Shown here: piece by piece, positions 1 through 64,000 of the stretch | How positions within the stretch are numbered: position 1 is the first letter of the stretch | Layout: every line of letters begins with the position of its first letter | Assembly (NCBI GenBank): GCA_004431415.1 | Contig: QPMI01000290.1 | Span: 1 to 64,000 of the forward strand | DNA: 64,000 nt | DNA from: Cyanophora paradoxa CCMP329 | Lineage: Eukaryota > Plantae > Glaucophyta | Direction: 5' to 3' | Position numbers and translations under genes: made by a program | The notes under the pieces: generated by a model | Database searches by the model: none | What the model was told of the DNA's origin: nothing | What the model saw: only the letters and a program-made list of their open reading frames with translations

Positions 1-2476
1 CCCGTCGGGCGCCCCCGCCCCCGAGCAGCCCGAGGACCCGGCGCCCGCCTCCCGCCCCGCCTCCCAGCCGGCCCCGGCCCCGGACCCCACGCCCAGCACC
101 TCCAGGCCGGCGCCTCCCAGGCCGGCGCCTCGCAGGCGGGGGCCTCGCAGGCTGGGGCGGGCGGGGCGGGTGGCGGGCGGGCCGGCGGGGGCGGGTGGTG
201 GGAGGGGACGCCGGGGAGCGGCGGGTGGAGGAGACGCAGCGGAGCGCGGACGCCGACGAGGAGGAGCCCAGCGACCTCCTCCGCCGCTTCCAGGCGCCCC
301 GCCCCGCCCGCCTCGCCCCGCCCCCGCCCGCCCTCACCCGGCCCCCGCAGCGCCACCGCCGCGGCCCGCCCGCCGCGCACGCCGTTGCCGAGGCGGGCCC
401 CTCGCCGCCCGCCGAGGAGGACGGGCGGTCGCGGGCGAGGAGGCCGACGCCCAGAAAACGACGACGCAAACGGAGGCCGCGCCGGCAGCGGCGGATGCCG
501 CCGCCTCGCCGGCCGCGGAGGAGGCAACGGCTGATTTGGAGGCGGCGGCAGGGCCTCCGAGGAGGCGGAGCCGGCGGCGGCGCCGGCGCGGCGCGGCGGG
601 AGGGCCAAGGCCGCGCGCGGCGGGCGCGGCCGTGCGCGAGGGCGGGGCGGGCGGGGCGGGCGGGCGCGCTCGGAGGAGGAAGCGGAGGCGGGGGAGGAGG
701 CGCCCGGGGCGCCGTGGAGGCGGAGGAGGCGAGCGTGGGGCCGGCGGAGGCGGAGCCGGCCGCGGCAGCGTCGGAGGCGGGGGTGGAGCGGCCGGCGGGC
801 GCCGAGGGCGAGGCGGCGGGGAGGCCTTCGAAGCGGGGCCGGCGCGCGGCGGCGGCGAGGCGGCCGCGGGAGGAGGCGGCGGCGGAGGCGGGAGCTGCGG
901 CGGGGCCGCCGACGGAGGCGCCCGAGCGGAAGCAGCGCGGCGCGGCCGAGGCGGCGGGCGGCGAGGAGGCACCGGCCGCAGCGCCCCGGCGGGGCCGAGG
1001 GGGGCCGGCGCAGCGGAGGAGGCGGAGGAGGCGGGACCGGCAGCGGCAGCGAAGGGAAGGGGAAGCGGGGCCGGGGCTCGGAGGAGGCCCCGGCGCCCGC
1101 CGCAGAGGCGGCGGCGGAGGAAGCCGACGCGGCGCCGGCTCCCAAGCGCGGCAAGCGGGCGGCGGAGGCGCCGGCGGAGAAGGCGCGAGGCGGGGTTGCT
1201 TTGAAGCGCGGGAGGCGCTCGGGCGCTGGCTCGACGGCCGAGGCGGAGGAGGCGGCGGACGCAGCAGCGTTGGCGGCGGAGGCGGCGGACGCGGCAGCGG
1301 AGGCTCAAGCGAAGAAGGAACCGGCGAAGCGCGGGCGGCGTGCGGGTTCGAGCACCGCAGCCGCAGAGGCGGAGGCGGAGGCGGAGGGCGGGGCGGGCTC
1401 CTCGGCGGCCTCGGCGGCGGGGACCTCGTCGCAGGGGGGCGGCGAGGGGCCTCGCGCGGGGCCGCGGGCGGGCCTCGGCCGGCGGGGCGAGCGCCTCCAA
1501 GCGGCGCCCCGGCGGCGGCGACTCCCCGGAGGCGGAGGCGGGGGCCCCGGAGCGCAAGCGGGCGCGGGGGGAGGGGCCCGGGGAGATCCCGTGCGTGCTC
1601 TTCAGCAACGTGGCGACGGGGGCGCTGGGGCGGCTGGAGGGGAAGGTCAAGGCCCTCGGCTGGCGGCAGGCGGCGGAGCTCGACGAGTGGCACGAGGCGA
1701 CGCACCTCGTCATGGACGCCTGGAAGGCGCGGAAGGCGCCCCCGGCCGCCCCGCCCCCGCGCGCCCCGGCCTCGCCGACGCGGGGGCCGGGGCAGGTCAC
1801 GGGCAAGGCGGCCGTCGCCCTCGCCGCCGGCGCCGTCGCCGTCAAGGTCCGAGCCCGCGCCCGCGCCCGAGCCCGGGCGCGAGCCTCGCGCAAAGCCAAG
1901 CCGGCCTCACCGCGCACCAGGCCTCTTGGCTCGAAAAGTCCAAGCGCGGCCACCCGAGCGTCGGTGCGCGTGCGGCTGCCGGCGCCGAGCGCGCGGGGGG
2001 GCGCCTGACCGGCGGGGGCAGCGGAGGAGCACGAGATCGGGAGCGAGGAGGCGAGGAGGGCGCGGCGGGGGCTGCGCCCGCTGGAGGGCTGGCGCCTCTT
2101 CGTGACCCCCGCGCTCCTCGCCGACGACGAGAAGCGCGGCTTCTTCCGCGTCGCCCCCGCCCTCCTCGGCGCCCAGGCCCCCGCCCCGCCCCGCCCGCCC
2201 GCCCCCCGCCCGCCCTCACCCCCCGCCAGATGTTGGAGCGGGCGCCGGGGGCGGGCGGGGAGCGGGTGGCGGTCATCTCGTGCCCCGAGGACGGCAAGGT
2301 CTACGGCCCGCTCCTGCGCCGCGGCATCGCCGTCTACGGCAAGGAGGTGCGCCGCTGCGGGGCCTGCGGCAGAGCGGCGGGGCTGACGGGCGGGGCGGGG
2401 CGCCGCGCAGTTCCTCAAGCACGCCCTCCTCGAGCAGGAGGCCCCCCGGGAGCCCCAGCTGCTGCCCTTGCCCTAG
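1..2476 (+). CDS. 3' part of a tandem-BRCT domain protein (MDC1/PAXIP1-like architecture) with an acidic, low-complexity N-terminal region; spliced, 5' end outside the window
   Basis: Spliced reading gives CVLFSNV...KVKALGW...EATHLVMDAWK|VTGKAAVALAAGAVAVK|ASWLEKSKRG (BRCT1 pattern), then PLEGWRLFVTP...QMLERA...VISCPEDGKVYGPLLRRGIAVYGKE|FLKHALLEQE (BRCT2 pattern). Stop TAG at 2474-2476. Confidence 0.7.
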
Positions 2477-3224
2477 CCCGCCCCCTCCTACAACACCCCC
2501 CCCCCCCCCTCCACCCCCACCCCCACCCCCACCCCACCCCACCCCACCCCCACCCACCCCCCTTCCCCTCCCCTCCCCCACCCCCTTCCCCGCCTAAGTC
2601 CCCTCTCCTTACGCCGTCGCTTGCTCGCGGCGCCCCCCTCACGCGCACCTTGTGGCTCGGACGAACAAATCGCGGTGGAAGGCAGTGGTTCCGGGCTGGC
2701 TGGCCCCACGGCCGCGGGGCCTTCTGGCAAGGCCGGCTGCAGACTCGCTGAGGTGGAGACCGGTACCATCGGACGTTTCGTCTTGGGGCATGCCATGATG
2801 GCTATGAAGCCTTCAAGCCGCGTCTTTGAAAACGGGACTACTAGTGGAGTCGCTAGGCATCATGGCATCAAGTGGAGTCGTTGAGCCTCGGAGCCCGCAG
2901 CCCGAGGTATCTTTCCTAAGTTCCGAGTTCAAACCTTGAAGGTTTGAGCTGGAGCTTCCGAAGTTTCGAGCCTCCGGAGAGTCACTGATCATGAGTGTCG
3001 AGGTTTAAGTCTTAAGCCTTGAAGTAAACTTTGAGGCTTCCGCCTGAGTTCGAGCACCGTGGCACCCAACTTGGCAAACTTGAAACTCAGTGTGACTCAG
3101 GGCCTCGGGGCCTCAGGCCTACTCCGAGGCTCTCTGAGTATTTTGGCAAGCCGAGCTTACATTTCACCAAGCTTAAGTTAACTTAGTAAGTACTACTACT
3201 ACTACTACTACCGTACGGTAACGG

Positions 3225-3287
3225 GGCTCTGCCAGGCTGGTCCGAGTCTGGTCCAGACTTCATAATCTTGATCAGCCTGGCAGAGCC
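3225..3287. repeat. 15-bp perfect inverted repeat (hairpin) between convergent genes
   Basis: ggctctgccaggctg (3225-3239) and cagcctggcagagcc (3273-3287); the spacer holds a second small inverted repeat, agtctg/cagact. Confidence 0.8.
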
Positions 3288-3709
3288 TTCCGAGGTTCAA
3301 GGCTTGCAGGCCCCCGGCCATCGTTGGCCGGGCCTAGGTCTGGTGGCCTGATCGTCGGACGAGTTGTCGAGCCTGGCGACCCCCGCCGGGTCCGGGGCCT
3401 GGCGCCGCGCCGGGCCCTCTACGCGTACGTAGTTCGCACTTCGGCATGTCCGGGCGACCTCCCTTAGCCTTGCGAAGGCCCTGATGCGTGAGGAGGGTGA
3501 GCCTTCTCGGAGTTCCGGGGCTCGGAGCCCATGGCCATGCCAGAATTCGCGGTTCGCGGCTAACTTACTCAGTGAGCCGCTCATGCATATGCCGCACACG
3601 AACGTAACTCGATAATCTTCGGTAGAGATGCACTAACAGATCTAGAAGGGATGTAGCTAAGGGGAGGCCGCGGGGCGGCGGGGCGTGGAGGGGCGGCCGC
3701 GGGGGCGGC

Positions 3710-6700
3710 TCAGAGGATGGCGAGGTCCTCGTCGGCCCCGGCGCCGCCGACGATGGCCTCCAGGTCCGCCGCCTCCGCCGCCTCCGCGAAGGCCTCCCAG
3801 CGCGCCCCCTCCTCCGCCGGCAGGAACGCCTCCTCCCCGCCCGCCCCCGCCTGCCAGCCCCGCCCCGTCGGCGCTGGCGCGGCGCGCGAGCGGGGCGGGC
3901 GGGGCGGGGCGGGGCGGGGCGGACGGCGCGGGCGTGGGCGGCGAGATCGACGGCCTGCGCCTCCTCGTCGAGCTGCACCTCCGTAGACGGCACCGGCGGC
4001 AGCGCCGGCTCCGTCACCGGCGTCACAACCGTCGCCGGAGCGGCGAGGTTGAGGCCCGGCAGCAGCGCGTTCAGCTGCGTCACTTGCTCGCTCCTGCGCC
4101 CCCGCCGGTTGGGGCGCGGCCCGTGCGGCGGCGCGGGGCGGGGGTCGGGGCGGGGCGGACGAGAGGTTCGTGGCGGCGGCGGCGAGGATCTTGAGGGCGG
4201 AGAGGACGCTCGCGTACTCGTCGTCCTGCTCCGCGTCCGCCGCCTTCAGCGCCGCGATCTCGGCGCTCAGCGACGCGTCCTTCGCCTCTGCCGCGCCCCG
4301 CGTCAGCGCGCGCGGCGGCTGGCGCGGGGGCCGGGCCGGGGCGGGGACCGAGGGTGGCGTCGTTCTCGGCGAGGGTCTCGACCTTGTCGACGAAGACGAG
4401 CGAGTCCTTCAGCTCCTCGTCGAACCCTGCCGCCCTCCTCGCCCCCGCCGCCCCTCGCCCCCGCGCCGGCGGGGCGGGGCGCAGCCGCACCGGACTTGAG
4501 GACGAAGCGCTCCTGCAGGTCGGCCGTCGTCGTGTAGTTGTTCAGCACGTTCGCCTTCTCGTCTGCGCCCCCGCCCCCGCCCCCTCAGCCGCCGCCGGGG
4601 CGGGGCGGGGCGGGGCGGGGCGGGGCGGGGCGGGCCGGCGAGGTCCTTCTGGAGGAGGGCGACGACCTCGGCGCCGGAGATGAGCTCCTGGAGGTCCGCC
4701 TGCGCCACGTACTTCGCCGCCGCCTCCGCGTCCGTCGCGTACTCCCCCAGGCCCGCCTTGATCGCTGCCGTGGCCCCCGCCGGCTCGCCCGGGGAGGAGG
4801 GCGGCGGGGCGTGGCGGGCGGGGGCACCGGCGTCGGTGTCGCGGAGCGCGGCGACGACGTCGGACGAGTCGAGGCGCTGGTCGAGGTCTGCGCCCCGCCC
4901 CGCTCGCCCCGCGCCGGCAGCGAGGGGCGGGGCGGGGCGGACTGTGGACGCTGACGTAGGTCTCGGCGGCGTCGAGGGCCTTGAGGTAGGCCTGGAGGTC
5001 GGTGGCGAGCTTCACGTCGGCCTCCTGCAGCGCCTTCACCTCCGCCGTCTCGTCGAGGTCCGCCGTCTGCAGGTACGCCAGCTCCAGCGCCGCCGTCGTC
5101 GTGTAGTTCGACGCCAGGTCTGCCCCGCCCCTTAGGCGCGGCGGGGCGGGGCGGGCGGGGCGGCGGGGCGGACTGTTCTTGACGGAGTCGATGGAGGCGA
5201 TGAGGTCCGTCTCGGCGGCGTCGAGCGCGTCGCTCAGCTGCGCCACCTCCGTCGTCTTCGCCCGCGTCGCCAGGTCCGCCCCCAGCGCTGCCCGCCCCGC
5301 CCCCTCGCCCCGGCCCCGACCGCCCCGCCGCGGCGCCGAGCGGCGGGGCGCGCGTGCGGACCGTCGGTGGTGACCTTGACGGCGGCGGCGGCGTCGGCGA
5401 GCTTCGTGTTCACGCTCGCCGTCGACTCCTTCGTGTCGATCGCCGCCTGCAGCTCTGCAGCCGCGCAGTGAGCGACCCGCGCACTGCGCGGCGGGGCGGG
5501 GCGGGGCGGGGCGGGGCGCACCCTTGTCGGCGGCGGCGAGCGCCGCCTTGGTGTCATCGACGAGCGCCTTCGTCGCGGCGTCGTCCGCCTTCGTGTCGAT
5601 CTCCGCCTTCAGCTCTGCAGCGCCGCGCACGCGTGGGCGGCGCGGCTACGACGCAGGCCGGCGGGCCGCACCGGCGGCCTTGGCGGCAACGGCGTCGGCG
5701 GCCTTGGAGAGCTTCGAGTCGACCGAAGTGGTGTCCTCCTTCTTGTCGATGTTGGCCTGCAGCTCTGCAGCGGCGGTTGTGAGCCCCAGCGGGGCCGCGG
5801 AGCGGAGCGGCGCCGGCAGCGGGCCGGGGTAGAGCGAAGCGGACCGGTCTTGGCGTCGGCGAGGTCCTGGGCGGCGTCGGCAAACCCGTCCGTCGTCGCC
5901 TTCGCGTCCGCCTTCGTGTCGATGTTCTCCTGCAGCGCTGCGCCCCGCCCCGCGTCGGCGGCCCAGCGGCGCTGGCATGGCGGCGGCGGCGGCGGCGGCG
6001 GCGGACCGGTCTTGGCGGCGGCGAGGGCCTCGGCGGCCTTGGTGAAGTTGGCGTCCGTCTCCTGCGCGTCCGCCTTCGTATCGATCCGCTCGCCCAGGTC
6101 TGCCCCGGCCCGCGCGCCCGTCGACGTCAGGCCGCAAGCGCCTAAGTGCGGCCGGCCGCGTTCGGCGCGGGGCGGGCGGACCGGTCTTGGCGTCGGCGAG
6201 GGCGTCCGAGGCGGCCGTGAAGCGGGCGTCGACGTCGGTCTTGACCGCCTTCGTGTCAATCGCGTCCTGCAGCTCTGCGCAGACGCTCGCACCGCCGCAC
6301 GGTCTATCTCATGCAGTCCAACGGAACGCACCGGCGGCCTTGGCGGCGACAGCGTTAGCCGCATCGGCGAGCTTCGAGTCGACGCTCGTCGTGTCCTCCT
6401 TCTTGTCGATGTTCGCCTGCAGCTCTGCGATGGAAGGGGTGCGTGAGCGGCGCGACTCGAGCTCCAATGAGAGCCGCTGGAGCGCACCGGCGGCCTTGGC
6501 GGCAACGGTGGCGGCGGCGTCGGCGAGCTTCGAGTCCACGGAAGTCGTCGACTCCTTCTCGTCGATGTTCGCCTGCAGCTCTGCAGCACAGGCGCCGGCG
6601 TGAGCGCGGCGCTGGCAGGGGCAGGGGCGCGCGGGGGCGGGGCGGACCGGCGGCCTTGGCGGCGAGGGCGTCGGAGGCGTCCCCGAAGCGCGCGTCGACG

Positions 6701-7822
6701 CTCTCCTTGTCCGCCTTCGTGTCGATGCTCGCCTGCAGCTCTGCCCCGGCGCGTCGGCGGCGCCGCGCGATCCGACGCGATCGCGGGGGCGGACCGGCGG
6801 CCTTGGCGGCGGCGGCGGCGGCGGCGTCGGCGAGCTTGTCGTCGACGCTCGTCGTGTCCTCCTTCAAGTCGATGCTCGCCTGCAGCTCTGCCGCCCCCCC
6901 CGTGAGCGCCCCGACCCGACCGCCGCCTCGCGCGAGGGGCCCACCGCCGGCCTTCTCGGCGAGGGCGGAGGTGGCGGCGTCGAACTTGGCGGCGGTGTCG
7001 GCGGCGTCGGCCTTGGTCGCGATCGCCGCCTCGAGCTCGGCCTTGGCGGAGGCGAGGTCCTGCGCCGCGTCCGCGAAGTCCTCCGCCACCGCCTCCGCGC
7101 TCGCCTTCGTCTCGATCTTCCCCTCGAGCTCTGCCCCCGCCCCGCCCCTCCCCGTCACGCCCCAAGCGCCGAGGCGCGCCGGCGCGCCCGGCGCGGCGCG
7201 CGGGCTGACCGGTCTTGGCGTCGGCGAGGGCGTGCGAGGCGGCGGTGAAGCGGGCGTCGACGTCGGCCTTGTCCGCCTTCGTGTCGACGGCGTCCTGGAG
7301 GGCCGCGTCCGCCGCCTCCGCCGCCTCCTTGTTCCCCGCCACCAGCGCCTTGATCGCGGCGTCGTCCGCCTTCGTGTCGATCTCCGCCTTCAGCTCTGCA
7401 GCGCCGCGCACGCGTGGGCGGCGCGGCTACGACGCAGGCCGGCGGGCCGCACCGGCGGCCTTGGCGGCAACGGCGTCGGCGGCCTTGGAGAGCTTCGAGT
7501 CGACCGAAGTGGTGTCCTCCTTCTTGTCGATGTTGGCCTGCAGCTCTGCAGCGGCGGTTGTGAGCCCCAGCGGGGCCGCGGAGCGGAGCGGCGCCGGCAG
7601 CGGGCCGGGGTAGAGCGAAGCGGACCGGTCTTGGCGTCGGCGAGGTCCTGGGCGGCCTTGGCGGCCTTGGCGGCGGCGTCGGCGGCGGACTCCTTCGTGT
7701 CGAGCGCCTTCTGCAGCGCCGCCTCCGACTTGGCGACGTCCGCCGCGCTCGCCTTCGTCCCGATCGCCTCCTCGAGCGCTGCCGCCGCACCGGGGTGAGC
7801 AGGGGGCGCTGGAGGGGGCGGG

Positions 7823-7859
<37 letters not shown>

Positions 7860-9480
7860 TGGGGGCACCGGTCTGGGCGGCGGTGAGGGCGGCGGCGATG
7901 GAGCGGGAGGCCTCGTCGAGGGCCGTCTGGTCCGCCTTCTTCCCGATCGCCGTCTCCAGCTCTGCACACCCCGCCCGCCCCTTGAGGCCCCGCGCGGCCG
8001 GCCCCGGGGCGCGGCGCGGGGCGCACCGGCCTTGGCGTTGGAGAGGGAGGCGTTGGCGGTCTCGAGCTGCTTGGCGACGTCGGCGGCGTTGGCCTTGGCG
8101 TCGGTGAGGGCCGTCGCGGCCTTCTCGAGGAGGCCGACTTGGACGGCGATCGAGTCGTACTTGTCGACGGCGGCGTCGACCTTGGTCGTCAGGCCCTGCA
8201 CCGTCGCCAGCGTGCTGTTCAGCTCCTTCACCGTCCCCAGCAGCGACGCCTTCGACTTGTCTGCCCGCCCCGTCGAGGCCCCGCCGCGCGAAACGCGGGG
8301 CGGGGGCCGGCGCACTGACGGCCTCGTTGACGGCGGCGGCGGCCTTGGCGTCGGCGTAGGAGCGGGCCTGCGTCAGCGTGCTCGACGCCGACGCCGGGAT
8401 GTCCGTCCCCCGAATCTTCGTCGCTGCGCCCCGCCCTCGGGCGCCGCGCCCCCGAGCCGCGCCGGCGCGCGCGCGGCGCGTGCGCACCGACTTCGTTGGT
8501 GTACGTGCGGGCGGCCGAGGTCGCGTCCGCCTGCGCCGCCGTGACCGCCGCGGCGAGCCCTGCGCGCCCCCCGCCTCGGCGGCTGCGGGGGCGGGGCGGG
8601 CGGGGCGGGGCGGGGGCGGACTGGTGTCGGCGTCGGCGAGGGTCTTGACGCCGGCGTCGAAGGCGCTCTTGGGGACAAGCGTGGCGACCGTGTTCTCCAG
8701 CGACGAGATCTTCCCCGAGTTCCCTGCCCCGCCCCGCCCCCTCGCCCCGGTCCGCCGGCGCCGGCCGGCCGGGGGCCGGCGCACCGTCGGTGGTCTGGCG
8801 GACGGCGGAGAGGTCGGTCTGGAGGGTGGAGACGTCGGTCCGGAGGGGGCTCAGCCCGATCTCCATCTGCTCCATGATCTGCCCCCGCCGGCCGCCCCCG
8901 GCACGATCAGAGCCGCCGGCGTCGGGCGCGCCGGCGGGGCGGGCGGGCGCACGGCCTTGGTGAACTGCTCCCCCGTGAACTGGTTGATCCTGCCGCCGCC
9001 CCTCAGGCCCGCCCAGCGCAGCCCCGCGCGGCCCCGGGCGGCACGCACTGTTCCTGGAGGAAGTCGAGCCTGCAGGCGCGCGCCGGGGGCCGTCAGGGGG
9101 GGCCCCGCCCGCCGGACCGGGCGCGGGCACGCACTGCGGCTCATACTGCGAGTTGATGTCATCCTTGACCGTGTCCAGGTACTCCTGCAGGAACTCCAGC
9201 GCCCCGGCATCTGCCGCCCCGCCCCCTCAGCCGCGCCGCCGCCCCGCGGGGTGCCACCGCCGGCCGGCAAGCGCACTGCTGTCCGCCGCCGACGCGTCCA
9301 CCGTGAGGTCCTCGTCTGCGCCGGCACGAAAATCAGGGCCTCGACGTACGCTTGACCGCAGAGCACGGGCCGGGGGGAGGAATCTGATCAAGCGAGCCGG
9401 GGCCGCGGGGCGCCGCCCTCTCGTTCCCACGGAGATAAAAATGACTAAAGAGCTTAGAGCCGGCTCGCGGCAGGAGTGCC
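3710..9480 (-). CDS. Large multi-exon Ala/Asp/Lys-rich coiled-coil fibre protein with KAD/TKA repeats (fibre gene A); start codon unresolved
   Basis: Dozens of short exons, many of them 93-nt phase-1 modules such as ELQANIDKKEDTTSVDSKLSKAADAVAAKAA (5672-5764). Contains ARTYTN and ARSYADAK motifs and a hydrophobic stretch LSSLVIFISVG near the 5' end. Ends AFLPAEEG...EAADLEAIVGGAGADEDLAIL* (stop 3710-3712). Confidence 0.75.
5574..7656. repeat. Intragenic duplication of about 300 bp of exon-intron modules (about 5574-5876 and 7355-7656)
   Basis: Both copies carry the same exon and the same two introns (gcagcgccgcgcacgcgtgggcgg... and gcggcggttgtgagccccagc...). Confidence 0.9.
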
Positions 9481-9878
9481 ACGCCGCCGGTGGTGGCTCC
9501 GTTAATGCATGTGCGACGAAGGAGGTGGGCGGGGGTTCGAGGCCCAAGGAGCGCGGAAGCGAAGTTCGCTACTCGGCACGAACGCACCCTGCGGATACAG
9601 AGGACGCCGCGGCCCGCGAGGCGGCGAAAGGTTAGAGACGACGGACGGATATCGATTCGGGCGGTTTGGCCGTAGCGATCGGCCTGGACGCCTAGTGGAC
9701 GGTACGCACATAGGATTTAGTCACCATCGTGCTTGTCGAGGACGTCGAACGTGGCTTCGCCGGTCGGTCGGGTCGGGCTCCGAAGATAAAGGAACGCGTC
9801 CCCCCCCTCTCTGTTAGGGCCACAGTTCGGCCACTCCTCGGATCGTCTCGCCACTCGTCCGAAAGCGTGTAGGTGGCG

Positions 9879-12394
9879 ATGAAATCGACCGTGCTGAGTC
9901 TCGTGACGCTGTTCGTACTGGCCTGCGTGTCGACGTCCGTTCATGGGCAGGTCAACATCGGAGGAATCGGTACATCTTCGCAGTTCGGCCGATGGCGTAC
10001 GTTTGATTTGGAGTTTTTGTACGTGCGATCGCAGATGCCGCGGTCGCTCTTGTCTCGCCGGACGGGTCGCCCCCGGCCGAGGGCCTCGCCGTCTTCTCGC
10101 TGATGGTGCGGGCCGGACTGCCGGGCCACCCGCCGGCCGCGGGGTGACGGGGAGAAGCGGCGCACCGCTGAACGGGGCGCAGCGGTCGCTGGACGACGTG
10201 GCGTTCTCGATGAGGGGGCGGGTCTACCTGCAGGTGCTCGCCTGGCACTCGCTGTACGGCGTGGCGTCGGCGGAGTTCGTGGACGCGGAGGGCGCCAAGT
10301 ACGCCCCGGCCAGCGACGACGAGTGTCCCCTCGGCACCCTCAACGCCCGCAACTTCTACGCCGCCTGGTCCGTACCCGCCGGCCGCCCGCCGGCGCCGGC
10401 CGCGCGCCCCGCGCGGGGGCGGGGACCGAGTGGCGGGGCGCAGCTTCGCGGTGAACGCGTCGGCGTCGTTCATCGACGCAAGGAGCGGCGTCCGCAGCCG
10501 CCGCGGCGGCCTCACGCTCACCGCCGCCTCCCGCGGGCCCGCCCTCAAGCGCCCCTCCGTCTCCGCCACCTTCGAATCGGCCATCAACCTTAGTGCGCCC
10601 CGCTCCGCACCCCGCGCCCTCCCCCCGCCCCCTGCCCGCCGCCGCCGACGCGGGGCGGGGCAGCCGGCACGCCCGTGGCCTTCGCGAACCTCTTCGGCGA
10701 CAACGCGACCGCGTGCGGAGGGCCAGCCATCGGTCCGCCGCCCCGCCCGCCCCCGCTGCCGCCCCGCGCGCCGCTGGTCATGACGCCGGGGCGGGGCAGC
10801 GCTGGCGTACTTCCCCGGGGCGGGGAGCAACGTGACGGGGGCGCTGGCGGGGGCAAGCAGGCGTTCCGGGTGCTGCTCGGGGGCGGGGCGCTGCTCTCGC
10901 GCTACATCGCCGCCGCCACGCTCAACGGCGGCGAGGCCGGCGAGGCCCAGCTCGCCGCCTCCGCCTTCTCCGCCACCGTGCCCGGCCCCGCCCCCCGCCC
11001 CGCCCCGCCCCCGCCCCCGACGCCCGGGCCGACGCGGGGCGGCAGCCGCTCAAGCCGGGGCGGTGCTCGGGGGGCGGGGAGCAGGCGTACTGGGTGCCCG
11101 GCTTCACGAACCCCTGCGCCCCGGCGGCCTCGGCCGACGCCGTCAAGCCCCTGCCCCTCGTGCGCCGGCCCCGCCCCGCCTCTCGGGGTTGTGGAGGGGC
11201 GACGGGGGCGGGGCGGCGCAGCTCGCGGGGGTGCCGTCGGTGGAGGTGCAGAACGGGTACGGCAAGGGCGCCGCCTACTGGGGCCCCGACGGCTCCCGGC
11301 CCCTCCTCGCCCTCCACACCACCGAGGCGCCCCCGCCCCCGCCCCCCGCCCCGCCCGCCCCGCCGCCCCTCACGCCCCGGCGGGGCAGTTCGGGGCGCCG
11401 GGCTTCAAGAACGGGGCCCTGTACGGGCGCTTCTCGCCGGTGTACCCGCCCAAGTCCCCGCTGCAGACCTGCGCGACGGCGGCCGGCAAGAAGACCTGCT
11501 CCTTCCTCTTCCCCGACGCCAACAGCGTCCCCACGCCCCGCACCGTGCGCCGCGCCGCGCCGCGCCGGGCGGGGCCGGGGCGCGGGGCGGGGCTCAGGCG
11601 GGGGGCGGGGCAGTCGTGCCGGGCGGAGACGAACCCCGCGTCGCTCCTCTTCTCCCTCTACACCCTCAACTGCGCCGCCCTCTCCCCCGCCCAGGCCCGC
11701 CCGCACCCGCCCCGCCCCCCGCCCCCTCCAGCCGCCCCTCACGCGCGCGCAGCTGGCGGCCGGCGCGGCGGTCGTGGCGGCGGCGGCGGGCGCTGCCCCG
11801 GCGAGGTCGCGCTTGCGTGCGCGAACACCGCTTCGGCGGGCCCCGCCACCGTTGCTGCCCCGGCGCCGGGGCGGGGCGGAGGAGGCGGTGGCGGCGGCCA
11901 AGTCGGCGGAGCTGCCGGCGGCGAAGGCCAAGACCGGCTCGGGCCCCGGCGCCCGCTTCTACGCCACCTTCGCCCCGGGAGCCGGCGCCCTCGGCCAGGC
12001 CGTGCGGCCCCGCCCGCCCACCCCGCCGCCCCCCGCCGCGGGGCGTGACGCGGGGCGGGGCAGGCGGCGCGGTCGTTCCTGGCGGCGGCGGCGGGGGAGG
12101 CGGGGGCGGTGGCGGGAGCGCTGGCGGGGCGATGAACGTGACGGGGACGCGGGGCGGCTGACGGTGGCCGGCCTCGCCGGCGGCCTCACCCAGGACGCCC
12201 TCGTCGACCCCGCCCGCCAGGGTGCCCCCGCCCCGCCCCGCCCCCGGCCCCGCCCCGCCCCGCTCAGCGCCCGGCCCCCGGCGGCAGGCAACGCGGACTA
12301 CTACATCGGGCGGGAGAGCGGGGCCGCGCTGGCCGCCCCCTCCTGGGCCCTCGCCCTCGCCCTCGCATCCCTCCTCGCTCTCCTCTCCCGCTAG
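9879..12394 (+). CDS. Secreted, probably GPI-anchored cell-surface protein of unknown family (multi-exon)
   Basis: N-terminal signal peptide MKSTVLSLVTLFVLACVSTSVHG/Q; scattered Cys and N-x-S/T sequons (NAS, NAT, NVT); C-terminus ESGAALAAPSWALALALASLLALLSR* resembles an omega site plus hydrophobic tail. Confidence 0.7.
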
Positions 12395-13287
12395 GGCCGG
12401 GACCTGGGCACTGGCCGGGCATGCGCGCAGGAGCTCCTAGAGTTCGCGCCACCCTTCATCATGAGCTTTCGTGTGTGAGAACATACTTGTCAGCTCCAGG
12501 CTGCTGATGCCGTGCCGCTGCCCACATTCTAATTCGGACCACAAACTGCAGGCTGCAGCTTAATCTTGTTTTGCGTCCAGCAGTGAACCAGCTTTGCGGG
12601 CGCTAGCGCTAGCGCTAGCGCGCGCTAGCTGGCCGTTTGACAGGAATTAACCCGATTAACCCGAATTAATATTTGACAGGAGTATTCGGAGCTCTATCTC
12701 CTGGAATTCGGTTCGAAAAAAACTAGATTTCAACTTTTCCCAATTTCGATTGAGTTCTTGAAGTGACGGTACCCGCAAGCGTGATGAAAGGGCTGCCTGG
12801 CAGTTCTACCCCCCTCACCGGAGCAGCGGAGCAGCAGCGAGTTCGCCCGCCGCCGCGACTCCGCCCGGGCCCTGGTGTCAGGGCGTCAATCTCAAGGTTG
12901 GTTTCGCGTCCCCCTGCCGTCCCCGCCCGCCGGTTCCGGTCCTTCTGTTTTTATTAGAATCGAAGCACGCCGGCGCCTAGAAGCTGACCGTCCGGCCGGC
13001 CAGCAAACGTGCTCCGTGAACGTATGCGATTTTTGATGCACGTCGCAGCTCTCGTCAGCCCGCCACGAGTTCTCTGGACCTAGATCCCTCAACCGTACGC
13101 GTGACCCAAAGATACCATGTCGGGTTCGTGCCCTCCGACTTCGTGCCACCGAAAGCTAAATGTTGAAATGACATCTGGATCGCCCGACCATTCGCCCCAA
13201 CCGCGCGCTACGGCCGCCTCTCGATAGATGCCCTTCTTATCTTCTAACCGACTCGTGAAACGACGCTCACGGGGGGCTCCCTCGCAG

Positions 13288-16200
13288 CCGCAACGACGAC
13301 TTATGTGGATACGAAGGTTTCGGCCCTTGCGAGTGAAGTCGACAAGAAGCTTGAGAACCGCCCGAACTTCGCCACCTTCGAGGGTCTGCCACCCCGCCCC
13401 CGCTTCTCCCGCCCGCGTTCGCTCCCTTGCGCGCGCGCTGTTCTAACCACGGGAACGTGCGCCGGGACGCCTCCCTCGACCCCGCAGTCGTCAAGAGTGC
13501 GTACACGTGGATCAAATCGCACGCCCCGCCGCCGTCTCGCCTGATCGTCTCCCGGCCCCCGTCTTGCCGCGTCTTTCCCGCGCCGCACAGATGCTGCCGA
13601 GGACGCCACAGACTCGGTGGCGGGCAAGGCGTCGGAGACGGACCTCGCCCAGAAGATCGGCGCCCTCGAGACGTTCGTCGAGAAGTCCGTCGCCGATCTG
13701 AGCGGCAAGGTCGAGGACGACCTCAAGGTGACAAACACCGGCGGCGGCGAGTTGCCGGTTTCAAGGCTCACGAGACGCGCAGGGAGCCGTCTCTCAAACG
13801 TACCTCGACTCTCAGGTCGCGCAGCTCGACAAGAGTCCGCGCTGCCCGCCGCGACCCCCTCTCGCGCCTGCGCGCACCCCCGACACCGGCTGCCGCAGCG
13901 CTGACGACGAAGATCACCGCGGCGGCGAACGAGACGAAGGCGGCGTGCAAGATCGACCCGACCGGTGCGCCGCCGTTGCCGCCGGCCTCGCCACGGCATG
14001 GGCCCGCGCATGCGCGTCAGCGTCGACGTCGTCGCTGACGGCAGGCGTGCGCAGTGACGAGCCGCATCGACCAGCTCGTCAAGAACTCGGTCACCAGTGC
14101 GCCCGCCCCGGCGCCCGCGCGCGGCGGGCATCTGCAGCGCCGGGGCGGGGCCTGATCATGAGGCCGGGGCAGCGCACCTGGCGGCGCAGCAGACGGAGAT
14201 CGACGGGCTGAAGACGTCGGTGGGGACCAAGGCGGACGACGTGGAGACCAAGGGCGAGCTGGCCAAGGTCCACGGCAAGATCGCCGAGCTCGACGCCTCC
14301 ACCGACTCCCGTATCGTCGGTCCGCCCCTGCCCCGCGCCCCGCCCCCCGGGATCGGGGCGACGAGGGGCGACAGCGATCAAGGAGCTCGCCGAGACGAAG
14401 GCCGCCTCGACCGACCTCACCGCCGCCAACCGCGAGATCGCCGGTCCGCCCGCCCCGCCCCCCTCCCCAGCTCCGGCCCCGCGGCCGCCACACCGGCCCC
14501 GCTCACTCCGCCGCAGACCTCCAGACGGGCCTCAGCACCACCGACGCCAGTGCGCGGGGCGGGACGAGGGGGGCGCGGGGGCGAGCGGGGGCGTGATCAT
14601 GACGCGGGGCGGTCGCAGCGCTGAAGAACCTGATCGAGAAGTCGGAGACGCTGGCGGTGGGGGCGGACGTGGGGGCCGCCCTGGAGGCCGTCAACGAGCG
14701 CATCACCAAGCTCGGGGCGGACACTGACGCTGCCCTCCGCGGTCCGCCCCGCCCCGCCCCGCGCGCCCGCCCCGCCTCACCTGCACGCCGCCGGCAGATG
14801 TGAACGGGGCGGTGAGCACCAAGGCGGAGCAGTCCGCCCTCGACGCCACCAACGAGAGCCTCTCCGGCGCGCCCCCGGCCTCGCCGCCCCCGCCCCGCCT
14901 CGCCTCCCCTGACCGCCCCGCAGACCTCCGGAGCGCCCTCGGCGTCAAGGGCGAGGGTGCGCTCCCCGCGCCCGGATGCAACGCGCGGTCGCGGCGCGGC
15001 GGGGCTGACGTGCCGGCGCAGAGCTCGGGCGCCTGGCCGACGTCGTCGCCACCAAGGCGAACCAGGAGGAGACGGACGGCAAGATCGCCGCCGCGCTCGA
15101 CAAGGCCGTCGAAGTCGAGAAGTGGGCCGGCAACCAGTTCGCGCGTGCGCGCCCCGGTCGGCCGCCCCGGGCGGGCGGGGCCGACGGGGGCGGGCGGGGG
15201 CGCAGAGGCGGCGGAGGTGGTGGCGACCAAGGCGTCGCAGGAGGACCTCAGCGCCCTCGCCGACCGCGTAGGCGACGGCGAGCGCCTCGCCGCCGACCAC
15301 GCCTCCAGTCCGCTCCCCCCCCGCCCTGCCGCCCCGCCGCGTCTCACGGGCGGGGCGGGGCGGCAGAGCTGGGGGCGCTGCGCGGCGACGTGGACGCGAA
15401 GGCGGACGGCGCCCTCACGAAGGACGCGATCGCCGACGTCGGCGCCCGCGTCGACGCCCTCGCCGCGCAGGCCGACCAGGGCTTCGACGGTGCGCCCCGC
15501 TCTGCTCTGCGCCCCGCCGCGCCCCGCTCGCCACTCAAGTGTGCGCGCGCCAGGCATCTCGCGCGCCCTCGAGACCAAGCTCGACAAGGAGGCCGCGGAA
15601 GCCGCCGCCACCAGTGCGCATGCGCCCCGCGACGCCGGCCGCCGGGCCGCCGCCTCCGATGACGGCGCCGCGCGGCGCAGAGGTCGACGAGCGCCTCCTC
15701 GCCGTCGAGTCTGGTGCGCCGCAGCGCTGCGCCGCTCCTCGCCGCCGGGGGCGAGCGGGACGCAGGCCTCGTCGACGCGCACGACAAGGGCAGCGCCAAC
15801 GAGAGCAGCATCCAGCGTGCGCCCGGCCCGGCGCCGGCACCGCGCAGCGCGCGTGGCGGGGCCGGAGTTGAGGCGGGGGGCCCTGGCAGAGCTGAACGAG
15901 GGCCTGGCGGCGGCGGTGGCGGCGCAGGGGGCCCTCGTCTCGAAGGAGGACCTCTCCCAGGCCCTCCTCAGCGCCCTCGACCCCGTCCACAGCGGTCCGC
16001 CACCCCGCCCCCCGACCCCCCGCTCCCGCTGTCCCGCCCTCCCCTGAAGTCGACGTTGGCGCTTGGCGGCAGATGCAAAGGCGGCGGGGGAGCGGATCGG
16101 GCAGCTCGAGGAGCGGGCGGAGAAGGCGGAGACTCGCATCTCTGGGGCCGAGGGGGAGCTGGGCAAGTTGCACAGCGCCGTCCCGTCCCTGGCCACGCAC

Positions 16201-19200
16201 GACGGCGCGCCCCGGCCTGCCGCTCGCCGCCCCCGCAGGGGCCGGGCGTGACGCGGGGGGCGCAGAGGTGGACGAGAAGGTCGCCTCGGCCATCGAGTTC
16301 GCCAAGCAGCAGGTCGCCCCCGTCAGCGCCGGTCCGTGCCCGGGGCGCGGGGGCGCGCGGGCCCGGGGCGCCGGGGGCGACGGCGTCTGAGAGGGGGCGG
16401 GCAGAGCTGAGCACCTTGTCGGAGTCGACGGCCGACAAGCTCGGCTCGCTCGACGGCCGCCTTGAGGGCGTCGAGCGCAGCATCCCCACCCTCGCCACCG
16501 AGGACTGTGCGCCCGTCCCGCCACCCTTGCCCCACGTTGCCCCGTGCCGACCCTCGACCCGCAGCCGTCGCCGACCGTCTCGCGGCCGCGGAGCGCGACG
16601 TCGATGGGAAGATCGCCGACGTCCGCTCCGGTGCGCGGCGGCGCGCGGGGCGCGGCGGCGGCGGGGCGCGGGCCGACGCGGGGCGGGGCGGGCAGAGCTG
16701 GGGCAGGCGAACGAGGTGGCGAACGCGCGTTTCGAGGGCCTGAGCGCCGACATTGCCGGCATCAACGTGAAGCTCCCCGACTTCGCCACCAACGATGGTG
16801 CGTCCCGCCGGCCTTCCACGCCGGCTGGAAACGCGTGCTGACGGCAGCGGCGCGCAGCGCTGGCGGGCGCGGTCTCGGATGCGCAGTCGGCGCTGCGCGA
16901 GAGCATGGCGGGCGTCTCGCGGGCTCTCGAGACCAAGGCCGACCTGAACGAGACTAACGATGCCCTCGCCACCCTCAAGTCCGGTGCGGCCGGCCGCGCC
17001 CCTCCCCGCGCGGCTGGCGGCTGAACGGGCGGGGCAGGGCTCGAGGAGAACGCCGCCGCGGACTCGCAGCAGGAGGAGATGCTGCTGGAGAAGATCGAGA
17101 CTCTGCTGCAGCGCGTGGTGGCCCTCGAGACCGTCGACAAGGAGCACGGCCAGGCGATGGCGGCCGCGCAGCAGGCCAACGAGGCGCAGGAGGCGGCCAT
17201 CGCCTCCAACGCGTCCTTCGCCGAGCAGGTCAACGCCGCCGCCGTCGCGGCGCAGGGCGACGTCGACGCGCTCGCCGCCAAGTACAACGCGAGCACCGTC
17301 GCCACCAACGCCGCCGTGGCCGAGGCGCAGTCGACGGCGGACGCGGCAGCGAAGGCGGTGGCCGACCTCAAGCTCAAGCAGGCCGCCGACGACAACGCGA
17401 CCAACGACCGCATCGCGGCCGCCGAGGACAGGCTCGCCGGCCTCGCCGGCGACGCCCAGTCGGCGGCGGAGCGCGCCCAGGCCGACGTGGACGCGCTGGA
17501 GGCAAAGCAGGCCGCCGACGCGGAGAACCTCGCGGACGCCGTCGCCGCCGCTAAGGGCGTCGCCGACAAGGCCGTCCACGACGCCACCGTCGCCCAGAAC
17601 ACCGCGGACGACGCGGCGACGGCGGCCAAGGCGGCGCACGCGGCGGCGAGCGCGGCGCAGGGCGACGTCGACGCGCTGCAGGAGCCGGTGACGAAGGCGA
17701 CGGCGGCGGCGACGGAGGCGCTGGAGCGCTCGAAGGGCGCCGAGGCGACGGCCGGGGAGGCCAAGGAGGCCGCCGAAGGCGCGCAGCTGGCTGCACGCAC
17801 CGCCGAGGGCGAGGCGACCAAGGCGGCGACGTCGGCCTCCGAGTCCAAGTCGGCCGCCGAGCTGGCGGCTGCCGACGCGTCCGCCGCCAGGGAGTCCGCT
17901 GGTGTCGCCGAGGGCAAGGCGGTCGCCGCGCAGGAGGCCGCTGCAGACGCCAAGGCCGCCGCCCTCTCGTCGGAGAAGGGCGCCGGTGCCGCAAAGGTCG
18001 CGGCCGACCAGGCGGCCGGGAGCGCCGAGACGGCAAGCAAGCACGCCCAGACTGCGGGGGACAAGGCGGCAGCGGCTAGCACTTCGGCCGACACGGCAGG
18101 CATCGAGGCTGATAAGGCGACCACCGAGGCTGGCAAGGCGGCGGCGTCAGCGTCGGATGCGGGCGTCGAGGCTGGCAAGGCGGCCACCGAGGCTGGCAAG
18201 GCGGCGGCGTCGGCAGAGGATGCGGGCTTCGAGGCTGGCAAGGCGGCCACTGAGGCCGGCAAGGCGGCGGCGTCAGCGTCGGATGCGGGCGTGGAGGCTG
18301 GCAAGGCGGCCACCGAGGCTGGCAAGGCGGCGGCGTCGGCGTCGGATGCGGGCGTCGAGGCTGGCAAGGCGGCCACCGAGGCTGGCAAGGCGGCGGCGTC
18401 GGCGGAGGATGCGGGCGTCGAGGCTGGCAAGGCGGCCACTGAGGCCGGCAAGGCGGCGGCGTCAGCGGCGGATGCGGGCGTCGAGGCTGGCAAGGCGGCG
18501 ACCGAGGCTGGCAAGGCGGCGGCGTCGGCGTCGGATGCGGGCGTCGAGGCTGGCAAGGCGGCCACCGAGGCTGGCAAGGCGACCACCGAGGCTGGCAAGG
18601 CGGCGGCGTCGGCGTCGGATGCGGGCATCGAGGCTGGCAAGGCGGCCACCGAGGCTGGCAAGGCGGCGGCGTCGGCAGAGGATGCGGGCGTCGAGGCTGG
18701 CAAGGCGGCCACCGAGGCTGGCAAGGCGGCGGCGTCAGCGTCGGATGCGGGCGTCGAGGCTGGCAAGGCGGCCACCGAGGCTGGCAAGGCGGCGGCGTCG
18801 GCGTCGGATGCGGGCGTGGAGGCTGGCAAGGCGGCCACCGAGGCTGGCAAGGCGGCGGCGTCGGCGTCGGATGCGGGCGTCGAGGCTGGCAAGGCGGCCA
18901 CCGAGGCTGGAAAGGCGACCACCGAGGCTGGCAAGGCGGCGGCGTCGGCGTCGGATGCGGGCGTCGAGGCTGGCAAGGCAGCCACCGAGGCGGGCAAGGC
19001 GGCGGCGTCGGCGTCGGATGCGGGAGTGGAGGCTGGCAAGGCGGCCACCGAGGCGGGCAAGGCGGCCACTGAGGCGGGCAAGGCGGCGGCGTCGGCGTCG
19101 GATGCGGGCGTGGAGGCTGGCAAGGCGGCCACCGAGGCGGGCAAGGCGGCCACCGAGGCGGGCAAGGCGGCGGCGTCGGCGTCGGATGCGGGCGTCGAGG

Positions 19201-22200
19201 CTGGCAAGGCGGCCACCGAGGCTGGCAAGGCGGCGGCGTCGGCGTCGGATGCGGGCGTGGAGGCTGGCAAGGCGGCCACCGAGGCTGGCAAGGCGGCGAC
19301 CGAGGCTGGCAAGGCGGCGGCGTCGGCGGAGGATGCCGGCGTCGAGGCGGGCAAGGCGGCCACCGAGGCTGGCAAGGCGGCGGCGTCGGCGTCGGATGCG
19401 GGCGTCGAGGCTGGCAAGGCGGCCACTGAGGCGGGCAAGGCGGCGGCGTCGGCAGAGGATGCGGGCGTCGAGGCAGGCAAGGCGGCCACCGAGGCGGGCA
19501 AGGCGGCAGCGTCGGCGGAGGATGCGGGCGTCGAGGCTGGCAAGGCGGCCACCGAGGCTGGCAAGGCGGCGGCGTTGGCGTCGGATGCGGGCGTCGAGGC
19601 TGGCAAGGCGGCCACCGAGGCTGGCAAGGCGACCACCGAGGCTGGCAAGGCGGCGGCGTCGGCGTCGGATGCGGGCATCGAGGCTGGCAAGGCGGCCACC
19701 GAGGCTGGCAAGGCGGCGGCGTCGGCAGAGGATGCGGGCGTCGAGGCTGGCAAGGCGGCCACCGAGGCCGACAAGGCGGCGGCGTCAGCGTCGGATGCGG
19801 GCGTCGAGGCTGGCAAGGCGGCCACTGAGGCCGACAAGGCGGCGGCGTCAGCGTCGGATGCGGGCGTCGAGGCTGGCAAGGCGGCGGCGTCGGCGTCGGA
19901 TGCGGGCGTCGAGGCTGGCAAGGCGGCGGCATCGGCGAAGGATGCGGGCGTGGAGGCTGGCAAGGCCGCCACCGAGGCGGGCAAGGCGGCCACTGAGGCG
20001 GGCAAGGCGGCGGCGTCGGCGGAGGATGCGGGCGTCGAGGCTGGCAAGGCGGCCACCGAGGCTGGCAAGGCGGCGGCGTCGGCGTCGGATGCGGGCGTTG
20101 AGGCTGGCAAGGCGGCCACCGAGGCGGGCAAGGCGGCGGCGTCGGCGTCGGATGCGGGCGTGGAGGCTGGCAAGGCGGCGGCGTCGGCGTCGGATGCGGG
20201 CGTGGAGGCTGGCAAGGCGGCCACCGAGGCTGGAAAGGCGACCACCGAGGCTGGCAAGGCAGCGGCGTCGGCGTCGGATGCGGGCGTCGAGGCTGGCAAG
20301 GCAGCCACCGAGGCGGGCAAGGCGGCGGCGTCGGCGTCGGATGCGGGAGTGGAGGCTGGCAAGGCGGCCACCGAGGCGGGCAAGGCGGCCACTGAGGCGG
20401 GCAAGGCGGCGGCGTCGGCGTCGGATGCGGGCGTGGAGGCTGGCAAGGCAGCCACCGAGGCGGGCAAGGCGGCCACCGAGGCTGGCAAGGCGGCGGCGTC
20501 GGCGTCGGATGCGGGCGTCGAGGCTGGAAAGGCGGCCACCGAGGCTGGCAAGGCGGCGGCGTCGGCGGAGGATGCGGGCGTGGAGGCTGGCAAGGCGGCC
20601 ACCGAGGCTGGCAAGGCGACCACGGAGGCTGGCAAGGCGGCAGCGTCGGCGGCGGATGCAGGCATCGAGGCGGGCAAGGCGGCCACCGAGGCTGGCAAGG
20701 CGGCGGCGTCGGCGTCGGATGCGGGCGTCGAGGCGGGCAAGGCGGCCACCGAGGCTGGCAAGGCGGCGGCGTCGGCGGAGGATGCGGACGTGGAGGCTGG
20801 CAAGGCGGCTACTGAGGCAGGCAAGGCGGCCACCGAGGCTGGCAAGGCGGCAGCCTTGGCGGAGAATGCAGGCGTCGAGGCTGGCAAGGCGGCCACCGAG
20901 GCTGGCAAGGCGGCGGCGTCGGCGGAGGATGCGGGCGTCGAGGCTGGCAAGGCGGCCGCTGAGGCTGGCAAGGCGGCGGCGTCGGCGTCGGATGCGGGCG
21001 TGGAGGCTGGCAAGGCGGCCACCGAGGCTGGCAAGGCGGCGGCGTCGGCGTCGGATGCGGGCGTCGAGGCTGGCAAGGCGGCCACCGAGGCTGGCAAGGC
21101 GGCCACCGAGGCTGGCAAGGCGGCGGCGTCGGCGGAGGATGCGGGCGTCGAGGCTGGCAAGGCGGCCGCTGAGGCTGGCAAGGCGGCGGCGTCGGCGTCG
21201 GATGCGGGCGTGGAGGCTGGCAAGGCGGCCACCGAGGCTGGCAAGGCGGCGGCGTCGGCGTCGGATGCGGGCGTCGAGGCTGGCAAGGCGGCCACCGAGG
21301 CTGGCAAGGCGGCCACCGAGGCTGGCAAGGCGGCGGCGTCAGCGTCGGATGCGGGCGTGGAGGCTGGCAAGGCGGCCACTGAGGCTGGCAAGGCGGCGGC
21401 GTTGGCTTCAGATGCGGGCGTGGAGGCTGGCAAGGCGGCCACCGAGGCTGGCAAGGCGGCGGCGTCGGCGTCGGATGCGGGCGTGCAGGCTGGCAAGGCG
21501 GCCACCGAGGCTGGCAAGGCGGCGGCGTCGGCGTCGGATGCGGGCGTGGAGGCTGGCAAGGCGGCCACCGAGGCAGGCAAGGCGGCGACCGAGGCTGGCA
21601 AGGCGGCGGCGTCGGCGTCGGATGCGGGCGTCGAGGCGGGCAAGGCGGCGGCGTCGGCGTCGGATGCGGGCGTCGAGGCTGGCAAGGCGGCCACCGAGGC
21701 TGGCAAGGCAGCGGCGTCGGCGTCGGATGCGGGCGTCGAGGCTGGCAAGGCGGCCACCGAGGCCGGCAAGGCAGCGGCGTCGGCGTCGGATGCGGGCGTC
21801 GAGGCTGGCAAGGCGGCCACCGAGGCTGGCAAGGCGGCGGCGTCGGCGTCGGATGCGGGCGTCGAGGCTGGCAAGGCGGCGGCGTCAGCTTCAGATGCGG
21901 GCGTGGAGGCTGGCAAGGCGGCCACCGAGGCTGGCAAGGCGGCGGCGTCGGCGTCGGATGCGGGCGTCGAGGCTGGCAAGGCCGCAGCTGAGGCAGGCAA
22001 GGCGGCGGCGTCGGCGTCGGATGCGGGCGTGGAGGCTGGCAAGGCGGCCACCGAGGCTGGCAAGGCGGCGGCGTCGGCGTCGGATGCGGGCATCGAGGCT
22101 GGCAAGGCGGCCACCGAGGCTGGCAAGGCGGCGGCGTCGGCGTCGGATGCGGGCATCGAGGCTGGCAAGGCGGCGGCCTCGGCGTCGGATGCGGGCGTCG

Positions 22201-23020
22201 AGGCTGGCAAGGCGGCCACCGAGGCTGGCAAGGCGGCGGCGTCAGCGTCGGATGCGGGCGTCGAGGCTGGCAAGGCGGCCACCGAGGCTGGCAGGGCAGC
22301 GGCGTCGGCAGAGGATGCGGGCGTCGAGGCTGGCAAGGCGGCCACCGAGGCGGGCAAGGCGGCGGCGTCGGCGTCGGATGCGGGCGTCGAGGCGGGCAAG
22401 GCGGCCACTGAGGCTGGCAAGGCGGCGGCGTCGGCGTCGGATGCGGGCGTCGAGGCGGGCAAGGCGGCCACCGAGGCGGGCAAGGCGGCGGCGTCGGCGT
22501 CGGATGCGGGCGTCGAGGCTGGCAAGGCGGCCACCGAGGCAGGCAAGGCGGCGGCGTCGGCTGCGGAGGCGGTGAGCAGCCTGAGCACGCTGACGGCTAA
22601 GGTGGACCAGCTCGCCAATGTGACGGGCACGTGGAACCTCACTACTGTGCTCGCCAATCTCGACAAGGACATCGACGCCCTGGACGTTCGCGTCGCGGCG
22701 CTGGAGCCCGCGGCTACGACGTCGGTGCCGCCGGAGGGGACGGCGGCGCGCGTGGACGAGGGGGTGCTGGAGGTGATGGACGCCCTCGAGGCCGCCCTCG
22801 GCGGCACTGGCGGCGACGAGGCCGACGCCTTCGTGCCGCTGCCCGCGGAGGCGGCGGGGCGCCTGCTGGACCCCACCGAGGCCGCCGACCTCGACGCCGA
22901 CAATGTCATCGCCGAGGTGCCCTGCCCGCCCAGCCCGCGCCTGCGCCCTGCCCCCGCCCGCTCACGCCCCGCCTGCAGCTCGTGGGCGCCGACGAGGAGT
23001 CGGACCTCGCCATGCTCTAA
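13288..23020 (+). CDS. Giant coiled-coil fibre protein (fibre gene B): many short KAD/ATK-type exons, then one exon of about 5.9 kb carrying an Ala-rich heptad array; true 5' end lies upstream and is unresolved
   Basis: Exons include ATTTYVDTKVSALASEVDKKLE, AGKASETDLAQKI, VGTKADDVETKGEL, VATKASQEDL and VSKEDL. The large exon spans about 17038-22917 (ORF 17079 frame). The last exon after a gt..ag intron gives ...DADNVIAE|LVGADEESDLAML*. Confidence 0.8.
18100..22560 (+). repeat. Coding minisatellite of 21-bp units (EAGKAAT / EAGKAAA / SASDAGV), mostly grouped as 63-bp triplets; about 210 heptads
   Basis: The tandem array gaggctggcaaggcggccacc-gaggctggcaaggcggcggcg-tcggcgtcggatgcgggcgtc is directly visible; variation is mainly synonymous and the frame is never broken. 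Confidence 0.97.
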
Positions 23021-23287
23021 GCGTGTAGGGAAGGAAGCTGCGGCTGGAGCCGGAGTTCTCCATGCGAGCTCCCCCAGATGGCGACTTGCGTGGGAGGCTA
23101 TTTTCTCGCGATGCATCAGCTGCTCCCGAGAGATCGGGTCTGTGCACGCGTGCTCATCGAGCTTCAGATGTGCAAAAGCACGCTTAACTTGAGCTGGGCG
23201 CTGCGCCGCAGCCTGCGCGTGCTCGGAAACGCCGTGACGGGACCCTCGGCCCGGCGGGTCGACGTTACTCAGGCAATTCACAATTCA

Positions 23288-25837
<2,550 letters not shown>

Positions 25838-25947
25838 CTTGACGGGCTGGCTTCAAATGACTGCAGCGCAGTCAAAAACAAGACCCTTGAACACCGGACG
25901 CAGTCCGGCTCCGCGCTCTGCTGTACCCTAGGTCGCGCAGGGTACCC

Positions 25948-27162
25948 ATGCTGCGAGTGGCGCTTCGCCCTCTGAGGCGCGCGGAGAGGTCGCTCCGACG
26001 CGCGAGTGGCACCTTGCATTCGCTATATGCACCCCAACTGCCCCCATCATCCGACGCCGCCATCGAAGCCGCGCCGCGCAAGCGCGTTGTTCTTTACGAG
26101 GAGCGCGATCCCGTGCCCTACGTGCAAGCGTGGGAGTGGCAGAAGCAGCTAGTATTAGCTCGCAGCAGCGGACCGCGATCCGCGCCGGTGCGCTCCGCCA
26201 GTGCCGCTGACCGCCGCCTCTCGGTTGAGCCAACAGCTTTTGCTCGCAGAGCCCGCCGCGGCATCCAGACGATGCGCTGATTCTGTTGGAGCACGAACCG
26301 GTTTACACGCTTGGCCAGGCGGCCAAAGCCGACTACTTGAAATTTGATCCTCTGCGTGATCGTCACCTTGTGCGCGCCCTTCGCAGCTGCAGCAGCTACA
26401 GCGTCGGTTTCAGTTTGTCAAACTCATGCAGCAGCGTCGGTTTCGCAGGTTCTGAAGGTGGAGCGCGGCGGGGAGGTGACATTCCATGGTCCAGGGCAGC
26501 TCGTCGGCTACCCAATCCTCGACCTGACGCAGCACCGCAAGGACCTGCAATGGTATTCACGTGCCGTCGAAGAGGTTTTTGAATTCGCGCCTTCTATATC
26601 GTGCCTGGCCTGTGGAAACGATCGAAGCTTGCAGGTTGTCATCCGCACGCTTAGCAGATTCGGGCTCCGAGGTGAGCGAATACATGGCCTCACTGGCGTC
26701 TGGGTCGAAAAGCGCAAGGTGCGATAAACAATATGCTTTGGCACAAGGCTCCAGCAAATGCTAGCCTGCTGATTGTTTTGTCCATTCTGACCCCTTCCGA
26801 ACTTCTCGAGCTCTGTAGCTCGCGGCGGTCGGGATCAAGGTCAGCAACTGGGTGACGATGCACGGCTTCTCCTTGAATGTGGACCCCGACCTTGCTGCCT
26901 TTGAGCGGATTGTGCCCTGTGGCATCTCGGACCTTCCTGTCGGCTCTATGGCGCAGTTCATCCCTGGCGTGCGCACTGACGAGGTTAGTTCCTTAGTTCC
27001 ATGCACGCCCAGTGAGTTATTTTCTCCAGTCTTATCGAGATCGCCTTCTAGGTTCGAGGTGTCGTAGTCGAGAGCTTCACTGAAGTCTTTGATGCTGAGA
27101 TCATTCCTTCCCTGTGCCCAACAGACGATGCCATCCAGCGGATAGCTATAGGCAGACGATAG
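25948..27162 (+). CDS. lipB: Lipoyl(octanoyl) transferase LipB/LIP2, probably mitochondrion-targeted
   Basis: [68 protein letters not shown]; Arg-rich presequence [11 protein letters not shown]. Confidence 0.95.
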
Positions 27163-27626
27163 ACATAGCTATAGCACATACTGTATCGATATCTAACATG
27201 ACACGCGATAGAAGAGTCTAGCTAAAGAACGCTACCGTAATACTGCAGAAGGCCTAGCTATAGCCTACATGTACATCTCGACGCGACATGTCATTTAATT
27301 TCACTAGTTTTTGCCCCGGACTCACCGTGGCACCTGATATAGCATTACTGCTTCATGCTTGCTGGCTACTTCCAAGACGAAGAAGTTAAGAAGAGCTGGC
27401 GCCGTCAAAAGTCAACCATAACCAGCCAACCCAGCTTTGCACTCCGGCAAGAGACACAGTCGATCGAGAGCCCAAGAACCCCGTGCCCCGTTGTGTGCGC
27501 CGGAAGAAAGGATCGACACAAAGTATTATGAAGACGATCTCAGAGGATGGCGTGGCGCCTCAAAAAGACAGAGATCAATCATGTATTCCTATCTTATCGT
27601 ACAGCCTGTGTGGGGCGGGGAGGAGC

Positions 27627-28328
27627 TTAGTCGATGTCCTGCGGGGGAAGCTTCAGCTGGAGTCGCATCGCGGTCGATGACAGCGCGCATACCGGGGCAT
27701 CGCGGGTCCAGCTGAGGTAGAAGGCGAAGATGGTGGTGAAAACACCCGCGAGCACGACAACGAGAGCGCTGCGAGGTAAGGCGCAGGTTAGTCGGAGCAA
27801 GGTGAAGCGTCAGACAACCGGCGGCGGACCTGTCGTTGATGCCGAGGGGGAGGCCCATGCCCTACGTCCGCGACAGACAGCCGGTCAGAAAAGAAGATGT
27901 AGAATGATGCGTGCCCTCTCGCACCTCAGTCTGCATAGAGCCCGAGAGAGCATCGACGGCGAAGGCAGCCTGGGCCGGGATCATGGCGGCGATGGTCGCC
28001 ATGGCGGCCTCAAGGGCCTTCAGGTTGTCCTTGTGGGACGCCTCAGCCGAGAAGCCGGCCTGGGCAAGGACGGTGGCCTTCACAGCCTCGACCTGGCGCG
28101 CAAGGCGGCGGTTAGGCTTTCGACGGCGTGCGATTTGCGCCGAAAACACTGCAATGCCAGATGACAATCTCGCGCGCCGGCATCGCTGGCAGGAGTGCGA
28201 ACCTGCTGGCCGAAGAACCGAGCGCGCGACTCCGCAACAGCGCGAACATCCTTGCGCTGGACGGCAGCCGAGGCAATGGCGAACGCCTGACGGGCGGCAA
28301 CGGCCGGGACGGGGACGATGAACGCCAT
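27627..28328 (-). CDS. psbW: Photosystem II PsbW (nuclear-encoded 6.1-kDa type) precursor with a bipartite plastid/thylakoid targeting peptide
   Basis: MAFIVPVPAVAARQAF transit peptide and a lumenal signal ending AQAAFA. The mature spliced sequence VDALSGSMQTE|GMGLPLGIND|SALVVVLAGVFTTIFAFYLSWTRDAP|DID* matches the PsbW STEGTGLPFG motif plus one TM helix. Confidence 0.85.
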
Positions 28329-29662
28329 TTTGCTCCTAACAAATGAGCCGACGAACGAGTCGACTCGGCGATATCTGGCTTGATGGTCGGCCACACGTAC
28401 CCGTGGCTTGAGGGGGTACCGGGAGCAGCCGCAACGTCGGCGCCCGGCCGCTCCGACATGCAGCGACGGCCGGCGCTCTCGAAGCGGACGAGCTGAATAT
28501 TGGCAGAGGCACCGTACCGAGCGACGGCGAAGAGAGCGCACCGCGCGTCGACGTCGCGCCGTTTCCGAGTTCGTTTCTTGCCACGCATATGGCCATGGCC
28601 ATGCCATGATGGCCAGTTGACCGTCGGACTCCGGGACCCCGCTAAGCTGCATGCTGAAGCCAGGCCTACGCACGTGCACACATCAGTAGAGAATTCGAAC
28701 GTGATATCGAGATGCCGGCATCGAGTACTAGTTCAACGGTTATCGAGAAGCTTAAGCTTAAGGATTGGACTGACCGCGCCGGCGCCGCGCAGCTGCATCA
28801 TGGTATGCGCAGGCCGGGCGAATGCGAGTGCCCGGCCCCGGGCCCCCGCCACAGCGCTAGCTGCAGTTAGACGAGAATTCGATTCGAAGACGACATGCAC
28901 TGCGCAGCTGATCATGGCCATGGTGGACGTCGGCGTCACGTCGCGCGATTATAATTAATTAATTATAATATTAGCTGTGTGCACGTGGATGTTGCCATAC
29001 CAATCCAGCCGAAATTAAAGCGGAGCACAGCGAGTGACTGGCGCGAGACCGGGCACGTAGGAAGTGCATTTTAGATGAGCAGAGATGAAAAACATTTTTC
29101 GACTCGAACGCTGGGGCAATAAGACGCCGGCCGGGCGCGCTGCTAGCTCGGCTAGCTCGCCGCGAAACTGGCCTTTTCCTCGTCCCGTTTGTATGACCAT
29201 ACATCTAGGAAAATCTTGTACCGCGTCCGCGAGAGACTGAGCATCAAATATGCATTTAGAGACGTACTAGCTCGTGTTTAGTGCTTCGGTCTCTCGCCAA
29301 TCGCTCCCCCTAGTTTAATCGAGCCGTACCGAACAGACGCCGCGTGCATGCATTGACCCCGTTTCTTGCAATTGACCCCGGCCGCGGCCGCAGGCCCCCG
29401 GCCCCTCAGGGGCCTACTGCAGCTGCGCTTAGCTTGCGCTGGACGCGCTGGTCCCGGAGTCGACGTCCAGGTCTGCGACTCGGAGAGGCGTTCTTCGAAC
29501 TCGGAATTCAGCTCACTCATGCCATGATGATCAGTGACGTCGACTGTCATTTCATCGAATTCCGCCGGGCCGAAGAAGATGCGGCATCTTCTTTTGCACC
29601 TTCCGAAAGTTCGAATTTGCCCAGTATACGTAGAACCGTTGAACAATACTTGAATAGTACCG

Positions 29663-31101
29663 TAGTTGGGGAAGGGTAAAACACTTCCCCTGTCCCTGTC
29701 CCTTGGGCCCAACCCTACCCCAAATCCCATTTCCCCGACCTCCGCAAAACCGGGGCCGCGCGATACACTCTGAAAGCGCATCCCCAGGGGACCCCGAAAC
29801 CATGTCTCCCGGTCCCGTCCGACCAAAGGGTGATCCAGGAACAGGCACCAACACCCGGGACAAAAATGGGTCCAGCGACGCACAGGGAGCAGATATACGG
29901 GCCAGACCAGTTCGAGGTCGTTGCGCGCATCATGTTCGACATTCCGTACTGCAAGAGCGAGGCCGGGCGCGAACGCGGTCGCGTGGGAGGACGCCGCGCG
30001 CGCTAGCCAATCACATTGGAGAGTGCGTTAACTTACCCTGCAAAAACCTCTTAAAGTACCCCCCCGGCCGCTTTCTCCCCCGGGCGCCGCAGCTCGGCTC
30101 GGCTCAACAATGGTTACGCCTCTCGCGCGCGCGGCAGTTTGCTGTGGCTCAGCGGCTAGCCGCGCCAGCCGCGCACGCTTCACCCGCGCCAACCGCGCCC
30201 CGACGCAATTGCACAAGCCGGCCGCAAGCCGGCCGCACATGCCACTTGCAACAAGCCGACGCCCGCGCGGCGCGCGCGCCGCGCGACGCAGAGCCCCCGC
30301 GCGCGCGCGATGCGCATGCCTGCGCATGCTGCAGCCGGCGCCGCTGATCATGAGCTGGCCCGCTGCGCCGCTTTCTGAGCGGAACGTGAGCTTGAGCAGC
30401 GTCCCCGCGCCCGCGCCCAGATCTCGCGGAGGCCTAGGCCAGCCCCTAGCTATATATAGCTATATAGCCACGCCGTGACGCACGTGCACCCGCAGCACAT
30501 GCGCACTCGTGCACCCGCCACGCCTCACGCGCGCGACGGCCGCGGGGCATGCGCAGCCTGGCAGGAGCGCTAGCTCGAGCACGTCCATGGCCAGACAAGG
30601 TTCCCTCCCCGGCCCCTTCCCAAGGCCCGCGCCTTACATAGCTATAGCTAGCTCGCTAGGCCCTGATCATGAGGCCTACCTCTAAGAGGACAGCTCGCCT
30701 CGATCGCGAGGACAGCCGCTGAGCTCGCCTGGCATGGCCAGCCTCGGCCGGCGCCGGAGCCGGCCCGGCGGCTCGCCCGGCCACCGCGCGCGCGCCTTCT
30801 TAAGCTTAAGCTTAAGTCCCTGCAGCTGCCCTCTGCATCTACATCTTGGATTCGCCGAGGTTAAATGCCCTTCCCCGGACCCAACTGACGCGCGCGGCAA
30901 GTCAGTGGCCCTTTTATACACGGTACACGGTCTCCCGGTACACGTTTCTGGACTCCTAGAGACATGCATATGCCTTGCTAGGATCCGGCGAGAAAACCCG
31001 GGTTTTGGGAGGTCGGGACATTTCATTTTGGCCTAGGGTGGGCACCCGAACACCCCCAAGTGGGGAAAGCCTTGAAGGGGAAGGGGGTCCTTCCCCAACT
31101 A
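29663..31101. mobile_element. Putative non-autonomous DNA transposon (MITE-like) of about 1.44 kb
   Basis: Terminal inverted repeat tagttggggaagg (29663-29675) / ccttccccaacta (31089-31101), whose outer TA may be a target-site duplication. Imperfect subterminal inverted repeat cccgacctcc(g)caaaacc. No transposase ORF inside. Confidence 0.6.
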
Positions 31102-31488
31102 TACTATGATAGAATTCGATTTTTAATTCTAGGTGCCTCAGGGCTCCGGATCGTTCCGCCGCGGCGCCTTTTCTTCACGCCGATCCTAACTTAGTAGTAG
31201 TAAAATATGGGTCTGCCCTGCCTTCCTAAGCCTGCCCACGCCCGGCCCGTGAGACGGCAGCGGCCCGCCTCGGCGCCTTCATGTCTTCACTCCGTGTGGA
31301 CGTTTCGTGAAAACGCATTCCGGTGATTCAGTCGTTTCCTGGAGAAGAGTGCAAGCTCGAGAGTGACCAGAAGGGGAAGGTCGAAGACAGGAAGCTAGGG
31401 TGCAGGACATGGGAAGTGGTGGACGGGACGATCGCGAGAGAGGAGCTGGAGGGGGTGGGCGGGTGCGGGTCCGCGGGGAGCGCCCCGA

Positions 31489-34400
31489 CTACCTGGGTTG
31501 CCTGGGCTTCTTTGGATTCGGGGGTGGCGCTGGGAGGGCGCTGCCCTCGTCGCCGTCGAGGTCAATGACACTCTGCGCTGCCGCCTGCCGGCCCCGCCCG
31601 CCGGCCTTCGGCTCGCCCCGCTTCGCAGCCTCCTCGCTGTGTTCCGCCGCGCGGTTCGGCCGCGCCTGCCCCTCGGCGGGCTTGCCGCCGCGGTCCTGCT
31701 CCGGGTGGCGGCTTGCGAAGTGGTTCTGCTCGTCGTACTCGCTCGCCTTGGGGCCCTCGTCGCCGCTGCTGAGGTCGTCCACTCTCTTGGCCGCCTCCTC
31801 CGCCCCCTCGCACTTGCGCTTCCGCGACGCCGCCCCCGCTGGGCGCGTGATGTGCGAGTCCATCGTTGACTGCCGCGGGTCCGCCGCCCCCTGCCGCCCG
31901 CCGCTCGAGCCCAGGGCACCCTTGCCGTTCGCCTTGCCGCCGCGTCGAGATGCGTCGCTCGGGGCGCGAGCGGCGGGGGCTGCCCGCGGCGCCGCCTCCC
32001 GCCCGGGCTCCTGCTGCCGCTCCCGCTTCCCCCGCGGCCAGCGCTCCGCGCCCGGCTCCGCAGACGAGGCGTCGGCTGGGCGGGGCCGCTTGGAGGGCCC
32101 AGCGCCGCCCCGCGAGGTGCCGCCGCCCCGCCCTCGTCCTGCCCGTCGTCGTCGGAGAGGGAAATTGTCTCCTTTTTGCCGGGCCCCGCTGCGGCGCCCG
32201 CCGGGACGAGCCCGAGCTGCTCCCGTCCTCGTCGTCCGCGGCCTGCCCGCCCCCGCCCGCGCGCCCCGCGGCTGCCGGCGGTGCGGCCGGCGGCGGCGGC
32301 GCGGCGGCCTCCGCGTCGCCGCTCTCTTGGCTGGCGGACCCCGACTTGCGGTACTTGCGGAGCCTGTGCGCCCCCTTCGGCAGCCGGGGGGATGCTGCGG
32401 CCTCGCCGGAGCTATCCCCCGTGCCCTCGGCCCTCGCCGCCTGCTCCTCCTTCCCCGCATGCGCCTCCGCCGGTGGCGGTGCCGCCTTGGCCGCCCCGGC
32501 GCCCCGCCGGCCCCGCGCCGGCTGCATCTCCGACTGGGCTTCCGCTTTGTGCGGCGCGGCGCTGGGGCCGGCGGCGCTCTCGTCGCAGCTGGCGGACGGG
32601 CTGATGGCCACGACGACCTCGTCGCTCTCCACGGCTGCCGCCTGACCCGACGCGGCTTCCAGCTCCGCCGCGTCGCGCCCCGCCGCCTCCTCCCCCTCCT
32701 CGTCCCGCCGGCGCCCCTTCTTTCTCACGCGCCGACTTGGTTGGGCGGCCGTCTCCTCCTCGTCGACCGACGGGGGCACCTCGCCGCTCTCCTCGCCCGC
32801 CCCCGCCCCCGCCTCCGGGCCCGCCCCCGCGCCCGCCTCCGCGCCCGCCTCCGCCTCGCTGCCCTCCTCCTCCCCCGCATCCTCCTTGGCGGCAGCCTGC
32901 TAGGCGTCAGCTCTCTCTTCCACCAAGACGGCTCGAGGGGCGCACGGGGTTGCTCGGGAGCCAGTCGGGTATCGGCGGTGGCTGTTGCTTCAGCGACTGC
33001 CTTCCCCTCAGATTGGCCGGGAAGAGTATGGGGCGGCGCCTGCTCGGCGGCCCAGCCGACGAGATCCGGCTCTCCTGCAATGCTGGCACGAGCTCCTCGG
33101 TGACTTCGTCCTCCTTCTCGTCCGCGCCCAGCTGCGCCCCGGCAGGGGCGGCGGGCGGCGCCTCCGGGGCCTCCTCGCCGTCGCTGGCCTCGTCGGGGCG
33201 CAGGTCGTCGGGCGGGTGCGGGCCCTCCGGGGGGGGCGCCGCCCCCGCCGCCCCCTTCCCGGCCTCCCGCTCCACGTTCGCCGCGCCCTCGCCCCGCACC
33301 CCGCGCTCCGCCGTCCGCGCCGGCGCTTTCGAGAATGTCGGCGTCTCTAGGACATCGTCGTCGTCGTCCTCCGGCGACGCCTCCCCGGCCGAACCCGTCT
33401 CGAAGCCCTTCAATTTGATCTCCTCCTCCTCCTCCTCCTCGCCCTCCTCCTTCTCCTCACCCGCCATCCGCTTCGAGAGCGGCGCCGTGGCGAAGCGGCC
33501 GCCCTTGGCGCCCTCGCCCGATTCGCCGTCGGAGCTCAGGTTGACGGTGCTGTCGTCCGCCCCTGCCGCACCCCGCGACTCGCCGGCGGCACTCCGCCGG
33601 GCCGCTCGCTCCGCCCGCCCGTTGACCTGCTCTTCCTTCTTCCTCTTCTTTGACAGGTGCCCGAACTTCTGTGCCGCCTTGTTCTCCGTCGTGACGCGCC
33701 CCGCCGGGCCCGCACCCTCGTCCCCGCTCCCCGCAGCCGCGCCCTCGCCGCCGGCCGCCCCGGCTCCGGGGCGCGATGGTGGCGCGGAGGGCTCGGGGCT
33801 GGCGTCGGCGTCGGCGGAGACGTCGATGAGGGAGGGGTCGGGGTGGAGGCTCTTGAACTCGTCGTCCACGTACTTGGCCGGCTCCGTCACCTCCAGCTCC
33901 AGCCGTGCCGTCTCCTCAGCGCCCACCTGCACCGCCCCCGCCCTCACGCCTGTCCCGCCCCGACTCGCGCGCGCCGGCTCCGCACCAGCTTCACAATGAG
34001 CGCCTGGATCGCCGACCGCTTGCGCATGATGTCTTCCACCGTGAACCAGTCCTCCTTCTGCGGCGCCGCGGGCGTGAGAAGGGAAGGGGGGGGGGGGGGG
34101 GGGGGGGGGGGGAGGACGCGCCCTGAGGGCGAGGGTGCCGTTCTTGCCGCGGAGGGTGGGGACGAGGGGCTCCTGGAGGAAGCGCTCGATGTACTCGAGG
34201 ACGAAGACGCCGCAGTCCGTGAAGTTGTCCTGCTTCGGCACCTGCCCCGCCCGCCTCACGCCCCGCCCCCCGCTGCCGCTCCCCGGCACGCCCCGCGCGC
34301 ACCTCGGCCTTGATCTTGGCGAAGAAGGGCCCCGGGCGCCGACCCGTGGCAGACGGCGCCGACGCGGCGGGCCCCGAGGCAGAAGCATCAGCCGTGCCCG

Positions 34401-37400
34401 CGGGGGCGGCGTCGGGAACGTCCGAGGCCGCTTCGGAAGCTGGCGGCGCGGGGCCGGCTGGCACGTCCGGGGCCGCGGGGCCGGGCGGAGCAGGGGGAGC
34501 CTCGAGGGGATTCGGGACCGGCGAGGCCCGGAATCGGTCCTTGTCTTGCCACGCCTTCCTCAGGTACCTGGGGCGGATTGTCGGGGCTGGAGGGCGGCGG
34601 GGCTGGCGAGCGGGGGAGCAGGGCGGGCGGGGCGGGCACCCTTCGATCATGGTCTGGGCCGCCTGGTTGGGGGTCCCCATCGAGCACAGGTACATGATGC
34701 AGGCGCGGTCGGCGGCGTCGAGCTGCCGCCCGTCCTTCGCGAAGGCCCTCCCCGGGTGGCACACAATCGCCAGCGCCCAGTGCACGCTGCGGGGCCCTCA
34801 GCCGCCGCCCCGGCGCGGCACCGCCGGCGGCCGGCGCGCCTCTCGTGGACGGGGATGAAGAGGTAGTCGAAAGAGAAGATATCGGCCTTGCGCGTCCACT
34901 TCCGCACCGCCTCGTAGTTCCCCTGCGCGCCCCCGCCCTGCCCCGCGCTCAGCCTCCTGCTGGTGGCCGAGGCCGGGCGGGGCGGGGACCTGGCTGAGGC
35001 GCTTGTAGAAGAAGGCGTTGAAGAAGTGGAAGCGCAGGGGCCGCTCGCCACGGTCTGCCCGTTCCCGGTCCATCCGCGGCAGCACCTCCACTTCGATGTA
35101 CCTGCCGCGCCGCGTCAGGCGGCCGCCGGTCAGCGGGGCGGCTGGAGGGGCGCGGCGGGCGGGCGGGCGCGCTTGAGGTAGAAGTCGATGACGTTGTCGT
35201 TGAGCATCTCGCACGGCTTCAGCAGGTTGAAGTCCTTCTTCGTCAGCGCCTGCCCCCGCCCCGTCTCTGCCAGCCCCGCGCCCCAAGCGCCCAGCGGGGC
35301 GCGTACCACGGCCCCCTTCTGCCCGGGCGGGTACAGCAGGATCTGGACCATGTCCGGTTCCGAGGGCGACGCGGCGCGCCTGGAGAGCGGGGTCGGCGCG
35401 CGTCAGCGGCGCGGGCGGGGGCGCGTGCGGGGCGGGGCGGACTTGGAACCCGCGTTCGAGGGGCCCGCGCTGGGTGCCGGCTCGGTGTATCGCGCCCGGT
35501 CCTCGTCCCTGCGACGCGTCACGCGCGCCGGAGCGCCGTCCGCGCGCAAACTGACCTCAGGCTCTCAGATTTGCCGAGTGTACGCTCGATGGACTGGTCG
35601 GAGCAAAGCTCTTCTATCATTCGCTTGACAGTCGGATGCATGTCCCAGGGGAAGATGAGAACAATGCAGTTCTTCTCAATCTCTGCGACAGCGCGATGAC
35701 GCGTAGAAACGGACCGCAAGTCGACCAAGCTCACCCTTTGAATCGAAATCGTAGTACGGCACAAACTGCTGCTCGCCACAAGACGCCTGCGCTCCCGCGT
35801 CAGCGAGGCAAGCAGCGGGCACAGGGACCGCAGGGGCGCGCCGCGCTGTCGACGCTGATCATATCCCGGATGGCACGAATGACGATGAACAGGTGCGGCG
35901 CCGTCTCGTATACCTGGGGCGCCCTTCGGACAAGCGCAGACAGATTCCTAGAGATTGTCAGGTGTCGGACCTGGATGTAGGATATTGCGTTGAAGGGGAT
36001 CTTGACCTTGTCGGTGCCGTGCTTGCTGCACGAGCGGCGGTGAGCGCAGGCGGGAGGGCGGGCCGGCGTGCCGCACTTGCTGGGGACGGGGATGTTGAGC
36101 TCGATGTCCTGCGACACGCCGCCGTTGACGCGCACTTCGAACGGGCGGTCCACCCACCAGGTCCCGATGCGGCCCAGCGTCGGCCGAAAGCGCGGCATGT
36201 CCCCGAACTGGCGGGCCGGCCGCGTCAGCCGCCGCGGCCCCGCGCCCGCCGCTCGTCGCACCTTGGCGGGGGAGGCCTGGAGGAGGGGCGCTGGGGCGGG
36301 CTTGGAGCTCGCGGCGGGCGCCTTCTCCTCGTCCGACTCCAAATCCACCACGTCGGGCGTCTTCGCAGCCGGCAGGGCCCGGCCCCCCGTCGTCGACCGC
36401 CCCCCGCGCCCCCGCCCCCCCCGACCCGCGCCCCCAGCAGCGCCCCCGCGCTTCGGCGCTGCCGCTCCCTGCTCCTGCGCTGCCTGAACGGCCGACGCAA
36501 ACAGCACCCTTGGGGCCTGGGTCGACTGCCGAGGCGGCGCGCCCTGGCTTCGTGAGGCTTCTGGGCCGTTCGCTGCTCGGGGGCCGTTCACTGCTTGAGA
36601 GGCTGATGCGCCTGCCGAGCTGCTCGAGGAGAAGTTCCAACGCGGCCTGTCGTCTTGCTGGGGCGGCGCCTGCTGAACCGGCGGCGGTGCCTGCTGGGGG
36701 GCCGCCTGCTGACCTGTATCGGATGTTTGACTCTGCCTGCGGCGAGCAGCCCAATACTCCTTCTCATCGTCTAATGTGTGCTTGCTTTTCCCTTCACCTT
36801 GTGGTGGCTGCTGGCGGCCGGCGCGCTGGCTTGTTCCGGAGGCAGGCTGTAGGTGAAGGGTTGTTCGAATTTTTTGCGATTGTTGGGTGCTGGAGACTGG
36901 CGGTGGGATGCGCTGTGGTTGTGGAAGATTCGGACCTGTCCCGCGCAGCGCCTGCAGAACGTTAGGCCGGTGGACTCCGCCGCCCCGCAGCGCAGAGGGC
37001 GCACCGGCTTTGCGCCGACGAGAAGTTGCGTCAACTTATCAGCAGCTTGCGGCGGACGACCCGGTGCCGATGACGGTCTTGCTTGTGCAGTCGACCCGGA
37101 TGAAGTGTGCCCTGTTGAAATCTTCGTTGTTGAACCAAACATCCCTCCGCTCGAGTCTGCCCCGCAGTCAGCAACCGGGAGATTTGATGGCGAGGAAAAT
37201 CGGATACCGCGAGGGGCGGCGTGCGGAGGCCCTCCGGCGCTTGACGCGACGCGCTGACCAGGGCCGCGGTGCGCGTCGAAAGTACTCCGTTGCTTTGATT
37301 GTGCATGATCGGGTTCCTGCGCTGAATTCACGAGCGAACGAGCCCCGACGCCTACAAGTGTGTGCGGACGGCAAACTCGTATTCAGATGGCGACTCCTTG

Positions 37401-37728
37401 AAGACTGACTTGTAATCCCGCTGCGCCAACAGAGCCGAGCCGCGTCGCATATCCTCTTGCACTCTGCTGGTCTCTTGAGCCCTGGACGTAGCTGCCCCAC
37501 GTCCCCCCGAAGGCTGCGGAGCACGCTGCTTGAGCACGGTGCAGTGCACATGTGAGCACCGCCGCATCGCACCTCGGGGAGTAACTCCACTACGTCCTCT
37601 TCCACGGTCGCCTGCGGCTGGTCGTCTCCCTGCGCGAGCGGTCAGCGGAGGAGCGGATGGTGCCACGCACAGACACGTACATCGCCTGTTTTGGCACTCC
37701 TGCGTTTCGTATCGCGCTCCTTTCCCAT
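31489..37728 (-). CDS. ULP2/SENP6-7-like SUMO protease (peptidase C48) with long disordered flanks; may extend by one more exon to about 31285
   Basis: LLKPCEMLNDNVIDFYLK, FHFFNAFFYKRL, VRKWTRKADIFSFDYLFIPVHESVHWALAIVCHPG, VPKQDNFTDCGVFVLEYIERFL; candidate ATG at 37728 (MGKERDTKRRS). Confidence 0.9.
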
Positions 37729-38400
37729 GGCTGCCTGCACGAGCGCGGCGAACGCCGGTCAGCGACGGCTCTGGGCGCCTGCTCCGGCGCAGCTTACTTC
37801 GAACCGGATCTCAGCGTGCTTGAGCGGCTGCGGTCCGCTGCAGCGTTGTTGGTGCGATCGGCACCTCAGGCCATCAATTCAAACGAACGCGCCGCTGCCA
37901 CTACTGCCGCGTGCTGCGTCTGCCGCACCGCTCTTCTTGTGCCACCTCTGCGTCCCTGCGCTCGCGCTTGCCAGCGCGTCTGAGAAAGCCGGGGATTTTG
38001 TACCCCGCTCGAAGTGGCCCCCCTTGCTGGTTGGGCTCTGCCCTGTTTCTGGCCTCGATGGTTGAGGCGATCTCAGCTACCTAGGCGTAGCTGGACGCAA
38101 CTTCGGGCCGACCCCGATCGCAGCCCGAGTCGCCGAGATGCATCGGTCCCGCGCGTCGGGCTCGGGATCCTCTCGCCCGTCCGCGAAGCACAGTTCGGGT
38201 GCACAGAAGCCGTCGGTGCGTCCATTTTGACATGCGATCTATCCTGCGGGCTGCTCATCAATGCCTCTATACCAATCCAGGCGACAATTCCTGCAAGCGG
38301 CCACCGGTCGGAAACGCAGCCATCTTCTGTAGTATCACAAGCTTCAGCCTTGCCGCTGGCGCCGGTCCCCGCAGCCAGATTCGGCAACGAAGGGGGAGAA

Positions 38401-40458
38401 ATGCTGGTGTGCTGCACGAGCGTGGTGAGAACAACGAGTTCCGACGATCGGCCCGACGATGAAGATGATAACGACGTGGAAGATCTCGTCGCGGAGGAGG
38501 CGGAAGTTGAGGAAAGGTCGCTCGCTGGGTCAACGCGCAGCGCGGGCACGATGCAGCAGTCGCCAGAACACTCAAAGGGCCGGCTCTCAGCGGGAACGGG
38601 CAGGAGGCGCGGTCGGCCGGCCACCAAAGTCCGCTCCGACCAGCCCCCGCGGCCTCAGAGTGAGCCACGCACTTTGAAGCACTCGACGGTAATCTCACGT
38701 GCACGCGGCGCTCGCGCCGCAGATGCGTTCATCCTATTCAGCAACAAACGCCGTCCTGAGCTGCGCATGCAGTATCCGGATAAGCGCAACATCGAGCTCT
38801 CGGTCATGCTCGGCGACGAGTGGTCCGCCCGCCGTCCGGGGGCGCTCAAGGCACGGCGTGCTGACGGCGAGACGGCCGACGCAGGAAGCAGCTCACGGAG
38901 GCAGGGCGGCAACAGTACCGAACGGAGGCGGGCCGCATCCGGGAGGACTTCAAGCAGAAGAACCCAGGTGCCGCCGCCGCGGGGCGCGGCGCGCGGGGCG
39001 GGCGAACGCTGACTTCTGGGCAGACTTCAAGTATTTCCGAAACCCGCGGCTGCCGCGCCCGATCGGAGTCGTCGTCCAGCGGGGCGCCCCCGAGGGCCCC
39101 GACTCGATGCTCGCTCCGCTCGACGCCCCCCAGCAGCCCGGGGCACCGCCCCACGGAGGCCTTCCCCACGGCGGCCCACCCTCCTCCAGCGCTTTCTCGC
39201 CGCCCCGCGGCCCATCGCACCACAGCGGGATGCCGCAGCCCCTGCGCGGAGCCGTCCCCGTAGCCCAGGCGGCCCTTGGCCTTGCGCAGGGCGGGGCCTC
39301 GCAGCAGCAGCATACCCAGCAGCAACAGCAACAGCAGCAGCAGCAGCAGCAGCAGATGCAGACGCAGCAGCAGACGCAGCAGCAGACGCAGCAGCAGACG
39401 CAGCAGCAGCAACCGCCGCCGCAGCAGCCTCCGCCGCCGCAACAGCAGCAGCAGCAGACGCTGACGCAGCAGCCGCTGCCGCAGCAGCAGCAGCAGCAGG
39501 TGGGGGTGGGGGTGGGGGCGGGGGCGGGGGCTGGACTTGGGCCGTTGTCGGAGCGGGACGCGCGGGACGCGAAGAGGGCGGCGGAGGCGAACCCCTTCGA
39601 CCCGCCCGACAAGCGGCCCCGCATCCCCGCCTTCCTCACCCAGCGCGCCGCCCTCGACGGGCCTCAGGGCGCCTCCTCCTCCCTCTCCCCCGCCTCCTCC
39701 TCCTCCTACCCGCAGGGCCAGCAGCCGTACGCGCCCCTCCTGGGCCAGGCGCGGCCGATGGAGGGCCCGGGCTCTGTGGCGGCCGCCTATCCCCACATAC
39801 CCAACCCGTTCGATCCGCCGTCGTGGTCCGGCCCTGCCGGGTCGGCCGGGGAGAGCCGTGGCGGGGGCCAGCCCAGCGGGCCAGGGTCCCAATCGAGCTC
39901 CGCCTCCTACGGGCATGCGCAGCAACCGCGCGCTTCGTCCGCCCAGACCTCACCACAGGCGCCTGAGCCCTTCTCTTTCTCGCCGGATTCCTCAAGCGCG
40001 TGCTGATCCCTGCACAGGGTTACCCAATCCAGCCGGGCGGGCAGGCCCCGCCGCCGCTGTCACTGCTGGTCCCTTCGATTTTAAACGCACCCGAGCCGTA
40101 TAGAGGGGCAAACTCCCATGGAGCGGAGAGAGGGCCGACGCCGCCTCCCCTGCGGCCGCCCCAGTTGCAGCAGCCGCAACAGCAGAGCCAGCAGACGAGC
40201 TACCCGCAACTCCAGCTGCAACAGCAGCAGCTTCTGACGCTGCCGTTCCCGGGCTCGGCGCAGTCCCTCCCTCTGCTGTCGGGGCAGGGCTCGCAGGGGC
40301 CGTTTGGGCCGCACCCTGCGCCCCAGCAGGCCCCGCAGCAGCAGCCTTCGACGCATGCCGCGGGGCACTTGAAGTACGACTCGCCGTCGCAGTTCCAGCC
40401 GGCAAACGCACCACAGCCCCAGGCATTCCAGCAACAGCCGCCCGCACCTCAGTCGCAT

Positions 40459-40521
<63 letters not shown>

Positions 40522-41166
40522 TCGTTAACGCCTCCGCAGCAGCAGGGAATCCCCCTCTCGAAGCTCCTTATCCCGCCATGGGAAGCTCTCCCCTCCAATA
40601 ATCCTTCGCCTTTTCCGCCATTCGGACCCCAGTTGTCGCCCCTGCCTCCAAACGCGCCTCCCGGAGCCCACTCGGCGAATTTTGGGCCTGCGGGCCAGCC
40701 CCCGCAACCGTTCGCAGGACCGTACCCGCCAGGGCCGCCGGTATCTGCCACGAACGGCAGCGCACCCCTTCCACCTTTCAGCCAGCAGCCACCCTTCCCG
40801 GGGGGGCTGCCCGGCGGACCTGGCCCAATACCTGGCATCCACGACCAGCGCCTGCCTCCACCGTGGATGCCGTGGGATGCAAGCACCTACCCCTCGGCTC
40901 CTCTGCCAGCTCCGCCGAATGGCACCGGGCCCTCTCCCTCAGATCTTCGCCAGCCGACCTTTGTCAGTGAGTGGCGTCCGCCAACAAACCTCCCAAGGGT
41001 TTCGGACCCCTTCGGCCCACCTGATTCTTTTGCCAATGCGTCTTCTATCCCGAATCCTGGCCCAGGGGGACCCTTGCCCGGCCCTGGCCAGCTCGCTGCC
41101 CCTCCCGGCCCTGGACTATGGCCAGTGGCGCTTGCTCAGCCTTTCCCCCCAGCTCCCTTCCGCTAG
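38401..41166 (+). CDS. Sequence-specific HMG-box transcription factor (SOX/TCF/MATA_HMG class) with polyQ and Pro-rich regions; start uncertain
   Basis: Spliced PRPQ|NAFILFSNKRRPELRMQYPDKRNIELSVMLGDEW|KQLTEAGRQQYRTEAGRIREDFKQKNP|DFKY. CAG tracts at about 39300-39500 and 40458-40520. A GC-AG intron at about 39958-40018 links the two downstream ORFs. Confidence 0.88.
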
Positions 41167-41872
41167 GTTTCACTATGCACAGATTCGCTTTTGGACCAGG
41201 TTTGCATTAGATACTCCGTGTAGAGTAATTTAGACTAGAAGCATTTCATCTTGCAAGTGTAGCCTATAGCTCGTAGAACACACTGATTCGCTGCTTTTGC
41301 ATGCATTTTTCGCATTGATTCTCATGATAAGCTTGGTATACGTAGGCGCATCCCGTTCGGTATACGTACAGTCCGCAACTGCTGGCACAGTGGTAGCAGC
41401 ACGATAACAGTGCCTTTTTTCTCATTGACCATTGACGCATAATAATGCCACACGGGCCCCAATCCCGGCACGAGTGTGCTTCAGCTTATAATTACAAGCT
41501 CAGCGGCTCGCTGAACCGCCATCATGAGATCCGATAATTCTGACCGTCGGACTCCCAAACTCACTGTACGTCACATGCCAAATATTAATGAGTCCGAACT
41601 CAGTGAAATAACTTGGATCGAATGCGACTCGGAGAAACGTTTACTGGCAAGAGACGACGGATAGCGCAGATATTCAATGACCGTGCGGCTTCTGTACATG
41701 TGCTCCCTTGCAGTCTGACATCGACTCAGGGACTGCCCTTAAACTCCGAAACATGTACAAGTTCTCAAATTTTTTAGATTTAATGTCACTGCTTCATTCC
41801 CCTACCCCTCCGAACCCCCCCCCCCCGAGCGGGCCCCCGGTACGCGAGGTCAGGAAGCACAGGTTTGGGACG

Positions 41873-43820
41873 ATGGCGCAGGTGCGGCTCGTCTAGCTGC
41901 TTTTCGTGCCCCATAGCTTAGGCTCAACGTGCCGACCACCCCGCGTCGGCTGATGTTGTGCTTCCACGCAGCCAAACGAGGACATTGACAAGCATGTTCT
42001 CAGGAAGTGCATAGCTCTTAGCGATTTTAACTTGCGTTCGTAAGTCCTGCTGCCTCAGGTACGAGGTGCTGCAGAAGCTCGGCAAAGGTCAGCTCCCCGC
42101 CCGCCGCGCAGGCCCTGCTTCCGATAGCTCAGAATCCCCTTGCAGGCGCATACGGTATCGTATGGAAGGTATGCCGAGCCGGTCCCTCCCGGAGCTTTTG
42201 TGGCGCCCGTCTAAACTTGTGCTTGCCTTGTGTTCGTCCGCCAAGGCCATCGACAAGGTGCATAGAATGCCTCGGTTCGCTCAAATGCCTCCCGCATCGA
42301 GTGCTCAATGTTCGGTTCGTGGGACAGAAAACGAGGCAGATCGTGGCGTTGAAGAAGATCTTCGACGCTTTCCAGAACGCGACAGATGCGCAGCGTACCT
42401 TCCGTGAGATCATGTTCCTTCAGGAGATGAACAACCACGAGAACATCATCAAGGTGTGGGTAACGGGGCAGCGGTCCTCTCATACGTCTAAAGAGCCCGT
42501 GCGCAGCTTATGAACGTGCTGAAGGCTGATAACGACCGTGACATTTATCTCATCTTCGAGTTCATGGGTGCGCCGGACGCCGTGATGGGGCTCGGAAGCC
42601 AAGCTCCGGCTGAGCCCGCGCCTCCCAGAGACTGACCTGCACGCTGTGATCCGGGCTAATATCCTCGAGGAAATTCACAAGCAGTACATCATGTACCAGA
42701 TGCTTAAGTCTCTGAAGTATATGCACTCCGCTGATCTCATCCACCGGTCCGCCCTGTCTGTTGTTTTTCTTTTCTGCCCTTCCCTGACGCGCCGAAAGTG
42801 ACATGAAGCCGAGCAACATTCTGTTGAACTCGGATTGCCTGGTGAAGGTCGCGGACTTCGGTCTTGCACGCTCCATCTCCACTCTCAACTCGGAGACGAG
42901 CCCTGTGCTAACGGACTACGTTGCTACAAGGTGGTACCGCGCTCCGGAGATTCTTCTGGGCTCCACAAAGTGCGATCTCCGACGTGCCATACCCCGTGAA
43001 GCTTTGTGTTTAGCGGTGTGCAGGTACACGAAGGGCGTGGACATGTGGTCACTGGGCTGCATTCTTGGCGAGATGATTGGTCTGAAGCCAATGTTCCCCG
43101 GTCCGCCCTGCGGCCCACTTGAGCATGCTTTTCTCTCTTGAAATTGAACGTTTCACAGGCAGCAGCACGATGAACCAACTCGACAAGATCATGGAGATCA
43201 CAGGCCGGCCATCGAAGGAGGATGTGGAGGCTATTAAATCGCCATTCGCCGCGACGATGATTGAGTCATTGCCTCCCTCTCAGCCTCGGTCCGTCTTTAC
43301 TCTTCGTCTTCATTCGAGTTTCAAACTGCGTGCGTGTCAGCTCCCTGCAAGACATGTATCCCCAGGCCAGCCCAGAAGCCCTTGACCTTCTGAAGAAGCT
43401 CCTGGTCTTCAACCCTGACAAGCGTATCACTGCTCTGGTTCATCCCAATATGGCAGAGAGTTGCTATTTACGCCCTCTTGCTGACTTCTTCCTAACAGGA
43501 AGCCCTCAAGCATCCATATGTGGCTCAGTTCCACAACGAGGATGACGAGCCAGTTTGCACGCACGCAATTCGGATTTTGATAGGTGATTCGGTCGATTGA
43601 TATCTATCCTGCAATTATTGCTGACTTGCTTCCCCAGATGACAACGTGAAGTACAGTATTCAGGACTACAGAGAAAAACTCTACAACGAGGTTATTCGGA
43701 AGAAGAAGGAGATCCGGTGTGCTCAAGACCACGCAACTTTGTATTCCTGCGTTCTGATTGTCCGTCAGGGCAAGGCACCACTCCTCGTCGTCCCAGGGCC
43801 AGACTCGCCAAGGATACTGA
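41873..43820 (+). CDS. MAPK15: Mitogen-activated protein kinase of the MAPK15/ERK7-8 family (TDY activation loop)
   Basis: [98 protein letters not shown]; includes a 12-nt micro-exon encoding AIDK. Confidence 0.96.
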
Positions 43821-44397
43821 GCAACCAGCCGCATGTGCATCAGTAGTTGTCACTGAACAGTGAAATTGCGGTTTTTTCTTTATTGAGCGCTGGGTCATGC
43901 ATACAAAGTAGTAGATTGTGATGACTCTACTGGCTAGCGGCAGTCCGGCCGGCGGCAGGGATCGAAATCAAATTCAAATTCTGCTCTTTCTACGCTACGG
44001 GCGCGCCGGACCTCCTACCTACAGCGCTTTAACTGTACCCGTGCTGTTAGGGATAGAGCGTAACCCGCAGGGACTGGTGCCCTGATGGGGAAAAGGGGAT
44101 GAGAGCCTAGCTAGCTACGAGCCGAGCAGGCGCTTCGCGTCCACGCCCGTGCCGTAGCGGATGAAGATGCCCCTGCGAGAGGTCTGTGCGATCAGTACGA
44201 TTACGATTGCGACTGCCGCGCCCATTACGATTACGATTACGATGGGCTATAGGCGGGGGGAGCCCTGGCCTGATTACGATTACGATTACGATCGGTGGCG
44301 GGCCCCCCGGCGGGCTCCCAGGAAGAACCAGTTATCTTCCCCGGCGTGCGCACGTGCCCATCGGCAGAATGGAGGCTGGACGAATTCGAAAGTTGCA

Positions 44398-44472
44398 AGT
44401 TGGACGAAAGTTGGACGAAAGTTGGACGAAAGTTGGACGAAAGTTGGACGAAAGTTGGACGAAAGTTGGACG
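44398..44472. repeat. 11-bp tandem repeat (aaagttggacg) x7, ending at the retroelement's 5' boundary
   Basis: Directly visible; the duplicate locus at about 50421-50550 has 12 copies and no insertion. Confidence 0.95.
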
Positions 44473-47400
44473 GGAAGATTACTCTAGCAAAGCGTACGAG
44501 TAATCTGCTTTCTTCTAGCGAAGGCCGAGCCGAACGCGAAAGCAGCTTGCACGAGCCGCGCGCCTGCTGCTTGCGATCGCGATCATCGGATCGCGATCGG
44601 ACGCACGGCGTACCCAGATCTGCGAGCCAGGGCGCGGCGGTACCCGCATCTGCGATACGGGCTCGCTGTACCCGGGCCACCGGCTCAGTCGTCGGGTACC
44701 CGTCGACTGCCCGATTTGCCGGGCGTGTTGCCGATCTCATTGCCAGCAGCAGCAGTGTCAGGCACGCGTACGGTCGCGATGGCAGGCAACGGAGACCTCG
44801 ATCGACTTCTCATCGCTAGCGAAGGTGTGACCCCCTTCGCCCATTCCGCCTTGGGGAACCCCGGGGCCCTGGCGGGCCGGGCCCGCGCGCTCGGAAACGC
44901 GCAGGCTGGACCCGCTAGACCGCTAGAAACAGGGGCTGAGTTACCCGGACACGGCGGCTGGCTCCGTGGTCGACCATTGGAGGCTCCGCTCCGTCGGCAT
45001 ACGGCCGTGAGCGAGGATCGGCTATGGCCGATGGAGGGACGCTTCACGAAGCGTCGGAGTCGCGCGGGATTGGCGGGGCTAGCGCATGGGCTGGGGAGTG
45101 CTGGCGGGCTGGCGGACTCCATGGACAGCAGCTCATCCGGTTTCTTTTTGGCGAGCGCAGAGCAGCTACGGCTGGGTGTGATGGCGCTCAACCTACGGGT
45201 GCCGGTGACCCTCAAGGCAGAGCTGATCGCGCGCGTCGCGGTTGGCCGGGCCGCGGGCGCCGACGAAACCGCGGCGCTGCCGACGGAGGAGGCGGCTCTG
45301 GACGGCTTCGCCATGTCTCTGCCGGCGTTCGACGACCGTGGCCGGCTCTTTGCGTGGTCGGCGAGAGCCGGCGCAGACGTGCTCGAAGTGTCGATGGCCA
45401 CGCCGGATGCCGGCGGCCGCCGCCGCCTGCCGCTGGACATCGCCTGGACGGATCGTGGTACGGAGGACGCGGCGTGCGAGACCACGGAGCTGTTCGCCGA
45501 ACACGTGTGGATCGTCGGCGAGGGCCCGGAGTCGCTGGTGTTCCACCGGGCAGCGGCGCTCACCCGGCTGGACCCCGACGACGGCGCGGCGGTCCTCCAC
45601 GCAACGCTCGCCGTGCGGGCGGCGTTCAATCGCGTCATCCGCATCGTACTCGGCCAATCGCCCGGCGTCACGTTCGCCCGCTTCGCCTCCGCGGCCCCGT
45701 CAGGCTCAATCGAGTTCCGGATCCTCCAGTCTCTCGCGGTGCCTTTCCGAGCGGACGCCCGGTCGGCCGAGTTCGCCGGGCAGTTCGGCAAGTGCCTGGC
45801 GGACCGGCGCATGGCGCCGGTGCTGGAGGCGGTGACGAGCGGGCGGGTGCTGACTGTTGGCTGGCTGGCGATCGCCGTGGGTGTGGAGGTTCCGACCACG
45901 GCGGCACGGGCCGCCGGCGCGGCAACGCCGACCGAGGTCGTCGGCGGCACCCATGCCCGCCTCAGCGGCGGTCTCATCGGTGACGTACTGGACCACGCTG
46001 GGGTCGGCTACGGCGACAACGAGCAGCAAGCACTGGCCATGAAGCTCTTTCTGGCTCAGCTGGAGAGCGGCGCATCGGCGGCGGGCGCCGGCGCCAACGC
46101 TGGCAACGCCGGCGCCGGCGCGTCGGGCGCCCGGCGGGGCCCGGTCATGGCGGGGTCCTGCAGCTGGCGCTGGCGACGTCGGCCGCGGCGGGCCGGCCCG
46201 CCGGTAACGGCGGTGCCGGCCGGGCGGCGCCGGCCGCGGCGGCGGCGGCGGCACGCGTGACGCGGACGGCGAGCGCTGGGGTGACGGCGATCGTGACGAC
46301 GCGAACGGCGACCGGCGGGACTACGATCGCGAGCGGGACTACGATCGTGAGCGGGACTACGATCGGGAGGAGGAGCGCGAGCGCCGGCGCGACGGCGAGC
46401 ACGATCGCACGGGCGACCGCCTCGGGCGTCTGGAGAGGGGCCTGGAGAATTTCGTTAGCCGCCTGGAGCGCCGCCTGGACGACGAACCCCACCGCTCCCG
46501 CGACCGCTCCCGCAGCCCCGAGCCTCAGGGCGACATGAAGAACATCCTCGAGGCGCTGGATGATCCCGACAAGCTGGCGGACCTCGCGCACCGTCGCCGC
46601 CGTCAAGGAGCGCACCGACATCCCGCCGCCGTCAAGGAGCGCACCGACATCTCCCTGCACCAGGCCCGCCTGGCCCGCGCGGGCCTGTGCGCATCGGAGA
46701 TCAGCAACGACATCCAGAACCCCGCAGTCAAGGAGATCATCCGGGCGGCGCTCGCGGCCGGCGCCGGCTACATGGCGAACGCTTGCACCGACGCCGCCGC
46801 CCGCGCGCTGGCGGCCAACCGCGGCCTCGTCCAGTCCTGTCTTCAGAGCGTGGCGCTCCTCAGGAAGGCGGGCGAGAAGGAGGCCGCCAAGGGCTTGCTG
46901 GTGAAGGCGCTCCACCTCAGCCGCCTGGGCCACCTGGCCAACCTGGAGATCCGCGGCCTGGCTGACCCGGCGTCGGACGCCGTGAGCGCTGGGGCGTCCC
47001 GCGGCGTGCCCGCCCGGACCCGTACGACAAGAACAAGGGCGCGGAGGCCTACATGGCGAAGACGAACTCGTCGTACGGCGCCTTCCTCCAGACCAACCTC
47101 TCGGCCGAGCTCATCCGCACGGCGATGAGCAAGATCGGCGACGACATGCCCCTCACCGGCATCAAGTCGACGCGGCTGGTCAAGGAGACGCCGCCGCGCA
47201 TCTGGAAGCCGGAGGGGCGCCGGATCACGCTGGAGGGCCTCTTCAAGAGCCCTGACGGCACCGACCCGGGCAAGTCGAAGCGCGACCTCGTCAAGAAGGC
47301 CACCGACGCGGGGGTGGAGGAGGCGCAGCTGGCGCACGGCGACGGCGTCCAGATCAAACGTGCGGGCCACGGCCTTGCCTGCAACGACCCTGCGGGCCAC

Positions 47401-49083
47401 GGCCTTTTCACCCCTGATTTCTACCCCTCGCAGCCGACCCAAGCAGCTGGCCGCCCTCTCCCGGCGCGACGTCGGCTCCGGCGGCGGCCAGGGCGGCAGC
47501 GGGGGCTACAACGGCGGCGGCGGCCACAACAGCGGCGGCGGCTACAACGGCGGCGGCAAGGGGGGAGGCGGCGGCAACCGGATGCCCCCGGCCCCCCGCC
47601 AGCGTACCCCCCCCAAGGACAGCGATCGCGAGCGCAAGCGCTCCCGCAGCCCGCGCGGCCGCTCCCCCCAGCGCCGGCGCCAGTAGTGCGCAGGCCTCGG
47701 TGGGGTTCAGCGGGACACGTGTGGCCTGGGACCTGGCAGTGATGGATGACACTGTACATGTAGGGCCCTGGCCAGTCGAGGCCTACGGGCCAAAATTGAC
47801 TTCTACTTCTGATTGTGACCATGAGGTCGACCTGCCGGGCATGCGGGGGGCGAGCTGATAGCGCTATCGAACTCCAACGCATTGGCACCGCCGGGAACGG
47901 GTGGAGCACGCCTTGAGAGGCTACGGGCCTTCGTGCGTGAGCACGGGCAGCCCCCACCATACGATTTCAAAGCGCACGAGGCCGCATTCCGCGCAGGCCA
48001 GTTTAAAACACATGCCGCGGCATGGGTGAGGCAGTTCAGGAAGGCGGGGACAACCGTTCCGCGCTATGTGAAGCTTGTCCTATCTCGCGGAGCGCGCTTC
48101 GCCCTGCGAGACGCCGACAGATTCGACCCGTGCGACCCCTGGGACCCCTCGCAGGCGATCACGCCGGATCAGATTCCGGCGTTTGAGGAAGAACCGCGCC
48201 CCTCATGCTCGATCTCGCCGGCGCATAAAGCCTTCGTGGATTCGGAGGTAGAAGGCCCGAAAAAGAGCATGGTCGCGCTGGGTGCAGTGCGCCGCGTCGG
48301 CCCGGACGAGCCCAAGCCCCCCCTGGTGTCTTCCCTTCACACGGTGGATAAGAAAGGGGCGGACAAATTCCGGCTCTGCCTCGATGCCAAGCGTGTCAAC
48401 CGCTACATTCACCTTCGCTCGTTCCGCTACCAGACGCTCGACCAGGTGATCGAGCTCCTGCGTCGGTATCCCAACTGCTGGCTCGTATCCTACGACCTGC
48501 GAAAGGGCTACTACCACATCGCACTCTGCATGCTGACGGCCTGCATCCTGGCCTTCAAGTGGACGATAGGAGGGGTGACGCACTACTATGTGTATCAGGC
48601 CCTCCCCTTCGGGGTCGCCGCCGCGTGCTACATCTTCACGAAGGTGATGAGGGCCTTCGCGAAGTACTGGCTGGTGCTCGCGGGCGTCCTCCTCTGTACA
48701 TACATCGACGACGGCCTCTTCATCTGCGAGACGCTTGAAGAGGCGATCCTCGTCTCGCTGCACCTGCAGTACCTGGGCGTCCTGCTGGGCCTCACATTTT
48801 CAGACAAGACCAGGTTCACGCCTTCCCAGGACCGGGAGCACCTGGGCCTTGTCCTTGACACGGCCCGGGGCCGGTGTTATCTGCCGGAGAAGAAGCTTCG
48901 CAAGCTTCTTGCGGTGCTCGAGCTACTGCGCGGCGCGACCGCAGCCCCCGCCGTCGAGCTCCAGCGGATCGCCGGCTCGCTCAACGCGGCTCGGCATGCC
49001 TTTGTTGGGGCCGCGCTGGTGTCCCGCCCGCTCACAGCGGCGGTCGCGCAAGCCGACGCGGCTGGAGCTCGAGGGCAGCTGGC
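44473..49083 (+). mobile_element. 3'-truncated DIRS-like (tyrosine-recombinase class) retrotransposon
   Basis: Intron-free 4.6-kb segment absent from the duplicated copy of the locus. It holds a long ORF1 and a DIRS-type RT and has a hairpin at the 5' end. RNase H and tyrosine recombinase are not present. Confidence 0.8.
44780..47686 (+). pseudogene. Retroelement ORF1 (Gag-like), split by several frameshifts
   Basis: Consecutive intronless ORF pieces (44780-, 46535-, 47053-, 47360-) include a DRERDY repeat and a Gly-rich, Arg/Ser-Pro-rich end (RKRSRSPRGRSPQRRRQ*). An approximately 29-bp tandem duplication at about 46595-46651 coincides with a frame change. Confidence 0.55.
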
Positions 49084-49165
49084 CATTCTTGGCGAGATGA
49101 TTGGTCTGAAGCCAATGTTCCCCGGTCCGCCCTGCGGCCCACTTGAGCATGCTTTTCTCTCTTGA
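47882..49165 (+). CDS. DIRS1-type reverse transcriptase, truncated and fused in frame to a MAPK15 exon
   Basis: VDKKGADKFRLCLDAKRVNRYI, SYDLRKGYYHI, YQALPFGVAAACYIFTKVMR, YIDDGL, PSQDREHLGLVLDT...LPEKK, LQRIAGSL; after 49084 it reads [14 protein letters not shown] (MAPK sequence). Confidence 0.88.
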   Translation: MAPPGTGGARLERLRAFVREHGQPPPYDFKAHEAAFRAGQFKTHAAAWVRQFRKAGTTVPRYVKLVLSRGARFALRDADRFDPCDPWDPSQAITPDQIPAFEEEPRPSCSISPAHKAFVDSEVEGPKKSMVALGAVRRVGPDEPKPPLVSSLHTVDKKGADKFRLCLDAKRVNRYIHLRSFRYQTLDQVIELLRRYPNCWLVSYDLRKGYYHIALCMLTACILAFKWTIGGVTHYYVYQALPFGVAAACYIFTKVMRAFAKYWLVLAGVLLCTYIDDGLFICETLEEAILVSLHLQYLGVLLGLTFSDKTRFTPSQDREHLGLVLDTARGRCYLPEKKLRKLLAVLELLRGATAAPAVELQRIAGSLNAARHAFVGAALVSRPLTAAVAQADAAGARGQLAILGEMIGLKPMFPGPPCGPLEHAFLS

Positions 49166-50495
49166 AATTGAACGTTTCACAGGCAGCAGCACGATGAACC
49201 AACTCGACAAGATCATGGAGATCACAGGCCGGCCATCGAAGGAGGATGTGGAGGCTATTAAATCGCCATTCGCCGCGACGATGATTGAGTCATTGCCTCC
49301 CTCTCAGCCTCGGTCCGTCTTTACTCTTCGTCTTCATTCGAGTTTCAAACTGCGTGCGTGTCAGCTCCCTGCAAGACATGTATCCCCAGGCCAGCCAGAA
49401 GCCCTTGACCTTCTGAAGAAGCTCCTGGTCTTCAACCCTGACAAGCGTATCACTGCTCTGGTTCATCCCAATATGGCAGAGAGTTGCTATTTACGCCCTC
49501 TTGCTGACTTCTTCCTAACAGGAAGCCCTCAAGCATCCATATGTGGCTCAGTTCCACAACGAGGATGACGAGCCAGTTTGCACGCACGCAATTCGGATTT
49601 TGATAGGTGATTCGGTCGATTGATATCTATCCTGCAATTATTGCTGACTTGCTTCCCCAGATGACAACGTGAAGTACAGTATTCAGGACTACAGAGAAAA
49701 ACTCTACAACGAGGTTATTCGGAAGAAGAAGGAGATCCGGTGTGCTCAAGACCACGCAACTTTGTATTCCTGCGTTCTGATTGTCCGTCAGGGCAAGGCA
49801 CCACTCCTCGTCGTCCCAGGGCCAGACTCGCCAAGGATACTGAGCAACCAGCCGCATGTGCATCAGTAGTTGTCACTGAACAGTGAAATTGCGGTTTTTT
49901 CTTTATTGAGCGCTGGGTCATGCATACAAAGTAGTAGATTGTGATGACTCTACTGGCTAGCGGCAGTCCGGCCGGCGGCAGGGATCGAAATCAAATTCAA
50001 ATTCTGCTCTTTCTACGCTACGGGCGCGCCGGACCTCCTACCTACAGCGCTTTAACTGTACCCGTGCTGTTAGGGATAGAGCGTAACCCGCAGGGACTGG
50101 TGCCCTGATGGGGAAAAGGGGATGAGAGCCTAGCTAGCTACGAGCCGAGCAGGCGCTTCGCGTCCACGCCCGTGCCGTAGCGGATGAAGATGCCCCTGCG
50201 AGAGGTCTGTGCGATCAGTACGATTACGATTGCGACTGCCGCGCCCATTACGATTACGATTACGATGGGCTATAGGCGGGGGGAGCCCTGGCCTGATTAC
50301 GATTACGATTACGATCGGTGGCGGGCCCCCCGGCGGGCTCCCAGGAAGAACCAGTTATCTTCCCCGGCGTGCGCACGTGCCCATCGGCAGAATGGAGGCT
50401 GGACGAATTCGAAAGTTGCAAGTTGGACGAAAGTTGGACGAAAGTTGGACGAAAGTTGGACGAAAGTTGGACGAAAGTTGGACGAAAGTTGGACG
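49084..50495 (+). pseudogene. Near-identical duplicate of 43060-44472 (MAPK15 3' exons, 3' flank and satellite); lacks the kinase N-lobe
   Basis: Identity begins at cattcttggcgagatg; the offset is 6024 and becomes 6023 after a 1-nt deletion (ccagcccagaa to ccagccagaa, about 49395). Confidence 0.92.
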
Positions 50496-50790
50496 AAAGT
50501 TGGACGAAAGTTGGACGAAAGTTGGACGAAAGTTGGACGAAAGTTGGACGTCGTAATCGCAACGTTAACTTTAACTTAGTAACTTAGTAACTCTGATTCC
50601 GATCGTAATCGCAACTCTGATTCCGATCGTAATCGCAACTCTGATTCCGATCGTAATCGCAACCCTGATTCCGATCGTAATCGCAATCGGTCGTAATCGT
50701 AGCTCTAGCCAAGGCCTATCGTAATTCTGGGTCGTAATTCAAGGCCTATCGTAATTCTGGTTGCGGGGTTCTGGGTCGTAATCGTAGCTC
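50217..50790. repeat. Composite satellite with fold-back layout: (tacgat)n left arm, (aaagttggacg) x12 core, a 24-bp unit x4 and (atcgta)-rich right arm
   Basis: ttacgattacgat blocks at 50217-50315; ctctgattccgatcgtaatcgcaa x4 at 50591-50686; aaggcctatcgtaattctgg x2 at 50711 and 50741. The right-arm motif is the reverse complement of the left-arm motif. Confidence 0.8.
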
Positions 50791-50942
50791 GATTCTGCGC
50801 GGAAACTTCGGAAGTCTAGATCTGCATGCGCAGCTGTCGGTGCCGTACGCGTATCCGGACATTGCGCATGCGGAGCTACAGCTGTGCTTGAGTTCTCCAG
50901 CTGCCGCTGTACACCGCGCCGCCGCGCGTGTGGGCAGGGACC

Positions 50943-52326
50943 ATGCTGCCTACGCCGAGCTTCTCCGGGAGCCGTGCGCGTTCGTCGTATACGTGTCCTT
51001 GCTCCCTCTATCTAACGCGCACGCTCAGACCGACTCTCTGGCTCGCAGCAGCATGAACCTTCGCTCGAGTCGCGCGCGAGGTCAGAAGTTTACGCATGCG
51101 CATCCATCTGCAGCAGGTTGGAATTCTCAACCGGCACGCAGCGATTACGAGCTGGTGTGTAAGCTTGACGACGTGAAAACGATCTCGAAGGCCCTTGCAG
51201 CTGTTCAGTGGAAGAAGGACCAGGTTGGCATACGTGCTTGTGTGAGTTCGAATTCGCCCCCAGCTGAAATGTTTGTAGATTGCGAGCGTGCATATCACGA
51301 AGAATGGCTTGAGATTTACTGTGGAGGAAGGGCGCTGCGTGCAGTGTCGGGCTTTCTTTCAGCACAACATATTTGCGAAGTTTGCTGATAGGGCAGTGCA
51401 TCTCGTCTGTTCTCACTGCACCACAGTTTCCACTTCCGAAAGGACCAACTGGACTTCCGAATAAATCTGAATATGCTTCTTGAATGCCTGAACATCTTTC
51501 AAGGCGCTTCCTCTCTCGAGATGGTGTACGCTGGGCAAGGCCACCCGTTGTCACTTTTGTGAGCTAGAAGTCTAATTGAGAAGATATACCTCTTACTAAC
51601 GCTGTGCAGACTGACGGAGGGTGAGACTGTGTCGGAGTGCGGTTTGCGGACTCTGCAGCCTGGCCTGGAGATGGACCTTTCCTTTCGACGAGTGCCAATC
51701 CAGAACAAGGCGACTCTGAATGCAAGCGAATACTCATTTCATTGATCAAAACTCTAAGTTCACGCTTACCGCCCGTCAGTCTGAGATATTGAAGGAGGCC
51801 TTTCAAGATCTCGAGCCTTATGGTGGTGCTCCAGACACCCCTGTCACAGTATGCATGTCCCCAGACTCGCCGTTTCTCAAGATAAGCACCTCAAGTCCAT
51901 ATGGGGACTTCGATGTATGTGATCATGATATGATAAAATAGCGTCATCTGTGCTCATCCATAGCAGGCGGAGTTCCCAATGCTGAATGATCGGGATCAGT
52001 TTATGGAGTTTGAGTCGCAAACTACTCAGACATTCAGGTTTGCATCACTACGTGCTCATTGCTGCCACGAAGAGTTCACTTACCACGGGGATTAGCTATC
52101 AACTTTCTATGATGCAGCCCAGCATCAAGGCACTCTCATCATCGACATATACTAAAATAAGAATCAATGCTGAAGGAGTTCTCAGCATGCAGCATGTGCA
52201 TCCTTTATTCCCATCTCAATGCGACCTGAGGTGCCCGGAGCTAATATCTCAAACCAGATGATTCAGGCGTCAGAAACAGCGCCAGCAGTCTTTGTCGACT
52301 TCCTCATCCTTCCAAACGAGGAGTGA
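50943..52326 (+). CDS. RAD1: Rad1 subunit of the 9-1-1 DNA-damage checkpoint clamp
   Basis: Spliced: LVCKLDDVKTISKALAAVQWKKDQ|IASVHITKNGLRFTVEEGRCVQCRAFFQHNIF...SEILKEAFQDLE...YQLSMMQPSIKALSSSTYTKIRINAEGVLSMQH|MI...FVDFLILPNEE*. Confidence 0.88.
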
Positions 52327-52705
52327 CAGATTGGAGTGACAAAATGCATATTGCTCTTTCAAAGCTACGGGCCCAGCACCCGGGACTCCTCCCTCCACGC
52401 TTGAACAAAACGGCCCATGCCTGTGAGGGAGGGCCGGGGGCGCCCCGTTTCAAAATCCCCCCCCCCCCCCCCCCCCCCCCTCCACCCCCCGTCCCCAGCA
52501 CGTGTTGGGGCCGCACGTAGTCAAAAAAGCATCTCGACGCGTACTGAAACTGCATGTCCAGGCTACAAGTGTGGAATCAACCTCCGCAGCTGCAGCTGCG
52601 GGCCCAGCCCACCAGCAAGTGCTAGCTGGCAGGCCGGGCTCTGATCATGACCTGACAAGCCAGGCCCTGCGTGGCCCCCCATATATATAGTACTAGTAAT
52701 ATTGG

Positions 52706-55580
52706 TTTTTTGGTTCGGTGAACGGCTGCCTGGTGGCCGGGGGCGCCTGGTTCTGCCTCTTCTTCCTGCCTCGCGCCAAAATCACTCAAGTACGCGGTGC
52801 CCGCAAATTAGTAAAGACGGGCTGCGTCCAGCGCCGAGCAGCGGACACAGATCGTCGTGTATGTACACGCCGTCTTCTACTCCCTACTTTACACATTGGT
52901 CGTCATTGCGTCGCTTTCCAAGCCAGGCGCGGTTTCCAATCTCGCAGACTTGAACTCCTTCGATGGCGTTCATCGACTTCTGGCCAGCGAGGATGTAAGC
53001 TCATAATTCTTTCGAGTCGTAATCAAAGACGCTCAACCCCTGAGGGCCTAATTTTACAAACGTAATCGTAATCAAAGACGCCCATGGCCAACCAAACCTG
53101 CTCAACCAAATAAAAAGAAACCAATGCTTTGGAAACTCCCCCGCAGACGACGCTTGCTGCGTGGGTACACTACGTTGTTTTCGATGTCTGGGTAAGTTCT
53201 GATAGCGAAATGTATACGCACAACACATGCTTTCCATGAACGCCTTTTTCAGATTGCAAAGTGGATCTCCGACGACTCCTCCCGCCGTGGGATATCTCAT
53301 TTTGTGGTGGTACCGTGCTTCTTCTTGACCATGATGGTTGGTCGTGCTGGATTGTTGCTGTACCTTGCTATTCGGACAATCCTTGGGCGCTCTGGCGAGC
53401 AGCAGGCGAGCAGGACAGACAAGAAGGACTAGGGGTTGAGCATCTGGACACGTACTAAAATCGTGAGTCCGGGACACAAGTGTACATGTACACATGTGGT
53501 AATGTACACTGCAGCCGCCGCAGCTGCGGGCCCAGCCCACCACCGGCCGGTACCAGCAAGCTGGCGATGGCCGTCCGAGCTCAAGCCAGGCCCTGTGTGG
53601 CCCCCCTATAGTAATGCGCCTCCCCCACGGAAACAGAGTAGTCGAAAGAGTAGTATAGGCCGGAGTAGTCGAAATAGGCCGGAAACAGAGAATTCGAATT
53701 CGAAGTGGGACAGGAACGCTGATGCACTGCCCGCCCCCCCCCCACCCCCCCCCCCCCCCCCGCCGCCCCCCCCCTGCTCCCCCCCTGAGCTCGAGCGGTC
53801 CAGTGTTTGTGAAAGTTTACTATCCCCGGGCACCCTGAAAGCTTTCCCAAAGGATTGCGAAAGGAAAGCTTTCTTCCGAGCTCAGGCCGAGTCTCCTGCA
53901 GCCCGGCAGTGCCCGTTATCGTTATCGAAATTCGGATGTGTACTTCCAGTCGTAATCGTAACCGACCTCAATGGATTGCAGCTAGGCTGCTGGTCTGCAT
54001 GATGCGCTGACCACCGTCGAGGCAAATGCATATAGCACTCATTCGCGAGGGCATCGAATATTCATTTCCCCCAAACCTGGAGGAATGCTTCTGCGGAAAC
54101 CGCTTCTCCCCTCTTCCGCCGTTGTCTGTTGATCATCTGTATGATGAAATGAGCGCTAGCGTTTGCGTGGTGTTTCGTAGGGAGCGCCAGCACACCTCAA
54201 GCGTCGGCATTATCGGAATGATCAGGTTGCCGTGGTAGGAGTCCTGCGCCGAGTAGTAGCCAGTTTTCGTTTGGACGTACTGCAGAAGCTGCGCAGGCGC
54301 ACAATATGTTCCGTTAACGTTATCATCGGCTCGGATTACATAATCTCATTTAACGCACCTCCTTCTTGGCCTGCTGAAGCTTATCTGCGACCTGCTGCCG
54401 CCGCTCCTGCTCCAGCTGCCGCCGGACGTTGTCTGTCTCTGGAGCCGCCGCGACGTTATCGTCTTGCTCCATGCGTAGAGCTTTAAGCCTACATCCGGCG
54501 CTCCACGCGCTCGAGCCAGCGCGGAAAGAGAGAGAGAGCAAGTAAAAGACACTCCCAGGACTCGAACTCGAGTCTGGGTGGTGGTAGCGCCCTAAGCGCT
54601 GGCGAGTGGGGGTACGCGGTCCCGCCGCCTGTGCTGAGAGCTCGAGCGCCGCTAGCCACACGCGTACGCGCGAGTGAGCCGCTAAATACCATCTTTCGCA
54701 CATTACCCGCAGCAATGCCAATCCCGCACATTCCTCTTTCGGACCGCGAGCTTTTTGGTTCGGTGAACGGCTGCCTGGTGGCCTGGTTCTGCCTCTTCTT
54801 CCTGCCTCGCGCCAAAATCACTCAAGTACGTGGTGCCCGCAAATTAATAAAGACGGGCTGCGTCCAGCGCCGAGCAGCGGACACAGATCGTCGTGTATGT
54901 ACACGCCGTCTTCTACTCCCTACTTTACACGTTGGTCGTCATCGCGTCGCTTTCCAAGCCGGGCGCGGTTTCCAATCTCGCAGACTTGAACTCCTTCGAT
55001 GGCGTTCATCGACTTCTGGCCAGCGAGGATGTAAGCTCATAATTCTTTCGAGTCGTAATCAAAGACGCTCAACCCCTGAGGGCCTAATTTTACAAACGTA
55101 ATCGTAATCAAAGACGCCCATGGCCAACCAAACCTGCTCAACCAAATAAAAAGAAACCAATGCTTTGGAAACTCCCCCGCAGACGACGCTTGCTGCGTGG
55201 GTACACTACGTTGTTTTCGATGTCTGGGTAAGTTCTGATAGCGAAATGTATACGCACAACACATGCTTTCCATGAACGCCTTTTTCAGATTGCAAAGTGG
55301 ATCTCCGACGACTCCTCCCGCCGTGGGATATCTCATTTTGTGGTGGTACCGTGCTTCTTCTTGACCATGATGGTTGGTCCTGCTGGATTGTTGCTGTACC
55401 TTGCTATTCGGACAATCCTTGGGCGCTCTGGCGAGCAGCAGGCGAGCAGGACAGACAAGAAGGACTAGGGGTTGAGCATCTGGACACGTACTAAAATCGC
55501 GAGTCCGGGACACAAGTGTACATGTACACATGTGGTAATGTACACTGCAGCCGCCGCAGCTGCGGGTCCAGCCCACCAGC
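52706..55580. repeat. Near-identical direct repeat pair of about 840 bp (about 52706-53543 and 54752-55580)
   Basis: Both copies run from tttttggttcggtgaacggctgcc to gcagctgcggg(c/t)ccagcccacc and differ by a few SNPs and one short indel. Related shorter modules lie at about 52535-52615, 55680-55775 and 56105-56160. Confidence 0.9.
53968..54472 (-). CDS. Small spliced hypothetical ORF of about 100 aa, possibly a truncated gene fragment
   Basis: Exons 54472-54359, 54288-54196 and 54136-54077 are joined by phase-0 GT-AG introns of 70 and 59 nt: MEQDDNVAAA...QQAKKE|LLQYVQTKTGYY...MPTLE|MINRQRRKRGEAVSAEAFLQ|...IH*. Confidence 0.45.
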
Positions 55581-55874
55581 GAGCTGGCCAGCTGGGCTTG
55601 TGTGGCCCCGTAAGGAGAGCAAATGTGCCTCCCTGCGGACACTATCTAGACTCGCCGAGTCGATCTCTGTTTCGCATTTGGACACGTACTTAAACGCAGG
55701 TCCGGGCTACAAGTGTGGGAATGTACACAGCGGCCGCCGCGGCCGGGTCCAGCCCACCAGCGAGCTGGCCGGCCGGACCCTGCGTATACGTACGCATGAA
55801 GACCGAACGTCGACCCTGAGCGTTGAAACCAGCCACGTGCACGCAATCAGAGACCGTCGGACTAGCAATATTAA

Positions 55875-56050
55875 TCGTCATCGCAAATCCGAGAGCTAGG
55901 GCCTCATCGCCAATCGCGATCGTAGTCGCAAATCCGAGACGGCCTCATCGCCAATCGCAATCACAAATCCGAGACGGCCTCATATGCATCGCCAATCGTA
56001 GTCGTAAATCATTGAATCCGAGCTCGAGACGGCCTCATCGTAACCGTAAT
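55875..56050. repeat. Degenerate tandem repeat (atcgccaatcgc...aaatccgagacggcctc), about 4 units
   Basis: Recurrent aaatccgagacggcctcatcgccaatcg blocks. Confidence 0.7.
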
Positions 56051-56264
56051 TCAAAGATGCCCGCGTTTGCCCGCCCCGTCCCGCCCCGCCCCGCCCCGCC
56101 GCGGCCGCTGCAGCTGCTGAGCCGGGGGCCCAGCCCACCAGCGAGACTCGATCTCTGTTTCGATTTCGACAGTAGTTTACTCATTGTAGATGAGTGCTGA
56201 TAGCTGCTACCAAACATCACGTGTCACGCTCATGCATGCGCATGGTCATGGCCAGCACTTGCGA

Positions 56265-57070
56265 TCAAGCAGCATCATCACTTGCAACGTCTATGCCAAG
56301 CTGAGAGAGAAGAGAGAGAACTGCTTCATTGTCGGGGTCAATGTCGATAGCCTGCAGGAATGTGGTCAAGTTGTCGTTGAGGATGCAAAAATCTGCACGG
56401 CAGATAACCTTCTCATAAGCTTCGATGGCCTTCTCAAATTTCCCCAGTGCACGGTAGAAATCACCAGCGTAGACATGAGCAGGCACAAAATCTTCGACGA
56501 GCCTCTGCGCTTCCAATGCGTCCGCCAACGCGTCTTCATATCGTTCCATCGTAGCTAGCACAGCGGCACGGTTCAGCAGCAGGATCTCTAATTTTGGTGG
56601 AGACGTGTTGATGCTCTATGTAGCGATCAATATTGACCGATCGGCTTGCGGGCGATGATCACCTCTGTAAATGCATCGAGTGCCTCTAGCAACCTCCCTT
56701 CGGCGAACGCGGCCGCTCCTCTCTCGGCGAGCATTTTTGCGTTGTCGTTCGTATTGTTTCCGCCTGGAGCGGTTGCAGCGACGGTGCACGGGGAAGCGTG
56801 AATAGTTCGAAGGTTTGTGTCTTGCACAGAGGCGGGCCGGATCGCATGGAATCGCCCGGTGCGACTCGAGGTCCAGCGCGAGCTGCGGATTTCGAGGGCC
56901 GCCCGAAATCTGTTGCAAGGTCGCTCGAGCGTGCTACCGTAACGCTCGGCGCCATTTGCCGCCGCTGCCCTCGTCCTGCACAGGGGCGGCCGAACGAGAG
57001 CGCCCGCTGCTTGGCTGGTCGAAGCGAGAGGGGCGCACGTTGCGGGTGCGGCGAAGCCAATGCGTAGCAT
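56265..57070 (-). CDS. TPR-repeat protein with a putative plastid transit peptide
   Basis: AKMLAERGAAAFAEGRLLEALDAFTEVI, LLLNRAAVLATMERYEDALADALEA, AHVYAGDFYRALGKFEKAIEAYEK|AIDIDPDN; Ser/Arg/Ala-rich N-terminus MLRIGFAAP. Confidence 0.8.
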
Positions 57071-57331
57071 CTATGCGCGACCGCGCGTCAGCGACTCTGA
57101 ATAGCGACCGAGAAAGGCTTGCGTACTTCGGGAGACGAGTGGCCGAGCGACAACCACTCCGGGATAGCCTGGAGGGCCGTAACGTGCCAGACGCAGCGCT
57201 TTAACGCGACAACGCGGCTGAACGCGCCGTCAACGCGGAGAGAGGGGGGTACGGGGCGCTTAGGGCAAGTATCTCGGATCGGGCGGCTTGTTCGGTCGTT
57301 GGTTCGTTCGTGTCAGCAGCCTTAACCAACG

Positions 57332-59024
57332 ATGGACACCGCGTTCGCGCTCGCCGTTCCGGCGACGACCCGCCCGGCGCCGGTCTCGCGCTCGTTCGGC
57401 CTTCGCCCGGCGGCGAAGGATCTGCGCTCGGCGCAGAGCGGCGCTTTCGGGGCGAAGGCCACCGTTGTCGCCAAGCGGGAGCAGCCCAGCACCCGCTTCT
57501 CCGTGTCGGCCTCGTTCAGCACCGCAAAGTCGGACGAGATCTTCAAGCGGGCCCAGGAGATCATGCCTGGCGGCGTTAGCTCGCCTGTGCGTGCGTTCAA
57601 GTCTGTCGGCGGCGGTCCTATTGTGTTCGACCGCGTCAAGGGCCCGTACGCGTGGGACGTCGACGGCAACAAGTACATCGACTACATTGGCTCGTGGGGC
57701 CCGGCGATCTGCGGCGCGACCAACGACGAGGTCACCGCGGCGCTCAAGGCTCAGATTGAGAAGGGCACGAGCTTCGGTGCGCCCTGCGCTCTGGAGAACG
57801 TGCTCGCGGAGGCGGTGATCGACGCGGTGCCGTGCGCGGAGATGGTCCGCTTCGTCAACTCGGGCACGGAGGCGTGCATGTCGGTTCTGCGCCTCATGCG
57901 CGCGTACACCAAGCGTGAGAAGATCATCAAGTTCGAGGGCTGCTACCACGGCCACGCGGATATGTTCCTCGTGAAGGCCGGCTCGGGTGTCGCCACCCTT
58001 GGCCTCCCCGACTCGCCCGGCGTGCCGAAGACGACCACCGCGGCCACCCTCACCGCTCCCTACAACGACCTCGCGGCCGTCCGCGCCCTCTTCGAGGCGA
58101 ACAAGGACGAGGTCGCCGGTGTCATCCTGGAGCCCGTCGTCGGCAACGCCGGCTTCATCACCCCGGCACCCGGCTTCCTGCAGGGCCTCGTCGACCTGTG
58201 CCACGAGTACGGCGCCCTCTGCTGCTTCGACGAGGTCATGACCGGCTTCCGCATCTCGTCCGCCCCCCGCGCCGCCCCCCGCGCCCCCGCGCCTCACCGG
58301 CATTTCTTTTCCGCGGCGCAGCTACGGCGGCGCTTCGAAGCACTTCGGCGTGACCCCCGACCTGACCACGCTCGGCAAGGTCATCGGCGGCGGGCTGCCG
58401 GTCGGCGCGTACGCAGGCCGGAAGGAGATTATGCAGATGGTCGCCCCCGCGGGCCCCATGTACCAGGCGGGCACCCTCTCGGGCAACCCCCTCGCCATGA
58501 CCGCCGGCATCAAGACCCTTGAGATCATGAAGGCGCGCCCCGCGTGCGCCCCGCTACCCCCACCGCCCCTTACGCGCCGCGCAGCGCCCCGGCCAGTACG
58601 AGGAGATGACGCGCAAGACGGAGAAGCTGATCAACGGGATCCTCGACGCGGGCCGCGAGGCCGGCCACGAGATCTGCGGCGGCTCCATCTCTGCCATGTT
58701 CGGCTTCTTCTTCTGCAACGGTCCGCGCCCCATGCCGCCCCGCGCGCCCCGCGCCGCCCCGCGCCGAGGCGGGCGGGGCAGGCCCGATCCGGAACTTCGA
58801 GGACGCCAAGGCGTCGGACACGGCCAAGTTCGCGCGCTTCCACCGCGCGATGCTGGAGCGCGGCATCTACCTCGCCCCGTCCCAGTTCGAGGCCGGCTTC
58901 ACCGGCATCCAGGTGCCCCGTCCTCACCGCTGCCCGCGCCGCCCCGCCGAGCGCCGCGCAGCACTCGGACGAGGACATCGAGCGGACCATCGCCGTCGCC
59001 CGCGAGTGCATGAAGCTCATCTAA
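57332..59024 (+). CDS. hemL: Glutamate-1-semialdehyde 2,1-aminomutase, plastid-targeted
   Basis: [60 protein letters not shown] (PLP Lys), [26 protein letters not shown]; transit peptide [10 protein letters not shown]. Confidence 0.98.
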
Positions 59025-59385
59025 CCCGCCCGCCCCCGACCGTACCCCTCCCGACGACCTCTCAACCCGCCCTCCCCTAGGCCCCCATTGTCCCTGTCCT
59101 TGTCCCTGTCCAATTGCAACTCCATAACAAAGTCCGACCGACAACTCGAAGCCCAGAGTTCACCCTCAACCGAGTCAGAACCGGAAGTCCAACCCCACCC
59201 AATTCCAACCCCAAATGAAACTTCGACTCTTTAATCAAAGTCCGACCGTCGGACCCCCATTAGGGTACTAGCTCAACCCCCAAGGAGGGCCAGCCATGCG
59301 CAGAAAAGCCGCCGGGGGGCCGAATTCGAAATCTTGAAGCTCAAGCGTAAGGCAAGGGATTGAAATGGCATCGAATGGCGTGGGG

Positions 59386-59418
<33 letters not shown>

Positions 59419-59435
59419 GCAAGAGAGCGACCTCC

Positions 59436-62030
59436 CTACCCCAACAGCCCGGGGACAAGAAAGCCACCGCCCTCCAGCACCCCGTCCGGGGTCTCGGCCG
59501 GGGGCTCGGGGGCTGGCTCGTCCTCCTCGGTCGGGGGCGAGGGGGGTCCCTCGGGGAAGGCGGGCCGCGGGGGCGTGGCAGCTTCCGTCCCGCTCCCGTC
59601 CCCCTCCTCCTCGGTCGTGTCGCCGCCCTCGCGCTCGCCCTCGCGCTCGGGGAAGATGGGCGGCCGATCGCTCTCGACGCCCAGGAGCTGCCGGTGGATG
59701 AACTGGAAGGGGCTCATCGGCTGCGGCCCCGCCCCCTGCGCCTGCAGCCGCCGCCGGTACTCGCTGTAGCGCAGCAGCATGTTGAAGAGCGAGCCTGAGG
59801 GGCGCTCAGGGCGGGGCGGGGCGGGGCGGGCGGGGCGGGCGGGCCGACGGTGGCCTCCTCCTCGGCGAGGATGCGGTGGATGGTGTGGGCGCGCTCCGCG
59901 AGGGCGGCGTCGCGGAAGGTGAAGTACTCGAGGTCGCGCCCCGCCTGGCACGCCGCCATCGCCTGGATCAGGAACTTCAACTCCCGGTCCCCGTTGAAGG
60001 CGCCTCCGCCCCAGTTCCCTGCCCCCCGCTCGCCGCACCCAACGAGGGGCGGGGGCAGGGGCGGCGGACCGGTGGCGATGGGCTGCGCGTTGGCGTCGGG
60101 GCCGAGGGCCTCCCAGGGGAGGAAGCCGGCGAAAGCCTTATCGAGCTCCCGCCGCACGTGCTCCTCCCGGAACTGCCGCCACGCCGCGTGCCGCCTGCCG
60201 CCCCTTCGCCCCCCCGCGCCGCGGGGCACGCGGCGGCCTCGCGCACGGGTAGTGCTCCGCGTCGATGGCGACGATGTACGACCGCACGCGCCCCGCCTCG
60301 TCTCTGCGGCGCACTCGGCGTCGGCGGCGGCGGCCCCGGCGGCAGCCCCGGCGGCGGTGCGGGACGGGCTCAGGGCGCACAGAGGAGGGGGCGCCTCGGG
60401 CCGCTCGACGTGCTCGAACGACGAGGCGTAGCTGCGGCGCACGCTCGGCGGGCGGTCCGCTCAAGGGGCGCCTCGCGCCGGCGCACCCGCTGTAGTTGCT
60501 GACGCGTTCGGCGCCGGCGATGAGAATCGCCTCATTGTCCTGCGGGGCGCGTGAGGGGCGGGGCGGGGCGGGGCGGGGCGGGGCGGGCGCGCGTCCATGG
60601 CGGCGCAAAGGAGGAGGCTGACGAGGCACTCCGGGTTGATCATGAAGCGGATCTCCTCCTGCACGCACCCCTGCCCCCGCCCGCGTCGGGCCCACGTCGG
60701 CCCCGCCCGCGCGCCGCCGCACCCTCGAAAGCGCGCCGCCGCCGATGAAGCTGGGGGCGGGGTCGGGGCGGGCGTGCGGCAGGGGCGGGGCGGGGGCACC
60801 GGTTGGCAAAGTCGACGTGGAGGGCGCCGGGGGCCGAGTCCTCGATGGTCCCCTCCGTGCTCACGTCGACGCGGCAGCCGCCGAGCGGCCGGTCGCTCGC
60901 CTCCCACACCGGCAGCGCCCGGCGCGCCAGGGCCCGCCGGTGGAAGCTCACGAAGCCGCGGGGCGGAGCGCCGGCGAGGGCGCGCCGGAAGTAGGCGAGG
61001 AGGCAGCGGAGCTTGCCGATCGTGTTGGGGGCGCACGCCATGGCCCCTTCCGACGAGCGGCGGTAGAGCCCGGCGAACGAGAATGCGGGGAACTCGTGCG
61101 AGCCGCCGCCGGCGCGCTGCAGCCGCGGGGCCGCGGGGACGATGCAGAAGAAGGCGCAGGCGAGCAGCGAGGCGGCCTGCTCCCGCGTGACGCGCACCTC
61201 GCCGCTCTCCTGCACGAGCAGCAGCCGCAGCTCCTCGCCGCACACCTGCGGCAGCCGCAGCGCCGCCCGCTGAATCGCCGGCAGCGTCTCCCTGAAGAAC
61301 GTCTGTCGCTCCTCGGCGGAGAGGGCGTCCCTCAGGAACCTGCCCCGCGTCATGGCGCAGCGCCAGCGACGGCGCCGGCGTGCCGCACGATGCGAGGCCG
61401 CTGAGATCCAGCGGCTTCTTAGCGTGGAGCTGGGAGAACGTAATCAGGAGCTTCTCAACCGTCCTGATCTCTTTCTTCAGCTCCTCTTCGTAGACGGTCC
61501 AGCACTGGCGATAGATTGGCGGATCCGAGTCCCTCACCCTGGCGGGGCCTAAGTCTTACGAAGCTTGCGCCACCGCATGGCCGCAGACCTGAATTTGTTC
61601 TGTGGGTTGTGCGGTAGCCGAGCGTACGCGCTGCCTGCGCTCGACTGATCGCGCGCGGGTGTCGACGGCCCTGAAGCGCGGCTACTGGAGGCGGCAGAAG
61701 CGCGGCTGCTGGAGGCTGCAGGCTGCTGGGGCGGCTGCGCCGAACCCCGATACGCGAGAGTGGCGGGCTTCAATCGACACGACATGTCTCCGGCTTCGAA
61801 TTCGGGGCTGTCGACGTCCTCGATGGGATCGCTGTCGTCCAGGCTCTGCACGCCGGACGGCTGAGGCGTGCGATTAACCGGAGCCGGTGATTCCGCGGGG
61901 GCAGGTTCCCGGTCGCGGGGACGCTTCTTTTCGTTAGCTGCGTAAGCGTGTAAGGTGCGTACGCGTGGAAGGCTTGATCTTGCTACAGCTCACGTCTGAA
62001 GAATCTCAGAATGCTCTGCTGTTGCGACAT
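59436..62030 (-). CDS. PARG: Poly(ADP-ribose) glycohydrolase
   Basis: LHVDFAN, FIGGGALSR|GCVQEEIRFMINPECLVS (GGG-x-QEE catalytic motif), RRELDKAFAGF, IATGNWGGGAFNGDRELKFLIQAMAA; ATG at 62030 gives MSQQQSILRFF. Confidence 0.95.
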
Positions 62031-62222
62031 GACGGGGCTCTGTATCCAGCTGCGGCGCTCATACGATCGTCTGACCGCCTCCCCCAGCCGACCCGAAGCG
62101 ACTCAGCGCAAATCGTGCTGTTCTAAACACGCGCAGCAGGCGCCGCTCCGCGGGTTTTCGAACACCGGCAAAGTCGAAGCTTCACTCCTGTACCCAGTAC
62201 GGCCACCTTTTCACATCCCAAG

Positions 62223-63793
62223 ATGGCAGCCCCCGTCGGCGAGGTTCCTGCGAACGCAAACGAGCGTGCGCACCCTATCCTCTCCCCCGCCGCCCCCGCG
62301 CCCCGGCGACGTCCAATGACGCGCTTTTCCCTTCCGACGTCGCCGACGCCCCTTGACGGCGGCCGCGTGCGCAGACTGCCCGGGAACGCAATCAGATGAA
62401 GCAGGGAAGTCCGCGGCGTGCGCCGGATGCCCGAATGCCTCCATCTGCAAGACAATGCCGAAAGGCCCTGACCCCTGTGAGCTCGCCGCCGCGTTCGCGG
62501 TGCTCCTGAGCTAATGCGCACGCGTACGGTATTTTGCAGCGGTCACCGAGGTCGGCTCCAAGCTTGCCATTGTGAAGCACAAGTTGCTGGTGCTTTCGGG
62601 CAAAGGCGGCGTAGGGAAGAGCACATTCGCCACGCAGCTGGCATACGCGCTCTCCAGCATGGAGAAGCAGGTGAGAATATTGTGCGGTGCATGCAGTGAC
62701 CGGCTGACGCCATTGCGAAGGTCGGGCTTCTTGACGTGGACATCTGCGGGCCGAGCGTGCCGCGGATGACGGGAACTGAGGGCGAGGAGGTGCACCAGAG
62801 CGCACAGGGATGGTCGCCCGTGTACGTGGATGAGCGCCTGGGCGTGATGTCCATCGGCTACATGCTCCCGAACCTCGACGACGCTGTCATCTGGCGCGGT
62901 CCCCGCAAGAACCAGCTTATCAAGCAGGTGCCGTCGCCGATCGGAGGGCCCACATTGCGTCGCTCATCACCGCGCGGCGCAGTTTCTGAAGGACGTGCAC
63001 TGGGGCGAGGAGGGGCTGGACTTCCTCATCGTCGACACGCCCCCCGGCACCTCCGACGAGCACCTCTCCCTCGTGACTTATCTGAAGGCCCGCGCCGCCC
63101 GCCCGCCCGCCGCCACCGCCCGGGCGCGTGGCTGAGGGGCGCTGGCAGGAGTCGGAGGTGGACGGGGCGATCATCGTGACGACGCCGCAGGAGGTCTCCC
63201 TGAGCGACGTGCGGAAGGAGATCAACTTCTGCAAGAAGACCGGCATCCCCATCATCGGCCTCGTCGAGAACATGAGCGGCTTCGTGTGCCCCCACTGCAA
63301 CGTGCGCGGCGCCCCTCCCGGCGCCGCGCCGCGCGTGCCGATGGGGGCGGCAGTGCGGGACGGACATCTTCGTGGGAACGACGGGCGGCGGCAAGAAGGT
63401 GGCGGAGGACTACGGGATCCCCTTCCTGGGCCGCCTGCCCCTGGACCCGAGCCTGGTGCAGGCCTGCGAACAGGGCAAGTCCTTCTTCGAGCCCGGCGCC
63501 CCCGACACGCAGGGCCGCACCGCCTTCAAGGCCGTCGTCGCCCGTGCGCCGCCCCCGCGCTGCCCGCCCCCCGCCGCCCACCCCGCCCCGCAGGCATCAT
63601 TGAGGAGATCGAGCTCGTCAACCCCGAGGCCGGCTCCGGCGGCTGCGGCGCCGGCGCCTGCGGCCGCGGCGCGTGCGGCGGCGCCGGCTGCAGCGCCGCC
63701 AAGGCGGCCGGTGGCTGTGGCGCCGCGAAGGCGGCCGGCGGCTGCGGCCGCGCTGGTGGCTGCTGCGGCGGTGGCGGCTGCGGCCGTGCCTGA
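62223..63793 (+). CDS. NUBP1: Cytosolic Fe-S cluster assembly factor NUBP1/Nbp35
   Basis: VPANANE|HCPG...[11 protein letters not shown]-terminal cluster motif, [54 protein letters not shown]. Confidence 0.96.
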
Positions 63794-64000
63794 GCAGGCT
63801 CGAGCTTTAGACCTCGCGCTACGTATCGGGCCTTCGTGTTCTGGTTCTTCGGAAACAGATGCAGCTACGAGTCGCGAGTCTACGTGTCACCGAAGTCGAC
63901 GTTCACCTAGTCCTCAGGGCCTGCGCCTAAAGCAAGGCCTACTGCAGCTGCGACCCGAGATCCGGAGCTCGAGGCTAGGCATGTTCGGGCTGGGCGGGGG

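What the first reader, a model, noticed from the sequence alone, without database searches (positions are those of the whole stretch)
3710..23020. Candidate extracellular-fibre locus: two giant paralogous coiled-coil genes with a shared C-terminal signature, flanking a GPI-type protein
Seen in sequence: the two outward-facing repetitive genes end in a matching motif that is visible only after splicing. Gene A ends AFLPAEEG...EAADLEAIVGGAGADEDLAIL* and gene B ends AFVPLPAEAAG...EAADLDADNVIAELVGADEESDLAML*. In both, a Pro/Thr linker precedes the motif (PVTEPALPPVPSTEVQLDEE and EPAATTSVPPEGTAARVDEG). A signal-peptide plus GPI-tail gene lies between them. Inference: this is a three-gene module for a secreted or cortical filament (for example an extrusome, cell covering or adhesion fibre), and GADE-x(0,2)-DLA[IM]L* is a shared sorting, processing or assembly tag. 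I do not recognise the family.
Basis: partly seen in the sequence, partly recalled or inferred. Interest (0 to 1): 0.85.

Follow-up and report, generated by a model that had tools for sequence, protein, structure and literature searches.

The report
Two leaderless coiled-coil rods, shared tail
Two neighbouring, expressed genes of the alga Cyanophora paradoxa encode very long, probably three-stranded rod proteins that have no export signal and no known relatives, yet end in the same short acidic tail, which most likely docks or addresses both rods to one place in the cell; the function is untested.

Summary
Gene A (minus strand, about 1,200 aa, over 30 exons) and gene B (plus strand, about 2,700 aa) face outwards. 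Both end in G-A-D-E-x(0,2)-D-L-A-[IM]-L-stop, preceded by AF[LV]P..AE and EAADL[ED]A. This similarity beats shuffles, and the motif occurs nowhere else in the window. A gene with a signal peptide and a GPI-like tail lies between them.

RNA contigs of four runs show all three genes spliced and fix both N-termini. Neither A nor B has a signal peptide or a membrane segment, so classical secretion is not supported.

A is built of 31-residue units, mostly one per 93-nt exon. Each carries an I-x-T-K-A-D nonad like the beta-layers of trimeric autotransporter stalks. A three-copy model scored 0.88 against 0.02 for the best control. B adds 211 uninterrupted Ala-core heptads, about 220 nm of helix.

Apart from the tail, the two bodies are not alignable. 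No relatives were found in Pfam, PHROGs, the PDB, 1.84 billion representative proteins or IMG/VR.

Best reading: orphan trimeric rods with a conserved C-terminal docking or address peptide. The three-gene module is unproven.

The scan has noted, on other DNA of this genome, leaderless families with acidic tails and giant fibre genes. I did not check those notes.

The parts
3710..9727 (-). Gene A coding region: about 1,200-1,240 aa in about 31-34 exons. The 5' exon runs on beyond 9727 towards about 9830.
   Evidence: Splice-aware model from scripts. The first five exons and one further junction (8953 to 8878) are confirmed by RNA contig joints and loose ends in four runs. The start codon at 9725-9727 is the first ATG of the 5' exon.
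3710..3850 (-). Last exon of gene A: the acidic tail ending GADEDLAIL-stop.
   Evidence: No Pfam family.
3925..4093 (-). Penultimate exon of gene A, with the Pro/Thr linker (PVTEPALPPVPSTE).
   Evidence: It does not align with B.
5362..7961 (-). Repeat region of gene A: 31-residue units, mostly one per 93-nt phase-1 exon, each carrying an I-x-T-K-A-D nonad.
   Evidence: Alignment A1 of 16 units has L1, I5 and K8 (nearly) invariant. The motif occurs 13 times against 0.31 expected. TRF finds a period of 147-156 nt, which equals exon plus intron.
7210..7395 (-). Double-unit exon of gene A, used for the homotrimer model.
   Evidence: complex prediction with 3 copies: score 0.88 against 0.02 for the best control, pLDDT 94. 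The copies are in register and parallel, with unbroken contacts at residues 7-12 and 38-46, which are the two TKAD motifs.
5526..5825 (-). Recent internal duplicate of 7307-7606 (94% identical, introns included).
   Evidence: the repeat finder.
9316..9708 (-). First intron of gene A (393 nt). It places the 5' exon head-to-head against the middle gene.
   Evidence: The joint is seen in all four RNA runs. Its ends read TG..AG or GT..CA, one base short of a standard intron.
9879..12394 (+). Middle gene: a secreted-type protein of about 520-570 aa with a signal peptide and a GPI-like hydrophobic tail. It equals EukProt model tig00001234_g7725.t1.
   Evidence: Spliced RNA contigs. Exon reconstruction. 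P0121 is 99% identical on the exons. The 19-residue hydropathy maximum of 2.05 lies at the C-terminus. No Pfam family.
12731..23020 (+). Gene B transcript: about 2,690 aa in about 28 exons, ATG at 13117.
   Evidence: RNA joints from 12894 to 14619 in four runs. There is an in-frame stop upstream of the ATG. A 3.3-kb RNA contig reaches, by its length, from the 5' exons to about the start of the tandem array (my arithmetic).
13288..16983 (+). Intron-rich N-terminal third of gene B, with TKAD-type motifs and mostly phase-1 exons.
   Evidence: The motif occurs 7 times against 0.17 expected. Exon-wise BLASTP to A's units gives weak matches that share one register, E = 0.002-0.1.
13488..13496 (+). 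A 9-nt micro-exon of gene B.
   Evidence: The nine letters lie between the two sides of the joint 13383 to 13591 in four runs. AG and GT flank them in the window.
17038..22916 (+). Giant exon of gene B (1,959 codons): 345 aa of ordinary coiled coil, then the heptad array, then the C-terminal region.
   Evidence: It has no stop codon.
18095..22572 (+). Tandem array of gene B: 211 heptads of type EAGKAA[AT] or SA[SE]DAG[VI].
   Evidence: TRF finds 63-nt units. Of 1,505 residues, 1,477 parse as heptads, and the unit lengths are 21 (43 times), 28 (14 times) and 14 (6 times). AlphaFold2 folds 200 aa as a single helix with pLDDT 85.8.
22917..22978 (+). Last intron of gene B (62 nt, GT..CAG), inferred.
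   Evidence: Sequence. Without splicing the frame runs into 90 Arg/Pro/Ser/Cys-rich codons. With splicing, the 13 codons match A's tail. It was not checked with RNA.
22979..23020 (+). Last exon of gene B: LVGADEESDLAML-stop.

Best explanation
Genes A and B encode orphan, leaderless, very acidic, Ala-rich rod proteins.

Structure. Each most likely forms a parallel three-stranded coiled coil. A would be about 160 nm long and B about 380 nm. In A, and in the N-terminal third of B, the helices are broken at regular intervals by I-x-T-K-A-D nonads. These are the sequence signature of the beta-layers that Hartmann et al. 2016 described in trimeric autotransporter stalks and phage fibres. B also has 211 in-phase heptads with alanine at the core positions.

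The tail. Both rods end in a flexible Pro/Thr linker, an acidic stretch and a short terminal peptide, G-A-D-E-x(0,2)-D-L-A-[IM]-L-COOH. I take this tail for a C-terminal docking or address peptide. A trimer would show three copies at one end of the rod, and these would tie both rods to the same partner or the same place in the cell.

Shown: the gene structures at the 5' ends, expression, the absence of a leader, the repeat architecture, and the tail similarity.

Inferred: the trimer (motif plus model), the rod lengths, the terminal splice of B, and every statement about what the tail does.

The GPI-type neighbour is most likely an unrelated gene that shares a two-way promoter region with A.
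For: Tail:
- The similarity is non-random, anchored at both stop codons and unique in the window.
- The bodies do not align. A's repeat profile scores 6.8 bits on B against a shuffle maximum of 6.4, and A's penultimate exon finds no match in B.
- The intron positions differ. A has an intron before the tail exon; B has one inside the tail. The tail was therefore kept by selection rather than copied recently.
- AlphaFold2 gives low confidence for the linker and tail, with short helices only (pLDDT 53.8). That fits a flexible peptide motif.

Rods:
- TKAD-type motifs occur 13 times against 0.31 expected in A, and 7 times against 0.17 expected in B's N-terminal part.
- The core spacing in A's unit is 4-9-4-3-4-3-4, which sums to 31. 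It mirrors IENKADKAD-V of OMP100 (PMC4786415).
- The three-copy model scores 0.88, against 0.02 for the best of 3 controls. The runs agree in at least 98% of contacts and the pLDDT is 94. This mark was reached by 21 of 30 solved homomers and 0 of 23 solved single chains, but the calibration used two copies, not three.
- B's unit lengths are all multiples of 7, and the array is predicted as a continuous helix.

Leaderless:
- RNA joints define both 5' ends, and the starts follow from the sequence.
- The highest 19-residue hydropathy is 1.27 in A and 0.88 in B.

All three genes give spliced contigs in four RNA-like runs.
Against: - No partner, location or phenotype is known, so the docking role is inference only.
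- The oligomer state rests on a motif and on one model. The model was told to use three copies; two and four copies were not compared.
- Trimeric beta-layer coiled coils are otherwise known from extracellular or viral fibres, which sits badly with a cytosolic rod.
- B's terminal splice was not checked with RNA.
- The tail is short and made of residues that are common in these proteins.
- No second species is available to show that the tail is conserved.
Confidence: 0.45

Rival explanations
1. A and B are extracellular or surface fibres, such as flagellar hairs, mucilage or a covering. They would be exported without an N-terminal leader, with the acidic-hydrophobic C-terminus acting as the export or sorting signal. 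The GPI protein would be their membrane anchor or assembly factor.
For: - Trimeric beta-layer coiled coils are typical of surface and viral fibres (PMC4786415).
- C. paradoxa has two kinds of flagellar hairs of unknown composition (PMC6704402).
- The GPI-type gene lies head-to-head with A and is present in the same RNA assemblies.
- Other notes of this scan report leaderless families with shared acidic tails in this genome (unchecked).
- An acidic residue followed by a few hydrophobic residues at the very end recalls bacterial type I secretion signals. This is my own recollection and was not tested.
Against: - Neither A nor B has a signal peptide or a membrane segment.
- Each of the two models has a single Cys.
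- No C-terminal export route of this kind is known in eukaryotes.
- Adjacency means little in a genome with a mean gene spacing of 770 bp and overlapping UTRs (PMC6704402).
Confidence: 0.2
2. The tail is only an inherited remnant of one ancestral C-terminus, or a compositional look-alike. It has no function of its own, and A and B are generic structural coiled coils.
For: - The tail is short and rich in A, D, E, G and L, which are common in both proteins.
- BLASTP gives only E = 8e-4.
- No further carriers were found.
Against: - The match is collinear in three blocks and ends exactly at both stops.
- Shuffles that keep the composition rarely reach it (36 of 20,000 and 2 of 5,000), and no internal window does.
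- Everything else has diverged beyond alignment.
Confidence: 0.15
3. A and B are domesticated fibre genes of one of the endogenous viruses of this alga. The shared tail would be the module that once fixed the fibres to a capsid or vertex.
For: - Earlier notes of the scan list several endogenous virus-like elements with phage-type fibre genes, and giant fibre genes, in this genome (unchecked).
- Viral fibres are leaderless trimers.
- There is a weak PHROG tail-fibre hit (E = 0.0029) and a weak match to a PDB tail-collar fibre (E = 0.54).
Against: - Each gene has 28 to over 30 spliceosomal introns, host-like composition and ordinary host neighbours such as a UDP-glucose pyrophosphorylase gene.
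- The IMG/VR scan found no relative.
- The weak hits are not significant.
- Fibres usually attach to capsids by their N-terminus (my own knowledge).
Confidence: 0.1

Closest known systems
Alpha/beta coiled coils: stalks of trimeric autotransporter adhesins (Actinobacillus OMP100), Thermosinus Tcar0761, some phage tail fibres (Hartmann et al. 2016, PMC4786415)
   Same: Gene A has a nine-residue insert of the type I-x-[NT]-K-A-D-x-x-x-[VI] in a heptad or hendecad background, repeated at a fixed distance. The three-copy model is a parallel, in-register trimer with unbroken contacts at the motif.
   Different: The host is a eukaryote and the genes are rich in introns, with mostly one repeat per exon. 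There is no signal peptide and no membrane-anchor domain. No sequence match reaches significance in Pfam, PHROGs or the PDB. The period is 31 residues and is specific to this gene.
Trimeric fibres of phages and giant viruses
   Same: Both are leaderless, long, repetitive and probably trimeric rods. They share motifs of the type Y-x-D/T and T-K-A-D.
   Different: There is no significant homology and no recognisable receptor-binding or chaperone domain at the C-terminus. These are host genes with many introns.
Coiled-coil silks of bees, ants and hornets (PMC6403662)
   Same: They are long helical proteins with alanine rather than Leu or Ile in the predicted core positions. B's 211 heptads of type EAGKAA[AT] or SA[SE]DAG[VI] are of this sort.
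   Different: The silks are secreted proteins of about 300 aa that form four-stranded coiled coils. B is a leaderless protein of about 2,700 aa. There is no homology.
Golgins and other coiled-coil tethers anchored by a short C-terminal domain
   Same: The layout is the same: a very long cytosolic coiled coil whose extreme C-terminal 40-50 residues are the conserved part that could fix the rod to a target.
   Different: There is no GRIP or other Pfam domain in either tail. Golgins are dimers. The resemblance is one of layout only and comes from my own knowledge.
Other leaderless C. paradoxa families with shared acidic C-terminal tails (scan notes s1-528621, s1-579412, s1-511205, s1-549498)
   Same: They are in the same genome, have no leader, and end in an acidic tail tipped with hydrophobic residues.
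   Different: The reported tips are Leu-Leu or H-x-L-[L/C], not D-L-A-[IM]-L. I could not read those loci, so any kinship is untested.

Membership tests
Alpha/beta (beta-layer) trimeric coiled coils as in TAA stalks | Nonad or hexad insert with a K-A-D or T-K-D-D type motif in a heptad background | tested here: met
   The motif occurs 13 times against 0.31 expected in A, and 7 times against 0.17 in B's N-terminal part. The core spacing is 4-9-4-3-4-3-4. The reference motifs are in PMC4786415.
Alpha/beta (beta-layer) trimeric coiled coils as in TAA stalks | Parallel homotrimer | tested here: inconclusive
   The three-copy model scores 0.88 against 0.02 for the best control. This is a model's own confidence, and other copy numbers were not tried.
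Trimeric autotransporter adhesins / phage tail fibre families | Sequence homology to a described family or a solved chain | tested here: not met
   Pfam finds nothing. The best PHROGs hit has E = 0.0029 on a biased stretch. The best PDB hit has E = 0.54. A profile of 16 units finds 0 PDB hits. IMG/VR yields none.
Trimeric autotransporter adhesins | Signal peptide and C-terminal membrane-anchor domain | tested here: not met
   The N-termini fixed by RNA have no leader. The highest 19-residue hydropathy is 1.27 in A and 0.88 in B. The C-terminus is an acidic tail.
GPI-anchored proteins (middle gene) | N-terminal signal peptide, plus a C-terminal hydrophobic stretch preceded by small residues | tested here: met
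   The start is MKSTVLSLVTLFVLACVSTSVHG. The end is ...GRESGAALAAPS followed by 16 hydrophobic residues. The hydropathy maximum of 2.05 lies at the C-terminus.
GPI-anchored proteins (middle gene) | Anchor attachment shown by a trained predictor or by experiment | not testable with these tools
   No GPI or signal-peptide predictor is on hand.
Epiplastins of the Cyanophora membrane skeleton (PMC6212826) | Medial domain with acid-base dyads and VPV motifs, predicted beta-strand or coil | tested here: not met
   A and B contain no VPV. B's array is predicted fully helical.
Peroxisomal PTS1 | C-terminal tripeptide of type [SAC]-[KRH]-[LM] | tested here: not met
   The tails end A-I-L and A-M-L after an acidic stretch. 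The consensus is from my own knowledge.
Golgin GRIP-domain tethers | GRIP domain at the extreme C-terminus | tested here: not met
   Neither C-terminal piece matches any Pfam family.
Aculeate coiled-coil silks | Secreted proteins of about 300 aa forming a four-stranded coiled coil, with an Ala-rich core | tested here: not met
   Only the Ala-rich core is shared. B has no leader and is ten times as long.

The most novel reading that the evidence does not exclude
The acidic tail tipped with D-L-A-[IM]-L may be one version of a glaucophyte-specific C-terminal address tag. Such a tag would send proteins without an N-terminal leader to a cortical or extracellular structure by a route not yet described. 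The cargo would include these giant three-stranded rods and the other acidic-tail families noted in this genome. A and B would then be the first candidates for fibres delivered in that way.
Probability: 0.15. Interest if true: 0.85.

Novelty: new variant of a known kind. Interest (0 to 1): 0.5.

Why it matters
Beta-layer coiled coils have been described in bacterial adhesins, some archaeal and bacterial proteins and phage fibres. The defining paper does not mention eukaryotes at all. Here the same sequence signature appears in expressed, intron-rich nuclear genes of an early-branching alga, mostly with one structural repeat per exon. This gives a clean case of a fibre grown by duplicating exon-plus-intron units.

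The conserved C-terminal peptide on two otherwise unalignable giant rods is a testable handle. A tail-peptide pull-down or fraction proteomics could name the structure they belong to, in an organism whose flagellar hairs, cortical skeleton and sutures still lack assigned proteins. If the tail proves to be one of several C-terminal tags on leaderless proteins in this genome, it would point to an undescribed sorting route.

Tried and rejected
Searches that found nothing:
- Pfam on 10 exon pieces of A and B, on 9 exon pieces of the middle gene, and on the full published model P0121.
- PHROGs gave only weak, non-significant hits.
- The PDB by sequence and by a profile of 16 repeat units.
- The search for homologous proteins with the first 345 residues of B's giant exon, length range 1,077-3,428 aa.
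- An exhaustive phmmer of B's last 117 exon-encoded residues against 1.84 billion representatives gave 0 hits at E of 0.001 or less. A 117-residue biased query has little power there, so distant tail carriers are not excluded.
- ESM Atlas features for B's C-terminus (best 0.75) and for the middle protein (best 0.76). Both are below the chance level the tool states.
- An IMG/VR scan with a 61-aa exon of A found none.
- The search of earlier findings by sequence came back blank, which means nothing.

Ideas rejected:
- A's repeat profile does not detect B's exons above shuffles.
- A's penultimate exon does not align with B. The shared part is therefore only the last 45-50 residues.
- PTS1, GRIP, epiplastin and membrane-anchor readings fail their defining features (see Membership tests).
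- My guess that the gene at 1-2750 has a BRCT domain was not borne out by Pfam.

Full report
WHAT THE WINDOW IS. The stretch is extremely GC-rich, 65-82% in 1-kb windows. It is full of short GC-rich GT..AG introns, so every frame stays open and plain ORF lists mislead. Earlier notes of this scan name the organism as the glaucophyte Cyanophora paradoxa. I found independent support: the middle gene matches, at 99% on its exons, the EukProt model tig00001234_g7725.t1 (P0121). That name follows the contig naming of the 2019 PacBio assembly. The paper on that assembly reports 67.6% GC, 9.2 introns per gene with a mean length of 86 bp, 770 bp between genes and many overlapping UTRs (PMC6704402).

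GENE MODELS AND EXPRESSION. I built provisional models with a small splice-aware dynamic programme. I then checked the central 6 kb (8950-14900) against the contigs of four runs. The records only guess that these runs are RNA, but they show GT..AG joints throughout, so they are spliced RNA.

All three genes give spliced contigs in all four runs. Gene A (minus strand) has introns at 8990-9048, 9070-9134, 9211-9276 and 9316-9708. Its 5' exon therefore lies at 9709 and above, head-to-head with the middle gene, and in one run the two transcripts were assembled into a single contig. A loose end at 8953 spells the start of the next predicted exon, which confirms that junction as well.

Gene B (plus strand) starts with a non-coding exon ending at 12894. 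Its further exons start at 13047 and 13288, followed by a 9-nt micro-exon (13488-13496), an exon starting at 13591, and so on to 14619. These differ from the model in only a few bases.

By its length, a 3.3-kb contig reaches from B's 5' exons to about position 18,100, where the tandem array begins. The intron-rich part and the giant exon therefore belong to one transcript. This is my arithmetic on the record coordinates.

B's last intron and A's last intron therefore remain sequence inferences.

THE OBSERVATION. Three collinear blocks are shared: AF[LV]P..AE, then EAADL[ED]A, then G-A-D-E-x(0,2)-D-L-A-[IM]-L-stop.
- BLASTP of A's last exon against the end of B's giant exon gives E = 8e-4.
- For the last 13 residues, only 36 of 20,000 shuffles that keep the composition reach the observed score. 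None of about 3,750 13-residue windows from the bodies of the two proteins does. For the upstream 36 residues, 2 of 5,000 shuffles reach it.
- DLA[ILMV]L-stop occurs in all six frames of the 64-kb window only at these two stops.
- Without splicing, B's frame would run into 90 Arg/Pro/Ser/Cys-rich codons typical of wrong frames here. With the 62-nt intron removed, 13 codons appear that match A's end.

HOW FAR THE TWO GENES ARE RELATED. Only the last 45-50 residues align. A's penultimate exon finds nothing in B. A profile of 16 repeat units of A scores 6.8 bits on B's N-terminal part, against a shuffle maximum of 6.4.

Exon-by-exon BLASTP gives many weak matches (E = 0.002-0.1) that share one register: the start of an A unit falls on residue 4 of a B exon, just before the T-K-A motif. 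Both genes use mostly phase-1 exons. This hints at a common origin of the exon unit but does not show it.

The intron positions around the tail differ. A has an intron before the tail exon, and B has one inside the tail. The tail is therefore not a recent copy. It has stayed while the rest drifted, which argues for selection on it.

WHAT THE PROTEINS LOOK LIKE.

Gene A (about 1,200-1,240 aa). Its core consists of 31-residue units, mostly one per 93-nt phase-1 exon. TRF sees the exon-plus-intron unit as a 147-156-nt tandem period, and a 300-nt piece including introns was duplicated recently at 94% identity. In the alignment of 16 units, L1 and K8 are invariant and I5 is nearly so. The hydrophobic positions are spaced 4-9-4-3-4-3-4.

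The nine-residue step is I-D-T-K-A-D-x-x-x-V. It mirrors IENKADKAD-V of Actinobacillus OMP100, the founding example of a beta-layer. There a two-residue insertion into a parallel trimeric coiled coil forces three short strands that turn the chains by 120 degrees (PMC4786415). Motifs of this type occur 13 times in A (0.31 expected from shuffles) and 7 times in the N-terminal 731 residues of B (0.17 expected).

A three-copy model of the double-unit exon 7210-7393 scored 0.88, with 0.02 for the best of three controls. The runs agreed in at least 98% of contacts and the partner's pLDDT was 94. This mark was reached by 21 of 30 solved homomers and by 0 of 23 proteins solved as single chains. The calibration held two copies, not three, so the counts hold only roughly, and a pass may reflect likeness to solved complexes. 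The copies lie parallel and in register. The contacts are unbroken exactly at residues 7-12 and 38-46, the two TKAD motifs, and follow a 3-4 spacing elsewhere. That is what a beta-layer fibre should give. I did not compare other copy numbers.

Gene B (about 2,690 aa). The motif-bearing exons are followed by 345 residues of ordinary Ala-rich coiled coil. Then comes an array in which 1,477 of 1,505 residues parse as 211 heptads of type EAGKAA[AT] or SA[SE]DAG[VI]. The higher units are 21, 28 or 14 residues long (43, 14 and 6 times), always multiples of seven. Keeping the heptad phase over 4.4 kb of tandem DNA is what a continuous coiled coil demands. AlphaFold2 folds 200 residues of the array as a single helix (pLDDT 85.8). 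With Ala at both core positions, the nearest analogue is the coiled-coil silk of bees and hornets (PMC6403662).

At 0.1485 nm per residue, the rods would be about 160 nm (A) and 380 nm (B) long.

The C-terminal 117 exon-encoded residues of B fold with low confidence (pLDDT 53.8). The model shows the end of the coil, a disordered Pro/Thr linker, one helix, and then a disordered acidic stretch with two short helices.

NO LEADER. The spliced 5' end of B has an in-frame stop just before the ATG at 13117, and the protein starts MSAATTTYVDTK. A's 5' exon contains no ATG before 9727, and the protein starts MVTKSYDEDL. Neither start is hydrophobic. The highest 19-residue hydropathy is 1.27 in A and 0.88 in B. 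Both proteins are strongly acidic and each model has a single Cys. Classical secretion is therefore not supported.

THE MIDDLE GENE. It has a textbook signal peptide, several N-x-S/T sites, ten Cys and a C-terminal hydrophobic stretch preceded by small residues. GPI anchoring is plausible but was not tested with a predictor.

The RNA contigs carry single extra bases after 10848, 11795, 11867, 11872 and 12142. The window, and the published model built on the same assembly, therefore carry frameshift artefacts here. P0121 contains Arg/Pro-rich stretches at exactly these places. With the five bases added in a script, one open frame runs from the signal peptide to the tail. The protein has no Pfam family and no relative in the search made.

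RELATIVES. None were found for A, B or the tail. The searches were Pfam, PHROGs, the PDB (single sequence and profile), one word-indexed protein search, the exhaustive search of 1.84 billion representatives with B's C-terminus, the ESM Atlas and IMG/VR. The weak tail-fibre hits (E = 0.0029 and 0.54) are not evidence of membership. These searches went exon by exon, by reference.

READING. I take A and B for orphan, leaderless, probably trimeric rods whose only conserved part is a flexible acidic C-terminal peptide. A trimer would show three such peptides at one end. The simplest job for them is to dock both rods to a common partner or to address them to a common place. I give this reading a probability of 0.45.

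In its favour, beta-layer trimers are otherwise surface or viral fibres, the alga has hairs of unknown make-up, and the scan has noted other leaderless acidic-tail families in this genome (unchecked, on DNA I could not read). A tail without a function of its own gets 0.15, and a viral origin gets 0.1.

VERDICT. This is a new eukaryotic, exon-modular, leaderless variant of a known kind of fibre, with a conserved tail that makes its cell biology testable.

Noticed in passing
window 10848, 11795, 11867, 11872, 12142: RNA contigs of two runs carry one extra G or C after each of these places, all inside the middle gene. The assembly seems to have homopolymer frameshifts here. The published model tig00001234_g7725.t1 shows Arg/Pro-rich junk stretches at the same spots.
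   Followed up: partly
window 13488-13496: Gene B has a 9-nt micro-exon (TCGTCAAGA) inside the 207-nt gap between the exons ending at 13383 and starting at 13591. It is present in the contigs of all four RNA runs.
   Followed up: yes
window 9316-9708: The first intron of gene A is skipped in all four runs, but its ends read TG..AG or GT..CA, one base off a standard GT..AG. This may be a one-base assembly error or a non-standard splice.
   Followed up: partly
window 9709-9968: The 5' exon of gene A (minus strand) and the 5' end of the middle gene (plus strand) abut or overlap. In run X15 they were assembled into one 2,668-nt contig. This points to a two-way promoter region of about 100-150 bp.
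   Followed up: partly
window 12785-13340: If transcription of gene B starts before 12785, its leader holds an upstream ATG. That ATG opens a frame of about 90 codons across two introns, which overlaps the main start at 13117 in another frame.
   Followed up: no
window 9300-9322: Near its N-terminus, gene A reads Y-D-E-D-L-T-V, which echoes its own tail A-D-E-D-L-A-I-L. The two places share 11 identical bases. This may be chance.
   Followed up: no
window 15968-23281 (minus strand) and other frames over gene B: A stop-free antisense frame of 2,437 codons and a 1,557-codon Arg-rich sense frame lie over gene B. These are the shadow frames expected at this GC content. They are a trap for gene callers and recall the 'bidirectional ORFs' reported for this genome.
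   Followed up: no
window 23285-24958 (minus strand): The downstream neighbour of gene B is a spliced UDP-glucose pyrophosphorylase gene (PF01704 relatives). The best match is 94% identical to a Logan transcript protein. A second C. paradoxa model, tig00001049_g6659.t1, is only 69% identical and is thus a paralogue.
   Followed up: partly
window 1-2750 (plus strand): This stretch reaches 81-86% GC and carries a Lys/Arg/Glu/Ala-rich open frame. No Pfam family matches, and my guess of a BRCT-like piece near 1500-1700 was not confirmed.
   Followed up: partly
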